Program-made: the position numbers and the translations under genes | DNA from: Methanobacteriota archaeon | GTDB lineage: Archaea > Thermoplasmatota > E2 > DHVEG-1 | Assembly (NCBI GenBank): GCA_963769885.1 | Contig: CAVYNH010000003.1 | Coordinates: forward strand, 1-62,432 | Reading direction: 5' to 3' | Length of the DNA stretch: 62,432 nt | Shown here: positions 1 to 62,432 of the stretch, piece by piece | Numbering within the stretch: the first letter of the stretch is position 1 | Layout of the letters: every line of letters begins with the position of its first letter | Notes under the pieces: model-generated | Seen by the model: only the letters and a program-made list of their open reading frames with translations | What the model was told of the DNA's origin: nothing | Databases searched by the model: none

Positions 1-1
1 G

Positions 2-277
2 GGCGGTGACGGTGTGTTGGCAGCCTGCGCAGGTCATGCCGTGGATGGTGAGGGTGGTGGTGGCGTGGTGGGTGCCGTAGCCGGCGGTGGTGATGGCGTG
101 TTCGATTTGGGGGAGGGTGATGGTGGTGGGGTCGTAGGTGATGGTGGCGGTGTGGGTGGCGAGGTTGACGGTGGCCTGTGTGACGCCGGGGAGTCTGGTG
201 AGGGTATCGGTGACGGTTTTTTGGCAGCCTGCGCAGGTCATGCCGGTGATGGTGAGGATCGCTTTTTTGGTGGTCAT
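2..277 (-). CDS. N-terminus (truncated by window edge) of a heavy-metal-associated protein with tandem HMA domains, probably a CopA-type P1B ATPase
   Basis: Manual translation of the minus strand (absent from the ORF track): MTTKKAILTITGMTCAGCQKTV...LTIHGMTCAGCQHTV, with two GMxCxxC motifs. Confidence 0.85.
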   Translation of the reverse strand, partial: MTTKKAILTITGMTCAGCQKTVTDTLTRLPGVTQATVNLATHTATITYDPTTITLPQIEHAITTAGYGTHHATTTLTIHGMTCAGCQHTVTA

Positions 278-415
278 GGTGGGTTGTTCCGTGTGGTTTT
301 TTGGGTGGTAGGGGTGTATTTGTTTTTATGGGTTTTGGGTGGGGTCTTGGGATAAATCTTTAAATAAGTCCTTGGCGATTTAAATTGTAAGAATAGGATT
401 TATTCTTGGGAAGGC

Positions 416-2173
416 ATGAAGATTATGCGGCGTGTGGTTTTGGGAAGTCTTGTGTGTGTGCTGGTGGTGTGTGCTGGGTTTTCGGCGGCTGCGGCGAGTC
501 CTCGGTCGTCGTCTCTGGTGAGTAGTACGCGGGATGGTGGGCGTGGTACGGAGGGGTGGATGCTGCAGTGGAGTCATGACTATGGTGGGGATGGTCATGC
601 GCAGTTGGCGCAGCCGGTCGGCGACCTCGACAAGGATGGGGTCAATGAGGTCGTGGTCGGCGGGTATGAGACGCAGGGGACGCTGCGTATCTTGTCGTAT
701 GTCGGGGGGACGTATGTGCAGGAGTTCTCGATGTCGCCGACGGGCGGGTCGTATAATTGTCCGTCGGGGGCGACGATCGTGGACCTGGATGGTGATGGGA
801 CGTTGGAGTTGGTCGTCTCGTGGGCGTACACGTCGAATGACGGGGTGTATGCGTACCATTGGGATGGGACGACGTTGACGACGCTGGATGAGTACCATGG
901 GACTGGCGTGAATTTCGTGTTTGATGTGTATTCGTGTGATTATAATGAGGACGGGAGTCCTGAGGTGCTGATTGCGAATGCGCCGTGGGGGGCGAGCCAG
1001 TGGTATGTGACCGGGCTGTTGTGGCAGAGTGGGCATTTCGTCCGGCAGGCTTCCTGGGCGTGCCCGAGCGGGAACGGGGGGGAGTGCCCGATCGTGTGGA
1101 GCGGGGACGTCGATAACGATGGGCATCCGGAGATCATCGCGGACATCTCGTATGGGACGTCATACACGTATGGGACGTGGGCGTTGAACTGGAATGCCGG
1201 GACGACGAGCTGGACCGGGGTGCCGGTCTGGACCGCCTATGGGTCGAACACGGTGTACGGGGACAGCGTCGGGGATATCGACGGTGATGGGACGCCGGAG
1301 ATCGGGATTGGGACGTACGGCGGGACGCCCACTGGGTATCTCTTCGAGTGGGACGGGAGCGCGTTCCAGAAGGTGTGGCAGCAGTCGTGGCCTGATGGGC
1401 AGCCGATCATCGAGGCGGTCGCGATCGGGGATGCGGATAATGATGGGCACAAGGAGTTCTGCGTCGGCGCCGGCCATGTGCATGTCATCGGCTGGGACGG
1501 CAGCCAGTACGTGGAGGAGGCGGTGTTCACGCAGCCGGCCGGGATGCTGGCGGGGATGAATATCGGGGACTTCGACACCGATGGTCACAATGAGGTGAAG
1601 GGCTGTGAGATCCTCAGCAACACCGGGTATGAGTTCATCTGGAAGTACGTGGATACGACGCCGCCGGTGACGACGTTCCATTGGGATGGGCAGCAGTTCT
1701 GGTTCACGGCGGTGGACAATGGGACTGGCGTGAACCACACTATGTACCGGGTGGATGCTGGGGAGTGGACCCTGTTTGCGTTCCCGGTTGCCTTCAATGA
1801 TTCGGGGGTTCACACGGTCTATTACTATTCCGTGGATCACGTTGGGAATGTTGAGACGACGAAGAGTTCGAGTATCTATATCGGCCCGAAGCTGCAGGTT
1901 GCGTTGAAGGGCGGCGTGGGGATCACGCTGGAAGTCGAGAACCTGGGGATCTCGGATCTAACGAACATACCGTGGAGCCTGTCGTTGAAGGGTGGGTTGA
2001 TCCTCAGCAAGCGGGAACCCACGGGCATGTTCTCGCTGCTGAAACCTGGGGTGAATGTGACGAAGAAGATCCTGGTGCTTGGGTTCGGGAAGTTCACTGC
2101 TTCGGCGTTGGTGAATGAGACCAGGCAGAATGCGACGGGAGCCGTGTTCCTCGTCTTCGTGAAGATGACGTAG
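416..2173 (+). CDS. Secreted FG-GAP/VCBS-repeat beta-propeller protein with Ig-like module and conserved C-terminal domain
   Basis: Signal-peptide-like N-terminus; repeated GD(L/I/V)DxDGxxE Ca-binding motifs; DTTPPVT Ig module. Confidence 0.85.
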   Translation: MKIMRRVVLGSLVCVLVVCAGFSAAAASPRSSSLVSSTRDGGRGTEGWMLQWSHDYGGDGHAQLAQPVGDLDKDGVNEVVVGGYETQGTLRILSYVGGTYVQEFSMSPTGGSYNCPSGATIVDLDGDGTLELVVSWAYTSNDGVYAYHWDGTTLTTLDEYHGTGVNFVFDVYSCDYNEDGSPEVLIANAPWGASQWYVTGLLWQSGHFVRQASWACPSGNGGECPIVWSGDVDNDGHPEIIADISYGTSYTYGTWALNWNAGTTSWTGVPVWTAYGSNTVYGDSVGDIDGDGTPEIGIGTYGGTPTGYLFEWDGSAFQKVWQQSWPDGQPIIEAVAIGDADNDGHKEFCVGAGHVHVIGWDGSQYVEEAVFTQPAGMLAGMNIGDFDTDGHNEVKGCEILSNTGYEFIWKYVDTTPPVTTFHWDGQQFWFTAVDNGTGVNHTMYRVDAGEWTLFAFPVAFNDSGVHTVYYYSVDHVGNVETTKSSSIYIGPKLQVALKGGVGITLEVENLGISDLTNIPWSLSLKGGLILSKREPTGMFSLLKPGVNVTKKILVLGFGKFTASALVNETRQNATGAVFLVFVKMT

Positions 2174-2231
2174 GGCTCCTCCCTCTTTCCTTCCTTTTTT
2201 CCTGATATGTTTGTATACATGAAAATATATA

Positions 2232-2738
2232 TCATTGAGGGGTGAGTCGCCGTCCGTAGTAGAGGTGGTTGTGGGTGTTGCCGTCGATCTCGCCGACCTC
2301 GGGGAGGCATCCCCATTGGGTGAACCCATGTTTTTCGAGGAGGCGGATGCTGCCGGCGTTCTTGTCCAGAATAATCGCGAGCATCGTCATGAGCCCAGCG
2401 GCCTGGGCCGCCTCGATCGCCGCTGTTAGGAGCAGGTTGCCGACGCCTTGGCGGCGGCTGTCCTCGCGGACGAATAGGCTGGCCTCCGCGGTACGGCGGA
2501 AGGCGTCGCGGCCGGGCCGGTACGGCTCGAGGCTGACGAAGCCGACGATCCGATCATCGTTGATGGCGACGAGCAGGGGGTATTGGCTGCGGGAATGGTT
2601 CCTGAACCACTTTTTCCGGTCATCAACCGTGACTTCGGTGAGATAACCGGTGGACATCCTGGTGCGGACCCCCTGGTTGAAGATCTCCACGAGTGCCGGG
2701 AGGTCCGGCGGGCGGGCGTGACGGATGCGGATGTCCAT
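2232..2738 (-). CDS. GNAT N-acetyltransferase (YncA/phosphinothricin acetyltransferase-like)
   Basis: RRQGVGxxLL acetyl-CoA motif; NAGSIRLLEKHGF. Confidence 0.9.
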   Translation of the reverse strand: MDIRIRHARPPDLPALVEIFNQGVRTRMSTGYLTEVTVDDRKKWFRNHSRSQYPLLVAINDDRIVGFVSLEPYRPGRDAFRRTAEASLFVREDSRRQGVGNLLLTAAIEAAQAAGLMTMLAIILDKNAGSIRLLEKHGFTQWGCLPEVGEIDGNTHNHLYYGRRLTPQ

Positions 2739-2832
2739 GAGATGAACACCTTGCGGGAAATACTTAAAGTTTCGGGAAAAAACTTCTTACAGAAGAAAAA
2801 AGATATATTCTCGTATGTCTTAACGGATATAT

Positions 2833-3285
2833 CTATAGGAAGAGGCGATAGACCGTAAGATTTTCACTCACGTACTCGTTGACGCCGTCGCCGGCCTTCA
2901 CCATCATTGTCACTGAATGCCCGAACATCGGCACGGCAGGGGCAGGAACGAGCGTCCATTCAAACGGCGCCTCAGTATCAACAAATTGCAGGACTCCATT
3001 CAGATACCATTCCGCTCGCTGAATACCGCCCACCGGGGTAATCATCATCGGGATCCCGCGCTTGAAATAATAATGCAAGAACAAGGGCACCGGCAGATCC
3101 ATCAGCTTCCGATCGTTCCAGTACACCCCGCCCGCAGGTACATACACAAAGGTCACCGGATCCTCCCCCGCAGCCGTTTGTTTCTGAACAGGCTGACTCC
3201 CCGCCATCGCCAGCGGTGCAAGCAGACACAGACAGATCACCAGCATTCCACCCATGCCGGCTCCATTCGACTTCCACGCAGCCAT
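2833..3285 (-). CDS. Small secreted protein consisting essentially of one Ig-like domain
   Basis: Hydrophobic N-terminal segment (LVICLCLLAPLAMA); EWYLNGVLQFVDTEAPFEWT; start chosen at ATG 3285. Confidence 0.65.
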   Translation of the reverse strand: MAAWKSNGAGMGGMLVICLCLLAPLAMAGSQPVQKQTAAGEDPVTFVYVPAGGVYWNDRKLMDLPVPLFLHYYFKRGIPMMITPVGGIQRAEWYLNGVLQFVDTEAPFEWTLVPAPAVPMFGHSVTMMVKAGDGVNEYVSENLTVYRLFL

Positions 3286-3466
3286 ACAAAACACTCCCAC
3301 CCTAAAGAAACACGCTTCATCTATATAGTTGTTCCGATAAAAACCCAATTCATAACAAAACCATCCTATTAATAAACCACTCTCCACACCAGCACACCCC
3401 AAGAACTAATCCCCGCCAATCCGGAAAAGAGTTATACCGACCACCCCCCATACCCCACCACCACCT

Positions 3467-5311
3467 ATGGACGTCCTCATCAAAGCCAGCGCCCTCTCCA
3501 AACGCTTCGAAGGCAAACCCCTCTTCGACAACGCCTCCTTCGAAATCCACCCCCACGACTGCATCGGCCTCCTCGGCCCCAACGGCACCGGCAAAACCAC
3601 CCTCTTCAACATCCTCCTCGGCACCGAACCACCCACCACCGGCGACCTCTGGCGCACCACCCCACTCACCATCCGCCTCCTCAGTCAAGTCGCCATCAGC
3701 CCCCACGACCACACCATCGCCGACTTCTTCACCCGCACCACACAGCCCACCGACATCCAACACCAAATCACCGCCCTCGAAACCAGACTCGACGACCCCA
3801 CCATCTACACCACCCCAGACTACCCCCGCCTCATCGACGAGCTCCACACCCTGCGCACCACCGCCGCCAAGACCGCCAGCACCATCCGCTGGGACGCCGC
3901 CCAACACCTCCTCACCGAAATCAGCCTCCCCAACCTCACCCTCACCCAACACATCGCCGAACTCTCCGGCGGCGAACGACAAAAAATCGCGCTCGCCAGC
4001 GTCCTCGCCAAACCAGACGACTGCGACCTCCTCCTCCTCGACGAACCCACGAACCACCTCGACATCGACACCATCGAATGGCTCGAACGCAAAATCGCGG
4101 ACCTCCCCACCTCCATCATCCTCATCTCCCACGACCGCTACCTCCTCGACGACCTCATCGACAGAGTCTTCGAAATCGATGCCGGCACCATCCAAACCTA
4201 CAACCAGACCTACGCCGAATACGAAGAAACCAAAACCTACCTCCAACACAGCAAACAACAAGCCTACGATCGCTACCGCCACGAACTGTCCCGCCAGAAA
4301 AAAGTCCTCGACACCCTCACCCGACGCAACAAATACGACCGACAAATCGCCAGCAAAATGAAACGCCTCGAAAAACTCCAAAAAATCGACAACCCCATCC
4401 TCAAATCCTACCTCCTCCGCTTCCACTTCAAAACCGTCTTCAAATCCGGAAAAAACGTCGCCGAAGCAACCCACCTCGCCAAAGCCTACCCCGGCCACCC
4501 CCTCTTCTCAGACCTCACCTTCGAGATCCTCGCCGGCCAGAAAATCGGCCTTATCGGCCCCAACGGCTGCGGCAAGACCACGCTCCTGCGCCTCCTTATC
4601 GGCGAAGAACCCCCAGACGCCGGCACCTTGCGGCTCAGCTCAGGCGTCCGCACCGGCTACTTCGACCAAGGACACCTCTCCCTCACCCTCGAAAACACCC
4701 TCATCCAAGAAGTCTGCCAGGACCACCCGGAGCTCTCAGAAAACGACGCCAAAGCCCTCCTCGGACAGTTCAACTTCAAAGGCACCATGGTCGACAACCT
4801 CGTCGGCCAGCTCTCCGGTGGCGAACGCGCACGGCTGGCAATCCTGCGCCTCATCATGCAGCCGTACAACCTCCTCGTTCTTGACGAGCCGACGAACCAT
4901 ATGGACATGCAGTCCAAACAGGCCATCGAGTCCGCACTAAACTCCTACAACGGGACCGTCATCGCGGTCTCCCACGACCGCCGGTTTCTTGACGCAGTCA
5001 CCGACACCATCTTCTTCATGGAGAACGGCACCCTGAAGACCTACAGCGGCAACTACACCAGCTTCCGCCAGCAACGCATCAAGGAACTCGCAGACTTCGA
5101 CGCGGCCCAACGCGCGATCCTCTCCGGCAGCACCAAATACGTCGTCCGCAAGAAGTTCACGATCTGGTCCATCAACACGAAGTACGCGGTCGGCGACGTC
5201 CTCTACATCGGGGACCACAACGAGAAGACCTACGAATGGGCGTTAAAGAACAAATTCCTCATCCCATACGACGAGTACGAACAACGGAAGAACGAGCAGA
5301 AGCCCGAATAG
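3467..5311 (+). CDS. ABC-F family ATP-binding protein
   Basis: Two NBDs (GPNGTGKT/GPNGCGKT, LSGGE x2, LDEPTNH x2) and no TM segments. Confidence 0.95.
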   Translation: MDVLIKASALSKRFEGKPLFDNASFEIHPHDCIGLLGPNGTGKTTLFNILLGTEPPTTGDLWRTTPLTIRLLSQVAISPHDHTIADFFTRTTQPTDIQHQITALETRLDDPTIYTTPDYPRLIDELHTLRTTAAKTASTIRWDAAQHLLTEISLPNLTLTQHIAELSGGERQKIALASVLAKPDDCDLLLLDEPTNHLDIDTIEWLERKIADLPTSIILISHDRYLLDDLIDRVFEIDAGTIQTYNQTYAEYEETKTYLQHSKQQAYDRYRHELSRQKKVLDTLTRRNKYDRQIASKMKRLEKLQKIDNPILKSYLLRFHFKTVFKSGKNVAEATHLAKAYPGHPLFSDLTFEILAGQKIGLIGPNGCGKTTLLRLLIGEEPPDAGTLRLSSGVRTGYFDQGHLSLTLENTLIQEVCQDHPELSENDAKALLGQFNFKGTMVDNLVGQLSGGERARLAILRLIMQPYNLLVLDEPTNHMDMQSKQAIESALNSYNGTVIAVSHDRRFLDAVTDTIFFMENGTLKTYSGNYTSFRQQRIKELADFDAAQRAILSGSTKYVVRKKFTIWSINTKYAVGDVLYIGDHNEKTYEWALKNKFLIPYDEYEQRKNEQKPE

Positions 5312-5364
5312 CCGACCGAGGCCTCCGCTGATACCCTCCTCAATACCGCTCAGTCAGATTTTTT

Positions 5365-8300
5365 TTATAGGATTTTGAGGACAGTCAGGGAGCACTCGTT
5401 CGTGTTCCCCGCGTTATCGTACGCGACCGCACGCAGCGTCCGCTTCCCAAAGGCCGGCGTCTCCCATGCGAGCTGGTAGTCCGGCCCGGTCGTGCACGTG
5501 GATTCGAGGACTCCGTTGACGTAGAGCTCGACGCGGTTCATCCCGGTCTCATGGTCAACAGCATGAACCACCACCGTGAGAGACCCGATGACGATAGTCC
5601 GGGACAGGGGCATGAGGGGAAGGCCGAAGAAGTACAGCATGTTCGCTTGGGGCGTGACTAGCAAGATACTCGGGGCAATGGTATCATTACTAACCGCTGC
5701 GGTGGTATTGTCTGTCGCCTCCTGGGATAAACTGTCCTCCACTTGCAGCTGGACTGTGTACAATCCGTGATGGTTGTAGACATGCTGCGGGTTCTGCTGA
5801 ACCGATGTGTTCCCATCACCAAAGTCCCAATGGTACGTATAAGGCGGTGTTCCGCCAGTGGCATTTCCTAAGAACCAGATCGTGACTCCGGCCATGCCGC
5901 TGTACGGCCCGCCGGCATCGGCTACCACAGCCGAAGGTGAAACGGCGATGTTTGTGGAGGTATTGGCGGTGGCACCGTCGTCATCGCAGACGACCAAAAT
6001 CACGTGGTACGTCTGGACATCGGTGTATGTGTGAGTGACGTGCTCTCCGTATCCGTGGGCGCCGTCTCCGAAGTCCCAGGACCAGTTCACCACGGTCCCA
6101 TCGACATCGGTCGAGGTGCTGTTGAGAAAGACGATGTCATTAACCTTGGGGTGTGCCGGCTCATAGGTGAACGAGGCGACCGGGGGGTCGTTCACGTCGG
6201 TTATCGTCACAAAGACCGTGGCGGTGTCAACCCCCCCTTGGTTGTCCGTAATTTGGTAGACGAAGGAGTCGGCGCCGTGGTAGTTCAGTTGGGGGGCGTA
6301 CCGGATGTACCCCGTCGTCGTGTTCACGGTCGTGGTCCCATGAGTCGGCGGGGTGACGACGGTCACGCTGCTGACGACGATCGTGCCGTCAGGGTCGTAA
6401 TCATTGGCGAGCACATTGATCCAGATTGGGGTGTCCTCGGGGGTGGTGGCGGTGTCGTTGACGGCGACGGGCGGTTGGTTGCTGGTGTTGATGACGGTGG
6501 CCGAGGTCATGTTGGGGAGGTAGTTGTGTTTGGTGACGGTGACATTCATGAAGCCGATGGTGGTGGGGGCGGGGGCGAAAACGGCGTCACCATTGGTGTT
6601 GGTGAGGCCGGTGAGGTAGACTTGGGTGCCTTTCCAGAGGCATACGAGGGCTTGGTTGACGGGGCTGCCGCTCTGGGCGACGTGGACGGTGAAGGAGGAG
6701 GAGCCGATGGGGAGGGTGGCAGGGTGGGTGACGGTGAGCGTGGCGGGGTTGGCGGTCCAGACGGGCATGGTGGGGTCGCCGAGGAGGTTGAAGGAGTAGA
6801 AGCAGTATTTTTCGACGCTGAAGAAGGGGGTGCCGTAGAGGTTTTTGGCCCAGCTGATCATCTCGCCGAGGGTGTATTTGCTGTTAGAGAAGAGGGCCTG
6901 CCACCAGTGGGTGTCGAGTTCGCCGGTATAGGCGCCGGGGTCGCCGGTGTTGTACCAGCCGTAGCCGGAGTCGCCGGTGAAGGAGACGGCGCATTTGTTG
7001 GCGTTGTAGATGACGAAGTGTTCGGCGATGTTGTCTTCGACGCTGTAGTCAAGGGGGTGGCAGCCGGCGGAGGCGATGTTGCAGAGGAGGTTGGTGTTGG
7101 TGAAGACGGAGTCGACTTCAGATGAGCTGAGGTCGGCGTAGTGGTTGATGTAGCCCATGCCGAGGACGTCTTCGTTGCTGTGGTCGTAGTGGTTGACGAG
7201 GTTCTGTCCGGCGTTGATGGCGGTGATGAATTTCGATTTGTGGGTCGGGGTGTATGATTGTGAGTCGTAGACGGTGGTGACCGTGAACTGGGGGTGGGGG
7301 ATATAGCTGGTGTTGATAGCAGCCTTCATGGTCTCGGCGGGTGATGATTCGTCGAGGTCCATTCCTTGGAGGAGTGCTTTAGTGGCGAAGTTGGTCATGG
7401 GGGGGCTGCATTGGTAGGCGATGGTCTTGTTCGTGAAGAGGGCGACTTGGGCGCTGCCGGTGGCGGAGACTCTGCCGACGTTGACTTCGCTGGTCCAGTC
7501 GTCGTCGTAGTCGTTGTAGTACTGGTCGCCGATGACGGATTCGGGGTTGCCGTTTATGGTGTAGGTCTTGGTCATGCCGGGGACGTTTGCGATCTCGCCG
7601 CCGAGGAGGAAGAAGCTACAGGCCCAGGAGGTGTAGGCGTCGATGATGAAGGCGCGGATCTTGGCTTGGTTGGTGGAGCCGGTGTAGTTGGCGTAGATCT
7701 GTGTGGCGGTGTAGATGAGGGTGCGGATGCCGCGTTTGGTGTTCCAGGTGGCGAGGGTCTGCCAGGCGGTGGCATCGCTGGTGGAGGTGATGATGACGGT
7801 GCTGTAGGGACCGCCGGGGGGGATGGTGGGGGTTCGATGAGGCGGTGCTTGTTGGAGGTTGACTTGGTCGGGGTTGATGACGAGGCGTTGGAGGTCCTGG
7901 GTTTTTTGTTCTCGTTGAAGGCTGGTGGTCGCAGCAGGGAGGAGGTCGCCGACGGTGCGTCCTGAGGTGCCTGTTAGTTGGAATGTCAGTGAGGTGGTGG
8001 CGGTGATAGTATTGGTTGCGGGGTTGTATTGGAGGGGGGTGAAGAGGATGTAGGCGAGGCCTTGGCCGTAGAGGTCGCTTTGGCCGAGGAGTCGGATGGG
8101 GGATTCGGGGTAGGGGTTGGTGGTGGAGAGGGTGGGGGCGGTGAAGGCCTGGTGGGTGGGGTCGTTGGTGGTTTGTGGTGGGAGGTTGCCGGGGATGGTG
8201 TAGGTGCCGGGGAGTTGTTGGGTGGCGGCGTGGAGGATTTGGATGGCGGTGATGGTGGTGGTGGCGGGGACGGCGATGATGAGGTCTTGGGCAGGGAGGT

Positions 8301-8532
8301 GCGGGGCGCCGGGTTCGCTGGTGGTGGTGGCGTCGGGGAAGGTGAGGATGTCGTAGCCGTCGATGGTGGTGGTGGTGAGGGTGGTGGGGTCGAAGGTGAG
8401 GGTGAGTGGTTGTGGGGTGTAGGTTTTTTGGGTGGGTCGTGCCGGGGTGATGGTGGTGGTAAGCATGAGGGTGCAGAGGAGGATGGCGATGGCCTTCATG
8501 GAGTTGGAGAAATGGTAGGAGTGCGTGGTCAT
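5365..8532 (-). CDS. C25 (gingipain-family) cysteine peptidase with propeptide, Ig/cadherin-like and two PKD domains
   Basis: Propeptide EPGAPHLP; VNHYDHS...SAGCH catalytic His/Cys; FNLLGDPTM; WDFGDG x2. Confidence 0.9.
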   Translation of the reverse strand: MTTHSYHFSNSMKAIAILLCTLMLTTTITPARPTQKTYTPQPLTLTFDPTTLTTTTIDGYDILTFPDATTTSEPGAPHLPAQDLIIAVPATTTITAIQILHAATQQLPGTYTIPGNLPPQTTNDPTHQAFTAPTLSTTNPYPESPIRLLGQSDLYGQGLAYILFTPLQYNPATNTITATTSLTFQLTGTSGRTVGDLLPAATTSLQREQKTQDLQRLVINPDQVNLQQAPPHRTPTIPPGGPYSTVIITSTSDATAWQTLATWNTKRGIRTLIYTATQIYANYTGSTNQAKIRAFIIDAYTSWACSFFLLGGEIANVPGMTKTYTINGNPESVIGDQYYNDYDDDWTSEVNVGRVSATGSAQVALFTNKTIAYQCSPPMTNFATKALLQGMDLDESSPAETMKAAINTSYIPHPQFTVTTVYDSQSYTPTHKSKFITAINAGQNLVNHYDHSNEDVLGMGYINHYADLSSSEVDSVFTNTNLLCNIASAGCHPLDYSVEDNIAEHFVIYNANKCAVSFTGDSGYGWYNTGDPGAYTGELDTHWWQALFSNSKYTLGEMISWAKNLYGTPFFSVEKYCFYSFNLLGDPTMPVWTANPATLTVTHPATLPIGSSSFTVHVAQSGSPVNQALVCLWKGTQVYLTGLTNTNGDAVFAPAPTTIGFMNVTVTKHNYLPNMTSATVINTSNQPPVAVNDTATTPEDTPIWINVLANDYDPDGTIVVSSVTVVTPPTHGTTTVNTTTGYIRYAPQLNYHGADSFVYQITDNQGGVDTATVFVTITDVNDPPVASFTYEPAHPKVNDIVFLNSTSTDVDGTVVNWSWDFGDGAHGYGEHVTHTYTDVQTYHVILVVCDDDGATANTSTNIAVSPSAVVADAGGPYSGMAGVTIWFLGNATGGTPPYTYHWDFGDGNTSVQQNPQHVYNHHGLYTVQLQVEDSLSQEATDNTTAAVSNDTIAPSILLVTPQANMLYFFGLPLMPLSRTIVIGSLTVVVHAVDHETGMNRVELYVNGVLESTCTTGPDYQLAWETPAFGKRTLRAVAYDNAGNTNECSLTVLKIL

Positions 8533-8728
8533 GGTTTTATACCTCAAGGTAGGGTCTTTTTTGTCTCTTTTTTCCCCCTTTGTGTGTTGTATGGGGCTTC
8601 CCCTTTAAAAATGGTATGGTTCGGGGGGAGGGTGGAGCAGAGCTTGGAAGGCATATAGGTATATATATTTCGTATCGAGACGAACAATGAACACGATACC
8701 GGGAAAAATAGTGTTATTTTTGTTTTAA

Positions 8729-9670
8729 TTAATTGCTCATGGGGTACGGGAGGGTGAATTGGCTGTCAGGGTCGGTCTCGTATCGGCCGTGGGCCGGGGA
8801 GTAGGTGGTGACGGTGATCTCGTTTGTCGCAGGGCGGAACTGGAGGATGCGCAGGTAGCCGTCGCCGCCGTGGGGGTAGTCTTGGTAGTCGGCGAGCAGC
8901 GTCGTCAGCGTGGTGTTGTTGTAGGTGTCGGTGCGTCTGGCCTCGCCGTGGTTATGCCCGCAGAGCATGAGGAAGAGGTTGGGGCGGTCCTTGAGGGCGT
9001 CGTAGATGCGCTGGCCTGGGGGGTCCCAGCTGGCGTCGAGGCTGAGGAGGTCGTGGGTGATGAGGATGGCGCGGCGGCTCGCATAGGTCTGGAGGATGCC
9101 GTGGGCCCAGTCCAGGACGGCGGGGCTTGGGTCGTATTCGAGGCTGATGGCGATGAAGTCGAGGCCGGCGGCGGTGAAGAGGACGTAGGAGTTGTTGTTG
9201 GTGTCGTCGTGGTGGCCGCCATAGTAGTCTCGTGCAACGAAGCGCCAGGGGCCGAAGAAGCGGTTGTAGGCGCGCGTGGGGTGGTCGTGGTTGCCGGGCA
9301 GGACGCTGTAGGGGATGCCGTCAGGCAGGTGGGTTTGCCCGCGGCTTTGGAGGGGGAGCATGGCGAGGCTGGCGCGGAGCCATTGGAAGGTGGCGTTGGC
9401 GGTCTGGACGATGTCGCCTTCGTGGGCGACGTAGACGATGTTGAGGGCGTCTTTGTGGGTGACGATCCAATGGGTCTGGTTGTAGAAGTACTGGGGGTAG
9501 TTGCGGGAGTAGAACTGGGTGTCGGGCAGGATGATGATGGTGAAGTTCTCGGCGGAGGTGGAGGAGTCCGCGTGGGCGGTGTGCTGGTAGAGGGGGGCGA
9601 GTTGGACGGTGAACGTCGTGGCGAGGAGGAAAAGGACGATAAGGGTGCAGAGCCATGCTCGTTGGTTCAT
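8729..9670 (-). CDS. Secreted calcineurin-like metallophosphoesterase
   Basis: PDTQ, HEGD, GNHD, THD and GHNH motifs; signal peptide. Confidence 0.9.
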   Translation of the reverse strand: MNQRAWLCTLIVLFLLATTFTVQLAPLYQHTAHADSSTSAENFTIIILPDTQFYSRNYPQYFYNQTHWIVTHKDALNIVYVAHEGDIVQTANATFQWLRASLAMLPLQSRGQTHLPDGIPYSVLPGNHDHPTRAYNRFFGPWRFVARDYYGGHHDDTNNNSYVLFTAAGLDFIAISLEYDPSPAVLDWAHGILQTYASRRAILITHDLLSLDASWDPPGQRIYDALKDRPNLFLMLCGHNHGEARRTDTYNNTTLTTLLADYQDYPHGGDGYLRILQFRPATNEITVTTYSPAHGRYETDPDSQFTLPYPMSN

Positions 9671-9786
9671 CAGGGAACGCTCAGGGGAGACGTAGGAAAG
9701 GGCTGGTATTTTAATGCATTGCCGGTTCGCATCCTTTTTTAAAGCGATGGCGGTTACTGGGTATACCTACTAGGGGGTTTCGAGAG

Positions 9787-9921
9787 ATGCAGCATGAGGT
9801 GCACGTGTGTACGGTCTGTGGAGAAGAGCATGGGTTTGACGAGATCCATTTCGTGGAGACGAAGGGCGAGATGAGGAAGATCTGCGCGGAATGCGCGTTG
9901 GCGATTAAGGGGCTCGCGTAG
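9787..9921 (+). CDS. 44-aa zinc-ribbon microprotein
   Basis: Manual translation MQHEVHVCTVCGEEHGFDEIHFVETKGEMRKICAECALAIKGLA*, with CxxC...CxxC; below ORF-track cutoff. Confidence 0.65.
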   Translation: MQHEVHVCTVCGEEHGFDEIHFVETKGEMRKICAECALAIKGLA

Positions 9922-10079
9922 AAAAAAAATCCTTTTCCTGAATATACCCGTCTATATATCTTTCTAGAATCCTTTCTATCCAGCGGTTGGGTTCGTCACT
10001 GAAAAGAAGTGGAAGAAAAAAAGAGAAAAAAAAGATAGTTGCGAATTCGAATTTACAGGAACTAGGGTAAATCTCTTCA

Positions 10080-10220
10080 CTAGTATCTTTTTGGCTTATG
10101 CTTCTGGAAGCATTCCCGGCAGTACACCGGTCTGCTGCCGTCGGGCTTGAAGGGAACCTGGGTTTCCTTCCCGCAATCCGCACACGTCACCGTGTGCATT
10201 TCACGCTTTTCATTATACAT
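10080..10220 (-). CDS. CxxC-x17-CxxC domain zinc-finger protein (46 aa)
   Basis: Manual translation MYNEKREMHTVTCADCGKETQVPFKPDGSRPVYCRECFQKHKPKRY*, matching the VPFKP...RPVYC signature; followed by a T-rich terminator on the minus strand. Confidence 0.92.
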   Translation of the reverse strand: MYNEKREMHTVTCADCGKETQVPFKPDGSRPVYCRECFQKHKPKRY

Positions 10221-10526
10221 GCTTTTTTTCCTAGGCGCACGAAATTGCGCCGTACCACCCCTTCATACAGAACCAGTATAAAAATCATGTGGAAAAACAC
10301 AAAGATACACAAAAATATATCTTTTCCTCGATTCAGAGTCACCCGAGACGAAGCCCGAGACGCACCTCGGTCACCTGCTTGCCCCCCCGCGCATGCGTCA
10401 CCGTCTCGACCCGCGTGAACCCAGACTCGTACACAGCCGATGCGCGACCGCAAGCACACTCGTTGTCCATAAAAACACCTCCACCCACCCAAAACCACAA
10501 AAACAACCGACCCTTCAGCATACATC

Positions 10527-11063
10527 ATGCCTCATGTCTTCACTGGCAACCCCAAGAGACTGGACAACCTACTCCGCCGCCGAATCCTCCCCGCCCAACA
10601 ACTCCTCAACCAGATCGCTATTCGTCAAGGCGACACCCTCATCGACTTCGGCGCCGGCATCGGCTACTTCACCATCCCCGCCCTCGACCGCGTCGGACCT
10701 ACCGGCCAGGTCATCGCCATCGACCAATCCAAACAAATGCTAGACGAACTCCGCACCAGAGCAGGACCACGCCCGAACCTCACCATCATCCAAGCCACCG
10801 ACCTCAACGACTACACCGCCGACATCATCCTCCTAGTCGCCGTCCTCCACGAACTCGACAATCCCAACGCCTTTCTCAACTCGTGTTTTGACCACCTCCG
10901 ACCAGACGGCCGCCTCATCGTCATCGACTGGCAGAAAAGAAAGACCATCCACGGTCCCCCGGCACGTGAACGGATCGCCAAAGAAACCCTCCTCGCCATG
11001 ACGGACCACCCGCGCCGAGAACATCAGATACACAGCGCATTCTATTTCATCGAATTCACGTGA
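10527..11063 (+). CDS. Class I SAM-dependent methyltransferase
   Basis: IDFGAGIGY motif I; LRPDGRLIVIDW. Confidence 0.9.
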   Translation: MPHVFTGNPKRLDNLLRRRILPAQQLLNQIAIRQGDTLIDFGAGIGYFTIPALDRVGPTGQVIAIDQSKQMLDELRTRAGPRPNLTIIQATDLNDYTADIILLVAVLHELDNPNAFLNSCFDHLRPDGRLIVIDWQKRKTIHGPPARERIAKETLLAMTDHPRREHQIHSAFYFIEFT

Positions 11064-11202
11064 AAAAAACATGCCTTCCTAGTCTATCCGTCAAAAACAA
11101 AATACCCGACCAAAATTTGACCAACGACAAGCCCAGGCAGAATGAACGCAAACCCCGCATGCACCCTGGCCGCATTCTCCCACCCAATGATTTAGGCTTC
11201 CC

Positions 11203-11896
11203 CTACAACCTCACGCTCACCTTCGATGCCGCACCAATCCCAGGGATACTCAGGCGCCGTTCAATCAAATCAAACACCGTGCTCGAAATAACCGTCAACA
11301 CAATGTAGATTAGGGCAATGATCGTAAAGACCTCAAGGTACCGCAACGTATGCGCGGCGATGAACTTCCCCTCAGCCGTCAACTCATACACTTGAATAAT
11401 ATAGGCCACTGACGAGGTACTGCAATAAATAGATGAACTCATTGGACCACGACGGAATCGCAATCCGAAGCGCCTGCGGTAGCATCACATGCTCTATCGC
11501 CTGCCCCTTCGTCATCCCCAAGGACCGGGCCGCGACCATCTGACCACCCTCCACAGACTGAATCGCCCCTCGCAAATACTCTGCCTGGTACGCCGAACTA
11601 TTAATAGACAGCCCAACCAACGCAGCCTGCAACGGCGAAAACAAGATCCCAATCTGCGGAAACCCAAAATAGATAATAAAAAGCTGCACCAACAACGGCG
11701 TTCCCCGAATCAATTCGATGTAGCCAACGCAAAACCCGTTCACAATCCGATTCCCATAGACACGCCCCAAAGCGAGCAGGACGCCGACCACAAACCCCGC
11801 GGTGACAGCAACAAACGTCAACAGAAAGGTCACGCCCAAACCATTGAGAAGCTTCGGCAAGCTCGCCATAAAAAATTGCTCGAAGCTTGCGGCCAC
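11203..11896 (-). CDS. Polar amino-acid ABC transporter permease (apparent +1 frameshift at ~11416)
   Basis: RGTPLLVQ and EAA-type loop; removing one base at CAGTAC(C)TCG joins ORFs 11384-11896 and 11203-11463. Confidence 0.88.
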
Positions 11897-12640
11897 TCAA
11901 CTCCCTCCGTACAAGGCCCCAATCCGCCCGAGAAACTCCCGCGCCCGCTTTGTCTTCGCATTCGTAAACATCTCATGCGGCGACCCCTGCTCCACGACGA
12001 GGCCCCCTTCCATGAAAATGATCTCATCAGCAACGTTCCGAGCAAACCCCATCTCATGGGTCACAATCAGCATCGCGACCTTCCCAGCAAGACCTCGCAT
12101 CACATCCAGGACGCCCCCAATTAATTCGGGATCCAACGCCGAGGTCGGCTCATCAAACAAAATGATATCCGGATCCATCGCAAGGGCACGAGCAATACCA
12201 ACACGCTGCTTCTGCCCCCCGGAGAGATGCGCGGGGTACTGATGGACCTGAGCCGCAAGCCCCACGCGATTCAGCTCCTGTAGCGCCCGTGCGCGAGCGG
12301 CCTCCTTCTCAATCCCCTTGACTTTCTCTAGCCCGATACTGACATTCCGCAGAGCGGTCAAATGGGTAAAGAGATTAAAATCCTGAAACACAAACCCGAT
12401 CTTTTCACGGACCTTGTTGATGCCAACATGGGGGTCCGTGATTTCAACGCCATCGAGCCAGACCTCACCACTATCCGGCGGGCTCAGCTGGTTGATACAG
12501 CGTAGTAACGTACTCTTCCCCGAGCCACTTGGACCAATAATAACCTTCGTCTCCTCTTTCTCCATCGTAAAAGAAATCCCCTTTAAAATCTCGCACAACC
12601 CATATTTTTTATGGATATCTCTAACCTCAAGCATCGCCAT
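11897..12640 (-). CDS. Polar amino-acid ABC transporter ATP-binding protein (GlnQ-like)
   Basis: GPSGSGKS, LSGGQKQRV, FDEPTSALDPE, VTHEMGFA. Confidence 0.95.
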   Translation of the reverse strand: MAMLEVRDIHKKYGLCEILKGISFTMEKEETKVIIGPSGSGKSTLLRCINQLSPPDSGEVWLDGVEITDPHVGINKVREKIGFVFQDFNLFTHLTALRNVSIGLEKVKGIEKEAARARALQELNRVGLAAQVHQYPAHLSGGQKQRVGIARALAMDPDIILFDEPTSALDPELIGGVLDVMRGLAGKVAMLIVTHEMGFARNVADEIIFMEGGLVVEQGSPHEMFTNAKTKRAREFLGRIGALYGGS

Positions 12641-12664
12641 AGTACGACCCCCTCTCAGCCCCGA

Positions 12665-13339
12665 TCATCGGTGCGCCTCCGGACGATATCCCGCCATCCT
12701 ATATTTCTGATCCAGTAGATGCAGAAGCTTGTTCGCGGTGAGGACCAACGCAAGATAAATCGCAGCGATGAGTAAAAAAATCGGAAGAACCAACTCCGGA
12801 TTCTGGACCTGGATGTAGCGGCCTTGGCGCATGAGCTCGATGACCCCGATCCCAAAGGCTATTGAAGTATCCTTCAACAAGATGGTGAACTCATTGGTCC
12901 ATCCTGGCAGGGAAAGGCGTAGCATCTGCGGCATGATGATATACCGGATCGCCTTCACCTTCGACATCCCCAACGAAAAGGCGGCAGTGATCTGCCCATT
13001 CGGGATAGCATTGATCGACCCACGGAAGATCTGCGCCTGATACGCGGCACTCCGCAACCCCAAACCGAGAACAGCCGCAGCAAAGGCATCAATATACAAG
13101 TCGAAGGGATGAATCCCGAAGTAGATGATGAATAAAAGAACAAGGAGCGGGATTCCGCGGAAGATCTTTTCGTAGACGATAACCGCACTCGCAACGAAAC
13201 AACCAGTATAGCTGCGGCCGAGCGCCAGGATGACGCCAAGCGTGGTCCCCAACAGGATACCAAGCGCGGTAAGCGCAAGTGTTACACTTAGACCATCCAA
13301 GAGCTGGGGAAGGGCTTGGATGAGCGTATCCAGCGCCAC
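12665..13339 (-). CDS. Polar amino-acid ABC transporter permease
   Basis: FRGIPLLV, AYQAQIFRG, LLKDTS. Confidence 0.93.
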   Translation of the reverse strand: MALDTLIQALPQLLDGLSVTLALTALGILLGTTLGVILALGRSYTGCFVASAVIVYEKIFRGIPLLVLLFIIYFGIHPFDLYIDAFAAAVLGLGLRSAAYQAQIFRGSINAIPNGQITAAFSLGMSKVKAIRYIIMPQMLRLSLPGWTNEFTILLKDTSIAFGIGVIELMRQGRYIQVQNPELVLPIFLLIAAIYLALVLTANKLLHLLDQKYRMAGYRPEAHR

Positions 13340-13363
13340 GAGACCACGCTAATGAGCTAACGG

Positions 13364-14137
13364 TTACGAAGCGAAGTACGAGTCCACCAGGGCCGCCCAG
13401 TACGCTGAACCAGTGGTGTTGAAAAGCCCGTTGTCGATCTTGGTCAGGAGCGCAGTATTCCCGATTTTCACCGCAAACCCGTACGACTCATTCGTAATGA
13501 TGGTCAAGGCGACATTGACGGCCTTCTTCGCGGCAAAGGCATTGGCCACAGGGGAATCAATGACGAGGGCTCCGATGCGGCTCGGGCCGATTTCTAAATC
13601 GGCGACGGCATCGAGCACGTTTTCGTAGCTCCGGAATTTATCTAAGGCGAGCTTCCCCGTCGCCACCAACGTTGTGTTCACCCATTCCCATCCCGTGGTC
13701 CCTGTCTGGGCTCCGACCGTGTAGTTCGCGAGGCTGTCTGGGGTGGTGATGTTGACGCCGGATTCGTTTTTCACGAGCACGGATTGGTTGGCATCATAGT
13801 AGGGGTCGCTGAAGCTCACTTGCGCGCGGCGCTCTTCGTTGATCGTCATTGCGGCGGCAATGACGTCGATTCGGCCCTGTTGAAGCTCGGGGATAAGAGA
13901 GTCAAAGGCGATGTCTCGTACCTCGACCGTATAGCCTTGTTCGGTCAGGATATGCTTGATCAGATCAATGTCGAAGCCGATGATCGTGCCGTTGGGGGCT
14001 TTGTATTCGAATGGTGCGTAGTCAGCCGAGGTTCCGACAACAATTGTGTTTGCATTCTTTTGCGTGCATCCTGACAATAGGACACTAAAGAACGTGGCTC
14101 CTATCAGGACAATGGTGATAATTTTTCGTTTTACCAT
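13364..14137 (-). CDS. Amino-acid ABC transporter substrate-binding lipoprotein
   Basis: LSGC lipobox; YAPFEY, GFDIDL, FSDPYY (SBP family 3). Confidence 0.93.
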   Translation of the reverse strand: MVKRKIITIVLIGATFFSVLLSGCTQKNANTIVVGTSADYAPFEYKAPNGTIIGFDIDLIKHILTEQGYTVEVRDIAFDSLIPELQQGRIDVIAAAMTINEERRAQVSFSDPYYDANQSVLVKNESGVNITTPDSLANYTVGAQTGTTGWEWVNTTLVATGKLALDKFRSYENVLDAVADLEIGPSRIGALVIDSPVANAFAAKKAVNVALTIITNESYGFAVKIGNTALLTKIDNGLFNTTGSAYWAALVDSYFAS

Positions 14138-14326
14138 CGTATCCTCACCCGATGAAAGAACGAGTATTCATTATTTTAAGGTTCTCATCCTTTTCGTTGT
14201 TAATGAGGCTAGACCCTCGGGATACGTTGCCAGAAAAATCGTGACGGAGACAGTGATTTTCTTTTATCGTAACAAAAGATTTAAGAGGGAAGAGTCCTAA
14301 TACGTAGGCTTCAGGAGGAAGCCCTT

Positions 14327-16133
14327 ATGGAACCACACAAGAACCTCATCGTTTTCTTGATTTTCACAACACTGTCATTAACAAGCATCCTTCCCGCCAT
14401 CGCTCAAGTATCATCAACTCAGCCATCATCCGAAGTCGTCTCAGCCGATGAAGCGATTCGCGTGGCGATGACGCAGCTCCACAATAGCGAAAAGACCGAG
14501 TACTCTGTGAAAACGTGCCAGCCCGTGTCCCCTGCCGGCGAATGCCTCTTTTACGCCATCGACCTGGAGCCTACCGGCTATATCGTCGTCCCCGCATCAC
14601 GATACCTTCCACCCGTCATGGCCTACTCATGGACCTCACCCTTCGGCACCTACACCGCAGACAATCCCCTTTATTCGATGCTCATCGCAGACATTACCCA
14701 GCGCCTCGATAATGCCAGAAAGCTCCCCGCATCCATGTTAAACCAAGAAGCAGCCAAATGGGATGCATTTCTGACGAATCCTTCTTCCTCCCGCTGTTTC
14801 CAGCAATGGCCCCCGGAGGGCAGCACACCGACCGACGGCTGGGTCCTGACGCTCTGGACGCAGAACGCCCCATACAACAACCTCTGCCCCTACATCAACA
14901 GCGCGCGAAGCCTCGCCGGCTGCCCCGCCGTCGCTATGGCACAGATCCTTGCTTACTTCAACACTACCAAGAATGTTTCTTTTACGGATGCCGACGATTA
15001 TCATCACAACTATGGCGGAGCGAACTTCTACATTGACGACGACTATGTCGCCTACCAGTTCCCCTCATGGCCACAGCTCAATTCCTACCTTACCACACTG
15101 GAATCCCACTGGGCCACCCATACCGCTCTCACGAACCAAGATAAGGCTGCGCTCAATGTCGCCTGCGGGTTCGCCATGCATCAAGTCTACAATCCCAGCG
15201 GATCAGGAACCTTCGGCGTCGACCAGGCGTACCAAGGGTATCAGCGGTTCGGGTTCACGACCGCGATTTTGTTCATGGGCGAGAGCCAGGAGATGTTCCA
15301 GCATCTCTCCCAGGATATGAAACAAGGGATTCCTGCGCACCTTGCGATTGTCGACGCAGCGTGGCAATATGGGCATAACGTGGTCGTGGATGGCTACAAC
15401 ACCGATGATTTCTATCATGTGAACTTCGGCTGGGGGGGCTCGTACAATGGGTGGTACCACATCCCAGATGACTTTTCCCAAGCCCCGTATAATATGAGTG
15501 TCGTCGAAGGTGTCGTCGTCGATATTATGCCGGCTGAGAATCATCCCCCTGCTGCGCCAGGGCCTATTCATGGTCCTGCGGAGGGGCAGGTCGGCGTCGG
15601 CTATACGTATTCAGTGAATCAAGTCACTGACCCGGAGGGGGACTCGGTCCAGTACCTTCTTTGATTGGGGTGACGGGCAGACATCGGGCTGGATTGATCA
15701 GAACCAGTCCATCCATTCGTGGTCTGATGTGGGTACGTACCCTGTGAAGGCCAAGGCGAAGGACAGCAATGGCGCGGAGAGCAATTGGTCGGAGGTCTAC
15801 CAAGTGACAATAGGGGCCGCACTGCCTTCCTTCTCCGTTCAAATCTCTGCAAAGAAAGGGGTGACAGCCTCGTTGCGCAACAACGGAACGGCCGAGGCGA
15901 CGGACGTCGCATGGTCGGTGAATGTCACCGGCGGGATCCTCCATCGCATCGCGGTCCTTAAGACAGATACCGTCGCATCCCTCGCGCCGGAGGCAAGCGC
16001 CTCCCTGCAGACCAGCGTCTTCTTCGGACTCGGCGGCATCACAATCGACGTCGTAGCCTCATGCGATGAGGGCGTGAGCGCACACGCGACGAAGACAGGA
16101 ACAATCTTCTTCTTCCTGGTAAAAGTGAAGTAA
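14327..16133 (+). CDS. C10 (streptopain-family) peptidase with PKD-like module and conserved C-terminal domain (apparent +1 frameshift at ~15656)
   Basis: GCPAVAMAQI catalytic Cys, GHNVVVDGY His, NFGWGG; deleting one C restores QYFFDWGDG and reads into ORF 15729-16133. Confidence 0.88.
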
Positions 16134-16167
16134 CAGCGAGACACGAAACGGCGTATCCCGCTTTTTC

Positions 16168-16851
16168 CTATTTTTTGATAAGTGTACCAGCAAGAATGAG
16201 CGTGGCCGTACACCAACAAGCTCCGAGAAGCCATCCGCCCAGGATGTCGCTCGCCCAATGAGCCTCGAGATACAGTCGGGAGAAACTGATGAGAAGGACC
16301 GCGATGATCGAAAGGAAGACGACAACAAAGACCAAAGCCGGTGACTGAACTCTCTTTCCAAGGACAACAAGGACGATGCCGAAGACAACCACCGCCATGG
16401 CCGCATGGTCACTGGGAAAGCTGTAGCCTGTCGCCGGCACGAGCGCGAACGACGGTTGAGGACGGTGGAGCAGCTGCTTGACGCAAAAGACGACGAGCGC
16501 GCTCCCCAGGACCCCCAGCAACAACAGGAACGCCAGCGACCAGCGCTTGACGATGAGCGACTGAACGCCGGCGGCGACAGCGACAGTACCTAGGACCAGG
16601 GGTTGGCCGATGGTCGTGATAAAAAGGAAGACGCTCGTCGCCTGAGGGCTTTGCCAGGCCTGGAAGAAGACGGCGATCGCGCTATCCCAGGCCATGGTCC
16701 TCCCCTGGTCGACGCCAACCATCACAATGAAAAGACCAGCAAGGCACAGGAAGAATATCGCAACGAGCCGGCGGGACGTTCGGTCCCTGCTCAGGGTCAG
16801 CCTCATGCCGGGTCCATGAAGCAGCGGGTGGTTTAAGAGGATGCCGTCCAC
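16168..16851 (-). CDS. PAP2-family membrane phosphatase
   Basis: Kx4RPQP, SFPSDH and SRLYLEAHWASD motifs; start uncertain. Confidence 0.88.
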   Translation of the reverse strand: MDGILLNHPLLHGPGMRLTLSRDRTSRRLVAIFFLCLAGLFIVMVGVDQGRTMAWDSAIAVFFQAWQSPQATSVFLFITTIGQPLVLGTVAVAAGVQSLIVKRWSLAFLLLLGVLGSALVVFCVKQLLHRPQPSFALVPATGYSFPSDHAAMAVVVFGIVLVVLGKRVQSPALVFVVVFLSIIAVLLISFSRLYLEAHWASDILGGWLLGACWCTATLILAGTLIKK

Positions 16852-16939
16852 AGAAGGGATGGCCCACGGAAGGGAAAGTTCTATGTACCTCCCCCAGGGA
16901 TGAGATACACAGCCAATAGTTTGTTGGGAGGAAAAAGAA

Positions 16940-18253
16940 ATGTCCCACCGTCACGTCGGCATCCTGGTTTGTGCGCTTGTGGTTATCAGCACTCCGATGA
17001 TGCCCCTGGTATCAGCTACCGGTAGCGGGCATTCATCGGGCCCATGGCTGGACGAAATCGACGGGGTCCAGGTGATGCATCTGATCGGGACGCCGTACGA
17101 GATGGGGTTCCAGCATGGGTCGCTGCTCCGCGAAGAAATCCTGCAGGACCAGCATGCCATCCTCGCCACGGCCGAAAAGCTCGGTCATACCCAATCACAG
17201 CTCCTTGAGGCATGGGACACGGCGCGACCGTTCGTACCCCCCGCGCTGATCGAGGAGATGCAAGGGCTGGCGGATGCGGTGAACGTCAGCCTCGACCAGG
17301 TCGCCATGGTGCAGATGATCCCCTCGTTCGTCCACTGTTCCGTGTTCGCAGCCTGGGACAATGCCACGGTCGACGGCCGACTCTATTACGCCCGTAGCTT
17401 CGACTTCCCGCTCACAATCCAAGACCCAGAGTCAGGCGTCTTCGTCCAAGACAACGCGGTGCTCATCGTCCGCGAGCCGCAGGGCGGCCACGCCTCGCTG
17501 TCCCCCAGTATCGCTGGGCTGATCGGCAGCACCGGCGGCTTCAACGACCAGGGGATCACCACAGCCGTGCTCTCGTGCTGGAGCCATGACGAGACGAAGG
17601 CGGGCAATCCCATGACGTTCAGGCAGCAGACCATGCTGGATGAGGCGACGTCGTTCTCCGAAGCCCTCGCCATCCTGAACACGAACCGGACGGAAGGCTG
17701 GAATTTCATCGTGGCCAATACCACGCGAGGAGTCGCGGTCGAACAGACCGCCAACGTCTCCTACCAAGGGACCTGGGATGACCCGGTGGAGGCCACACGG
17801 CCATTCTGGCCCATCCCCAATGTCGTCCGGCGCACGAACCTCTTTATTAGCCCGCAAACCGCGGCAACCCAGCGGGAACGCTACAACCCCCGCCTCCTCC
17901 CGCTCCTCAGCTATCTCACCGGGAAAAGCAAGTTAGGCTGGTTCATCGTCCCGGCGTACCTGCCCTGGCGCCACTACCAGGCGCTCAGTAAAAGCCTGGA
18001 GTCCGCGTGGGGCGGTATCGACCAAAACAGGAGCATGCAGATTCTCCGCGGTGTTTATAATGGCAGTGTCGACCCCGTCTTCCACCTGTTTGTCGCCCTC
18101 CATTTATATTGTACAATCCACCAATGGGTCGTCTGCCCCGCGACCGGCGAGATCCTCATTTCGTTCGCCCACGGGTCCGCCAACGCCTGGAGCCAGCCCA
18201 TCCACCGCTTCACGCTGGATGAACTCCGGTCCCATATCCCGGGCGGCTCCTGA
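16940..18253 (+). CDS. C45-family Ntn-hydrolase peptidase, secreted
   Basis: GTPYEMGFQHG, EEMQGLA and HCSVFAAW (nucleophile Cys), GGFNDQGI. Confidence 0.88.
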   Translation: MSHRHVGILVCALVVISTPMMPLVSATGSGHSSGPWLDEIDGVQVMHLIGTPYEMGFQHGSLLREEILQDQHAILATAEKLGHTQSQLLEAWDTARPFVPPALIEEMQGLADAVNVSLDQVAMVQMIPSFVHCSVFAAWDNATVDGRLYYARSFDFPLTIQDPESGVFVQDNAVLIVREPQGGHASLSPSIAGLIGSTGGFNDQGITTAVLSCWSHDETKAGNPMTFRQQTMLDEATSFSEALAILNTNRTEGWNFIVANTTRGVAVEQTANVSYQGTWDDPVEATRPFWPIPNVVRRTNLFISPQTAATQRERYNPRLLPLLSYLTGKSKLGWFIVPAYLPWRHYQALSKSLESAWGGIDQNRSMQILRGVYNGSVDPVFHLFVALHLYCTIHQWVVCPATGEILISFAHGSANAWSQPIHRFTLDELRSHIPGGS

Positions 18254-18342
18254 AGAAGGGGCGCCTCTCAGAAGCATATCTTTATATAGGTTCGAGACAT
18301 AATTGTACCTAAATACCGATTTTAAAAGGGGGATAAATAATA

Positions 18343-20706
18343 ATGCGAAGAAGTATACCACTCTTAGTGGCAGTAGCCATAATGGTAAGCGGGTGTGTCG
18401 CGGCCGCGATCCCTCAACAGAACACAACCAAGATCGCCACCGCCGTCAACTTTTCGTCACCACAACTGAAAGAAGTAAACGACTACCTCACGGTCACTCT
18501 CACCGAGATGACCTCCTATGCCATCGCTGAGGGAAAACCAGTACTCCCACGAGTCGTCAAGGTCTTTGACCTACCCTTCGGCGCCACCGACGTCTCCGTC
18601 CATGTCACCACCACCGGTGTCCACGAACAGACCGTCGCCAAGGACATCCAGCCAGGGCCCAAGGCCCTCCCACTCGACGATAACGCCAATGTTGAGACCA
18701 CCGTGACCGAGGATGCCGCCACCTACGCTAGCAGTCAGCCTTACCCAGCATCCTGGTTTGAGTACGCGGTGACCGGCGGCCTTGATAATAACTTTAACCA
18801 CGTGACCCACGTCTCCGTCGCCCTCTACCCCGTCCGCTGTCTGCCGGCGTTGAAGACCATGCAGATTGCCGACTCCATGCAGGTGACGGTAACCTACCAG
18901 CCCCCGAGCCACCCGAAGACCTTCGGGACCGGCTACGACATGGTCATCATTGCCCCCAGGAAGTTCAACTCGATCCTAGCGCCTCTGGTTACCCACAAGA
19001 ACAGCCACGGCGTCAACACCACGATCAAGAACGTCGAGGACATCTACAAGGGGTACAGCAACGCCACCGACAAGGCAGAGAAAGTCAAGTACTACATCAA
19101 GGACGCAATTGAACAGAACGGCATCACGTTCGTCATGCTCTTCGGCGGGTTAAAGAACAAGATCTATGCCATTGACCGCGAGAACCCGAACACCGGGTCG
19201 AATGCCTGGTACGTCCCCATGCGGTACTCGAACCTCTGGGATGGGGCGCCTCCCGACGTCTTCGATCCCGGGTATCCCTGTGATCTCTACTACTCGGATA
19301 TCTACACCGGCACGGGCTCCTTCTCCAGGTGGGATGGTCCCAACCCTGATGGGATCTACGCGGCCTGGAGCTACCCAGGTCACCCGAAGGATATCTTAGA
19401 TATGGATCCTGACGTCTACGTCGGCCGGCTCGCCGTCACCACCAAAGCAGAGGCGAAGACCGTCGTCGACAAGATCATCTCCTACGAGACCGCCGCGAGC
19501 GGCGACTGGGAGAAGAAGATGGTCACCGTCGCCGGTGACGGCTTCCAGGACCAAAACGACCTCAACATCAAGTGGAACGTCAACAGCCTGCCGACCGGAA
19601 CATACACGATCTATGCTCAGAGCATGAACAACGACAGCACCACGGGCCCGATCGACATCATCAACGTGACCGTCGACCTCACCAAACCCTCGAACATCAC
19701 CTTCGTAGAGGACGACAACGATTTCGGCCTCATCTTCCCAGCCCCGCCCCGCGCAGAGATCACGTCTCCCTCAGAAAACGACATCCTGGGGAACACCGCA
19801 GTCAGCTACATCCCGCCTCGCGCATATATCGGAGAGAACTGGGCGAAGGTCGAGTATTCGGCTGGAGTCATGACCATCCGCGGCAAGTCCTACGACCCGA
19901 GGCCCTTCGGCGTCTTCACTCTCATCCACGTCTGGATCAAGAACAGCGCTGCCGTGACCGTCTTTGACACCCAGACGCTCTCTGAGGAATGGTTCGAGAG
20001 TGAATGGGAGGTTGCCAAGGCAGAAAGCTACATACCCTCCGACTTCAACATCACCGAACTCTGGGGATCCGACGGCAAACTGGTCAACCAAGCCAGCGTT
20101 CTGCCAGTCTACAGCGAAGGCGCGCTCTTCGTCTATTTCGCCGGTCACGGGAACCCGCGGATCTGGGCGAACCACTTCCCCGGCATCCCCGGTGGGCGCC
20201 ACAACGCCAGCATCGATGGCCTAGCCAACGTGCAACTCAGCGCACCATTCCTGCCCATGAACAAGCTGACGAACGGCGGGAAACTCCCGGTCACCCTGAT
20301 CGATGGCTGCCACAACAGCATGGACAATATCACCCTGCTGCGGTCGATCTTCCAAGGAGCAATGTACTGGACGTACGGCATGCCGGTCTTTGACTGCTTT
20401 AGCTGGACCCTGATTCGTGAGAAGAACGGCGGCGCCATCGGCACCATCGGCTGTGCCGGGCTTGGCTACGGCTACCTCGGATGGGCTGCCACTGAAGGCC
20501 TCGGCGGCTGGATGAACTCCCATTTCTTCCAAGTCTGGCGCACCATCCACGACTCCGGTAAGCCTGCCTACCTCGGGCAGGTCCACTCCACGACAATCCA
20601 TGATTACCGTGCGGAGTTCGGCACCGGTGATCAGACTGACGCCAAGACCATGCAGGAGTGGACGTTCCTCGGCGACCCCAGCCTCGTGATCGGTGGATAC
20701 CAATAA
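18343..20706 (+). CDS. C25 gingipain-family cysteine peptidase
   Basis: Propeptide GKPVLP; DLYYSD, PDVYVGRL, FAGHGN...IDGCHN, FLGDPSL. Confidence 0.9.
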   Translation: MRRSIPLLVAVAIMVSGCVAAAIPQQNTTKIATAVNFSSPQLKEVNDYLTVTLTEMTSYAIAEGKPVLPRVVKVFDLPFGATDVSVHVTTTGVHEQTVAKDIQPGPKALPLDDNANVETTVTEDAATYASSQPYPASWFEYAVTGGLDNNFNHVTHVSVALYPVRCLPALKTMQIADSMQVTVTYQPPSHPKTFGTGYDMVIIAPRKFNSILAPLVTHKNSHGVNTTIKNVEDIYKGYSNATDKAEKVKYYIKDAIEQNGITFVMLFGGLKNKIYAIDRENPNTGSNAWYVPMRYSNLWDGAPPDVFDPGYPCDLYYSDIYTGTGSFSRWDGPNPDGIYAAWSYPGHPKDILDMDPDVYVGRLAVTTKAEAKTVVDKIISYETAASGDWEKKMVTVAGDGFQDQNDLNIKWNVNSLPTGTYTIYAQSMNNDSTTGPIDIINVTVDLTKPSNITFVEDDNDFGLIFPAPPRAEITSPSENDILGNTAVSYIPPRAYIGENWAKVEYSAGVMTIRGKSYDPRPFGVFTLIHVWIKNSAAVTVFDTQTLSEEWFESEWEVAKAESYIPSDFNITELWGSDGKLVNQASVLPVYSEGALFVYFAGHGNPRIWANHFPGIPGGRHNASIDGLANVQLSAPFLPMNKLTNGGKLPVTLIDGCHNSMDNITLLRSIFQGAMYWTYGMPVFDCFSWTLIREKNGGAIGTIGCAGLGYGYLGWAATEGLGGWMNSHFFQVWRTIHDSGKPAYLGQVHSTTIHDYRAEFGTGDQTDAKTMQEWTFLGDPSLVIGGYQ

Positions 20707-20719
20707 ACACGGGGATCCA

Positions 20720-20765
20720 CCCCTCTCTCCTCTTTTTTTCCCTTTCTTCTCTTTTCTCCCTGTTT
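20720..20765 (+). terminator. Archaeal pyrimidine/oligo-T terminator
   Basis: CCCTCTCTCCTCTTTTTTTCCCTTTCTTCTCTTTTC just after the stop; similar tracts at ~2176-2205, ~21710-21750 and (minus strand) ~52117-52140. Confidence 0.6.
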
Positions 20766-20942
20766 CGCTGCCGGCTAAACACGTGTTCCTATTGCCCACC
20801 ACCAAAATAAGGTGAGGGTGACTCGACTTCTCAGTTGCATGATTTCACCGGCGAACCCCATTCTCCTTCCTGAAAACTATTTAAATATATGGAAATCATT
20901 ATAAATACGCTTACCTACTATTGAGATGAGGTCGAAAATTCT

Positions 20943-21707
20943 ATGCAAATGAAAACAAAGGGTACCGTAAAGAAGACTTCACGCCATGCAGTCTACGCCG
21001 TGCTCTTCTCCCTAATTCTCATACTGCCCGCCGTTGAGGCAGCCACGCCCACCCAGCCGATAATCCAGGCGCCAGTGAAGGCATCGGTCAAAGCACCGCT
21101 CAATGTGACCATCATCAAGCCCCTTCCAAATGCAACATATTTCATGGACAAACCCTTTCCTGTCTCGATATTCAACAATAGCTCTTTTGCCTATGGGAGA
21201 CTCACGATCATCGCCAATGTCACCGGGGATAACCTCACCCAAGTACTAATTTCTGTAGATGGGACGGTCATCGGTAATTTTACGGGTGGGAATGTTTCGA
21301 GCGGATTGTACAATGCCACCTGGTCAAAAATCATCCAGGCCCCCTTCAAGCATACCATCAAGGTCGTCGCCTTCAATGAGACCGCGAACGCCTCAGCATC
21401 CGTCAACATCGTGACCTGGAGGCTCCATGTCCTCCCGTTCGCTGTCGTCGCAGCCATGATGCTGCCGGCGGTGATCCCCAAGACGACCATCCATGGCCTC
21501 GTCTTCAACCTGCACAAGAATCCCTTCGGCTACACCTTCTACGCCATTTACATCCACTACAAATCCGTGAATCTGATGAAGAAGGAGACCGGGACCATTG
21601 TCATGAAGCGCGTCCACGTCGGGCCGGCCCTCAACATGCGCATGCTAAATGTCTCCCCGCTGCGGCTGGCCAGGATCTCGAGCACCTTCCTCGGCATGTT
21701 CACCTAA
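20943..21707 (+). CDS. Hypothetical secreted/membrane protein with Ig-like domain
   Basis: Signal peptide; many NxS/T sequons; internal hydrophobic segment. Confidence 0.7.
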   Translation: MQMKTKGTVKKTSRHAVYAVLFSLILILPAVEAATPTQPIIQAPVKASVKAPLNVTIIKPLPNATYFMDKPFPVSIFNNSSFAYGRLTIIANVTGDNLTQVLISVDGTVIGNFTGGNVSSGLYNATWSKIIQAPFKHTIKVVAFNETANASASVNIVTWRLHVLPFAVVAAMMLPAVIPKTTIHGLVFNLHKNPFGYTFYAIYIHYKSVNLMKKETGTIVMKRVHVGPALNMRMLNVSPLRLARISSTFLGMFT

Positions 21708-21976
21708 ACCCTGCCTCTCTTTCTCCCCTTTTTCCCTTTTTTCCTATTCTTAAATTCTAACAATGAACATCTATTTTTTTGAACAAGGGACGGCTGCCCC
21801 GGGCAATGGCGGGAGAAACTCCATTCCTGGACTATGTCCCCATTGAGCATTCGCTGATCTTCATCATCATCGCAACGATTATAGCGACGAAGCTGTCAAT
21901 CCTTAACATAGTTTTAAATATATTAACTCAGTTACATATTTCGCCTATTTGCTTTGATTGGACGGGAGGAAATACA

Positions 21977-22892
21977 ATGGAAAAAAAACTCTTAGTTATT
22001 TTATGCACGCTAGTGATGACGACAACCGTTTTTCCAATAATGACCGTCGGTGAACCAACACCAAATAATCCACCGGAAATCCCTATGATGATGGGCCCGA
22101 CGAACGGGAGCGTCGGCATCGCCTATGAATATCTGATAAGCACATGGGATCCCGAATATGATAATGTCTCGGTACTGGGTCGAATGGGGAGATGGAACAC
22201 ACACGGGCTGGATCGGCCCCTATCCATCCGGCGCACATGTTGCGACGAATCATACATGGATGGAGAGAGGGAGTTATGCAATCACCGCGAAGGCAAAGGA
22301 TATCTACGAGGCGGAAAGCAACTTTTCAGCTCCTCTCATCATGAACGTGACCGGCCCCCAAATCAACGTCGTGATACGACCGCGTGGAATCGGCGCCGCT
22401 GCCACAATCCTGAACTGCGGAGAGGAAACAGCGAGGAACGTCTCTTGGACCATTACATTGAATGGAGGAATCATCATCTTCGGAGGCTCCAATGGAGACA
22501 CTATCGACACGGTTCTTCCAGGCGAAAGCATTCGTGTCACCTCGTTCTTCTTCGGCCTCTTCAGAAGCACGATCACTGCCACTGCCGATAACGACTCGGA
22601 TGCCCTCGGAGGCCTCCTCATCGGGCCGTACCTTTTTTCCGTGACGAAAAACAAGACCTTCAACGGGACAGTCAAGAAAATCAAAGGCGAGAAAATTCAG
22701 GTCGTGAACGTGAGTACGTCGTTGGAAGAATTCAGGATCGGTGACGGCTGCAAATTCAAGGCTAAAAACGGAACTGCGATTGACCGCGATAAGATAAAAG
22801 TGGGCGCGAAAGTCAAGGTCACCTGGGTGCGATCACAAGGGACTGCGGGGAATACAGAACGAGTGGCAATTGAAATCCAACTAATGGAATAA
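21977..22892 (+). CDS. Secreted PKD-module protein (apparent +1 frameshift at ~22171)
   Basis: GGGAGG RBS; MEKKLLVIL signal; deleting one G restores DNVSYWVEWGDG and joins the two ORFs. Confidence 0.78.
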
Positions 22893-23178
22893 ACACGAAA
22901 ACGGCGAGGCCCGTTCATCTTAAAGACACCCCGTGACTCGACGGATCCGTCTCCATTTTTCCTCTACGGCGAGAAAGAGAGTCAACCATCGCCTTTCTTG
23001 GATATGTCCGAGAATCAGATGAACCAAGAACACATCACCAAAAGTGTTAAAACAATCCGCTGAATTCGTGGAATGCCTCGGCAAACACCACACAAACTCG
23101 GGCGCGGAACAATGGGGATAGCATCGAAAATTCTCCTCTGGAATCCGTCAAAGATATCGACGAAACGTACGATGAGTC

Positions 23179-24637
23179 TTATTTATCTACGAGAATCTCT
23201 CGATGCATGACGTCCTGATACGACTGTAGATTCTTCTGTATTCCTTTTCCTATCCAACAGTAGAGGCATAATTTTTCTTTAGGGAGCCCAATCGCTTTCA
23301 CCATATCATCGAGGAGCTGATACTGCAATGAGGTTGCGCCAAGGTCCTTTGCAATCCATTCAATCATCTTTTTGTATTTTTCAGAGGACTGATTGACATA
23401 TTCCGATACGTCCTCAATATCTTTTCCTTCAAGAGCTCGAATGGCTCTGCGTGCAGCTAATTCCTGGATACTTCTCGTTGAGAGATTATAGACGCAGGGG
23501 AACATTAGTGGAGGACACGCGGGCCGCACATGGACTTCTTTTGCCCCTGCTTGCATCAGTTTTGCAATCGTGTAATTCTTCAACTGTGTCCCCCGTACGA
23601 TAGAGTCTTCACATAGCACAATTCGATTTCCCCGCGCGATCGCCTCATTCGCGATTAATTTCATCAGCGCGATGCGATCGCGCAGCTCCTGGGTCAGGGG
23701 CGTATAGCTCCGACCGTACCCAGGCGTATATTTCAACAGCACCCTCCGATAGGGGATTCCGGATTCAATCGCGTACCCCACTGCATGGGCGACTCCTGAA
23801 TCAGGGACGCCTGAAACTAAGTCTGCTTTCACCTGATCCCGCTTTGCTAGGAACGCACCGCAACTCTCCCGCACTTTTTCAACATTTATCCCTTCGTAGG
23901 AGGAAGCAGGAAAACCGGTGTACACCCATAGGAATGCACAGATCTTCGTACCATGATGCCCTTTCTTTTTCTCTTCAATGCCTTTCTTGCTGATAAAGAC
24001 GATTTCTCCTGGTGAAATATATTTTTTCACGTTGAATCCGAGATTGGGGAACGCGCAGGTCTCACTGGCGACAGCGACCTCCCCGTCTTTCTGACCAATG
24101 GCTAAGGGGGTTACGCCATTGCGGTCTCTCGCACAATAAATCCCTTTCTTTGATAACAGCAACAGAGAAATCGACCCGATGATCCTATTGAACATCCGTT
24201 CGATGCCATACGGAATGCTATTTCCTTGATTAATCAGATGAGCGACAAGTTCGGTGGTGTTGATATCACCGTGGTCGATTTCACTAAACGATATTCCTTT
24301 CTCGATCGAGCTCCTGGGCTAACGTCTCTGTATTGACAACAAGACCAGCGGTGCATATGGCGAATGCACCGAATTTACTTTCAAACGTTAACGGCTGAGG
24401 GTCTTTATCGGAAATGACCCCTATCCCCAGATGGCTCTTGATTTTGTCAGAACCCTCATAAAACTTCGATTTAAATTGCGAATTTCTAATATCATGGATC
24501 TTCTTTATGGGCTTTCCATTTTTTTCGATAAACGCGATACCACCATACTCTGTTCCCAGATGAGTATGGTAATCTGTGCCATAATAAAGACTAGAGATGC
24601 AGTTGTTATTGCTCACGACGCCGAATAATCCGCTCAT
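23179..24637 (-). CDS. purF: Amidophosphoribosyltransferase, variant without N-terminal Cys (apparent +1 frameshift at ~24304-24308)
   Basis: GVPDSG, EDSIVRGT PRPP motif, CPPLMFPC and CLYC Fe-S ligands; corrected junction reads AQELIEKGISFSE. Confidence 0.88.
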
Positions 24638-24867
24638 CGTTTCTCCCCGCTGCCAAGTCAAAGAAGCGATGAATTCTATTTAAGGATTATTAATTTATCA
24701 ACCCGATGTTGAAGTGTTTTTCCGAAGGGGTCTGATTCGATATTTTTCTCGATCAACTGATTGCTCCTATTTCATAGCCAAAAATGTTCCGCAACTAACA
24801 GCATTTACATCAACCGTTGAATGCCCTGGGATACTCGTTAGGGGGCATCATTTTCTAAGCCACCTGT

Positions 24868-25575
24868 TTATTTTAAAAAAAAATGCAATAATTGTTCCTG
24901 CTGCAGTCTTTTTTTCACCATGGGATAGAGTGTGATCTCTTCCTCTTCCATCATCACATCTCCGAGATTCATCTCTTTGAGTCGTTGCAAAAGATGCTGT
25001 TTTTTCTCCTGATGAGTTGACACCAAGGCGATATTGAAATTCATGCGTCCATCTCTCAGATAATGCAATGCTTTCATTTGGTACTCAAACCCATTATTCG
25101 CGCCGGTAAGAAGAGAGAATTCCTCAATGTCGGCACCCTTCACACAAATCCTCACATGAAGATGCTCAAAACCAGAGAGAGCGTCAACGTACTGTTTATC
25201 GTACCCTAACAGGATGCCGTTCGTCTCCAAAATAAACACATATTTTCTGTTGATCAGTTCCAACAGATCAAGAAGATGCTGTTTCCCGATAGTCGGCTCA
25301 CCACCTGAGATACGCACTTGATGATAACCCTTTTTCTCGGCGATCTCTTGCAAGTTTTTCGCCACTTCTTCCGCTGAGTAAAACTCGCCGGTGCCCGTTG
25401 CATTCCATACGCTGTTCCCGGACCAGCAAAACTTACAACGCAAATTACAACCGACCGTGTCAGCAGTTGCAATACCGCCATAGAACCCCGTCGGTCTGAA
25501 GCGATAGTATTTCTTCAACTCATTGACAACGACAATCTGCTCAACTTTTTTCGATAACTCAATAGGATCATACAT
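24868..25575 (-). CDS. Radical SAM protein
   Basis: CNLRCKFC, ISGGEP, LETNG. Confidence 0.92.
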   Translation of the reverse strand: MYDPIELSKKVEQIVVVNELKKYYRFRPTGFYGGIATADTVGCNLRCKFCWSGNSVWNATGTGEFYSAEEVAKNLQEIAEKKGYHQVRISGGEPTIGKQHLLDLLELINRKYVFILETNGILLGYDKQYVDALSGFEHLHVRICVKGADIEEFSLLTGANNGFEYQMKALHYLRDGRMNFNIALVSTHQEKKQHLLQRLKEMNLGDVMMEEEEITLYPMVKKRLQQEQLLHFFLK

Positions 25576-25780
25576 CCAGCATTCGCCCTTTGTTCCTCGT
25601 GATAAACATGATTATCCCCGTTAGGTATAATGATTTTTCCGTTCTCCTCCCTCCTGTGAATAGCTTGTTCAAAAGAAGAAAACGAATCTTCTCTAAAAAA
25701 GTCAGGATGCCGTGAGTGTGCAACGATGAAATTCAAACAGGTTTTTTTCTGGCAACACACGACAACGGGCCTGTTGAAGT

Positions 25781-26890
25781 TCACCCAGTACTGTACAGCG
25801 AGTCTAACCAATTCGTGATGACCGGAAACACCGTCACACTTGCATTATCGCCTAGGATCAGGTCCATGTGCCCATATCCGGGGATGACCACACACTGCTT
25901 ATTCGGGCTACTCATCCGCTGCACCGTCTCGTTGATATCATACCAGGGGTCACTCGCATCCCACTGTCCGGCAACAGCAAGCACCGGTACCGTGATACGC
26001 GACAGGTTCTCCGTATAATCATACAGCGACTGCGGATCAACCCAATGCCCGTTATAGTACCGTGGATCCCTCCCTCGCATCATATCCACCCAGACCCCTG
26101 CAGGCTCGTCATCACGCCGATAGCTCGTCGCATCACGAACCGCTTTCGATGTCACATTCCCATGATACTGCCCAGGCCGGTCGGCATCAAGCGTCCGAGT
26201 GATATAGCTTCGACGAATATGGAACGAGGCTGATCCGAAAAACGGATGCACGAACGCATATTTCCCAACCCTGAACCCAAACCTGAAATCCAAGCCCCAG
26301 GAATCAGTAAAGTTGTTCGCTTTCCCAGACGAACCCAAGGACACTATTCCCGCAAGATCATCCTGACTAATGAGCTCCGCATACATATACGCAAGATACC
26401 CGCCCATGCTGTGACCCATGAACACGAACCGATCATCCCCAGATTTTTCCTTAATGAACGCAACCGCAGCCACCACATCTTTCTTCAGATACGTCCGATC
26501 CAAGTCCCAGTATCGACTGATAAACTCCCGACTACTCGACAACCCCCGCAAGCGTCCAAAGTAGAAGTCACCGTCCCCGTCATGAGTCCGCAGGTCCAGC
26601 ATCCATACGTCCCAACCCTGCCCGTTCAGGAACCGGCCTATGGAATGGTTCTCGTTCCAATCCAGGAACAGGTAATTGCAGCACATCCCATGGACCAGCA
26701 TTAGGGACGGCCGTTTTTCCCCGGCATAGTGATACAAGGACACCGACGACCTGTCACTGGTCGGGACATGGTACGTTTCCAGTGACGGAGACGACGCCGC
26801 GACGACATGAAAACAGGGGACCATGATGATAAGAACTGCGAAGGCGACCCCGCGTTTGAGGAAACCGGTTGACCGCATAGCGGGTATCAA
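25781..26890 (-). CDS. Secreted alpha/beta hydrolase (lipase-like)
   Basis: LVHG oxyanion motif, GHSMGG nucleophile elbow, GHMDL. Confidence 0.88.
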   Translation of the reverse strand: MIPAMRSTGFLKRGVAFAVLIIMVPCFHVVAASSPSLETYHVPTSDRSSVSLYHYAGEKRPSLMLVHGMCCNYLFLDWNENHSIGRFLNGQGWDVWMLDLRTHDGDGDFYFGRLRGLSSSREFISRYWDLDRTYLKKDVVAAVAFIKEKSGDDRFVFMGHSMGGYLAYMYAELISQDDLAGIVSLGSSGKANNFTDSWGLDFRFGFRVGKYAFVHPFFGSASFHIRRSYITRTLDADRPGQYHGNVTSKAVRDATSYRRDDEPAGVWVDMMRGRDPRYYNGHWVDPQSLYDYTENLSRITVPVLAVAGQWDASDPWYDINETVQRMSSPNKQCVVIPGYGHMDLILGDNASVTVFPVITNWLDSLYSTG

Positions 26891-26982
26891 TATATCTGTT
26901 CGTCCTTATAATTTTTCACACTGTTCTTATATGAAGGGAATATAAAGAAAGGGAGGAAGGGTGCTCCCCGTGCTTGAGGGGG

Positions 26983-27519
26983 TTAGGCTTCGAAGATGAT
27001 CTTGCCGATGCGTTTGCGGGTGTCGTCAAGGATGTCTTCGATTTTTTGGAGTTTGTGGGGGTCGAGGTCCTTGGAGTTGGAGAAGATGAGCCAGGCGAGT
27101 TCTCTGAAGCTTTTCTGGAAGTGGGGCAGGGAGCGCCAGCGGGGTTGTTCTTGTTGGATTTTAATGCGGTCGGTGGTCTCTTGGTTTTCGGTGAGGTAGC
27201 GCTGTCCTTCGGGGGTGAGGCTGTAGACTTTCTTGTTGTCTTGTTCGGCGCTGGTGACGTAGCCTTGGTCTTCGAGCATCTGGAGGGTGGGGTAGACGAT
27301 GCCTTGGCTGATGGGGTGGTCGTAGGCATCTTCGATGGCTTTCATGAGGGCGTAGCCGTGCATGGGGCGGTCCTTGAGCATGAGGAGGATGATGAATTTG
27401 AGGCTGCCGCGTTCGCGTCGTCTGGGCTCGAATATGTTGTGGTACATCATCTCGCGCCAGCGCATGCGTTCCATGCGCGCGAGGTCTCGGTGGGAGTAGG
27501 GTCTGGTGTCGTTGTTCAT
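26983..27519 (-). CDS. PadR-family transcriptional regulator
   Basis: PMHGYALM, SQGIVYPTLQMLEDQG, KKVYSLTPEG. Confidence 0.92.
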   Translation of the reverse strand: MNNDTRPYSHRDLARMERMRWREMMYHNIFEPRRRERGSLKFIILLMLKDRPMHGYALMKAIEDAYDHPISQGIVYPTLQMLEDQGYVTSAEQDNKKVYSLTPEGQRYLTENQETTDRIKIQQEQPRWRSLPHFQKSFRELAWLIFSNSKDLDPHKLQKIEDILDDTRKRIGKIIFEA

Positions 27520-27536
27520 GGTATTATTTCCTTTAT

Positions 27537-27554
27537 ATATGTCTAAAGACATAT
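27537..27554. promoter_or_regulatory. Perfect inverted repeat ATATGTCT-AA-AGACATAT, likely PadR autoregulatory operator
   Basis: 8-2-8 palindrome between the TATA-like box (~27565-27574) and the padR ATG (27519); extra AGACAT half-site at 27559-27564. Confidence 0.7.
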
Positions 27555-27766
27555 CATAAGACATTTATTTAAAGCTTTCTCTCGACACCATGATTTCTTC
27601 GCAAATCAAAAATCAGAGACCCCAAATTCCCCCATCACCTCCTCAGCCCTAGTGATTCAATATTGATATACTCTAAAAATATATAAACAAAAAAAATAAA
27701 ATTAAAAATAGGGAAAATTTTTTATAATGATTGGCACTTAGGATATTATTTCCAGGAGGTTAGGAA

Positions 27767-30700
27767 ATGAGAGGAAATTCTATATTGTTAGGAATATTTA
27801 TTCTGATAATTTTAGTCGGGGCGAATTTTTGTTCTGGTGTAAAAACAGTTCAAGCAGTAGGTATAACCCCGGCTAATATTACAACAACAGCTACGCAAAG
27901 TCTAGGAGGACAACAAGGACATCAAGGTTGCCCCCTGGGGTACGATTATGCTTGGATTGATTTTGTGCCTGGAAGCGATCCACACAATGTAGATGGCGGT
28001 TTCTTTGAAAGTGAAACTTGGTCAGTAAGCAGCCAGGTAACCTCAGGAGATTTTGATGACACCGATCAAATGAATTGGACTGATGATGATGGCATCTATT
28101 CAGCTGTCAGAAACGACCAGGATTTAAATGACGGAACCTCGGCTGATGGGACGTGGTGCAGTTGCGCTAAAGAAACAGGGGGCGCTTGGACTGGAGAATG
28201 GTCAGCTGGATGGGCCAAGGTTGAGAAATCTTTCAATATCAATGATTATGTTAATACCGCTCAATCAAATTTCGAATTCACTAATGTCACCGTTTATTAC
28301 GATTATAAAATACTTAGTGCTGATTTCAACGATGCCGCTAGTTCTGTTTATCTTATTGCCTATTTGAATGATGGAAGTAATGATTGGCCATTGGAGTATA
28401 AATGGTATTCAAGTCCGTCTGAGCCAAATGCAGGGTATAGCCTCGATTTCTGGGAACCGGATTGGAATCACCCCCTACACAACAATAATAATCCGAATTA
28501 CTATCTGAACGATGGATACAGTTATCGGATTACAACTCAAACTCTGGGAGGCGGAAGCCAATATGTTTTACCAATAGCATCGCTCTTTAATCAAAATCAA
28601 GGAACAACGTATACTCTTAAATTCAAGATCTTAGTCGGTTTATATGGAGCCCCCGCTGGAGGATCAGAACGTTATGCTTTTTGGATTGATAATGTACGAA
28701 TGAAAGCCTCATACTTCTTTAATCACCCGCCAACAACTCCCGCCGGAGCCTCACCTGCAAATGAATCTACCGGCGTGAGTATCGATCAAGATCTGCAGTG
28801 GACGGGCGGAGACCCCGATGGAGATTCAGTAACTTATGGTGTTTATTTTGGTACTACGAATCCGCCCCCGTACCAAACCACGGTTTCAACATGCTCCTAC
28901 GATCCTGGGCAATTGAGCTACTCGACAACCTATTATTGGCAAATAAAGGCAATTGATTATTACAATTACTATGTGTACGGCCCTATCTGGCATTTTACGA
29001 CAGGATCACAACCACAGCCTCCAAGCAATCCTGTAAAACCATTCCGTGACGATCAAAACTATACGGTTTATACTGGAGTAAACTGGGAGCTTAAATCACA
29101 TGCAACCGATCCTAATGGAAATACGATTCGCTATGGCTGGGATTGGAACAATGACAACACTGTTGATGACTGGACAGATTACTTCAACTCTGGAGATGAT
29201 GTAGGATGTTCTCATGTTTTTGACCAACCCGGAACATACCTAGTCAAAGTCAAGGCCCAGGATGATACAGGCAGGCAGAGTGGTTGGTCTCCAAATCGAA
29301 CGGTTACTGTAATATTGCCTCCTAACCACATTCCTGTCGCAAATATCGATCAGATAACGCCTACGAAAGCTTTGAAAGGTGAGCGGATAACATTCAATGG
29401 TTCCGGTTCGGATGAAGATGGCACAATAGTGGCATATTACTGGAGATCGAGCATCGACGGATGGCTCAGTAATCAAAGCGACTTCAGTAATGCTGGGCTT
29501 AGTATAGGCGTTCACACGATTTACCTAAAAGTCAAGGATAATAGAGGAGACTGGTCTGTGGAAGATACCGCTACCCTCACTGTAGGATTTTATTTCATTC
29601 ACATTACCGATCCTCATGCCATTTATGAAAGCGATGATCGATGGGTAAATATCATTCAAAACATCTCGAACCGCATGTACAAACCAGAGTTTGTAATATG
29701 CTCAGGGGATTTAGTCGACTGGGGAGAGGGCGCCACTGGGTACGCCAACTATCAGACCTTATTATCAAGTCTTCACTCAACCTTCTGGGATCACTTCCTA
29801 GATCCTGAACATGAGACACCGATTTATTTCTGTCCGGGGAATCACGATTATCGGATGATCTATCAAGGCCCTCCCTACTCCCTGGTAAACTATCAATTAC
29901 TCATAAGCCCAACAACTGAATATTCGACCAACCGAGGAAATTGCGCTATATTCTCTATCAATAGCGGCCATGATTGGCTCACTGATTTGCATTGGGAACT
30001 CCCTGAAGGGAGCGGACTATTTGAGAATGAAAAAGAAGACCTGGAATACCAACTCGACATGCTAGATGGCACGATGAACAATCGGGACAATAGCCATATG
30101 TTCAAGATCGTGTTTATGCATCACCCCCATTACAACCCAAACGGAGATGACGGAACGGGGGACGGCGCGTTCGTCAATTTCAACGATGACTTCAAAACGC
30201 TCTGCAGGGATTATGGTGTAAACATTGTCTTATATGGCCATATCCATCCATCTGCCTCCGTCGAATTTGATTTGAATGGCACGACATGGGATGAGAATAC
30301 AAGCACCGGCACGCACTGTATCGCGACTCCAGCAATTGCCAATAGCTACGCAATGCAAGCAATAAAAATAATGCCCTTACCCACTCTAGGAGATTCGTGG
30401 GATATCTCCGTGGAAAACCCAGAATACATTGAATCTACTTTGAGTGTGGCGTTTGCATGCCAAGTCAATGGTTCTGCCTTTGACTCAAAAAACCATCGAG
30501 ATGGATATAATTGGACAACCGGCGGATATGATGTCGACATACCCGATTCAAGTTTTTCCATGACTAAATGCCAGAACGAAACCCTTGGATTAAATGAAAC
30601 ACTGACCGAAATATCCGTGGACCACGTCAAAGAAAACAGCTATCGGTTCCATTTCAATTCCACCAAAAACGACACCATGAATATGACGCTCCTGGTCCAT

Positions 30701-31420
30701 CTAAGAAATGGAATGTGGTCAAAGGCGACTTATTCCAATATTTCTCTGGTCAATGGATCCTGGGGGACGATCTATGCGAATAACTCCATCGTCAACTATA
30801 CCATTAACATATTTGGGCTAGGGAACACTACGGTTATCGCTCCGACAAGGTATGAAGGAAATCTCCCCCCTGAAAAACCAGAGGTGGCGGGACCGACTCA
30901 TGGCAAAAGGAATGTCGAATATAATTATACTGCTACCCCGGTCGATCCTGACTATAATGACCACATATGGTATCAGTTCGATTGGGGGGACGGCCAAAGT
31001 ACCGCATGGAAAGCCTGCACATCAGGCGTAGAAGTCCGGGAAAAGCATTCATGGTCGACAGGCGACTGGAATGTCAAATTCAAGGTCAAGGATGCAGCGG
31101 GAATCATCGTTGAATCTGAAGGAATGACGGTCACCATGATACTTGATATCCCCTCAGTTATTACACCATATGACGGGTGCTATGGTGTGGCTCTTTCATC
31201 GGCTCTTCAATGGACGGTCTCAGAGCCTTCCTTTATCGCTTACTACGAGATCTATCATGGATTGTCAAGTCAACCAGCCTATCTCACACATCAAACATCA
31301 ACAACATACACTCCCACCTCCTTAATGGGAGGACGCACCTACTATTGGAAGATTGTTGCAGTAGACATCTTCGGGATGGAAACGGAAGGGCCTGTGTGGA
31401 GATACACCACGACGAATTAG
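27767..31420 (+). CDS. Large secreted multidomain protein: unknown N-terminal domain, Fn3-like and PKD modules, metallophosphoesterase domain
   Basis: GGAGG RBS; HITDPH, GDLVD, GNHD, HHP, GHIH; two TYYWxIxAxD...GPxWxxTT modules; AT-richer than flanks. Confidence 0.85.
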   Translation: MRGNSILLGIFILIILVGANFCSGVKTVQAVGITPANITTTATQSLGGQQGHQGCPLGYDYAWIDFVPGSDPHNVDGGFFESETWSVSSQVTSGDFDDTDQMNWTDDDGIYSAVRNDQDLNDGTSADGTWCSCAKETGGAWTGEWSAGWAKVEKSFNINDYVNTAQSNFEFTNVTVYYDYKILSADFNDAASSVYLIAYLNDGSNDWPLEYKWYSSPSEPNAGYSLDFWEPDWNHPLHNNNNPNYYLNDGYSYRITTQTLGGGSQYVLPIASLFNQNQGTTYTLKFKILVGLYGAPAGGSERYAFWIDNVRMKASYFFNHPPTTPAGASPANESTGVSIDQDLQWTGGDPDGDSVTYGVYFGTTNPPPYQTTVSTCSYDPGQLSYSTTYYWQIKAIDYYNYYVYGPIWHFTTGSQPQPPSNPVKPFRDDQNYTVYTGVNWELKSHATDPNGNTIRYGWDWNNDNTVDDWTDYFNSGDDVGCSHVFDQPGTYLVKVKAQDDTGRQSGWSPNRTVTVILPPNHIPVANIDQITPTKALKGERITFNGSGSDEDGTIVAYYWRSSIDGWLSNQSDFSNAGLSIGVHTIYLKVKDNRGDWSVEDTATLTVGFYFIHITDPHAIYESDDRWVNIIQNISNRMYKPEFVICSGDLVDWGEGATGYANYQTLLSSLHSTFWDHFLDPEHETPIYFCPGNHDYRMIYQGPPYSLVNYQLLISPTTEYSTNRGNCAIFSINSGHDWLTDLHWELPEGSGLFENEKEDLEYQLDMLDGTMNNRDNSHMFKIVFMHHPHYNPNGDDGTGDGAFVNFNDDFKTLCRDYGVNIVLYGHIHPSASVEFDLNGTTWDENTSTGTHCIATPAIANSYAMQAIKIMPLPTLGDSWDISVENPEYIESTLSVAFACQVNGSAFDSKNHRDGYNWTTGGYDVDIPDSSFSMTKCQNETLGLNETLTEISVDHVKENSYRFHFNSTKNDTMNMTLLVHLRNGMWSKATYSNISLVNGSWGTIYANNSIVNYTINIFGLGNTTVIAPTRYEGNLPPEKPEVAGPTHGKRNVEYNYTATPVDPDYNDHIWYQFDWGDGQSTAWKACTSGVEVREKHSWSTGDWNVKFKVKDAAGIIVESEGMTVTMILDIPSVITPYDGCYGVALSSALQWTVSEPSFIAYYEIYHGLSSQPAYLTHQTSTTYTPTSLMGGRTYYWKIVAVDIFGMETEGPVWRYTTTN

Positions 31421-31444
31421 AAAAACCGCGGAGCTACCATTCGA

Positions 31445-31837
31445 ATGCTAAATGAATCATGGAGGAAGGGAAAGCAGCGAACTGAAAGGGGATGTGTCAT
31501 GTTCGTTGTTTTTTCACTATTCCTCCTCACCTCTTTAAGCGGCTGTCAGACGCGAACATGCCCAAGTCTCGAGAGCGGCGACCCTATACCAATCGACTGC
31601 CTTAGCCAGCCACAATACAGGAACGCCACGGTCACAATCCATTCAAAATATCTCATCAGAAGCAATCGCACCCTCGCCACGGAACCTTCTATCTATTTCG
31701 GACGTGAATCGCCAACGCTTTTTCTCGATATTACAAACGCACAGAACGGATCAATCCTGGTCGATGGCCAGACCTATTTCTTCACAGGAACATTCTTCGA
31801 CGGGATCCTCAAGGTCATCGAAATCAGACCAGGATAG
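31445..31837 (+). CDS. Hypothetical lipoprotein
   Basis: Hydrophobic stretch ending LSGC. Confidence 0.6.
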   Translation: MLNESWRKGKQRTERGCVMFVVFSLFLLTSLSGCQTRTCPSLESGDPIPIDCLSQPQYRNATVTIHSKYLIRSNRTLATEPSIYFGRESPTLFLDITNAQNGSILVDGQTYFFTGTFFDGILKVIEIRPG

Positions 31838-32100
31838 TCAACAAGAATACTCCTTGCATAAATTGAAAACCCTCGCTGAAAAAAAGAAACTAGAACAAAA
31901 ACAAGAAAAACAATTTTTTCTAAGAAAGTCATTATAAGTCTCGAGGAGGGAACAGATTTCCTACGGGAATCGCTCCAGGCCAAGGCAAGAACCTTTAATA
32001 TACGATGCAACCACAACGATTAAAAAACGAGGGTGAATTAGGTGGCTACACCTAGACTTTGACCTATAACCAATCGCTCGCCGCACAACGAAGCGGCGTC

Positions 32101-32123
32101 GGGCGGGTAACAAAGTAGCTGTG
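32101..32123 (+). repeat. Direct-repeat copy of the 5' end of tRNA-Cys (putative att scar)
   Basis: GGGCGGGTAACAAAG identical to 35629-35643; 20/23 identity to 35629-35651. Confidence 0.8.
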
Positions 32124-32348
32124 AGTTTCTCTCCTTGCAAGGCATATAAAAACATATATTTTTAAAATCAACAATTTCATCGTTTAATCTAATAATTTAT
32201 GATCAGTGAGTTATTCAAATATTACATTATTTTTAATTCATTTTTTAGGTATGTTTATATTCTTAGTAATATCTTCCCATGAAGTAAGTTTAAGTATATG
32301 GAGAATTATCCAAAATCATAAATCCATTGAAAAGGGGACTATAAAAAA

Positions 32349-33269
32349 ATGGATTTGGGAACTGTAAAAGATATTTTGAAACTCAGCCGTGGGTTTGCCT
32401 ATGTCGCGATTGTGTGGTATCTAATCGGCGTCCTGTTTGCCATTCTCATCGGGGCATCGTTTGACGCCGGGAAATTTCTCCTGGGGTATTGTGTTGTGTT
32501 ACCTGGCGTGATCGTTGGAACATTGACGAACAGCTATTACGATGTCGCCATCGATAAGAACTCTACTGCGACGCCGATGTCAGGAGGCACCAAAATACTC
32601 AGTGACCGCCCGGAGCTGCTAAAAACGCTTCGTAAGCTCATCGTGTTTCTATTCAGCTTCTCCATTGCCCTTGGGTTTGTGTTCACAATCATGTTTTCGT
32701 ATCCCATGACGTTCTTTGCCTTTATCGTCATCGCAGATTTCTTCGCCTGGGCCTACACCGCACCCCCCATACGGCTTGTTTACCGCGGGTTCGGCGAGCT
32801 ATGGACGATGGTCATGGGCGGATTCATCATCGGCGGATTCGGATACTTAGTGACAACGGGAACAATCGACCTGCCATTCTTACTGTTCTCCATCCCTATC
32901 ATGCTGATGATGTTTGCGTTCGCCTTTTACGTCGAGATTCCCGATCGGGACGCGGATCTTCAAGGCCAGAAGAAAACCTTGGTGGTTCGTAGGAATGAGC
33001 GATTTGGGTTCATTGTTAGTTCTCTTGCGTTGGCGGGTGCAACGGTGTGTCTCCTCTTGTTTTATCTGCTGCATGTGTTTCCAGAATCCGAGGGTTTTTT
33101 GATCATCGGCCTGTATTCGATCATTCCTGTGGCGTTTGCGGTGCAGGGTCTTCGCAAGTATCGTGCTGACCCGACAACCATGGTTCCGTCCGTTTTCCGG
33201 TCATCTATCAGTATTCTCTCTGTCCTAATGTTCATCGATGCGTATTTTGTCTATGTGATTGTTACCTAG
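32349..33269 (+). CDS. UbiA-superfamily prenyltransferase (MenA-like)
   Basis: NSYYDVAID and EIPDRDADxxxxKKTL Asp-rich motifs; YTAPPIRLxYRGxGE; multiple TM helices. Confidence 0.85.
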   Translation: MDLGTVKDILKLSRGFAYVAIVWYLIGVLFAILIGASFDAGKFLLGYCVVLPGVIVGTLTNSYYDVAIDKNSTATPMSGGTKILSDRPELLKTLRKLIVFLFSFSIALGFVFTIMFSYPMTFFAFIVIADFFAWAYTAPPIRLVYRGFGELWTMVMGGFIIGGFGYLVTTGTIDLPFLLFSIPIMLMMFAFAFYVEIPDRDADLQGQKKTLVVRRNERFGFIVSSLALAGATVCLLLFYLLHVFPESEGFLIIGLYSIIPVAFAVQGLRKYRADPTTMVPSVFRSSISILSVLMFIDAYFVYVIVT

Positions 33270-33302
33270 AAAAACCCCTCGTTGGAGAAGCTTGGTTGAA
33301 CT

Positions 33303-34534
33303 ATGGACTTTGATGTTGTCGTCGTCGGCGCAGGTCCTGCGGGTGCAACTGCAGCAAAGTACCTTGCTGAAAAAGAAGTGAAGGTTCTTCTTCTCGATAA
33401 AAGCACTTTTCCGCGAGATAAACCATGTGGCGGGGTGATCTCGGTCAGGACGCTCAAACGATTTCCGTACATATCAGCGGATTTGATTGCGTCGTATTCC
33501 TATGGAGGTTGTATCTATTCGTCATCTCTGAGGCATCACATCCAAGTGCACAAGGATGAACCTATCGCTGCTTTTGTTGTGCGGAACCATTTCGACCACG
33601 GCCTCGTGAAACGTGCTGTGGAGAGTGGCGCCACTTTGATGGATGGCGTATCTGCGACCGATTTGGACATACGGAAGGACAAAGCAACGATTAGGTTCAG
33701 TAACGGAGCATCTGTGGAGTCCGAGCTTGTTATCGGTGCTGACGGCGTCTGGAGCATGGTTGCGAAAAAATCCGGGTTAGGTCAGCATTACCCACACATC
33801 GGCAGATGTCTCTTTCAAGAAATCCCTGTTGCAGGTGACGTTCTTGATGAATATTTCACAGAGAAAAGGAATTTTCAAATCTACGTGAAGTTCATGGGGG
33901 TCGACGGCTTCGGGTGGGTGGCCCCCAAGAAGGACTGTCTGAACATCGGCATCGGTGAGATACAACCTTCGGTGTCTCAACAACGAAAGAAACCTCATTT
34001 GAAGGAGGTGTATCAACAATTCATCTTTCTTCTCAAGGAGCGCAAGTCGATACCGCCGACCATCACACCTGGTTCGATTCAAGGGGTACTCTCCCTTTAC
34101 GACCGCTGGATAAAACCTTTGCTGATCGCGTCGTGCTTTGTGGTGATGCCGCTGGGCAGATGAACCCGCTGACCGGAGATGGCATCCATTATGCGATGTC
34201 CTCTGGAAGGTTCGCAGCTGAGGTGTGTGCTCTGGCATTGGAAGCAGGCGAAACCAAGGCGTCCTTTTTGTCGAAATATCAAAGGCTTTGGACCTATGAT
34301 TTCGGGGGAGAAATCAGACTCTTCGCACGTGTTCTGAAACTGTTGTTAAAAGAGAATCGTGATGAAAAATATATCAGACTTATCTCCAGAGATCCGTGGA
34401 TTATCGACGTACTTCTTACCATGGCGAATAACCAGGGGAGGATTCAGGATTATCAATGGAGGATAGCGCGACGTTTCGCCGCTCTGTATGTGAGAGATCT
34501 TCTTGGATTGCTGAAGGGTGATCAGAAATGTTAG
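33303..34534 (+). CDS. Geranylgeranyl-reductase-family FAD oxidoreductase (apparent -1 frameshift at ~34085)
   Basis: GAGPAG, PRDKPCGG, GADG, GDAAGQMNPLTGDGI; adding one G restores QGGTLPLR. Confidence 0.88.
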
Positions 34535-35544
34535 ACGATTCTATTGCTATTCGAAATGGGGAAGAAAAGGATATTGCTGCTTTTTTTGAATTATACTGGA
34601 TTTCTTCTGTTGAACATATGCAGTATAACAAGGAACTTGACGCTCTGAAATCTAAAGAACAATGTAAAAAATATATTATTGATCGTCAACGAAAATATCT
34701 GAATGATAAGAATCAAATTTTCTTAATTGCTCAAGATAAAAAGAAAATCATTGGTGCCGCTACGGGGCATATCGGGCTAAGGGATGAAGCAGCAGTGTAT
34801 AGAATAGAAGAGATGGGGTTTCTCGATGAGTTATGTGTACTTCCTGAATACCGGAAGAGTGGGGTCGGGAAGAGATTATTAGAAGAACTCTTAGAAGAGT
34901 TGGATCGAAGAGCGGTACAATTTGTAGGACTTGGTGTAGCGTACAAGAATCCTGCAATGCATCTGTATCATTCATATGGTTTTCATTTGGAGAGCGTCTG
35001 GATGGTGAGACGAGGGGATCAGCCATGGGGAGCGACAGAGAAAGAAGCGAAAAAAAGAGTGGAAGTCAAACGATACAATCCGTATGGCCGTGGGAAGGAG
35101 ACTCTGCCGTTCATCGTGAAGGTGAAGCCGCAATCAGTGATGGGCGACTATATCGCACTTCATGGACTGCTTCCGGAGAATGAATTGCCGGTTCGTTTCA
35201 GGCACAAAATCCCGGAAAACGAGATTTGGATACGAAAGAATGTGTACGATGACCCGAAACGGAGGGAACGGATTCTTCAGGGTCACGAGAAATTTGAGCT
35301 GGAGTTGATGGAGACGAAAGGGCTGACGTACAAGCAAGCCCATCAGCGAGCACAGTTTCATGAGAAGGTGTATAAGTTTGAGGACTGGCTGGGGCGATTG
35401 GAAAAGGAGCTGAACAGAGCACCGTATGAATCCGTACAAGTCATTGAGAAAACAACAGCACCTAAAAAGACGAAGCATAGAAAGAGAACCGGGTCTCAAG
35501 GGAACCGAACTAAGAACATCGCCGGGTACCAAGAAGGTATTTGA
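34528..35544 (+). CDS. GNAT acetyltransferase fused to an uncharacterised C-terminal HExxE...AH domain
   Basis: YRKSGVGKRLL, AMHLYHSYGF; then HEKFELELMETKGLTYKQAH. Confidence 0.75.
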   Translation: MLDDSIAIRNGEEKDIAAFFELYWISSVEHMQYNKELDALKSKEQCKKYIIDRQRKYLNDKNQIFLIAQDKKKIIGAATGHIGLRDEAAVYRIEEMGFLDELCVLPEYRKSGVGKRLLEELLEELDRRAVQFVGLGVAYKNPAMHLYHSYGFHLESVWMVRRGDQPWGATEKEAKKRVEVKRYNPYGRGKETLPFIVKVKPQSVMGDYIALHGLLPENELPVRFRHKIPENEIWIRKNVYDDPKRRERILQGHEKFELELMETKGLTYKQAHQRAQFHEKVYKFEDWLGRLEKELNRAPYESVQVIEKTTAPKKTKHRKRTGSQGNRTKNIAGYQEGI

Positions 35545-35628
35545 CCAAAACAATTAAAACCATCCTCCGAATTCACAGGATACTCCTAAGCACGGGTAAC
35601 CTACTTCGCGCCAGGTATCTGCCAAAAT

Positions 35629-35699
35629 GGGCGGGTAACAAAGCGGCTATGTGGCGGACTGCAGATCCGCATACCTGGGTTCAAATCCCAGCCCGCCCT
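35629..35699 (+). tRNA. tRNA-Cys(GCA), intronless, CCA not encoded
   Basis: Acceptor stem GGGCGGG/CCCGCCC; anticodon arm GCGGA-CTGCAGA-TCCGC; T arm CTGGG-TTCAAAT-CCCAG; U discriminator. Confidence 0.95.
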
Positions 35700-35729
35700 C
35701 TCACCTAATAACATGGGAGGTAACCACAG

Positions 35730-38138
35730 ATGCAATCCACCACATCCTACCGAAGGCTAGCCGCCGCCATAATTATCCTAACAACCATATTAATATCAGC
35801 CTATCGACCTGCAAGCGCCGACACCGGCACCATCCTCATCAACGAAGTCATGGCCAGCCCTACCACCCCGGATAGCACCACCGAATGGATCGAACTCTAC
35901 AACCCCACAGACTCCTTCATCGATCTCACCGGCTGGACCATCACCGACTCCACCGAGACCGACACTATCACCGCAGACCCAGACCACGGACCAGGCACCC
36001 CCGTCATCCCACCCGACGGCTACGCCCTCCTCACCGACCACGGCACCACCATCGACCAAGTCCTCACCATCCCCCCAGACACCATCCGCCTCCTCGTCGA
36101 CGACAGCACCCTCGGCGGCTCCGGCCTCAACAACCAGCACGAACCCCTCACCCTCGCCGACCCTGACGGCACCCCCATCGACGCCATCGAATACGGCACC
36201 GACTACGACACCATCCCCGGCACCCCCGCACCCGCTGCCCCCAAAGGACACAGCCTCGCCCGCATCCCCACCCAAGACACCGACGACACCGCCGCCGACT
36301 TCACCGACTGCGACACCCCCACCCCCGGCGCCCCCAATACCCCGCCACCATCCACCCCACCAGTCTCTCACGACCACGCCCCCCTCCTCATTACCCAGCT
36401 GTACTACAACGCCCATCCCCGCATCAAAGATGAATATATCGCGATAACCAACCCCACCAACGCGACGGTCGACGTCACGGGATGGTACCTCACCGACCAG
36501 CCGGACCAGCCGTTCGAAGAGCAGGCGAAGATCCTCTTCCCGCCAGCCTCAGACTTGCCCGCGAACACCACCTGGTACCTCACCCAGAACAGCACCTGGT
36601 ACCAGTGGGAAATAGGCCAACTTCCCACCTTCGAGTACGCGGACGATGCGCGACCGGATGTCCCCCAGCTCATCACCCAGAAGACGCTCTCTTTGAGCAA
36701 TACGGGGGGCATCGTGGCCCTCTGCGACGCGTACGGAGCGTGCGTCGACGCCGTCTGCTATGGCAACTGCAGCCTAAACCTTGAACCCTGTTGGACCGAC
36801 GACCCTGTCCCGGGCGTCAGCCCTGGCGTCATCCTCAAACGAAACGAGGTCAACGGTTCTTTCCTGGATACCAATACCTCCCAGGACTGGCTCCATCCCC
36901 GAGTCTACCATATCGGACAATCCGATTTCCCCTCGACACCGATCTTGACTCAAGGACCCGTCGTCGCGTTCATCTCGCCCGACTGTAGTTTCTCCATCAT
37001 CACCGCGGAGCTTAGAAACGCGACCACTTCTCTACTTTTAAATGTCTATGAATTAGGTAGTGTAGCCTTAACGGAGGAATTGTGTGCCGCCCTGCACCGC
37101 AACGTCAGCCTCTCCCTGCTTCTTGATGGTTCACCTGTCGGCGGGGTCTCTTCAGAGGAGAAGGAGATCTGCTCCGTGCTCCGATCCGCGGGCGCCCAGG
37201 TCAGATTCCTTGAAGCGAACGCGAGCAGGGACGTCTATGCCCGGTACCGCTTCGACCACGCGAAGTACCTCATACTCGATAACCAGACCGTCATCCTGAC
37301 GAGCGGCAATTGGGCGACGACCGGTATCCCCCGTGACCCCACGTATGGGAACCGAGAATGGGGCGTTGTCATCAAGGATGCCGCAGTTGCCGCCTTTTTC
37401 GTTGGGGTTTTCTGGGATGATTTCAACCCCCTCCGTAGTGACAGCATCCCCCTAGAGGAGATGAACTTCTCTCTTACTCCGTCTCAGCTTCCCATTCAGA
37501 CTATTCCGAAAGGTTCGTATCAGCCGCGGTTCACGCCATTTGTATTCGATGGAGAGTGCCGTATCACCCCGCTCCTATCTCCAGAAACCAGTGAGGATGG
37601 GATCTGCCGGGCGTTAGAGAACGCGACCCAGTCCATCTATGCCCAGCAGCTTGAACTGTCCGTCTCCTGGGGGAGTCAAGAGAATCCTTTCCTGTCGCTA
37701 CTCCGGGAGAAAGCGGAGGAAGGCCTGGACGTCCGAGTCATCCTCAACGCGGACCCTTCGTTCGAATCCTCTGCCGTTGACGAGGTCCTGGCTGTCCTTG
37801 AAGGGTCGTCGGTCAAGGTCCTGGCCTCCCCGGTCTCTCCCTTCGCCACGATCCATAACAAGGGGATGGTGATTGACAACCACACGGTCTTGGTCTCAAG
37901 CGTGAACTGGGATGAGAATTCGGTGCGGCGGAACCGGGAGGCCGCGGTTCTTATTGAGAACGATGAGGTGGCGGGGTATTTCGCATCGGTTTTTCTCGCG
38001 GATTGGCACTGGCGGCCGTCGTCCGCGCCTCAGTCGGGGTCGCCATGGGGAGACTTTAAGAACCTCATCTTAATTGGGGTTGTCGTCACCGTCACCGCAG
38101 TGTTCATTGCGTACGATTGGAGACGCCGCCGATGGTAA
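35730..38138 (+). CDS. Phospholipase D-family protein with lamin-tail domains and C-terminal membrane anchor
   Basis: ILINEVM...EWIELYNP lamin-tail motif; two HKD motifs (HAKYLILD, HNKGMVID); TM helix plus RRRR tail. Confidence 0.9.
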   Translation: MQSTTSYRRLAAAIIILTTILISAYRPASADTGTILINEVMASPTTPDSTTEWIELYNPTDSFIDLTGWTITDSTETDTITADPDHGPGTPVIPPDGYALLTDHGTTIDQVLTIPPDTIRLLVDDSTLGGSGLNNQHEPLTLADPDGTPIDAIEYGTDYDTIPGTPAPAAPKGHSLARIPTQDTDDTAADFTDCDTPTPGAPNTPPPSTPPVSHDHAPLLITQLYYNAHPRIKDEYIAITNPTNATVDVTGWYLTDQPDQPFEEQAKILFPPASDLPANTTWYLTQNSTWYQWEIGQLPTFEYADDARPDVPQLITQKTLSLSNTGGIVALCDAYGACVDAVCYGNCSLNLEPCWTDDPVPGVSPGVILKRNEVNGSFLDTNTSQDWLHPRVYHIGQSDFPSTPILTQGPVVAFISPDCSFSIITAELRNATTSLLLNVYELGSVALTEELCAALHRNVSLSLLLDGSPVGGVSSEEKEICSVLRSAGAQVRFLEANASRDVYARYRFDHAKYLILDNQTVILTSGNWATTGIPRDPTYGNREWGVVIKDAAVAAFFVGVFWDDFNPLRSDSIPLEEMNFSLTPSQLPIQTIPKGSYQPRFTPFVFDGECRITPLLSPETSEDGICRALENATQSIYAQQLELSVSWGSQENPFLSLLREKAEEGLDVRVILNADPSFESSAVDEVLAVLEGSSVKVLASPVSPFATIHNKGMVIDNHTVLVSSVNWDENSVRRNREAAVLIENDEVAGYFASVFLADWHWRPSSAPQSGSPWGDFKNLILIGVVVTVTAVFIAYDWRRRRW

Positions 38139-39082
38139 TCTTCCCGCTCAGCCTCTTATCCTGGGTCGCTATTGCGATCATCATCGTTAGCCTGGCCGTC
38201 GCATGGGCACGCAAGATCCCCATTTCGTATGCGCTTATTGTCAGCAATTTCTTGGTCTTCGCCCTGTGGTTCTTCAACCCCGATGTGCAGATGTCGGAGT
38301 TGGGGTTCAGGCCGATTTATCTGCAGCCGGCGTATTGGCCGCAGGTGTACACCCTGTTGACCTCCATGTTCGTCCATGGCGGCATTCTGCATATCGTGGG
38401 GAACATGTTCGTGTTCTTCTTCATGGGGATCGCGTTTGAAGAGCGGATCGGTCGCGGTAAGTTCCTGCTCATCTATCTGGTCACCGGGGTCTGTGGCGCG
38501 TTGACGTATTCGGTGCTGCCGCTCGGCTCGGCGATCGACCCTGAAACGGTATTGATCGGGGCGTCGGGCGCGATCTTCGGGATTCTGGGCGGCTTCGCAT
38601 ATGCGTATCCGTGGGATGAGATCGTGATGCCGATTCCGGTCGGGATCATGATTGTGACGCGAATCAAGGTCTTGTATGCGGCGATCGTGTTCGCCTTGTT
38701 TGAGACTGCCATCGTCCTTATTGGGGCGGAGGATACGACTGCGCATGCGGCGCATTTCGGCGGCTTGATCAGCGGGATTGTCTTGGCTGCGGTGCTGGTT
38801 CATGGGAGTAAAGAGCATTTGAAGCAGCCGATGCAGCGGAATCCGTACGGGGAACGGGAGTCTCCTGGGTCGGTGAATCTCGGGGCGTTGAGGCCGTTGG
38901 CGACGACCCCGGAGTTGTCCTCGATGCTGGACCGGATCTCTCGGGAGGATGTGCCGCAGGTCAGGGACTTGTGGCTTGATCATTTTTTTGAGAAGGCGCG
39001 CTGCCCGGTCTGTGGCAAGCCGCTGCAGCATGAGGGGCGGCGGGTCTGGTGTTACGAGGGCCATTTCCAGGCTGAGGCCTAG
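38132..39082 (+). CDS. Rhomboid intramembrane serine protease with C-terminal zinc ribbon
   Basis: HxxxxHxxxN, GASGA, AHFGG; CPVC...CYEGH. Confidence 0.92.
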   Translation: MVIFPLSLLSWVAIAIIIVSLAVAWARKIPISYALIVSNFLVFALWFFNPDVQMSELGFRPIYLQPAYWPQVYTLLTSMFVHGGILHIVGNMFVFFFMGIAFEERIGRGKFLLIYLVTGVCGALTYSVLPLGSAIDPETVLIGASGAIFGILGGFAYAYPWDEIVMPIPVGIMIVTRIKVLYAAIVFALFETAIVLIGAEDTTAHAAHFGGLISGIVLAAVLVHGSKEHLKQPMQRNPYGERESPGSVNLGALRPLATTPELSSMLDRISREDVPQVRDLWLDHFFEKARCPVCGKPLQHEGRRVWCYEGHFQAEA

Positions 39083-39996
39083 AAGGAGAGACTTAGTCCG
39101 GCAAGGGTTCCGTACAGCAGGAGGCTGGAGATGACGTACCCTAGGATAGCACCGGTGTTGAGGAGGGGGAGTCCTGCCTGCGGTTTTCCTCGGATGACGA
39201 AGAGCATGAGGAAGCTGAAGCCGACGATGGTGCCGAGGATGACGCTGAACGCGACCGTCAAATTCAGGGTGACGTACGTGGCTGCGACGAGGATGCCGGG
39301 CATGACGACATCGCCGAGGCCCATGAAGAAAGCGTCGCGTCGTCCGCCTTCGGCGATTTGTTCTTTGAGGCGCCTGGTTTCTTTGATGAGGCTGTAGTTC
39401 GGGATCTTGGGGACGACGAGGAGGACGGGGAGTTTGAGGTCCATGACGGTGTCTGCCAGGTCGATCATGTGCTTGGTTTTATAGACGCTGATGGCGTCGT
39501 AGATGGCGAGGCCGATGAGGAGGATGATGACGAGGAAGATGGACAGGGAGATGCCGAAGATGGCGATGGCGCCGGCGCCGACGATGACGCCGGAGAGGTC
39601 GATGACGTACCATTCGGGGTAGCGCCAGAGGGCGAGGACGATGAGGACGGCGAGGATGATGCTGAGGAGGTAGACGGCGAGGAGCGGGAGGGGGAGGAGG
39701 GCGATGAGTGGAAGGACGACGTAGAAGGTGGTGTAGCCGACGGCGAAGAGGATGATGGCGTGGAGGATTTGTTTTTTCCAGTAGCGGGCGATGAGGAGGA
39801 TGACGAGGGTCATGCCAAGGATGATGGCGAAGATGATAACGAGGTTGAAGGGGTCGCTGGTATTGCTGAAGGCTTGGAGCCCGGCTTGGACGAAGAGGCT
39901 GGTGAGGAGGAGGGCGATGCCGGGGATGAGGAGGAAGAAGCCGGCCATGATGGTGATGGGGAGCAGCTCGTGGGCGTCGTCATGGGGTTCGGGCAT
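39079..39996 (-). CDS. Presenilin-family (PSH) intramembrane aspartyl protease
   Basis: YD, GLGD and PQAGLP motifs. Confidence 0.92.
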   Translation of the reverse strand: MPEPHDDAHELLPITIMAGFFLLIPGIALLLTSLFVQAGLQAFSNTSDPFNLVIIFAIILGMTLVILLIARYWKKQILHAIILFAVGYTTFYVVLPLIALLPLPLLAVYLLSIILAVLIVLALWRYPEWYVIDLSGVIVGAGAIAIFGISLSIFLVIILLIGLAIYDAISVYKTKHMIDLADTVMDLKLPVLLVVPKIPNYSLIKETRRLKEQIAEGGRRDAFFMGLGDVVMPGILVAATYVTLNLTVAFSVILGTIVGFSFLMLFVIRGKPQAGLPLLNTGAILGYVISSLLLYGTLAGLSLSF

Positions 39997-40176
39997 AGTT
40001 GGTGCAGTGTAACAGGCAGGGCTTTTTTAAGGGCTTGCGTGACAACTGCTTGGATGGAGTCTGTTTTAGGAGTGTTCTTTCTCCTGGAGAACAAGTGCAT
40101 TTGTGTGTCGTGGGGTCATGTGATGGTAGCAGGGGATCTTGGTCTGTCGGTCGGGCAAAAAAAGAGGGTGTTTGTG

Positions 40177-41457
40177 TTATTCTTCTCCGAGGTATTTGTT
40201 TGCCATTTCGATGGCGCAGAGGTTGCCGCACATGGAGCAGGTCTTGGTTTCTTCGAGGGGGAGGCGGCGGGCGCGGTAGTGTTTGGCTTTCTGAGGGTCG
40301 ATGCTGAGCTTGAACATGGTGTCCCAGTCGAGGCATTCGCGGGCTTTGCTGAAGTCCCGGTCGAGGTCGCGGTCGATGCCGCGTGCGAGGTCGGCGGCGT
40401 GGGCTGCGATGCGGGAGGCGATGACGCCGTCGCGGACGTCGTCGGCGTCGGGGAGAGCGAGGTGTTCGGCAGGGGTGACGTAGCAGAGAAAGTCGACGCC
40501 GTAGTAGCCGGCGAGGGCGCCGCCGATGCCGCCGACGATGTGGTCGTAGCCGGGGGCGATGTCGGTCACGAGGGGGCCGAGGACGAAGTAGGGGGCGTCC
40601 TTGGTGACGGTCTTCATGACTTGGACGTTGGCTTGGATGTCGCTGAGGGGCATGTGGCCGGGTCCTTCGACCATGGCTTGGACGCCGGCGGCTCGTGCGC
40701 GTTCCACGAGTTCGCCGATGATGAGGAGTTCTTGGAATTTGGCGCGGTCGTTGGAGTCTGCCAGGGCGCCGGAGCGCATGCCGTCGCCGAGGCTGAGGGT
40801 GACGTCGTATTTTTTTGCGAGTTCTAGGAGGTAGTCGAAGTTTTTGTAGAGGGGGTTTTCTTGCCTGTTGTGCAGGATCCATGCGAGGTGGAAGGCGCCG
40901 CCCCTGGAGACCATGGGGACGAGGCGGTGTTGGGCTTTGAGGCGTTGGACGCTTTCTTGGGTGATGCCGACGTGGACGACCATGAAGTCGACGCCTTGTT
41001 TGGCTTGGTGTTCGAAGGCGTTGAACATGTCGTCTTCGGTCATGTCGACGACGGCGCCGTGTGTTTGGATGGCTTGGATGCCGGCTTGGTAGATGGGGAC
41101 GGTGCCGAAGGGGATGGCGACTTCTTTGAGGAGTGCGGTGCGGATGGCGTCGAGGTCTCCGCCGGTGGAGAGGTCCATGAGGGCGTGCGTGCCGGCGGCG
41201 ACGGCGACGCGGGCTTTTTCGAGTTCTTCGGTGAGCTGGCAGTGTTCGCGTGAGGTGCCGATGTTGGCGTTGACTTTGACGCGCAGTCCCTTGCCGATGC
41301 CTAGGGCCTGTGGGTGGTGGATGGGGTTGTTGGGGATGACGATGTGGCCTGCGGCGACGCGCCTGGCTATGAGGGCGGGGTCGAGGTGTTCGGCGGTGGC
41401 GATTGCGGTGATTTGGTCCGTCTTTTTCCCCTGGCGGGCCTCGGTGACTTGGGTCAT
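40177..41457 (-). CDS. thiC: Phosphomethylpyrimidine synthase ThiC
   Basis: KVNANIGTS, MDLSTGG, SRGG, EGPGH, YVTPAEHL, CSMCGNLC. Confidence 0.93.
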   Translation of the reverse strand: MTQVTEARQGKKTDQITAIATAEHLDPALIARRVAAGHIVIPNNPIHHPQALGIGKGLRVKVNANIGTSREHCQLTEELEKARVAVAAGTHALMDLSTGGDLDAIRTALLKEVAIPFGTVPIYQAGIQAIQTHGAVVDMTEDDMFNAFEHQAKQGVDFMVVHVGITQESVQRLKAQHRLVPMVSRGGAFHLAWILHNRQENPLYKNFDYLLELAKKYDVTLSLGDGMRSGALADSNDRAKFQELLIIGELVERARAAGVQAMVEGPGHMPLSDIQANVQVMKTVTKDAPYFVLGPLVTDIAPGYDHIVGGIGGALAGYYGVDFLCYVTPAEHLALPDADDVRDGVIASRIAAHAADLARGIDRDLDRDFSKARECLDWDTMFKLSIDPQKAKHYRARRLPLEETKTCSMCGNLCAIEMANKYLGEE

Positions 41458-41588
41458 AACAGTCGACCCTAATGGACTCGTTCTATTTAGTTCTTTTAAT
41501 CGTTTGTTCGGGGTGAGGCAAAGTATGATGAACCTGGTGCGCGATTACCCTCTCGTACTAGCAAACGTGCAGTTAGGGTTGGGGACGA

Positions 41589-43304
41589 GTGAAGGAGATT
41601 CTGACGTTGTTCTCAGAGCATGGGACGTTCGTCCATCCCGAGGCACTCTCGTATATCGCCTCGAAGGAGAAGCCCCATGAGTTCGCCTCTTTTCTAGTCG
41701 GCAGCCTGCGCGAGTACCCCCTACATCTGACCCTGGACGCGATCAAGGGCATCGAGGCCGCGAGAGCGCAGATCAAGGAAGTCCCAGTGATCCCGCCGTC
41801 GGTCGTCCAGGTTCCCCCTTCAGTTCCTGGTCCAGCGCCGGTTGAGCCGTCGGTCGCGCCCGCGGTGACTGTGGACAAAGAGCTGCAAAAACGGATGCTC
41901 TCAAAGTTATTGAGCGGGCCGAAGACCATCGCTGATGCCGATGAAGAGGAGGAGGATGAAGACGGCGACGTCGAAGAGGCCCCCAAGGGTCCATCACCGT
42001 TCAAGACGCTCCTCATCAAGCCGGTCCAGGGCTGGCATCCCCTCGCCCGCGACTACGAAAGCGAGGTCAAGGTCCTCTCCGACGTGACCGGGAAGCGGAC
42101 CAGCGAGGGCACCACCGACGACTTCGCCAGCCTCTTCAAGCATCGCTACCATGATCTCCGCGAGATCCTCAAACTGCAGCGCCGCGAAGTCGCCAACGCC
42201 ATCCCCATCAACCGGGTGAAGAAGACCCTGCCGGACATGCAGCTCATCGGCATCGTCCGCGAGGTCCGCACGACCCCAGGCGGCCATCGGATCATCGAGC
42301 TTGAGGACGAGACCGGCACCATCAAACTCATGGCGCTGAAGAACTTCACCGAGGTGTTCCCCTCGGCCTGCGAGGTCCTCCTCGACGAGGTCATCGGCGT
42401 CGTCGGCAAGTTCAGCAAGCAAGGCGACCTCATCCTCGTGCAAAACATCGTGTTCCCTGACGTCAAGCTACAGCACGAGCGCAAGCGTACCGAGACCCCG
42501 GTCTGCGCCGCCTTCCTTTCCGATATCCACATGGGCAGCAAGATGTTCATGCAGGACGAGTGGAACATGTTCCTGCGCTGGATCAACGGCGACCTGGGCA
42601 ACAGCCGCCAGCGGGACGTCGCTAGCCGCCTCAAATACCTCGTCCTCCCAGGAGACTTAGTGGACGGCATCGGCATCTACCCTGGACAGGAGAAGGAGCT
42701 GTCCATCCCCAATATCTACGAGCAGTACCAGGCGCTCGCGGCCCAGCTGCAGCTCATCCCGGACCACATCACGGTCATCGTCCAGCCTGGCAACCACGAC
42801 GCGGTCCGCCCCGCGGAGCCGCAGCCGGCGTTCGAGGCCGAGATTCGCGACCTGTTCACCGGCGCGCACTACGAGTTCCTCGGCAACCCCTGCAGCTTCA
42901 GCCTGCACGGCGTCGACATCCTTTCATATCACGGACAGAGTCTTTTGGATTACTCGACCAACATCCAGGCGCTCAGCTACAACGAGCCGACCGAGGTCAT
43001 GAAGCTGATGCTCCGAAAACGCCACCTCGCGCCTACCTACGGCGGCTACACGCCGCTCGCACCGGAGCATACGGACTATATGATCATCCAGAACCCGCCC
43101 GATGTCTTCGTCACCGGCCACGTCCATACAAGCAAACTCGATAGTTATCGCGGCATCACCCTCATTAACGCCAGCTGCTGGCAGTCGCAGACCTCGTATC
43201 AGAAGATGCTGAACTTCGTCCCCGACAGCGCGAAACTCCCAATCGTCGACCTGAGAACCGGGAACGCCACCACCATGGACTTCAGCAAAAAGAGTGCCGC
43301 GTAA
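41589..43304 (+). CDS. polB: DNA polymerase D small (proofreading) subunit DP1
   Basis: OB fold plus SDIH, GDLVDG, PGNHD, YHG, GHVH; RHLAPTYG. Confidence 0.95.
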   Translation: MKEILTLFSEHGTFVHPEALSYIASKEKPHEFASFLVGSLREYPLHLTLDAIKGIEAARAQIKEVPVIPPSVVQVPPSVPGPAPVEPSVAPAVTVDKELQKRMLSKLLSGPKTIADADEEEEDEDGDVEEAPKGPSPFKTLLIKPVQGWHPLARDYESEVKVLSDVTGKRTSEGTTDDFASLFKHRYHDLREILKLQRREVANAIPINRVKKTLPDMQLIGIVREVRTTPGGHRIIELEDETGTIKLMALKNFTEVFPSACEVLLDEVIGVVGKFSKQGDLILVQNIVFPDVKLQHERKRTETPVCAAFLSDIHMGSKMFMQDEWNMFLRWINGDLGNSRQRDVASRLKYLVLPGDLVDGIGIYPGQEKELSIPNIYEQYQALAAQLQLIPDHITVIVQPGNHDAVRPAEPQPAFEAEIRDLFTGAHYEFLGNPCSFSLHGVDILSYHGQSLLDYSTNIQALSYNEPTEVMKLMLRKRHLAPTYGGYTPLAPEHTDYMIIQNPPDVFVTGHVHTSKLDSYRGITLINASCWQSQTSYQKMLNFVPDSAKLPIVDLRTGNATTMDFSKKSAA

Positions 43305-43406
43305 GTGACACTTTTTAAAGCTATGTTTCGGTTAAAACAGAGAATTATAGGTGGAAAAGATTTAATTACTATCCGATAATTATAAACATTAGGGATAAGT
43401 GCATTT

Positions 43407-45284
43407 ATGATTGGGGTGAAATCGTCTTCGCTCTTCGTCGTTTTGCTCATGACCATGGGAATTGTGCTCTCAGCGTATGGAACATCAGAGAATACCCAGC
43501 AGAGTTCAAGCATGCTTCCTGCTGATGCAAGATCAAATTACGAATATCATTCTCGGTACAGTCTCCTTGAGAGTACCCGGTCACACCTCACTCCATCTTA
43601 TAAGGACGATTTACAAAATGATTGTTCGAAGACGTTGGACATAACCAAGGGAATACCACTCTCCAGCCAAGGGCTGATGGAGTCTTCATGGCCGATGACC
43701 AGCCACGATGTCCGGCACACCGGTCGAAGCCCCTACAACACCACGCAGAATCCTGAAGGCGTGGAAAAATGGCGATTTCACTGTTCAGGGACCGTGGGAG
43801 GGCCAATCATTGATAAGGAAAACTTACTTTATTTCGGGGATAGTATGAGTAATTTTTTTTCAATATTTCCGAATGGAACGCTGAATTGGAAAATTATTTT
43901 TTCCCTCGGACATCCAGTTGATTCAACACCCGCTATTGATGAAAACGGCATAATTTACATTGGAACTATAAATGCAATGCCAAACTATCTTTGGGCTGTC
44001 TATTCAAACAATGGAACCGTCAAATGGAGGTTTAGAACAGGAAACCACATCGACTCATCTCCAGCTATTGGTTCAGACGGCACCATCTACTTCGGTGATT
44101 GGAATGGCTGGGTCCATGCCCTCAACCCCGACGGCACCCTCAAATGGCAATACCTTACCGGCGACATCATCACCGCCTCACCTGCTATCGGACCCAACGG
44201 CTCCATCTACATCGGAAGCCAGGATGACAACCTCTATGCCTTCAATCCTAACGGGACTGTGAAATGGACGTTCCACACCGGGGGCTGGGTCCGTGTCAGT
44301 CCCTGCATCGGCGACGATGGCACCGTCTACTGCGTCTCCCTCGACAATTACCTTTACGCCATCCGCCCAGACGGTACCATGAAATGGCGGTTCAACGTCG
44401 GTGCTGGTACCAACCCCACCATCGGACCTGACGGCACCATCTACGCCGGCTGGAATACCCTCTACGCCATCAATCCAGACGGCACCCTCAAATGGAGCCT
44501 CCCCCTCAATGGAGCGATGGAAGGCAGCACCCCCTGCACCTCCCATGAAGGTATCATCTACTTCGGCACCACCAGCAACAAAGTCTACGCCGTCAACCCA
44601 GACGGGACCATCCGCTGGGAAAACAATTTCAGCTGGTCACAATCCCCAGCCGCCATCGGCGAAGACGGGACGCTGTACATCGGATCATCAAGCTACCTCC
44701 GCGCCTTCGGCCTCGGCCCACTCCATGCAGAGGCGAACGGCCCGTACATCGGCGCAGCCACCGTCCCTATCCAACTCTCAGGAACAGTCTTCGGCGGGAT
44801 CCCTCCATACATGTTCCAGTGGGACTTCGGCGACAACCACTCCTCGACCGAACAAAACCCTACCCATGCCTACCTCCAACGAGGCACCTACACCGCCACG
44901 TTCACCATCACGGACAGCACCGGGAACCAAAGCATCGACCATGCGAACATCACGGTCGGCTACGCGCCACCAAAGGTCACTATCCTGAAGCCAGTCAACG
45001 GGACGTACTTCATGAACCACCGCATCGCATCCGGCTCAAAGATCCTCATCATCGGACCTATCACCATCGAAGCTGAAGCAAGCTCGGCGAACTTCAGCAT
45101 CGATTATGTCGAATTCTGGGTATGGAACGGGAACCACTACTCCATCCTCCGAACCGATAAGACCCCGCCCTATTCGTTCACCTGGCGACTCCCTTACTTC
45201 GGCAAGACTGGAATCTCTGCCAAGGCAGTAGATACCTCGGGGAATTATACCTATGCAGACGAGGATGTCTGGAGGTTTTTTTAA
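43407..45284 (+). CDS. Secreted PQQ-like beta-propeller protein with PKD and C-terminal Ig domain
   Basis: Repeated SxPAIxxDGTIY / A(I/L)NPDGTLKW; WDFGD. Confidence 0.88.
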   Translation: MIGVKSSSLFVVLLMTMGIVLSAYGTSENTQQSSSMLPADARSNYEYHSRYSLLESTRSHLTPSYKDDLQNDCSKTLDITKGIPLSSQGLMESSWPMTSHDVRHTGRSPYNTTQNPEGVEKWRFHCSGTVGGPIIDKENLLYFGDSMSNFFSIFPNGTLNWKIIFSLGHPVDSTPAIDENGIIYIGTINAMPNYLWAVYSNNGTVKWRFRTGNHIDSSPAIGSDGTIYFGDWNGWVHALNPDGTLKWQYLTGDIITASPAIGPNGSIYIGSQDDNLYAFNPNGTVKWTFHTGGWVRVSPCIGDDGTVYCVSLDNYLYAIRPDGTMKWRFNVGAGTNPTIGPDGTIYAGWNTLYAINPDGTLKWSLPLNGAMEGSTPCTSHEGIIYFGTTSNKVYAVNPDGTIRWENNFSWSQSPAAIGEDGTLYIGSSSYLRAFGLGPLHAEANGPYIGAATVPIQLSGTVFGGIPPYMFQWDFGDNHSSTEQNPTHAYLQRGTYTATFTITDSTGNQSIDHANITVGYAPPKVTILKPVNGTYFMNHRIASGSKILIIGPITIEAEASSANFSIDYVEFWVWNGNHYSILRTDKTPPYSFTWRLPYFGKTGISAKAVDTSGNYTYADEDVWRFF

Positions 45285-45379
45285 AAAGGGATAACCAAAC
45301 ACGCTAAAAACCAAACCTTTAAACACGCCCACGCCATGTCCAAACCCAGCAAGATTTTTTTCCAAGAGACCGAGAGACA

Positions 45380-48300
45380 ATGGATGGGGAGACCGAGCAA
45401 AACCACGTAGCAGCAAGCCCGCAGATGCGCGCCTACTTCGCCAGCCTCCAAAAGGGCATCGACGCCTGCTACTCCATCGCGAACCAAGCCAGGAAAAAAG
45501 GCCTCGACCCCGAATTCACCGTCGAAATCCCCCAAGCCCTCGACCTCGCCAGCCGCGTCGAACAACTCGTCGGTCCACCCGGCGTCGCCCCCCTCATCCG
45601 ACAGACCACCAAACGCCTCCAAAACCGCGAACTCGTCTCTCTCGAAATCGCCAGAGAAATCGTCAAAGGCACCATCTACAAAACCACCAGCACCGAGAAA
45701 GCCTTAGACCAAGCCGTCCGCACTGGCCTCGCCATCCTCACCGAAGGCGTGTTAGTCGCTCCTCTGGAAGGCATCGCCGACGTCAAACTCGGCCGCAACA
45801 CCGACGGCACCCACTACGTCGACCTCTACTTCTCCGGCCCCATCCGCAGCGCCGGCGGCACCGGCCAAGCCATGAGCGTCCTCATCGCCGACGTCGTCCG
45901 CCGCGACCTCCACCTCGAAGCCTACCACGCCACCACCGGCGAAATCGAACGCTACAAAGAAGAAATCCCCCTCTACAAACGCGTCCAACACCTACAATAC
46001 GTCCCCACCGTCGACGAAATCGACACCATCGTCAGCCACTGCCCCATCTGCATCAACGGCGAAGGCACCGAAGACGAAGAAGTCACCGGCTACCGCGACC
46101 TCCCCCGAGTAAGCACAAACCGCCTCCGCGGCGGCGCCTGCCTCGTCATCGCCGAAGGCCTCTGCCTCAAAGCACCCAAGATCTACAAACACATCAAAAC
46201 ACTCAAACTCACCGGCTGGGACTTCCTCGAAAAATTCGCGACCAAAACCACCCAAACCACCACCACAACCCCTGACGAAATCCCCCAAATCCCCCCATCC
46301 ACAAAATACATCGGCGAAGTCATCGCCGGCCGCCCCGTCCTCGCCCACCCCAGCAGGAAAGGCGGCTTCCGACTCCGATACGGACGCGCCCGAACGGCGG
46401 GCTTGGCCAGCACCGCCATCAACCCCACCACCATGCACCTCCTCGACGACTTCATCACCGTCGGCACCCAAATGAAGACCGAACAACCAGGCAAAGGCAC
46501 CATCGGCACCCCCTGCACCACCATCGACGGCCCTATACGTACTATTACACAACGGCGACCTCATCGCCGCCAACACCCTCGCAGACGCACCTTCGCCCGC
46601 CGACATCAAACAGATCATCGACGTCGGCGAACTCCTCATCCCCTACGGAGAATTCCTCGAAAACAACGCCCTCCTCCCCGACGCTAGCTACGTCACCGAA
46701 TGGTGGATCCAAGACCTCCAACACACCCTCAACCTCCTCCCAGAAAAAAACACGCCCCACGCCGTCAAAGACGCCGACACAAAAACAACAGAAAAAATCG
46801 CCACAGACCTCGGACACCCCATCGACCTCACCCACCCCACGCCACAGGACGCCCTCACCCTCTCAGACCACTACCATATCCCCCTCCACCCCGACTACAC
46901 CAGCTTCTGGCACGACATCACCCCCGACCAAGCAGCCCAACTTCGAGAGTTCATCCTCACCCACGGCACCATCACCCCCGACGGCACCCTCACCATCCCC
47001 GCCGATCCCGCCATCAAAGACATCCTCATCAACCTCTGCCTCCTCCACAAACACCGCGACGGACGCCTCCACATCGACGCCATGACCCAGCCCCTCCTCC
47101 GCTGCCTCGGCATCCAAACAACCGGTACCACCCTCACCTCCATCCCAGACCACACCCCACCCCAAGACAACGAAACCACCATCGCTTTCGTCACCAGACT
47201 CGCCCACATCACCATCCGACCGCGCGCCCCCTTCCGCATCGGCACCCGCATGGGCAGACCAGAGAAAGCCGCAGCCCGCAAGATGCGGCCCCCGCCCCAC
47301 GTCCTCTTCCCCCTCAAGAACTACGGCGGCAACCAACGCCTCGTCAAAACCGCTGCCGAATCCGGTATCATCATGGTCGAAGCCGGCGTCCGCCTCTGCC
47401 AGAAATGCAACAAGAAAACCTACCGCATCACCTGCACAACCTGCGGCAGCCACACCATGGTCCTGCCCGGCCAAATCGAAGAACAACCCATCAACCTCAA
47501 AGAGGAACTTGAGCATGCACAGGAAAGGATCGGGGAACGCATACTGCCGGAGACCATCAAAGGCGTCATAGGGACCATCTCCAAACACAAGACCCCGGAG
47601 CCCTTGGAAAAAGGGATTCTGAGGGCCAAGCATGAGGTCTACACGTTCAAGGACGGTACTATCCGCTTCGACATGACGGACGCACCACTCACCCATTTCA
47701 AGCCAAAGGAGCTCGGTGTGCCTCTGGACCGCATCCGTAATCTGGGCTACACCAAGGATTACCTGGGCAATGAACTAGTGAATGACGAGCAGGTCTGCGA
47801 GCTTAAGGTCCAGGATGTCGTCATTTCCACCAAATGCGCGGAGTACTTCCTGCAAGTCTCGCACTTTATCGACGACCTTCTCGTCAAATTCTATGGCCAG
47901 GAGAAGTTCTACAAGCTTCGCAAGCAGCAGGACCTTGTTGGTCATCTGGTCGTCGGTCTCGCGCCTCATACCTCTGCAGGTGCACTCGGTCGTATCATTG
48001 GTTTTACGACTGCCCAGGTCTGTTATACACATCCCTTTTATCATGCGACAAAAAGAAGGAATTGCGATGGGGATGAAGATGGTCTCATGCTCCTCATGGA
48101 TGCTCTATTGAACTTCTCACATTCTTACATCCCTGACAAGCGCGGCGGCAAGATGGACCTCCCCTTGCTCATCACGACCCGCCTGGATCCCTCCGAGGTT
48201 GATAAAGAGGCGCACAACCTCGATACCCTTGCCCGCTACCCGTTGAAGTTCTACGAATCGACCTGGAAACATGAACATTCTCGGAATTTGGAGCCAATCA

Positions 48301-48815
48301 TGGACTGCGTCTCCTCCAGGCTTGGCACGGAACTGCAATACGAACAATTCGGCTTCACCCACGACACCAACGACATCTCCGAAGGCCCCAAGGAATCCAT
48401 CTACAAGACATTGAAAACGATGATGGACAAGATGAACCTGCAGCTGAGCCTCGCTGCAAAAATCCGTGCGGTGGACGAAGCGGATGTCGCCACCAAGGTG
48501 ATCGAGCAGCATTTCCTGCCAGACATCATTGGGAACCTACGGGCGTTCAGCAAGCAATCGGTGCGCTGCCCGACGTGCAACGTCACGTACCGGCGGATCC
48601 CGCTGCAGGGGGTCTGTGGGAAGTGCCAAGGGAAGCTGACATTGACGGTGCATGAGATGTCAGTGAAGAAGTACCTTGATATTTCGAAGGAGATCGCGGA
48701 GAAGTATCATCTGCCGACCTACGCCCGGCAGCGGATCAGCCTGGTAGAGAAGTCAATCGACTCGTTGTTTAAGAGTGATAAAGTGAAGAATACGAAATTG
48801 AGCGACTTCTTATAG
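45380..48815 (+). CDS. polC: DNA polymerase D large subunit DP2 (apparent +1 frameshift at ~46538), no intein
   Basis: GPIRSAGGT, GGFRLRYGR, RMGRPEKA, RRNCDGDED catalytic motif, C-terminal Zn finger; corrected junction reads IDGPIVLLHNGD. Confidence 0.95.
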
Positions 48816-48880
48816 AGACCGTGTCTTTTGCGAACACAATCTTCTTATAGCTATTGTTGAATTGTGGTGCGGTACCGGAT

Positions 48881-49159
48881 ATGGTTGACCGTCAGAATCT
48901 GCAGATTGACAAGAAGATGTGGAACCGGGTATCGTTCTATATCAACGTCGTCATCTTCTTGATTGTCGCGGTCTTTCTGTATCTGTTGATCATTGACAGT
49001 TTCGGCGCGGGTCGGCTGTCGAATTCGACGGATACGCTGGTCCTGTCGAATGCGTGGATCGCAGTCGCACGGGATATCGCGTTTGTGGCCGTCGGGTTCG
49101 TCATCATCTTCGTCCAACTGTTCCTCTCCTATCGGAAACTCAGCGCGCGCTCCTTCTGA
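48881..49159 (+). CDS. Small two-TM hypothetical membrane protein
   Basis: Two hydrophobic helices; lies between DP2 and the SRP RNA. Confidence 0.7.
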   Translation: MVDRQNLQIDKKMWNRVSFYINVVIFLIVAVFLYLLIIDSFGAGRLSNSTDTLVLSNAWIAVARDIAFVAVGFVIIFVQLFLSYRKLSARSF

Positions 49160-49184
49160 GCGAGGTGCTGGGGACGTGGCGAGA

Positions 49185-49502
49185 GGTGTAGACTAGACTG
49201 GGGAGCTAGGCGTTCCCTGTAACCAGAAATCGCCGATACGCTGGGGTCGAATGCTGGAGGCGGTGTGTCGAGTCTCCTACGATCCGTTTGTTGACGATGA
49301 CACCCTGTCCTCTGGGATTGGAGGTGACAGGGGAGTGCAATCGGAGGATTGTGCCCCTGTCTTCACTGTGGGTACCGGGCGAGGCACGGAAGTGAGCAAC
49401 CTTACCACAGACTACTGATGCTCAGAGGGTTAACGGGGTTGAGGATGCAGACGGGCTATCGTAGGGGTACCACGTACACCCACTTTACGCGGCGTCTACA
49501 CC
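49185..49502 (+). ncRNA. ffs: Archaeal signal recognition particle (7S) RNA
   Basis: Terminal helix GGTGTAGAC/GTCTACACC; Alu-domain GGCGTTCCCTGTAACCAGAAATCGCC; helix 8 GAGGCACGGAAGTGAGCA; ~318 nt. Confidence 0.9.
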
Positions 49503-49565
49503 CGCCAATACGTTTTTAAGACTTGGTGAGTATACGGGGTTCCTTTCAGGGAGGTTCTGAGTAGT

Positions 49566-51668
49566 ATGGTGCTGCTTAAGGATGAGAGTGCGGTCGCATC
49601 CTGGTTAGGTTTTTTTGAGGAGGACTGTAAGGCTGAGATTGAGACGATCGCGTTGGCGTATCCTGAGCGGCGTAGCCTGGTGGTGGATTATTGGGAGGTG
49701 GATAAGCATGATCCGAAGCTGGCGGAGACGTTGGTCCGGCAGCCGTTGAAGGCGTTTTTTAATGCGGAGGAGGCGTTGAAGCGGGTGGATGTGGCCGCGG
49801 AGCAGAAGATTGTGTTGCATTTTCGGGTGAAGAATCTGCCGGAGATGCAGCGGGTGTTGATTCGGAAGATTCGGGCGAATCGGTTGGGGACGCTGATTGC
49901 AGTGGAGGGGCTGGTGAAGAAGATTACGGAGGTGCGTCCGAAGCTGACGGTGGCGGCGTTTCATTGTCAGAAATGTGGGGCGATTATCCGGATTGAGCAG
50001 GATGAGGATGTGTTGAAGGAGCCGCCGGAGTGTCTGGAGGATCAGGGTGGGTGCGGGCGGATCTCGTCGTTTAAGTTGTCGTCGCAGTTTTCGAGTTTCA
50101 TTGATAGTCAGAAGATAGAGGTGCAGGAGAATCCAGAGGGGTTGCGTGGTGGGGCGCAGCCGGAGCGGATCTCGATTTATCTGGAGGATGACCTTGTTGG
50201 TGAGGTATCTCCTGGTGATCGTGTTGTGGTGAACGGTATTTTGCATAGTATGCAGCGGTTGCGTGGTGCGTTGAAGTTGACGTCGTTTGATAAGTCCATC
50301 TCAGCGTTGAGTATTGAGAGTCAGGAGTATGCGTTTGAGGAGGTCGAGGTCACTGATGAGGATGAGAAAACGATCTTGATGATGAGTCGTGACCCGGCGA
50401 TTTATGAGAAGATGCGGCAGTCTATTGCTCCGACGATTTTTGGGTTGGATACGGAGAAGGATGCGTTGGTGTTGCAGCTCTTCGGTGGGATTGCGAAGGA
50501 GATGCCGGATGGGACGCGTACGCGTGGGGACATTCATATGCTCTTCGTGGGTGACCCTGGTACTGCGAAGTCGCAGATGCTGTCGTATATGTCGAAGCTT
50601 GCGCCTCGTAGCGTCTATGCCTCGGGGAAGGCGTCATCGGCGGCTGGGTTGACCGCGGCTGCGGTGCGTGATGAGTTCGGGGAGGGGCAGTGGACGCTGG
50701 AGGCCGGTGCGCTGGTCCTTGCTGATAAGGGATTGGCGTGTATTGATGAGATTGACAAGATGGAGGAGTCGGATCGTAGTAGCCTGCATCAGGCGATGGA
50801 GCAGCAGGAGATCTCGGTGGCGAAGGCGGGGATCAATGCGACGCTGAAGTCGCGGTGTGCGGTGCTGGCGGCGGCGAACCCCAAGCTTGGCCGGTTTGAT
50901 GAGTTTCAGGCGATTCATGAGCAGATCAACATGCCGCCGACGCTGTTGTCTCGTTTTGATTTGATCTTTTCGATTCTTGATAAGCCGAGTCGTAAGACGG
51001 ATACGTTGCTGGCGGACCATATCCTGCATTCGCATAAGGGTGGGGAGATCCATGAGCATCTCCAGAAGACGACGGATACGTTGTATACGAAGGAGCAGGA
51101 GGATGCGTTTATGAAGCATGTGATTCCGGTGTTCGACCCGGAGTTCCTGCGGAAGTACGTGGCGTATGCGAAACGGACGGTGTTTCCCGTGTTGTCGGAT
51201 GACGCGTTGTTGATCCTGCAGAATTATTATGTGGATTTCCGTGGCTCGTCGCAGGATTCGGTGCCGTTTACGCCTCGTCAGCTGGAGGCGTTCGTGCGGC
51301 TCGCGGAGGCGAGTGCGCGGATCCGGCTGAGCCAGGAGGCGACGGTGGATGATGCGAAGCGGGCGATTGGGATTATCGACTCGTACCTGCGTCGGGTGGG
51401 CACGGACCGGGAGACCGGGAAGTTCGACATTGATATCATCGCGACCGGGTATAGTCACAGTCAGCATGACCGGATGCGGATCATCCTGGATATCATCTCG
51501 CGGTTGAGCAAGGAGTCTGGAGATGAGGGGGCGAACCGCAACGACGTGATCACGGAGGCAGAGCTGCAGGGCATCGAGAGCAGCAAGGTTGTGGAGGCGT
51601 TGGAGCGGTTGAAGTCACAGGGGCAGATCTATGAGCCGCCGAAGGGGAAGATTCGGATCACTGAATAA
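49566..51668 (+). CDS. mcm: Replicative helicase MCM
   Basis: Zn finger, GDPGTAKS, IDEIDKM, SRFD, winged-helix tail. Confidence 0.97.
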   Translation: MVLLKDESAVASWLGFFEEDCKAEIETIALAYPERRSLVVDYWEVDKHDPKLAETLVRQPLKAFFNAEEALKRVDVAAEQKIVLHFRVKNLPEMQRVLIRKIRANRLGTLIAVEGLVKKITEVRPKLTVAAFHCQKCGAIIRIEQDEDVLKEPPECLEDQGGCGRISSFKLSSQFSSFIDSQKIEVQENPEGLRGGAQPERISIYLEDDLVGEVSPGDRVVVNGILHSMQRLRGALKLTSFDKSISALSIESQEYAFEEVEVTDEDEKTILMMSRDPAIYEKMRQSIAPTIFGLDTEKDALVLQLFGGIAKEMPDGTRTRGDIHMLFVGDPGTAKSQMLSYMSKLAPRSVYASGKASSAAGLTAAAVRDEFGEGQWTLEAGALVLADKGLACIDEIDKMEESDRSSLHQAMEQQEISVAKAGINATLKSRCAVLAAANPKLGRFDEFQAIHEQINMPPTLLSRFDLIFSILDKPSRKTDTLLADHILHSHKGGEIHEHLQKTTDTLYTKEQEDAFMKHVIPVFDPEFLRKYVAYAKRTVFPVLSDDALLILQNYYVDFRGSSQDSVPFTPRQLEAFVRLAEASARIRLSQEATVDDAKRAIGIIDSYLRRVGTDRETGKFDIDIIATGYSHSQHDRMRIILDIISRLSKESGDEGANRNDVITEAELQGIESSKVVEALERLKSQGQIYEPPKGKIRITE

Positions 51669-51703
51669 GTCGAGAAAATAAGGAAAAAAATTCGGCTGCT
51701 ACC

Positions 51704-52060
51704 TTAGAGTTTGGGTGAGGCGATCCTAGCCATGGCCTTCTTCACCGGCTTCTTGTGGTCCTCGCCGAGCTCCGCGATGAGGCAGCTGGTGAAGTTCTCT
51801 TTGATCTCGTTCCAGTTGACGGTGGTGATGCCGAAGTAGAGCTTCTTTGCGACGTCGGAGGCCTTGTGGAGGTGCGGGGCCCAGCGGCCGTCGCGGGTGT
51901 CGCAGTTGTCCATGTGGAGCAGGTAGCTACGACCCGTGGGTTTTCGTTCGATAAGGTAGATTTCAAAGTAGCGGTTGAAATAGGGGTAGTGGGGGTCTTT
52001 ATCGTGGTAGCGGTATTCAAGCTCGTACGCTGTGGTGATGGGGACGATTCCACGTTGCAT
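51704..52060 (-). CDS. Hypothetical protein (118 aa)
   Basis: ATG start, normal composition, downstream of aEF-2; no family recognised. Confidence 0.65.
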   Translation of the reverse strand: MQRGIVPITTAYELEYRYHDKDPHYPYFNRYFEIYLIERKPTGRSYLLHMDNCDTRDGRWAPHLHKASDVAKKLYFGITTVNWNEIKENFTSCLIAELGEDHKKPVKKAMARIASPKL

Positions 52061-52157
52061 CCAATCCTGCCTCAGAGGTGGAATAGAAAGTGTGCTATAT
52101 GAAGCTTAGGTTTTTAAGGAAAAAAAAGGGAAAGGGTGGGAGACGACGCGATGTCGT

Positions 52158-54356
52158 CTATCCCAGGTAGTACTCTGGTGGGTACGGGTCTGGTTTGAGT
52201 CCCTTGCGCTCGCGGATTTTGTGGACGACGTCAGCCATGAGGTGTCGTGGGAGTGGAACGAATCCGCGGTTCTCGGTGTTCCACAGGACGCGGCCGCCGG
52301 TTGCGCTTCTGATGGCTGAGGCGAACCCGAACATCTCGGCGACGGGGGCGATGGCGTCGATGTTGACGAGGTCGCCTTCCGTGATCATGTCTTTGACCTC
52401 GGCGCGCCGGCTGTTGAGCTCGCGGCTGGCCTCGCCCATGAGCTCCTGCGGGGTGCTGATGAAGACCCGCTGGATTGGCTCGAGGAGGGTTGGGTCGGAG
52501 CTGACGATGGCGCCGTTGATCGCGTTGCGTGCCGCGGGGATGACCTGAGCGGGGCCACGGTGGATCGCGTCTTCGTGCAGTTTCGCGTCGGTGAGCTTGA
52601 CGAGGACGCCTTGGCAGGGTTCGTTGGTGATCGGGCCGCTGCGCATGACCTCGTCGAAGGCCTCCTTGATGAGGTCCCTGGTCTCGAAGAGGTACTGGAT
52701 CCCTTTGGTCGTGTCGGTGATCATGTTGAGGCCACGGATGCCGAAGACGCCTTTGGCGACGTCTTTTTCCATGCCGAGGTCCGTGAGGATCTTGACCGCC
52801 TCTTTCTTGAATTTCTTGACGTTATCCGGGATCTCGTTGTTGTAGAGGGCCTTGATGACTCCCTCGGGGAGAGGTTCGACGGTGACGTAGAAGCGGTTGT
52901 GCTTGTTGGGGGATTTTCCTTCGAACTCGTGTGGGGTTGGTTTGCTGACGCATTCTCGGTAGACCACGATGGGTTCGCTGCAGACGATGTCGAGCTTGTG
53001 GTCGTTGCGTATTCTGTATTCGGTGATCTCGAGGTGGAGTTCGCCCATGCCGCTCATGAGGTTCTCGCCGGTCTCTTGGTTGATCTGGACTTGGATGCTG
53101 GGGTCCGCCTTGGAAATCATACGGAGGACTTCAACAAGCCTGGGGAGGTCCTTGGTGTTCTTGGCTTCGACGGCGACGGTGACGACGGGCTCGGAGATAT
53201 GGACGATGCGTTCGAACGGCTCGACGTCAGGGCCGTCGACAATGGTGCAGCCGGCGATCGCGTCGCGGACGCCGGTGATCGCGGCGATGTTGCCTGCGCT
53301 GACCCACTCGACGGGGATACGGTCTGCGCCGACCATGACGTTGACCTGCTGGACCCGGTTCTTGTTGGGCATGCCGGCGACGTAGACTTCTTGGCCGCGG
53401 ACGATCTTGCCGCCGTACATGCGACCGACCGCGACTTCTCCGGCGTGCGGGTCCAGGATAATCTTTGTAATCATCAGTCCCAGTGGTCCATTCTCATCGC
53501 AGTTGACCATGGCTTTGCCGAGGTGGCTTTCCAGGTCGCCGTGCCAGATGTGTGGGATACGGTATTTCTGGGCGATATCCGGGGACGGCAGATGCGTGAT
53601 GACCATGTTGAGGATGACTTCGTGAATTGGGGATCTCTTCGCAAGGCTTTTTTGGTCGTTGTTCTTGCAGCACTCGTAGATGTCCTTGAAGCTGAGGCCG
53701 GATTGTTTCATGTACGGTGCGGAAATCGCCCAGTTGTTGAAGGCGGAGCCGAAGGCGACGGAGCCGTCTTCTACTTTGACGCTCCATTTGTCTTTGAATT
53801 CCTCGGGCATGAAGCGGGCGAGCAGTTCGTTGACTTTGGCGATGATCTTGACGAACCGCTCTTGCATCTCTTCCGGGGAGAGTCGCAGTTCGTTGATCAG
53901 GCGGTCGACTTTGTTGATGAAGAGGATGGGTTTGACCTTTTCTCGGAGCGCCTGGCGGATGACGGTCTCGGTCTGGGGCATGGCTCCTTCGACCGCGCAG
54001 ACGAGGATGATGCAGCCGTCGACGGCGCGCATGGCTCTGGTGACGTCGCCGCCGAAGTCAACGTGACCCGGGGTGTCGATGAGGTTGATGAGGTACAGCT
54101 TGTCCTTGTAGGTGTGGACCATGGAGGCTGATGCGGCGTTGATGGTGATGCCGCGGGCCTGCTCCTGCTCGTCGTAGTCGAGGACGAGCTGTTTGCCGGC
54201 GAGCTCTTCGCTCATCATGCCGCAGCCCGCGATGAGGTTATCTGAGAACGTGGTTTTCCCATGGTCGATGTGGGCTGCGATGCCGATGTTTCGGATGTAA
54301 GGCAGCTTGTTCATGAGGTCTTTGGCTTTGGCGATGTTGTCTTCTTTTCGTCCCAT
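52158..54356 (-). CDS. fusA: Translation elongation factor aEF-2
   Basis: AHIDHGKT, RGITI, DTPGH, NKVD; diphthamide loop HEDAIHRG. Confidence 0.98.
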   Translation of the reverse strand: MGRKEDNIAKAKDLMNKLPYIRNIGIAAHIDHGKTTFSDNLIAGCGMMSEELAGKQLVLDYDEQEQARGITINAASASMVHTYKDKLYLINLIDTPGHVDFGGDVTRAMRAVDGCIILVCAVEGAMPQTETVIRQALREKVKPILFINKVDRLINELRLSPEEMQERFVKIIAKVNELLARFMPEEFKDKWSVKVEDGSVAFGSAFNNWAISAPYMKQSGLSFKDIYECCKNNDQKSLAKRSPIHEVILNMVITHLPSPDIAQKYRIPHIWHGDLESHLGKAMVNCDENGPLGLMITKIILDPHAGEVAVGRMYGGKIVRGQEVYVAGMPNKNRVQQVNVMVGADRIPVEWVSAGNIAAITGVRDAIAGCTIVDGPDVEPFERIVHISEPVVTVAVEAKNTKDLPRLVEVLRMISKADPSIQVQINQETGENLMSGMGELHLEITEYRIRNDHKLDIVCSEPIVVYRECVSKPTPHEFEGKSPNKHNRFYVTVEPLPEGVIKALYNNEIPDNVKKFKKEAVKILTDLGMEKDVAKGVFGIRGLNMITDTTKGIQYLFETRDLIKEAFDEVMRSGPITNEPCQGVLVKLTDAKLHEDAIHRGPAQVIPAARNAINGAIVSSDPTLLEPIQRVFISTPQELMGEASRELNSRRAEVKDMITEGDLVNIDAIAPVAEMFGFASAIRSATGGRVLWNTENRGFVPLPRHLMADVVHKIRERKGLKPDPYPPEYYLG

Positions 54357-54458
54357 AGGGATGTACACTCCAATATGAGAAACTTATGTTTTTCTTGTTT
54401 TTTGGGGAGTTAGGTGTGAACTAGGGTGTAGGATTAAGATGAGTGTGCTGGGGTATAT

Positions 54459-55049
54459 TTACCGTGCGGCCTTGGCGATACGTTCGACGTCGTTTTTCTT
54501 GGCGATGCTGAAGCTGGCGGGGTCGTTCTTCGCCGCTTTCATGAGTTCGTCGGCGAGACAGGCTTCAATGCGTTTGCGGTTCTTGTGGCTGGCGTTCATG
54601 CTGCCGGTGCAGATGTTGCGGATGGCGATGTCGAGCCTGCGCATGGGGGCGACGTCGACGGCCTTGGGGACCATGATGCCGCCGAACCGCAGTCTGGTGG
54701 TCTCTTCCTTGGGGGCGGCGTTCTGGATGGCGTCGATGAGGACTTGCAGGGGGTTGGTCTTGGCGCGCTTGTCGATGATGTCGAAGGCGTCACGGACGAC
54801 CCGGTAGGCTTTGGTCTTCTGGCCGGTGTAGACCTCGGTCTTCATGAGGTTGTTGATGAGCCGCTCGATGATGGGGGTGCTTGCCTTGCCGAAGTTCTTG
54901 TTGGCGTAGGGGGCGCCGAGGAAGAAGTCCTTGTATTCGAGGTTGATGTAGCGCTGCAGGCCGCGGTCTTCGATCTTCAGCTGGCTCATGTCGTATTTGG
55001 CGAGCATGGGGAAGAAGCTGCTGGCGACGGCTGTGGTGGTGTCTGCCAT
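54459..55049 (-). CDS. rps7: 30S ribosomal protein S7
   Basis: NPLQVLIDAIQNAAP, VDVAPMRR, ERIAKAAR. Confidence 0.97.
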   Translation of the reverse strand: MADTTTAVASSFFPMLAKYDMSQLKIEDRGLQRYINLEYKDFFLGAPYANKNFGKASTPIIERLINNLMKTEVYTGQKTKAYRVVRDAFDIIDKRAKTNPLQVLIDAIQNAAPKEETTRLRFGGIMVPKAVDVAPMRRLDIAIRNICTGSMNASHKNRKRIEACLADELMKAAKNDPASFSIAKKNDVERIAKAAR

Positions 55050-55053
55050 GGTG

Positions 55054-55485
55054 TTACCGCCTCATGGGTTTCTCGACCTTTCCTTTGACGAGTTGGTCGA
55101 GGCTGACGTCGTTGACTTTGATGACTTTGAAGCGGACGCCGGGGATGTCGCCGTAGGATCGGCCCATGCGGCCGCCGATGCCTTCGACGACGACTTCGTC
55201 GTGTTCGTCGATGAAGCCGATGGCGTGGTTGCCGGGGGCGAAGGCGGTGATTTGCCGTCCGTTTTTGATGAGTTGGATCTTGACGCATTTGCGGATGGCG
55301 GAGTTGGGCTGTTTGGCTTCGACGCCGACTTTTTCGATGACGATGCCTTTGGCTTGGGGCACGCCCCCGAGGGGGTCTGCCTTCTCCTTGAGGTGGAGGA
55401 CGCGGCGTTTGTAGTACCGGTCACTCCAGCGGAGATGTTTGCGGGTTTTCTTGATTTTGCGTGCGGCGTTGAGTCCTTTGCCCAT
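55054..55485 (-). CDS. rps12: 30S ribosomal protein S12
   Basis: [22 protein letters not shown]. Confidence 0.98.
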
Positions 55486-55830
55486 TCGGTCACCTTTATC
55501 GTGTGTACTCTGAGTTAGTGAGTGGTTGAGGGTAGGCAGAATACCGTTTTACTATTTAAAGCTATTTCGTGGGTTCCTCCTAGAGACGGTCGTGTGAGTC
55601 TGGCGTGGATATTGACGGTACGGTGGTCCTAAGGTTTGCGGGGGAGTTTCAATACATCGAGCAAATTTTTTTATCTCTATCAATAAATATTTAAACGGAA
55701 TAGGATTATGAGGAGGAAGTCTGGAATTCGGGAGGTACACCATTCGATGCAAATGGCGAATCAACAAGTGGCGACAAAGAGAAGAATCTTAATTAACACC
55801 TTCTTATATAACTACTATAGGCGATATATA

Positions 55831-56058
55831 ATGAGCTCGACAACGACCATCCAACTCGAGAAAAGCGTCGTAGAGGCATTGAAAAAAATCCGGGACCATC
55901 CCCGCCAAACCTACAACGAGCTCATCTCGAATATGATCTCGATTTACACCGCGTTCAAGAAGCGCAACCAGTACGACGAGTTCCTCCATAAAATCCAGCA
56001 GCAGAAGATGCGAGAACTCTGGGAGAACAAGGAAGATGAAGCCTGGAACGACGCCTAA
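55831..56058 (+). CDS. Putative RHH-type antitoxin
   Basis: TTIQL beta-strand plus helices; acidic WENKEDEAW tail overlapping the toxin start. Confidence 0.75.
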   Translation: MSSTTTIQLEKSVVEALKKIRDHPRQTYNELISNMISIYTAFKKRNQYDEFLHKIQQQKMRELWENKEDEAWNDA

Positions 56059-56365
56059 ACCCGGCGACGTCATCTTAGCAAACGTGCAGTTCACCGACAC
56101 GTTTGAAATCAAACGGCGGCCCGCCGTCGTCCTCTTCGAGGAGTTTGATAACGTGGTCGTCGCTGGCATCACCAGCAATCGCCGCATGGACGGCATCCCT
56201 CTCCTGAAAAAAGAGGGCGCCATCAAGGACAGCGTCATCAAAGTCAACTATCTCTTCACGATCTCAACCAATCTGATTGAACGCACATTATTTCAGCTTT
56301 CTCCAGAGAAAAAACGTGTCCTGTTTGATGCGTTACTCAAGCGGCTGCAGGGGCTTCTGCCGTAG
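56036..56365 (+). CDS. PemK/MazF-family toxin
   Basis: GDVILANVQFTD...KRRPAVV...GITS. Confidence 0.88.
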   Translation: MKPGTTPKPGDVILANVQFTDTFEIKRRPAVVLFEEFDNVVVAGITSNRRMDGIPLLKKEGAIKDSVIKVNYLFTISTNLIERTLFQLSPEKKRVLFDALLKRLQGLLP

Positions 56366-57718
56366 CTTTCTGGACAGGATGGGTCCACTGTCGTACAGTA
56401 TTCAGGATTTGCTCGACCGCGAGCGTCGGAGCGTTGTTCTCCTGCATCCGGGTCCTTAGACGCTTGGCATTCTCTAGGTACGTGTCGTAGTCTTTAAAGA
56501 TGGTCTCCAGTGCCTTGAGGAGTTTCTTGCTGGTGAAAAACCGCTTGGACAGCTGGATGCCGACGCCGTTGCGCATCAGGTTGTCCAGGTTCCACTGCTG
56601 CTCTGCGTGCAGCGGGATGCCGACGACGGGGCGGCCGGAGAGCGCCGCGGTGTAGACTGCGCCACGCCCACCCGTGATGATCGAGACGTCCGCCTGCTCC
56701 TGCAACTGCTGGATGGAGGGGAAGAACTTCCGCAGCAGCACGGTGGGCCGCGCCGGGGGCAGCTCCTCCTCCGTCACCAGGTTCTTGTAGGAGGCTAGGA
56801 TCTTGTACCCAGTATTCTGCAGCGAGGTGACAACATCAAGGAACATGTTCTTGTTGCGGAAGGTGCCGAGGGCGACGAGGACGGTGCGCCCGGGGGCGTC
56901 GAGGAGCGCCTGCACCTCAGCGTCTACCGCTTCGCCCTTGACTATGGTCGAGTCCTCGGGGATGATCGGACCGACGAAGTGCTCATGAGGCGTTAGAGTG
57001 TCTGAGGATAGGCCAACGAATTCCAGGTTGTCGAGCACGATGGTCTCGTCGCCGCAGAACAGGTCGAGGAATCGATGGACCGGCGGGGTATGGTACTTCT
57101 TCGCCAGCTCGTTGCATGCCTTGACCCCCCATTTGCAGTGCAGGATGTACTGGTTGGTGAGCAGGTTCTTGAGCCGGCGGGGGACGAGCCTTGTCAGGCT
57201 GTTCTCGTAGCCGTCGGGGAACGTCGCCTTGTTGGCCTTGAAGAAGGAGGGGGTGGCGACGCCGGAGAGGACCATGATGAGGGGAAGTTTGACGACGCGC
57301 GCGGAGATCAGGGGTGTAAGGGAGAAGCTGGCGACGACGGCCTTGATGCCCTCGCGCTGGAAAATCTCGATTTCCTGCTGGATGCGCTCCTCGCCGTCGA
57401 AGATGCTGCGGAACAGGGAGGGGTAGATCTTCTCCAGGGTCGAGTCTTTTTCATAGGTACTTGACCAAGCGCTCTCGATACTCCTCCGTGGCTTTCCTGG
57501 GCGGGGGCCGGGGGAGTTCGATGATGCGGAAGCCGAGCTCGCGGGCGTACCGGTTCGTACTCGTCGGGGTAGCCGATGAAGACTGCCTCGCCGCCCATTT
57601 CCCGGTACTTGCGGGCGAGGGCGATGAGGGGGTAGGTCTCCCCGTAGTTTTTGAAGCAAGGAAGGAAGGCGATTTTGGGAAGCCTGGCATCCTCCCAAGC
57701 TGCCTTGACGCAGCTCAT
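56337..57718 (-). CDS. GT-B glycosyltransferase (GT1/GT28-like) with two apparent +1 frameshifts (~57552, ~57456)
   Basis: LVALGT, ITGGRG, PVVGIPLHAEQQWN; three overlapping frames join by deleting two single bases. Confidence 0.8.
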
Positions 57719-57974
57719 TCTCTATCCTTCACTGAAGCTATCCGCCTCCTTATTAATTAACCTATTCGACGATGAATCAGCCATTGTTAGAGAAGAACAA
57801 CACCTCCTCCCTCAAGCCACACCGCTGGCTTTGAGACAACCCCTTCTATAGCGGGCTCCTGGAGGACTTTTGAGACGACCGCTGTGAATACTTTCGCCGA
57901 CCCCCCACGCAGGCATTTAAACTCCGTCCCATGCTGTTTCATCACTCAATTCTCCGGGGAGGCAAAACCACACT

Positions 57975-58712
57975 ATGAACGAGCATCCGACCCCATCGCA
58001 CGGCCCGCCGCGGCCACACGCCGTCACCACCACCCAGCCCCTCGACCTCATCATCCAGTCCGGCATCCCCGAACTCGACGCCCTCCACGGCGGCTTCCAC
58101 GCCGCCACCATCACCCTTATCGACGGCAACAGCAGCCTCATCAGCGACCTCCCCAACCAGCTCTGCGCCCAGACCTACCAGACCTTCCACGCCCCCAGCC
58201 TCTACATCGACGGCGGCATGGCCGCCAACCCCTACCGCATCGCCCACCACGCCAAAACCCTGCACCTCGACCCCAGCGACGTCCTCACCTCCGTCAGCAT
58301 CGCCCGCGCCTTCACCCTCCACCAGCTCACCAGCCTCATCCACGACCTCCTCGAGCCCACCATCCAGCAGCACCAGCCCCGCACCCTCATCATCGGCCGC
58401 TTCCCCAGCCTCTACCTCGACCCCGACGTCCCCAGCGATGAGGCGACCACGCTGCTCACCACCACTCTGGAGGTCCTCCAACGGCTCACCAGCCAGTACC
58501 GCCTCATCACCGTCCTGACCAACAAGGACCGCACCGTCCTGCCCAGCCAGCGCGGCCTCCGAGACATCCTCTACCGCACCGCCACCGACGTCATCCGGAT
58601 CAAGGACATGGACGACTGCACCTACCTCGACAGCCTCAACCGCGGCAGGACCACGACCATCATCCACGCCGCCAGCGGGCAGCTGCACCTTGACGCCTTC
58701 ACCGGAGGCTAA
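57975..58712 (+). CDS. RadA/RecA-fold protein lacking Walker A (PolB2-associated)
   Basis: SGIPELDALHGGF, LYIDGG, ARAFTLHQL; no GKT. Confidence 0.8.
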   Translation: MNEHPTPSHGPPRPHAVTTTQPLDLIIQSGIPELDALHGGFHAATITLIDGNSSLISDLPNQLCAQTYQTFHAPSLYIDGGMAANPYRIAHHAKTLHLDPSDVLTSVSIARAFTLHQLTSLIHDLLEPTIQQHQPRTLIIGRFPSLYLDPDVPSDEATTLLTTTLEVLQRLTSQYRLITVLTNKDRTVLPSQRGLRDILYRTATDVIRIKDMDDCTYLDSLNRGRTTTIIHAASGQLHLDAFTGG

Positions 58713-58717
58713 CAAGC

Positions 58718-58972
58718 ATGGGCCGCACCGTCCCCACCTTCCGCGCCGTGATCGAGTCCTTTGGCTGGGAATGGCACGACTTCAAACGCGCGCTGCGCGA
58801 CGTCGACCAGGAGGCCTTCGAGGAGCTCCTCAACCACGCCCGCCGCCACGCCGCCGCCGGCACCAACACCACCAACCCCAACCCCTTCGAGCCCATCGTC
58901 CTCTCCATCCTCATCGAACACGAAAAACTCCTCCGTGAGCTCCGAGACCATGCTGCGAGGAAACGTCCTTGA
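58718..58972 (+). CDS. Small helical protein of the PolB2 operon
   Basis: MGRTVPTFR...WHDFKRALR..DQEAFEEL; overlaps the polymerase start. Confidence 0.82.
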   Translation: MGRTVPTFRAVIESFGWEWHDFKRALRDVDQEAFEELLNHARRHAAAGTNTTNPNPFEPIVLSILIEHEKLLRELRDHAARKRP

Positions 58973-61214
58973 CGTCCACCCTGACTACCACCGCAACCTC
59001 ATGGTCACCTGGCTTTCCGACCATGGCAGGGCCGTCCGTATCGAAGACCCCTACGAGCCCCGCTTCCTCGTCGCCGCCCCCCGCACCGACCTCTACCAGA
59101 TCGCCGCCCGGCTTCACGACAACCCCCACGTCAAAACCCTGGACTTCACCGACGCCCGACTCGCCCTGGGCTCCACCGACCGCACCCCGGTCCTCGCGGT
59201 GACCCCCCGGACCCTGCAGTCCTTCCACGGCCTCGCCAGCCTCGTCGACTCCTGGGGCAAGTACCACCGCTACCGCCTCTTCGACATCGACCTCCGATTC
59301 CCCACCCGGTACCTCGAAGACCACCGGATCTTCAGCAACGCACAGGTCGCCTGGGACGGCAAACACTTCCAGACCACCGACGACCCCTGGGCCATCGACT
59401 ACCCCGCCCCCGGCTACACCAGCACCACCCTGGAGATCACCCCGGACCAGACCTCAACAATCCCCTCCTACGCCGCCCCCATCCGCAGCATCCGAATCGG
59501 CGACGACACCATCCACGAGCCCACCGAGGCCGACACCATCCAGTCCGCCGCCCGCGGCCTCCACGGCCTCGACCCCGACATCCTCTACACCAAAGGCGGC
59601 GACACCTTCTGGTTCTCCTACCTCTCTCACCGCAGCCAAGCAAACGGCATCAGCATCCACCTCGGCCGCGACCACTGGGAAAAAACCGGCGACGTCCGCC
59701 CCAGCAAACCCGGCAAATCCTACCTCAGCTACGGCCAGATCCTGTACCGCCCCGCCTTCTACACCCTCCACGGCCGCATCCACATCGACACCGCCTCCTC
59801 CTTCTTCTACGGGGAAGCCAGCCTCCACGGCATGATCGACGTCTCCCGCACCAGCAACATCCCCCTCCAGCTCGTCAGCCGCCTCGGCCCCGGCACCGCC
59901 ATCAGCCAAATCCAGATCAACACCGCCCGCCGCCTCGGCTACCACATCCCCTGGAAAAAAAACCGCCCCGAAGACTGGAAGACCGCGCTGGACCTCCTCA
60001 ACACCGACCGCGGCGGCCTCATGCTCGAACCACACGTCGGCCTCCACACCAACGTCTGGGAACTCGACTACGCCAGCCTCTACCCCAACATCATGCTCCT
60101 CCACAACATCAGCCCCGAAACTCTCCTCTGCAGCTGTTGCCCCGACTCCCCCCACCGCGTCCCCCAACTCGGCTACCACATCTGCCACCAAAAAGAAGGC
60201 CTCATCCCCACCATCCTCCGACCCATCCTCCACAGAAGATTCTGCTACAAAGCACGCAGCAGACACCCCGGCTACGACCACGACCGCTACACCCAACTCC
60301 AAAAAGCCTGGAAATGGGTCCTCCTCGTCAGCTTCGGCTACACCGGCTACCGCAACGCCAGATTCGGCCGCATCGAATGCCACGAAAGCATCACCGCCTA
60401 CAGCCGCGACGCCCTCCTCACCGCCAAAGAAACCGCAGAACACGCCGGCTACACCGTCCTCCACGGCATCGTCGACAGCCTCTGGATCACCCCCACCCAC
60501 CCCACCATGACCATCCCCACCCTCGCCCACACCATCAGCGACCGCACCGGCATCCGCATGGCCATCGACGGCCGCTTCCGCTGGATCGTCTTCCTCCCCT
60601 GCGCCAACCTCCCCATCGGCGCCCTCACCCACTACTACGGCGTCTTCGACACCGGCGACCTCAAAGTCCGCGGCGTGGAACTCCGCCAACGCGACACCCC
60701 ACCCTTCCTCAGAACCGTCCAACACGACATCATCACCACCCTCGCCGCCGCCACCACCCCCAAAGACTTCCACGCCCGACTCCCCGCCGCCATCCGCATC
60801 CTCCACGACGCCGCCACCCGGCTCCACCACGGCACCGTCCCCACCTTAGACCTCATCGTCACCAGCCGCGTCACCATGACCCCCGACCAATACCGCACCA
60901 ACACCCTCGTCAAAGCCGCCCTCCTCCAACTCCAAGACCTCGACATCACCGTCGAACCCGGACAGACCATCCGCTACCTCGTCACCCACGAAACCGCCCG
61001 GTCACATCAGGACCGCGTCCGCGTCATCGAAGCCCTCACCCCCACCGACCACCCCGACCCCCACTACTACCTCCGCCAGCTCGCCACCTGCGGCGAAAGC
61101 CTCCTCAGCCCCTTCGGCTACACCACCGAAACCCTCCTCGACATCCTCACCCGCCCCGCCCCCGCCCCAGAACCGCCCATAAAACACCACGAGCACCCCT
61201 TATCTATAGATTAA
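58950..61214 (+). CDS. polB2: Family B DNA polymerase, PolB2/Dpo2 group
   Basis: DYASLYP motif A; KWVLLVSFGY motif B; HGIVDS in place of YGDTDS; degenerate exonuclease. Confidence 0.88.
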   Translation: MLRGNVLDVHPDYHRNLMVTWLSDHGRAVRIEDPYEPRFLVAAPRTDLYQIAARLHDNPHVKTLDFTDARLALGSTDRTPVLAVTPRTLQSFHGLASLVDSWGKYHRYRLFDIDLRFPTRYLEDHRIFSNAQVAWDGKHFQTTDDPWAIDYPAPGYTSTTLEITPDQTSTIPSYAAPIRSIRIGDDTIHEPTEADTIQSAARGLHGLDPDILYTKGGDTFWFSYLSHRSQANGISIHLGRDHWEKTGDVRPSKPGKSYLSYGQILYRPAFYTLHGRIHIDTASSFFYGEASLHGMIDVSRTSNIPLQLVSRLGPGTAISQIQINTARRLGYHIPWKKNRPEDWKTALDLLNTDRGGLMLEPHVGLHTNVWELDYASLYPNIMLLHNISPETLLCSCCPDSPHRVPQLGYHICHQKEGLIPTILRPILHRRFCYKARSRHPGYDHDRYTQLQKAWKWVLLVSFGYTGYRNARFGRIECHESITAYSRDALLTAKETAEHAGYTVLHGIVDSLWITPTHPTMTIPTLAHTISDRTGIRMAIDGRFRWIVFLPCANLPIGALTHYYGVFDTGDLKVRGVELRQRDTPPFLRTVQHDIITTLAAATTPKDFHARLPAAIRILHDAATRLHHGTVPTLDLIVTSRVTMTPDQYRTNTLVKAALLQLQDLDITVEPGQTIRYLVTHETARSHQDRVRVIEALTPTDHPDPHYYLRQLATCGESLLSPFGYTTETLLDILTRPAPAPEPPIKHHEHPLSID

Positions 61215-61255
61215 TATAGCCGACCCTGAATTAACCTCAAATAAGGGGAAACTCC

Positions 61256-62432
61256 ATGAAGACGCAGCTCACCAGACGCACCCTCGCCGTCAGCATCATC
61301 CTAGTCCTTTGCAGCACCACACTCCTCCCGCCAAGCCTCGGCAGAACCGCAGCCCAACCGAAATCCATCACCACCACAGCCCAGTTCTCACCACCGACCA
61401 CGACCCTCGAAAACGGACGCCTCCTCATCACCGTCCCCCAGGCCACCGGGATCACCTCCGGCTTCGGAAAACCCCAACTCCCAGAAAACATCCTAACCTA
61501 CGAACTCCCCAGAGGCACCCACATCACCGCCGTGACCTTCACCCCCGGACCCACCAAGACCCTCCAGGCATCAGCCCTCGTCCAGCCCGTCCCCACCCCA
61601 ACTAAAGTCGGCGACGAGCTCCTCCCCCAGACCGACCTCATGGACCAAACCATCTACGGCTCCACAGACCCCTACCCCACAACCTGGGGCTGGTACACCG
61701 TCGGCGCCGGACTCAACCGCACCAACACCCGCGTCCTCCACCTCACCCTCCACTGCACACCCATCCACTACCTCCCAGCCGCCAACACGATCCAATATAC
61801 CACTACAATCACGGTATCCGTCCAATACGAGACGACGCCCGTGAAGCCCGCGCCCGCTATTGCCTACGACCTAGTCATCATCACCCCAGCGGAGTACTCA
61901 GAAGCCATCGGACCGCTCGTTGAACACAAGAACACACACGGCATACCAACCCAAATAATCACCCTTGATGCCATCGCCGCAGGCTACCCCGGCAGAGACC
62001 TCAGCGAACAAATCAAGTACTCCATCAAGGATGCAATCGAGACCTGGGGCACCCAATACGTCCTTCTGGTCGGGGACATGAAGAAACTGCCGATCCGCAC
62101 GACCTACGCCTCCTGGTGGGAGGAGAACGTCCTCTCAGACCTGTACTACGCGGATATCTACGATGCATCGGAGAACTTCTGCAGCTGGGATAAGAACCAC
62201 AACAACCGGTTCGGGGAGACCGACCGGAACGGCAACGACCTGGACGGCGTCGACCTCTACCCCGACGTCAACGTCGGCAGGATCGCCTGCACCAACATCA
62301 GCCAGGTGCAAACCGTCGTCGCCAAGATTATCGCCTATGAGACGCAAACGCACGGGCAGGCATGGTTCAAGAAAATCGTGCTCGCCGGCGGAGACACCTT
62401 CACGCCCCGACTGGGCGCACCGTTCAATGTCT
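61256..62432 (+). CDS. C25 gingipain-family peptidase (truncated by window end)
   Basis: Manual translation MKTQLTRR signal; GKPQLP, YDLVII, SDLYYADIY, PDVNVGRI, GGDTF. Confidence 0.88.
   Translation, partial: MKTQLTRRTLAVSIILVLCSTTLLPPSLGRTAAQPKSITTTAQFSPPTTTLENGRLLITVPQATGITSGFGKPQLPENILTYELPRGTHITAVTFTPGPTKTLQASALVQPVPTPTKVGDELLPQTDLMDQTIYGSTDPYPTTWGWYTVGAGLNRTNTRVLHLTLHCTPIHYLPAANTIQYTTTITVSVQYETTPVKPAPAIAYDLVIITPAEYSEAIGPLVEHKNTHGIPTQIITLDAIAAGYPGRDLSEQIKYSIKDAIETWGTQYVLLVGDMKKLPIRTTYASWWEENVLSDLYYADIYDASENFCSWDKNHNNRFGETDRNGNDLDGVDLYPDVNVGRIACTNISQVQTVVAKIIAYETQTHGQAWFKKIVLAGGDTFTPRLGAPFNV

Follow-up and report, generated by a model that had tools for sequence, protein, structure and literature searches.

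Kilobase-scale blocks of mirror-image strand composition in the genome of a wetland archaeon

Introduction

Why should the two strands of an archaeal chromosome exchange their base compositions every few kilobases? The question is raised by a stretch of 62,432 nucleotides (the window, at its full length) from an uncultured wetland archaeon of the Thermoplasmatota, in which an earlier note had described alternating domains of G+T and C+A excess. Current descriptions credit archaea with little ability to direct mutation or repair to one strand (PMC12999951).

Results

Skew blocks in the window

The skew blocks are real, and the observation is confirmed exactly. All 11 domains that had been claimed hold: against 49% G+T in the whole window, the five G/T-rich stretches have 61-68% and the six C/A-rich ones 28-40%. 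Both hand counts were reproduced (54/60 G+T at 8401-8460, 49/60 C+A at 3901-3960), as were the third-position counts over 20 codons of DP2 from 45962 (A/C in 20/20) and of MCM from 49860 (G/T in 19/20). An HMM on third-codon and intergenic sites recovered the same domains; GC skew reaches +/-0.5 in 1-kb windows and 0.70 in the 300-nt window 8101-8400. Below, S3 is the third-position keto skew, a gene of the reversed class has a G/T-rich coding strand, block limits are those of the HMM, and each block is followed by the genes that it holds or overlaps. The left part of the window contains the following features:

1..2137, skew block, C/A-rich strand minus (plus strand G/T-rich); HMM domains 1-1036 and 1651-2137
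2-277, minus, HMA gene (Pfam HMA), S3 -0.87
416-2173, plus, FG-GAP gene (Pfam FG-GAP_3), S3 +0.48, reversed class
2896..5284, skew block, C/A-rich strand plus; starts ~570 nt upstream of the ABC-F gene, inside an ORF (2833-3402, minus)
3467-5311, plus, ABC-F ATPase gene, S3 -0.73
6424..9665, skew block, C/A-rich strand minus; includes the GC-skew window 8101-8400
5365-8547, minus, peptidase C25/PKD gene; 5′ two-thirds in the block, 3′ third neutral
8729-9670, minus, metallophosphoesterase gene
10348..12803, skew block, C/A-rich strand plus
10527-11063, plus, methyltransferase gene, S3 -0.63
11384-11896, minus, ABC permease gene, S3 +0.48, reversed class; convergent to the methyltransferase gene
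11897-12640, minus, ABC ATPase gene, S3 +0.44, reversed class
12806..25886, long neutral stretch, G+C 43-57%, with secreted peptidase genes
25889..26549, short block, C/A-rich strand plus; inside the alpha/beta-hydrolase gene
25781-26890, minus, alpha/beta-hydrolase gene, S3 +0.33, reversed class
26970..27514, short block, C/A-rich strand minus
26983-27564, minus, PadR regulator gene, S3 -0.63; polarity opposite to its co-directional downstream neighbour

As had been noted, the divergent HMA and FG-GAP genes lie in one common G/T domain. The long neutral stretch is among the unskewed, lower-GC3 parts of the genome. The right part of the window contains these features:

35722..36461, block, C/A-rich strand plus; only the first 740 nt of the LTD/PLD gene
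35730-38138, plus, LTD/PLD gene; starts just past tRNA-Cys (35629-35700)
38602..41416, skew block, C/A-rich strand minus
38117-39082, plus, rhomboid gene, S3 +0.33; convergent, 3′ end in the block
39079-39996, minus, signal-peptide peptidase, S3 -0.71
40177-41457, minus, ThiC, S3 -0.80
44120..47501, skew block, C/A-rich strand plus; 3′ half of a PQQ/PKD gene and first 2.1 kb of DP2
45380-48815, plus, DP2 (PolD large subunit), S3 -0.76 in its N-terminal part; 3′ part neutral to G/T-rich
49186..49501, plus, SRP (7S) RNA gene, between DP2 and MCM (Rfam RF01857, 201.7 bits)
49523..55533, skew block, C/A-rich strand minus; MCM and a convergent S12/S7/EF-2 operon
49566-51668, plus, MCM, S3 +0.70, reversed class
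51704-52060, minus, ORF of the operon convergent to MCM, whose members have S3 within -0.42 to -0.72
52158-54368, minus, EF-2, same operon and S3 range
54459-55049, minus, S7, same operon and S3 range
55054-55485, minus, S12, same operon and S3 range
58016..62026, skew block, C/A-rich strand plus; three plus-strand genes
57975-58712, plus, RadB-like gene
58761-61214, plus, family-B DNA polymerase, S3 -0.75
61256-62431, plus, peptidase C25

DP2 and MCM, both on the plus strand, have opposite third-position skews (-0.76 vs +0.70), in agreement with the earlier note. Between them the plus strand switches from C/A-rich to G/T-rich at ~47.5-49.5 kb (HMM-neutral 47504-49522), ending at the SRP RNA gene.

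That such a pattern is an artefact of assembly or sequencing is hardly conceivable. The assembly is not flawless: DP2 probably carries a 1-nt indel, and contig C1 contains a fold-back of 9.7 kb. But ORFs with strong Pfam matches span the skewed DNA, the same genes show the same pattern in other species, and Logan short-read contigs from public runs contain the region. Pieces from run X4, which may be the sample behind the window's own assembly, are 100% identical, and runs X1 and X3 carry the region in a strain ~2.5-6% different. The domains are visible in short-read assemblies, a check that had been proposed for them.

A genome-wide, DNA-level skew

Blocks of this kind, ~500 in number with a median length of 1.5 kb and a maximum of 8 kb, make up 43% of the 2.09-Mb genome. 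The standard deviation of (G+T-A-C) in 500-nt windows is 0.215 genome-wide, vs 0.045 expected from a binomial and 0.05-0.08 in unskewed relatives; the amplitude is far beyond chance. GC and AT skews are anticorrelated (r=-0.78, i.e., r=+0.78 with TA skew). At four-fold sites, the C/A-rich gene class has A.08, C.84, G.045 and T.034, and the opposite class A.04, C.11, G.72 and T.12, so that the two classes are mirror images, base for base, a composition that fits the strand-specific loss of amino bases (A and C) which the earlier note had proposed.

The skew is not confined to synonymous sites. Gene-level S3 correlates with the skew of first (r=0.74) and second (r=0.39) codon positions, with slopes of 0.23 and 0.11, i.e., it is greatest at third positions and amino-acid usage is shifted as well; intergenic skew tracks that of the flanking DNA (r=0.76). 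Because all codon positions and intergenic DNA are skewed and the gene classes are mirror images, the cause works on DNA strands and not on codons, which upholds the claim that codon selection is insufficient. Translational selection for two codon dialects would account for the third-position maximum, and C- and A-ending codons do form Watson-Crick pairs with G34 and U34 tRNAs. Nevertheless, we consider it very improbable: besides the skew of intergenic DNA and of first and second positions, the minority class is the exact complement of the majority, essential genes included, and single genes switch dialect partway (those for peptidase C25, DP2 and PLD).

Blocks have a plateau of ~0.55-0.6 at neutral sites and sharp edges that are similar at both ends. 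The neighbouring base has little effect (P(C) is 0.70-0.83 in all contexts), and a motif-specific enzyme is therefore unlikely; no motif or repeat was seen at the block borders that were inspected. Throughout the genome, genes with GC3<0.55 are unskewed and skew climbs steadily with GC3. These low-GC3 genes are probably recent imports, and their lack of skew suggests a dependence on time or activity. A self-megablast of the genome gave only 156 HSP rows of at least 400 bp at 80% identity or more, and the matches listed are one IS family, the fold-back on contig C1 and a few paralogue pairs. The blocks of the window, which hold housekeeping genes (DP2, MCM, EF-2), are absent among these listed matches.

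The earlier note had also dismissed replication from a single origin, with good reason. A classical replication skew from one or few origins, fragmented by rearrangements, would share with Borrelia-type asymmetry the keto/amino axis and the strand-specific codon dialects, and the switch at DP2/MCM has origin polarity and is conserved in the family. Even so, this explanation is very unlikely. No replichore-scale trend exists, 25-kb bins scattering about zero on contigs of up to 785 kb; polarity flips 323 times (161 + 162) in 2.09 Mb; the Cdc6 region (C6:260 kb) is not distinct from others; and the apparent "gap" ahead of MCM is occupied by the SRP RNA gene rather than by an origin-like spacer. 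Rearrangement does not help, since an inversion flips a gene together with its skew and therefore cannot create a reversed gene.

Relation to gene direction

Gene direction biases the skew but does not dictate it. The domains had been called independent of gene direction; as written this fails, 82% of skewed bases genome-wide having the C/A-rich strand as sense strand, although the exceptions it was built on, MCM among them, are genuine. Among genes of at least 150 aa, 682 have a C/A-rich coding strand, 224 are reversed and 480 are neutral; the coding strand has an average third-position keto skew of -0.218. Only co-oriented genes are found in 215 of the 353 blocks of at least 800 nt, and only reversed ones in 36 blocks.

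The further claim that transcription cannot explain the pattern is not supported, block starts, orientation and metagene profile all being tied to genes. For 42% of block 5′ ends there is a co-oriented start codon no more than 100 nt away, vs 8% at random, a five-fold enrichment, and 3′ ends coincide with co-oriented stops in 30% vs 9%. In the metagene profile, the skew goes from ~-0.1 to -0.3 in one step at the start codon and then weakens from -0.33 to -0.16 over the length of the gene; skew is present from 150-300 nt upstream of start codons and lasts at least 300 nt beyond stops. In divergent intergenic regions, polarity flips mid-region.

The exceptions to co-orientation include MCM, a number of tRNA synthetases and the 3′ portion of the ribosomal-protein cluster. 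In a random draw of strongly reversed genes, 18/20 were confirmed as real, including tRNA synthetases and RtcB. Reversed genes are commoner beside strongly skewed genes of the opposite strand (52% vs 18-28%). Within the ribosomal-protein cluster, which is long, co-directional and strongly expressed, S3 swings from -0.8 to +0.73 with no opposing gene inside. The rRNA operon, although more transcribed than any other unit, has neutral flanks, and skew strength follows no simple ranking of expected expression, being higher in DP2, PolB and ThiC than in EF-2 and S7.

Such exceptions would be accommodated by a transcription-independent exposure of single-stranded DNA during local synthesis or recombination (recurrent breaks with resection, dispersed or recombination-dependent replication starts, long fork stalls), the link with gene orientation being indirect, e.g., where head-on conflicts leave the template strand exposed. 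Flips within the ribosomal-protein cluster, blocks that run across oppositely oriented genes and polarity changes between genera without change of gene order all speak for it. Typical resection and repair tracts are of about kilobase scale, matching the blocks, and head-on stalling would expose the template strand of transcription, which is the sign observed. On the other hand, orientation bias is strong, block starts tend to coincide with gene starts, the blocks are plateaus with similar edges instead of arms decaying from a centre, and the inspected borders had neither motif nor repeat. We regard this possibility as unlikely, though not negligible.

Conservation in relatives

The trait is limited to a few genera of one family. 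Positional conservation, which the earlier note had proposed to look for, holds within the genus, where polarity is conserved (r=0.89), and only in part between genera, where syntenic genes differ in polarity with gene order unchanged. L4-L23-L2, for example, are reversed in genus G014 (+0.44 to +0.55) vs -0.35 to -0.63 in G000. In AT-rich relatives, the skew at loci with C-versus-G skew here (the N-terminal part of DP2, MCM) is between A and T, and the base gained on the keto-rich strand is the pyrimidine T in G005 and the purine G in G000.

This last observation bears on a fixation bias, i.e., strand-asymmetric biased gene conversion (for instance among polyploid genome copies) or selection on RNA or DNA composition. 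Whichever mutations supplied them, keto bases would be favoured on one strand and amino bases on its partner; a keto target explains more easily than two transition types alone why the same loci are rich in T where the genome is AT-rich and in G where it is GC-rich. The climb of skew with GC3 resembles GC-biased conversion, and the nearest described bacterial phenomenon, GRINS, has been tied to gene conversion. Yet the blocks are not repeats, so that a single genome copy offers no visible partner for conversion, and selection on mRNA cannot give mirror-image housekeeping genes or intergenic skew. Furthermore, we know of no conversion bias that distinguishes strands. All considered, a fixation bias seems rather improbable to us.

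Discussion

Several known systems share features with these blocks. In vertebrate mitochondria, the H strand is G+T-rich and the L strand A+C-rich, with ND6 reversed. Axis, approximate strength, mostly A+C-rich sense strands, a minority of mirror-image genes and an affected protein composition are all alike. However, each 16-kb mitochondrial molecule has one polarity, from the long single-stranded exposure of the H strand in replication; here polarity mostly follows genes and flips every few kilobases on a 2-Mb chromosome, with sharp-edged plateaus of many polarities and no exposure-time gradient. Borrelia burgdorferi likewise has two mirror-image codon dialects in one genome from a DNA-level strand bias, but as a replication asymmetry in which codon usage switches only at origin and terminus, a replichore pattern absent here.

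Transcription leaves strand asymmetries through non-template deamination in E. coli and as a coding-strand G+T excess in mammalian genes. Here too the skew is mostly gene-oriented, starts near 5′ ends, fades along genes and has the amino/keto axis. It is many times stronger, probably extends outside transcription units and is reversed in ~18% of skewed DNA; its sign is opposite to the textbook signature (C/A-rich coding strands) because the template strand, not the exposed coding strand, is G/T-rich.

GRINS are regions of >500 bp that share >80% identity with a second region in the same cluster, have mean absolute GC and TA skews >0.15 that are positively correlated, and are linked to gene conversion; no mechanism was known for their skews in 2021 (PMC8256042). 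The blocks share with them the intense coupled GC and TA skews of G+T against C+A (above 0.15 here as well), abrupt sign changes within a kilobase and inside genes, the strongest effect at third positions, and protein shifts of Gly/Val/Cys/Trp against Pro/Thr/His/Gln. They differ in that GRINS are duplicated, whereas ~500 single-copy housekeeping blocks without such repeats occupy 43% of an archaeal genome here and have an 82% gene-orientation bias. In Haloferax volcanii, third-position and non-coding GC skew opposes the gene-strand bias (Paravel et al. 2026, PMC12999951). The sign is the same, C outnumbering G both at the third positions of coding strands and in non-coding DNA. The description there was based on cumulative GC-skew curves over the whole genome.

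The account that we favour, with somewhat less than even confidence, is a strand-asymmetric amino-to-keto substitution bias, genome-wide, lineage-specific and loosely coupled to transcription units. Within blocks of ~1-8 kb, one strand would lose the amino bases A and C and become G/T-rich, and the partner would therefore turn C/A-rich, reaching 84% C at four-fold sites in this GC-rich genome. Deamination-type changes (C to T, A to G) may accumulate on the template (transcribed) strand; alternatively, protection or use as a template for repair synthesis may fall preferentially to the sense strand. The effect would spill up to a few kilobases into adjacent DNA, opposite-strand genes included. 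Coupling to transcription units is proposed, and only as a loose one, because about four-fifths of the skew is co-oriented and blocks tend to start close to the start of a gene and to stop no later than its end. For this DNA-level, block-structured, orientation-biased, lineage-restricted and partly polarity-conserved skew, we infer a driver in mutation or repair, in preference to a fixation bias, and a polarity set by transcription. The same amino/keto axis at the same loci in the genomes of relatives is suggestive of it, and Haloferax volcanii offers a precedent for its sign. Counting against it are the sign, opposite to the classical transcription signature, the polarity swings in the ribosomal-protein cluster, the blocks with reversed genes only and the polarity differences between genera, together with skew outside genes, neutral rRNA-operon flanks and the lack of a simple expression ranking.

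The usual but not invariable skew of the sense strand points to a strong strand-directed mutation or repair bias in an archaeon, with strand asymmetry of mitochondrial strength in kilobase blocks. If mutational, it would mark an unknown archaeal asymmetry of damage or repair and offer a natural system in which to ask whether transcription-coupled processes act on archaeal DNA; if fixation is responsible, biased conversion would here take a form that distinguishes strands. Either way, such genomes violate the assumptions of gene finders, through long shadow ORFs on the opposite strand, as well as those of codon-usage predictors of expression or horizontal transfer, GC-skew origin finders and composition-based binning.

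We are evenly divided on whether an undescribed strand-directed mutation or repair process, acting at the scale of transcription units, evolved or went uncontrolled in a few genera of a single Thermoplasmatota family. Such a process would have rewritten protein composition, produced mirror-image genes where polarity reversed and driven four-fold sites to 84% C. Judging from the comparison with relatives, it may have accompanied the rise in G+C within the family from ~30% to 54%; large G+C shifts within a family can go along with a strand-asymmetric bias.

Extent and Block Structure of the Skew

Over 1-kb windows, the composition profile of the window alternates between domains in which GC skew reaches ±0.5 and AT skew has the opposite sign, and at 300-nt resolution GC skew is 0.70 at 8101–8400. 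The hand counts of the earlier note were all reproduced on recount, and the 11 domains that it had delimited by eye contain 61–68% or 28–40% G+T each, against 49% for the whole window; an HMM run over third codon positions and intergenic DNA recovered the same domains. The check in short-read data was also positive: contigs from public runs contain the region, the pieces from run X4 (possibly the source sample) being identical to the window, while the related strain in runs X1 and X3 differs from it by 2.5–6% and has the same gene order except for a 2-kb indel. The window spans contig C3 from end to end. Genome-wide (2.09 Mb, 7 contigs), |GC skew| exceeds 0.3 in 25% of 1-kb windows, and GC and AT skews are correlated at r = −0.78.

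Skewed HMM states cover 43% of the genome. Merged, they form 502 blocks with a median of 1.5 kb, a 90th percentile of 4 kb and a maximum of 8.2 kb, whose profile is a plateau of ~0.55–0.6 with both edges sharp. A bistable skew was considered and rejected, as the distribution over 100-codon windows is broad and its dip shallow. Polarity flips 161 times from C/A-rich to G/T-rich and 162 times back over the 2.09 Mb, and 25-kb bins show no trend, except that their local mean is negatively related to gene-strand bias. So many flips without a 25-kb trend exclude classical replication skew. An origin between MCM and DP2, the gene for the PolD large subunit, was likewise rejected: the spacer there is the SRP RNA gene, and in the compared genome G014 a neutral stretch of 4.4 kb lies between the skew block of DP2 and that of MCM.

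A Property of the DNA Strand

Skewed DNA carries long ORFs on both strands; therefore, a three-class periodic Markov gene caller was trained, giving 1921 genes and 87% coding density in this genome, and its calls were checked against Pfam. In the window, the called strand was confirmed for the HMA, FG-GAP, ABC-F, peptidase C25, metallophosphoesterase, PadR, rhomboid, signal-peptide peptidase and ThiC genes, as well as for those of DP1, DP2, MCM, EF-2, S7, S12, RadB-like, PolB, ABC permease/ATPase and hydrolase proteins; the competing antisense ORFs in the window had no matches. Pfam also supports the called strand in 18 of 20 strongly reversed genes (G/T-rich coding strand) drawn at random from the other contigs. 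Reversed genes are thus genuine, and they include MCM, tRNA synthetases, RtcB and a DRG GTPase.

We measured skew per gene as S3, the (G+T−A−C) skew of the coding strand at third codon positions. At four-fold sites, genes with S3 < −0.7 have A.08, C.84, G.045 and T.034, and genes with S3 > 0.5 mirror them, at A.04, C.11, G.72 and T.12; in neutral genes A/C/G/T are.20/.31/.28/.20. At the gene level, S3 is correlated with skew at first (r = 0.74) and second (r = 0.39) codon positions, and intergenic skew tracks local skew (r = 0.76, slope 0.42). Since first and second positions and intergenic DNA are skewed alike, the skew is a property of the DNA strand and not of codon selection, as the earlier note had argued. 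The effect of neighbouring bases is small, i.e., the sequence-context signature is weak.

Gene Direction and What It Leaves Unexplained

Block polarity is strongly biased by gene direction. Among genes of at least 150 aa, the coding strand is C/A-rich in 682, neutral in 480 and G/T-rich in 224, and 215 of the 353 larger blocks hold co-oriented genes only. In 42% of blocks (vs 8% at random) a co-oriented start is found no more than 100 nt from the 5′ end of the C/A-rich strand; for co-oriented stops at the 3′ end, the figures are 30% and 9%. The metagene profile has a step at the start codon and fades 3′-ward, and between divergent skewed genes the sign switches in mid-spacer. Orientation counts, block ends, metagene profile and mid-spacer switches together establish this bias. 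The proposal that the domains are independent of gene direction therefore survives only in part: co-oriented genes overlie 82% of skewed bases, but the reversed genes are real and 36 blocks contain nothing else.

Half of the reversed genes have a strongly skewed opposite-strand neighbour, on the 5′ and 3′ sides equally often. Polarity also changes among co-directional genes: in the ribosomal-protein cluster at C4:271.9-288.9 kb, where all genes are on the + strand, S3 runs through −0.80, −0.63, −0.44, −0.35, ~0, −0.5 to −0.7 and +0.2 to +0.73. Skew sets in 150–300 nt upstream of start codons and extends beyond stops. The sense strand upstream of tRNA genes tends to be G/T-rich, regardless of the gene located there, and the flanks of the rRNA operon are neutral. 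Promoter strength was rejected as the cause on account of these neutral rRNA flanks, and because the reversal upstream of tRNA genes is absent upstream of protein genes with neutral neighbours. The reversal of MCM is not explained by read-through from the S12-S7-EF2 operon either: MCM is equally reversed in G014, where the operon is not adjacent; another compared genome, G005, has a neutral EF-2 gene yet an MCM S3 of +0.54. Seeding by hydrophobic proteins was also discarded (17% of multi-span membrane proteins are in the reversed class vs 13% of others; r = 0.15). An integrated element beside tRNA-His (C7:166693-178977) has a strongly reversed terminase gene (S3 +0.66) among neighbours at −0.5 to −0.6, so mobile DNA is affected as well.

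Relatives and Inheritance of Polarity

Among database records, the closest to this uncultured Thermoplasmatota archaeon are MAGs from wetland, lake and marine sediment, SM1-50 among them. The SD of keto (G/T) skew in 500-nt windows is 0.215 here, 0.184 in G001 of the same genus, 0.168 in G014, 0.137 in G015 and 0.09–0.14 in G005, G009, G013, G016 and G017; it is 0.105 in G024 and 0.05–0.08 in most other sampled genomes. In most of those low-SD genomes GC and AT skews are positively correlated, which is the usual purine loading of coding strands.

Orthologue S3 is correlated with that of G001 at r = 0.89 and with most other skewed genera at 0.2–0.6 (G017 reaches 0.89 from 8 pairs), and in G014 syntenic genes can have opposite polarity. 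Polarity is thus heritable at the genus-level timescale, labile further out and fixed at few loci. At the conserved DP1-DP2-SRP RNA-MCM locus, the N-terminal part of DP2 is C/A-rich and MCM is G/T-rich in six genomes (G000, the present one, and G001, G014, G005, G015 and G017); the AT-rich genomes have A4 of.63–.65 in DP2 and T4 of up to.71 in MCM, replacing C and G. Among 55 species with MCM at least 70% identical, S3 exceeds 0.2 in 25 and is below −0.2 in none. The order DP2, small ORF, constant-size spacer and MCM is conserved family-wide; in this window, the only one where the SRP (7S) RNA gene itself was identified, it occupies the apparent 400-nt spacer 5′ of MCM (49186-49501, + strand; Rfam RF01857, 201.7 bits). 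Inserts of 1.2–1.5 kb, possibly inteins, interrupt the catalytic part of DP2 in G014 (L078, 15978-17215) and G005 (L075, 9558-11062).

Possible Mechanisms

Skew increases with GC3, from a mean |S3| of 0.08–0.10 at GC3 < 0.55 to 0.53 at GC3 > 0.85, and the unskewed relatives are AT-rich. The rise in G+C of the genus may have accompanied a strand-asymmetric bias, and low-GC3 genes look like DNA either not so far exposed to it or exempt. Judging from the four-fold spectra and from A4 and T4 in the AT-rich relatives, the composition is what would be expected if one strand lost amino bases by C-to-T and A-to-G changes, superposed on each genome's own G+C pressure. The sign, with a G/T-rich template strand, is the opposite of non-template deamination.

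We tentatively favour, at somewhat less than even chances, a damage or repair asymmetry tied to transcription units, with spill-over. If true, such an asymmetry would act at the scale of the transcription unit and reach into neighbouring DNA. The skew is not due to loss of the obvious repair genes, since NucS/EndoMS, endonuclease V and UDG are present in skewed (G000, G001, G015, G017) and unskewed (G008, G012) genomes. A 2026 survey of archaeal skews, without mention of Thermoplasmatota, found skew of this sign in Haloferax; its authors argue that strand-specific mutation or repair is largely absent from archaea (PMC12999951). Strand-aware fixation bias, one of two main rivals, seems to us rather unlikely. 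The other rival, exposure of single strands associated with local DNA synthesis or recombination, we hold to be similarly improbable. Strain differences in the MCM block, unpolarised and among the 40 of 772 sites listed, are nearly balanced (11 toward keto, 13 toward amino) and point in neither direction. The IS copies, 7 of ~710 bp at 98–100% identity, carry 15 private substitutions, too few to serve as mutation reporters. The closest described phenomenon is GRINS, bacterial duplicated regions tied to gene conversion (PMC8256042); unlike those, the skewed blocks of this genome are not repeats. Both family-B polymerases of the genome (58761-61214 of the window, + strand; C6:605-608 kb) match Pfam weakly, and despite both genes the exonuclease-domain model stays below threshold, with weak scores in all relatives too.

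Assembly and Gene Content

The DP2 frame (45380-48815, + strand) has a single shift, frame 2 being open to ~46530 and frame 0 from ~46476, with the break near 46476-46540; the related strain in X1 has one base fewer at 46538. The break is probably a 1-nt indel in the assembled sequence; otherwise, it would be a frameshift specific to the strain. Between DP1 and DP2, a PQQ beta-propeller/PKD surface-protein gene (43289-45308) is missing in the X1/X3 strain, which has 25 other bases instead; the insertion or deletion inside the polymerase D gene pair is recent. On contig C1, positions 1-9682 are an inverted copy, 98.9% identical, of 9767-19446 (region C1:1-19446). The first bases match part of a thermosome gene, whose full-length copy extends just beyond the outer end of the repeat, and the fold-back may be an assembly artefact.

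The window also holds a dense secreted set, with three peptidase C25 genes, one C10, and PKD, FG-GAP and Ig-like domains, which fits a protein-degrading sediment lifestyle. Secreted protease/adhesin-like genes are located as follows:
5365-8547, secreted protease/adhesin-like
14327-15664, secreted protease/adhesin-like
18343-20706, secreted protease/adhesin-like
27767-31420, secreted protease/adhesin-like
61256-62431, secreted protease/adhesin-like

Follow-up and report, generated by a model that had tools for sequence, protein, structure and literature searches.

Single-base frameshifts at GTAC in a Thermoplasmatota genome assembly are long-read consensus errors with base modification as their likely cause

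Frame breaks in the window

The window analyzed here, the whole 62,432-nt stretch of contig CAVYNH010000003.1, contains eight gene-breaking frameshifts in the deposited sequence, each checked against intact homologs. They interrupt genes for an ABC-transporter permease, a C10 peptidase, a PKD-domain protein, PurF, a geranylgeranyl-reductase-like protein (GGR), the PolD large subunit DP2 and a glycosyltransferase, the last of which is broken twice (Table 1). All eight had been placed by an earlier note on this DNA, and each was found at, or a few bases from, the position given there. Seven of the eight lie 0–5 nt from a GTAC; with GTAC ± 3 nt occupying 2.9% of the window, the binomial probability of this outcome is 1.2e-10. 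A ninth false base, an intergenic C at GTAC 16885, indicates that these events are independent of genes.

Table 1. Single-base lesions in the window, with the affected genes
Feature	Lesion	Position	Strand	Effect or evidence
ABC-transporter permease gene, 11203–11896	GGTAC with one false base (+1)	11416–11420	-	breaks gene
C10 peptidase gene, 14327–16133	GTACC with one false C (+1)	15652–15656	+	breaks gene
Intergenic site	GTACC with one false C	16885–16889	.	X3 and X1 contigs
PKD-domain protein gene, 21779–22892	GGTAC with one false base (+1)	22170–22175	+	breaks gene
purF, 23179–24661	false base 24307 (+1) adjoining GAGCTC 24308–24313		-	breaks gene
GGR gene, 33303–34534	G4+TAC, G5 expected (-1)	34083–34089	+	breaks gene
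PolD large subunit DP2 gene, 45380–48815	false base just 5' of GTAC (+1)	46537–46542	+	breaks gene
Glycosyltransferase gene, 56337–57718, second break	GGTAC (AGTACC on the gene strand) with false base (+1)	57456–57460	-	P0003
Glycosyltransferase gene, first break	GTAC-cggttc-GTAC, false base in the 6-nt spacer (+1)	57547–57560	-	P0003–P0005

The frame changes were located in part by comparison with G001, a rebuilt genome of the same genus that also served as the genome-wide reference for the genome under study (G000). Against the intact G001 ortholog, the permease gene, which matches Pfam BPD_transp_1, passes from frame -2 to -3 at 11409–11417. Reading the C10 peptidase gene in three frames against its single-frame G001 counterpart gives CAG TAC [C] TTC TTT GAT TGG. 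The PKD-domain homologs P0022, P0023 and P0024 move from frame 2 to 3 between 22168 and 22173, and the purF alignment to the ortholog in G008 (80% identity) switches frame at 24308/24306, with the GATase_7 profile divided between both gene pieces. DP2 is encoded by an intact 1153-aa ORF in G001; its high-scoring pairs join at 46537/46539 with a change from frame 2 to 3, and the Pfam PolC_DP2_central profile splits exactly at position 91.

Two of the events can be described more precisely than before. Although all seven indels assigned to GTAC do lie near one, the GGR event is a loss in the G run ahead of the GTAC, unlike the gains at the other six; the fifth G missing from 34083–34086 was deduced from a three-frame reading against G001 paralogs and their KGG.T..P motif, and both gene pieces fall in one frame in G001. 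Similarly, the first glycosyltransferase break is real but does not sit at 57547: in P0003, P0004 and P0005 the reading frame changes from -2 to -3 near 57554/57552, which puts the site at about 57551–57556, in the spacer separating GTAC 57547 from GTAC 57557. The second break is placed by P0003 (92% identical), which changes from frame -3 to -1 at 57457/57455.

No further frameshifts were detected in the parts of the window with G001 orthologs. Candidates at 2491, 2520 and 10252 were dropped, as the orthologs keep one frame there, and the junctions at 54376–54431 and 58713–58917 proved to be gene-boundary artefacts.

Association with GTAC across the genome

Genome-wide comparison of G000 with G001 revealed GTAC at 35 of 98 frame-changing junctions, against about 11 expected. 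In a strict set of junctions, GTAC was present at 15 of 31 (1.4 expected; p = 7e-13), while a reverse control showed no enrichment (2 of 24; 1.7 expected). The strong genome-wide enrichment that the earlier note had named as a check was thus observed. Almost all of the GTAC junctions (33 of 35) are +1 events, whereas the remaining junctions split 35:28. GGTAC or GTACC, one event seen from either strand, occurs at 32 of the 35 sites (48% expected; p = 6e-8), so that the proposed reading of GTAC as GTACC on one strand describes the dominant event, and an A stands upstream in 25 of 31 (25% expected; p = 1e-10). The main form is AGTAC to AGTACC, and DNA alignments place GTACC in G000 opposite GTA-C in G001. 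A KpnI-type GGTACC motif was rejected: GGTACC shows no special depletion and most sites are not GGTACC. A few other junctions fall at homopolymers (C6, G5 runs). The GTAC lesions resemble the homopolymer-length errors of long reads in being gene-breaking single-base indels, and the GGR lesion, with G5 read as G4, is of that kind; the dominant class, in contrast, lies outside homopolymers and doubles a lone C (or G) within one particular tetranucleotide.

The penetrance of the event is low. About 25–28 of 420 AGTACC sites in covered coding sequence are affected. The error reaches roughly 2% of AGTAC sites and about 2–6% of candidate sites, and about 2–3% of genes are broken. Such penetrance is what a pure sequence-context weakness would give, i.e., a basecaller or polisher that adds a C at (A)GTAC regardless of any modification, and the strong dependence on the flanking A would be expected from such a weakness as well. 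We nevertheless regard this explanation as unlikely. The benchmarking papers examined here, among them PMC6591954 and PMC10687267, record no generic GTAC bias and attribute residual motif-bound errors to methylation. Moreover, a second and rarer error class, which includes the purF site, occurs at (G)AGCT(C), and this motif and GTAC are together known targets of N4-methylcytosine (m4C) in archaea (PMC10609329).

The purF lesion had previously been ascribed to GATC, with a suggestion that GATC might be modified too. The first proposal does not hold, and the second is not supported. The lesion is not a GATC event, because CTCGATGAGCTC, which contains no GATC, remains once 24307 is deleted. GATC is present at 11 of the 98 junctions where about 20 are expected, and no Dam-type gene was found, a profile search of the genome returning no match to PF02086 (Dam-like methyltransferases).

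Three further comparisons did not contribute to locating errors. GTAC is scarcer in G000 than in G001, with a ratio of 0.68 that is the lowest among all 4-mers; this deficit was considered as a sign of substitution errors, but reflects real divergence, since nearly every replacement is a synonymous change of NNG-TAC to NNC-TAC. A reference-free scan for ORF pairs that merge after a one-base indel returned 500–2800 background intervals per genome, made up of gene boundaries and shadow ORFs, in which the signal was lost. Aligning G000 to G001 with blastn and counting single-nucleotide gaps was likewise uninformative: at 76% identity, about 2500 occur in each direction.

Independent reads and the origin of the extra bases

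We used contigs from public sequencing runs to compare the deposited sequence with independent reads. Run X1 is Illumina data with Nextera adaptor ends from the same population (43 of 45 contigs at least 99% alike), runs X2 and X3 hold a relative about 93–95% alike, and related strains occur in these and a further sample (X2, X3, X4). Site 15652 is uncovered in all runs, and 11416 and 22171 lack cover in X1. At both sites that X1 covers, 24307 and 16888/16889, the extra base is absent at a depth of 1–3; the X1 contig at 16885–16889 reads GTTCTATGTA followed by CTCCCC. Together, X2 and X3 lack the extra base at four sites: 11416 (X3), 16888 (X3), 22170/22171 (both runs) and 24307 (both runs). 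The short-read check suggested in the earlier note thus came out in its favor, with the extra base absent wherever contigs from public runs cover a site, including two same-population sites at a depth of 1–3.

The frameshifts are therefore consensus errors of the assembly and not gene decay, as the public-run contigs lack the extra base at every site covered. True pseudogenes would be expected to look different, with lesions varying in type and place: the lesions do not appear in independent reads, are uniformly +1 at one motif and also occur in intergenic DNA. Together with the genome-wide enrichment at GTAC, the public-run contigs support the earlier judgment that these are probably not true pseudogenes. 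DP2 is normally essential.

Real indels at GTAC would require site-specific mutation or pseudogenization, for example where repair introduces errors after a GTAC-specific enzyme has attacked the site, or else programmed frameshifting. Such processes would leave frame breaks in the deposited sequence and a non-random link to the motif, both of which are seen. However, this explanation is already largely refuted by the same-population Illumina contigs at both covered sites and by the 93–95% relative at four, and we consider it highly improbable. The G001 orthologs are all intact, conserved genes including PolD DP2 are among those struck, and the intergenic site carries the same event. It is equally hard to credit that the bin merges subpopulations and that the consensus took up minority indel alleles. 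The assembly was indeed binned from a metagenome, and X2, X3 and X4 hold related strains, but the natural strain indels observed in the region covered (14137/14150, 22907, 24723/24732) are intergenic or compensating and none is at GTAC. Furthermore, strain variation would yield neither a 33:2 ratio in favor of +1 nor one particular base at one motif.

The long-read platform behind the assembly was most likely Oxford Nanopore; the seven long contigs and the homopolymer indels of the assembly are compatible with native-DNA nanopore reads. The artefact class is already known, in that nanopore consensus errors cluster in methylation motifs (PMC6591954, PMC10687267). Described cases include Dcm CCWGG (Wick et al., 2019; PMC6591954), novel motifs (Chiou et al., 2023; PMC10687267) and strand-specific errors (PMC11610603). 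As with these modification-mediated errors, which disclose the motif that an organism methylates, the errors here recur at one short motif, outlast consensus and polishing, and are absent from short reads. The papers examined here report mainly substitutions at such motifs, in contrast to the present +1 events, which double the final C of GTAC and strongly favor an A on its 5' side.

The main value of these findings lies in quality control. Extrapolated to the whole public genome, roughly 50 genes appear pseudogene-like because of one false base each, with DP2 among those confirmed. Such bases depress estimates of completeness, and both pseudogene counts and reconstructions of metabolism would be misled by them. 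Because the errors are predictable, motif-aware polishing can flag or fix them, by the rule that a C or G doubled at AGTACC or GGTACT is deleted where this restores the frame.

A candidate modification and its enzymes

We conclude that the frameshifts are long-read consensus errors and that modification of GTAC is their likely and best-fitting cause. A base modification at GTAC would shift the pore signal, and basecaller and polisher may then sometimes emit an extra C. The modification is probably m4C on the last C of GTAC, a view suggested by three points: the doubled base is the final C, no C5-methyltransferase gene was found (no PF00145 match in a genome profile search), and archaea are known to possess orphan m4C methyltransferases that act on GTAC. 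The rarer class at (G)AGCT(C) may mark a second m4C motif in the same way.

The genome encodes four beta-class N6/N4 methyltransferases of family PF01555 (M1–M4), all outside the window, together with one PF02384 gene. The four genes lie at C1:17112–18551, C1:896–2092, C6:173910–174746 and C7:49098–50090. The enzyme responsible is presumably one of the four. M4 resembles M.PvuII, an m4C enzyme (E = 5e-103). That the genome encodes enzymes of m4C type argues against a mere context weakness of the basecaller; conversely, none of M1–M4 could be assigned to GTAC by PDB, NCBIfam, neighboring genes or taxonomic spread, which speaks for that explanation. No Pfam restriction-enzyme domain was found among the neighbors of M1–M4. 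In having no recognized restriction enzyme beside them, these candidate methyltransferases may resemble orphan m4C systems.

A REBASE survey describes persistent orphan m4C methyltransferases in archaea that target GTAC (groups HG10 and HG18) or AGCT (groups HG11, HG16 and HG19) (PMC10609329), and the same two palindromes bear errors in the present genome. Unlike the taxa with such groups, Thermoplasmatota has no persistent group listed in that survey, and membership of M1–M4 in any of them is putative. More tentatively, and with the balance somewhat against it, we suggest that the GTAC to GTACC insertion, along with the rarer one at AGCT, may be a specific read-out of m4C and that this lineage may carry the orphan pair for GTAC and AGCT. 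The footprint offers a testable hint of modification at GTAC, and probably also at AGCT, in an archaeal lineage that is uncultured. If the m4C read-out is genuine, a freshwater-sediment member of the Thermoplasmatota would share the m4C pair described as 'persistent' in Methanomicrobiales and Nitrososphaerota, and methylation motifs could be mined from frameshift positions in public long-read assemblies without recourse to raw data. The most conserved candidate is M2, whose family is spread through Methanomicrobiales, Nitrososphaera and Thermoplasmata, a distribution that fits the AGCT groups better than those for GTAC.

Frame breaks in the window

The 62.4-kb contig C3, taken whole as the window, encodes an archaeal PolD and belongs to a seven-contig genome of 2.09 Mb with 55% G+C and 92% completeness. 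The closest genome and nearest database proteins are labeled as Thermoplasmata, Thermoplasmatota, or Euryarchaeota MAGs of sediment origin. For comparison, we rebuilt the genome of a sister species in the same genus (G001; 1.98 Mb, 57 contigs) and drew extra intact homologs from relatives and the protein database. The eight frame breaks recognized in the earlier note were borne out against these intact homologs; seven of them lie 0–5 nt from a GTAC, a motif that with 3 nt on either side occupies 2.9% of the window (p = 1.2e-10). Base 24307 of purF is surplus, since the ortholog in the related genome G008 switches frame between 24308 and 24306, and the path of the glycosyltransferase through three frames implies two +1 events (i.e., one base too many at each).

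Frame breaks and false bases in the window, with the homologs or runs that reveal them
Feature	Position	Change	Comparison
ABC-transporter permease	11409-11417	frames -2 to -3	G001 ortholog in single frame
C10 peptidase	15652	surplus C: CAG TAC [C] TTC TTT GAT TGG	
Intergenic GTACC (ninth GTAC-linked false base)	16885-16889	second C surplus	second C absent from same-population Illumina contig and related strain
PKD protein	22168-22173	frame 2 to 3 in between	
purF	24306-24308	frame switch	G008 ortholog (80%-identical)
GGR (geranylgeranyl-reductase-like)		only -1 among the eight	four G precede TAC, homologs require five
DP2 (PolD large subunit)	46537-46539	one +1	Pfam central-domain profile cut exactly at position 91
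Glycosyltransferase	minus strand	frame -2, then -3, then -1	followed by database protein P0003 (92%-identical)
Glycosyltransferase, +1 event	57456/57457		
Glycosyltransferase, +1 event	~57552-57554		between GTACs at 57547 and 57557

In the same glycosyltransferase, at ~56718-56735, the final 78 residues of P0003 match the wrong window frame near a CCCC run, and the public assembly behind P0003 is therefore itself frameshifted there; the window frame is correct at this position, as backed by a second database protein, P0004.

Independent runs and the genome-wide scan

Four public sequencing runs were compared with the window over positions 11000-30999. The run X1, from a freshwater sediment sample, has loose ends of Nextera adaptor sequence and is thus Illumina data; with similarity of at least 99% in 43 of 45 contigs, it represents the same population. 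X1 lacks base 24307, and in one X1 contig the stretch GTTCTATGTA continues with CTCCCC, one C fewer than in the GTACC of the window at 16885-16889. A wetland sample gave runs X2 and X3, which contain a relative ~93-95% alike; in it, bases 11416, 16888, 22170/22171, and 24307 are missing. The site at 16888, which was not in the earlier list, is intergenic, and the insertion event is therefore independent of genes. The remaining single-base indel differences from the wetland relative (14137/14150, 22907, 24723/24732) look natural. Each is either intergenic or compensating, none coincides with GTAC, and they contrast usefully with the insertions bound to the motif.

The whole genome was searched by tblastn with a set of G001 ORFs that did not overlap one another. 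Among 98 frame-changing junctions, 35 had GTAC within 8 nt (~11 expected); in a strict set (each piece at least 40 aa and at least 55% identical, junction no longer than 30 nt), GTAC was present at 15 of 31 (1.4 expected; p = 7e-13). The reverse control, with ORFs of this genome against G001, gave no GTAC enrichment (2/24 vs 1.7 expected). The change was +1 in 33 of the 35 GTAC junctions. The non-GTAC junctions split 35:28 and were mostly gene-boundary artefacts, together with a few homopolymer cases and a single GAGC[C]TC. The earlier note had named two tests of its reading, whether short reads carry the extra bases and whether frame changes are enriched at GTAC genome-wide; the missing bases and the enrichment mean that both favor artefact. 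The frameshifts are almost certainly artefacts, and the view that these genes are not true pseudogenes is upheld by the absence of the surplus bases from the independent runs at every site that these reach.

The form of the insertion was examined at 35 context sites, comprising 31 junctions that had just one candidate GTAC and four window sites verified separately. In DNA alignments, GTACC or GGTAC faces GTA-C or -GTAC in G001. These forms occur at 32 of the 35 sites (48% expected; p = 6e-8), so that GTAC read as GTACC, as first proposed, is the dominant event. When sites were oriented as GTACC, A stood upstream in 25 of 31 (25% expected; p = 1e-10), and the event is therefore AGTAC becoming AGTACC. 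Such sites make up ~25-28 of 420 AGTACC in the part of the genome covered by orthologs (63%).

The purF site had been placed near GATC, a suggestion that found no support. Removal of 24307 leaves CTCGATGAGCTC, without any GATC, and the surplus base directly adjoins GAGCTC. GATC was not enriched in the 98-junction set, no Dam-type gene was found in the genome, and a further +1 junction, at contig C6:386724-386726, lies within GAGC[C]TC and splits a gene into 382 + 338 aa. This junction is an example of an AGCT/GAGCTC error class outside the window, and on these grounds we assign the purF insertion to a second class of motif, rarer than GTAC, rather than to GATC.

Modification as the probable cause of the GTAC insertions

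GTAC-bound false bases belong to a known class of phenomenon. Residual nanopore consensus errors are known to cluster in methylation motifs (PMC6591954; PMC10687267; PMC11610603), and archaea recurrently carry orphan m4C methyltransferases that target GTAC and AGCT (PMC10609329). Of the modification footprint originally proposed, the link to the motif stands, while modification as the cause is something we infer: the likeliest explanation, and a fairly probable one, is that GTAC is modified, probably as m4C. In its favor, besides these published patterns, the doubled base is the final C of GTAC, and the 92%-complete genome encodes four PF01555 beta-class N6/N4 methyltransferases, with no C5 methyltransferase found. 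One of the four, at C7:49098-50090 (L152:1435-2424, minus strand), is M.PvuII-like (N4-cytosine methyltransferase; E = 5e-103 to PDB 1boo), and no PvuII-type endonuclease domain was recognizable in the neighboring ORFs. Against modification, no enzyme of the genome could be tied to GTAC, penetrance is low, and the flanking A matters, as would also be expected if a basecaller weakness independent of modification were at work. Moreover, the most conserved methyltransferase, M2, has matches of 56-68% identity in Methanoculleus, other Methanomicrobiales, Nitrososphaera, and Thermoplasmata, a spread that fits AGCT groups at least as well. The motif association is of use for curation of this assembly and as a cheap methylome hint.

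GTAC usage and contig C1

The window contains 179 copies of GTAC and the genome 5090 (~1 per 410 bp), with no avoidance by Markov expectation (observed/expected 0.91). Relative to G001, GTAC has the lowest ratio of any 4-mer (0.68). Its replacements are synonymous, NNG-TAC to NNC-TAC (893 cases, amino acid kept in nearly all), which rules out depletion as an error effect and marks it as real sequence divergence. Selection against GTAC may account for this loss, or else simple drift in codon usage.

The 77-kb contig C1 has a clearly lower G+C content (50.7% vs ~55%). Two of the four genes for beta-class methyltransferases lie on it (C1:896-2092 and C1:17112-18551), each adjoining an IS240-type DDE transposase, and it could represent mobile DNA or a recent acquisition.
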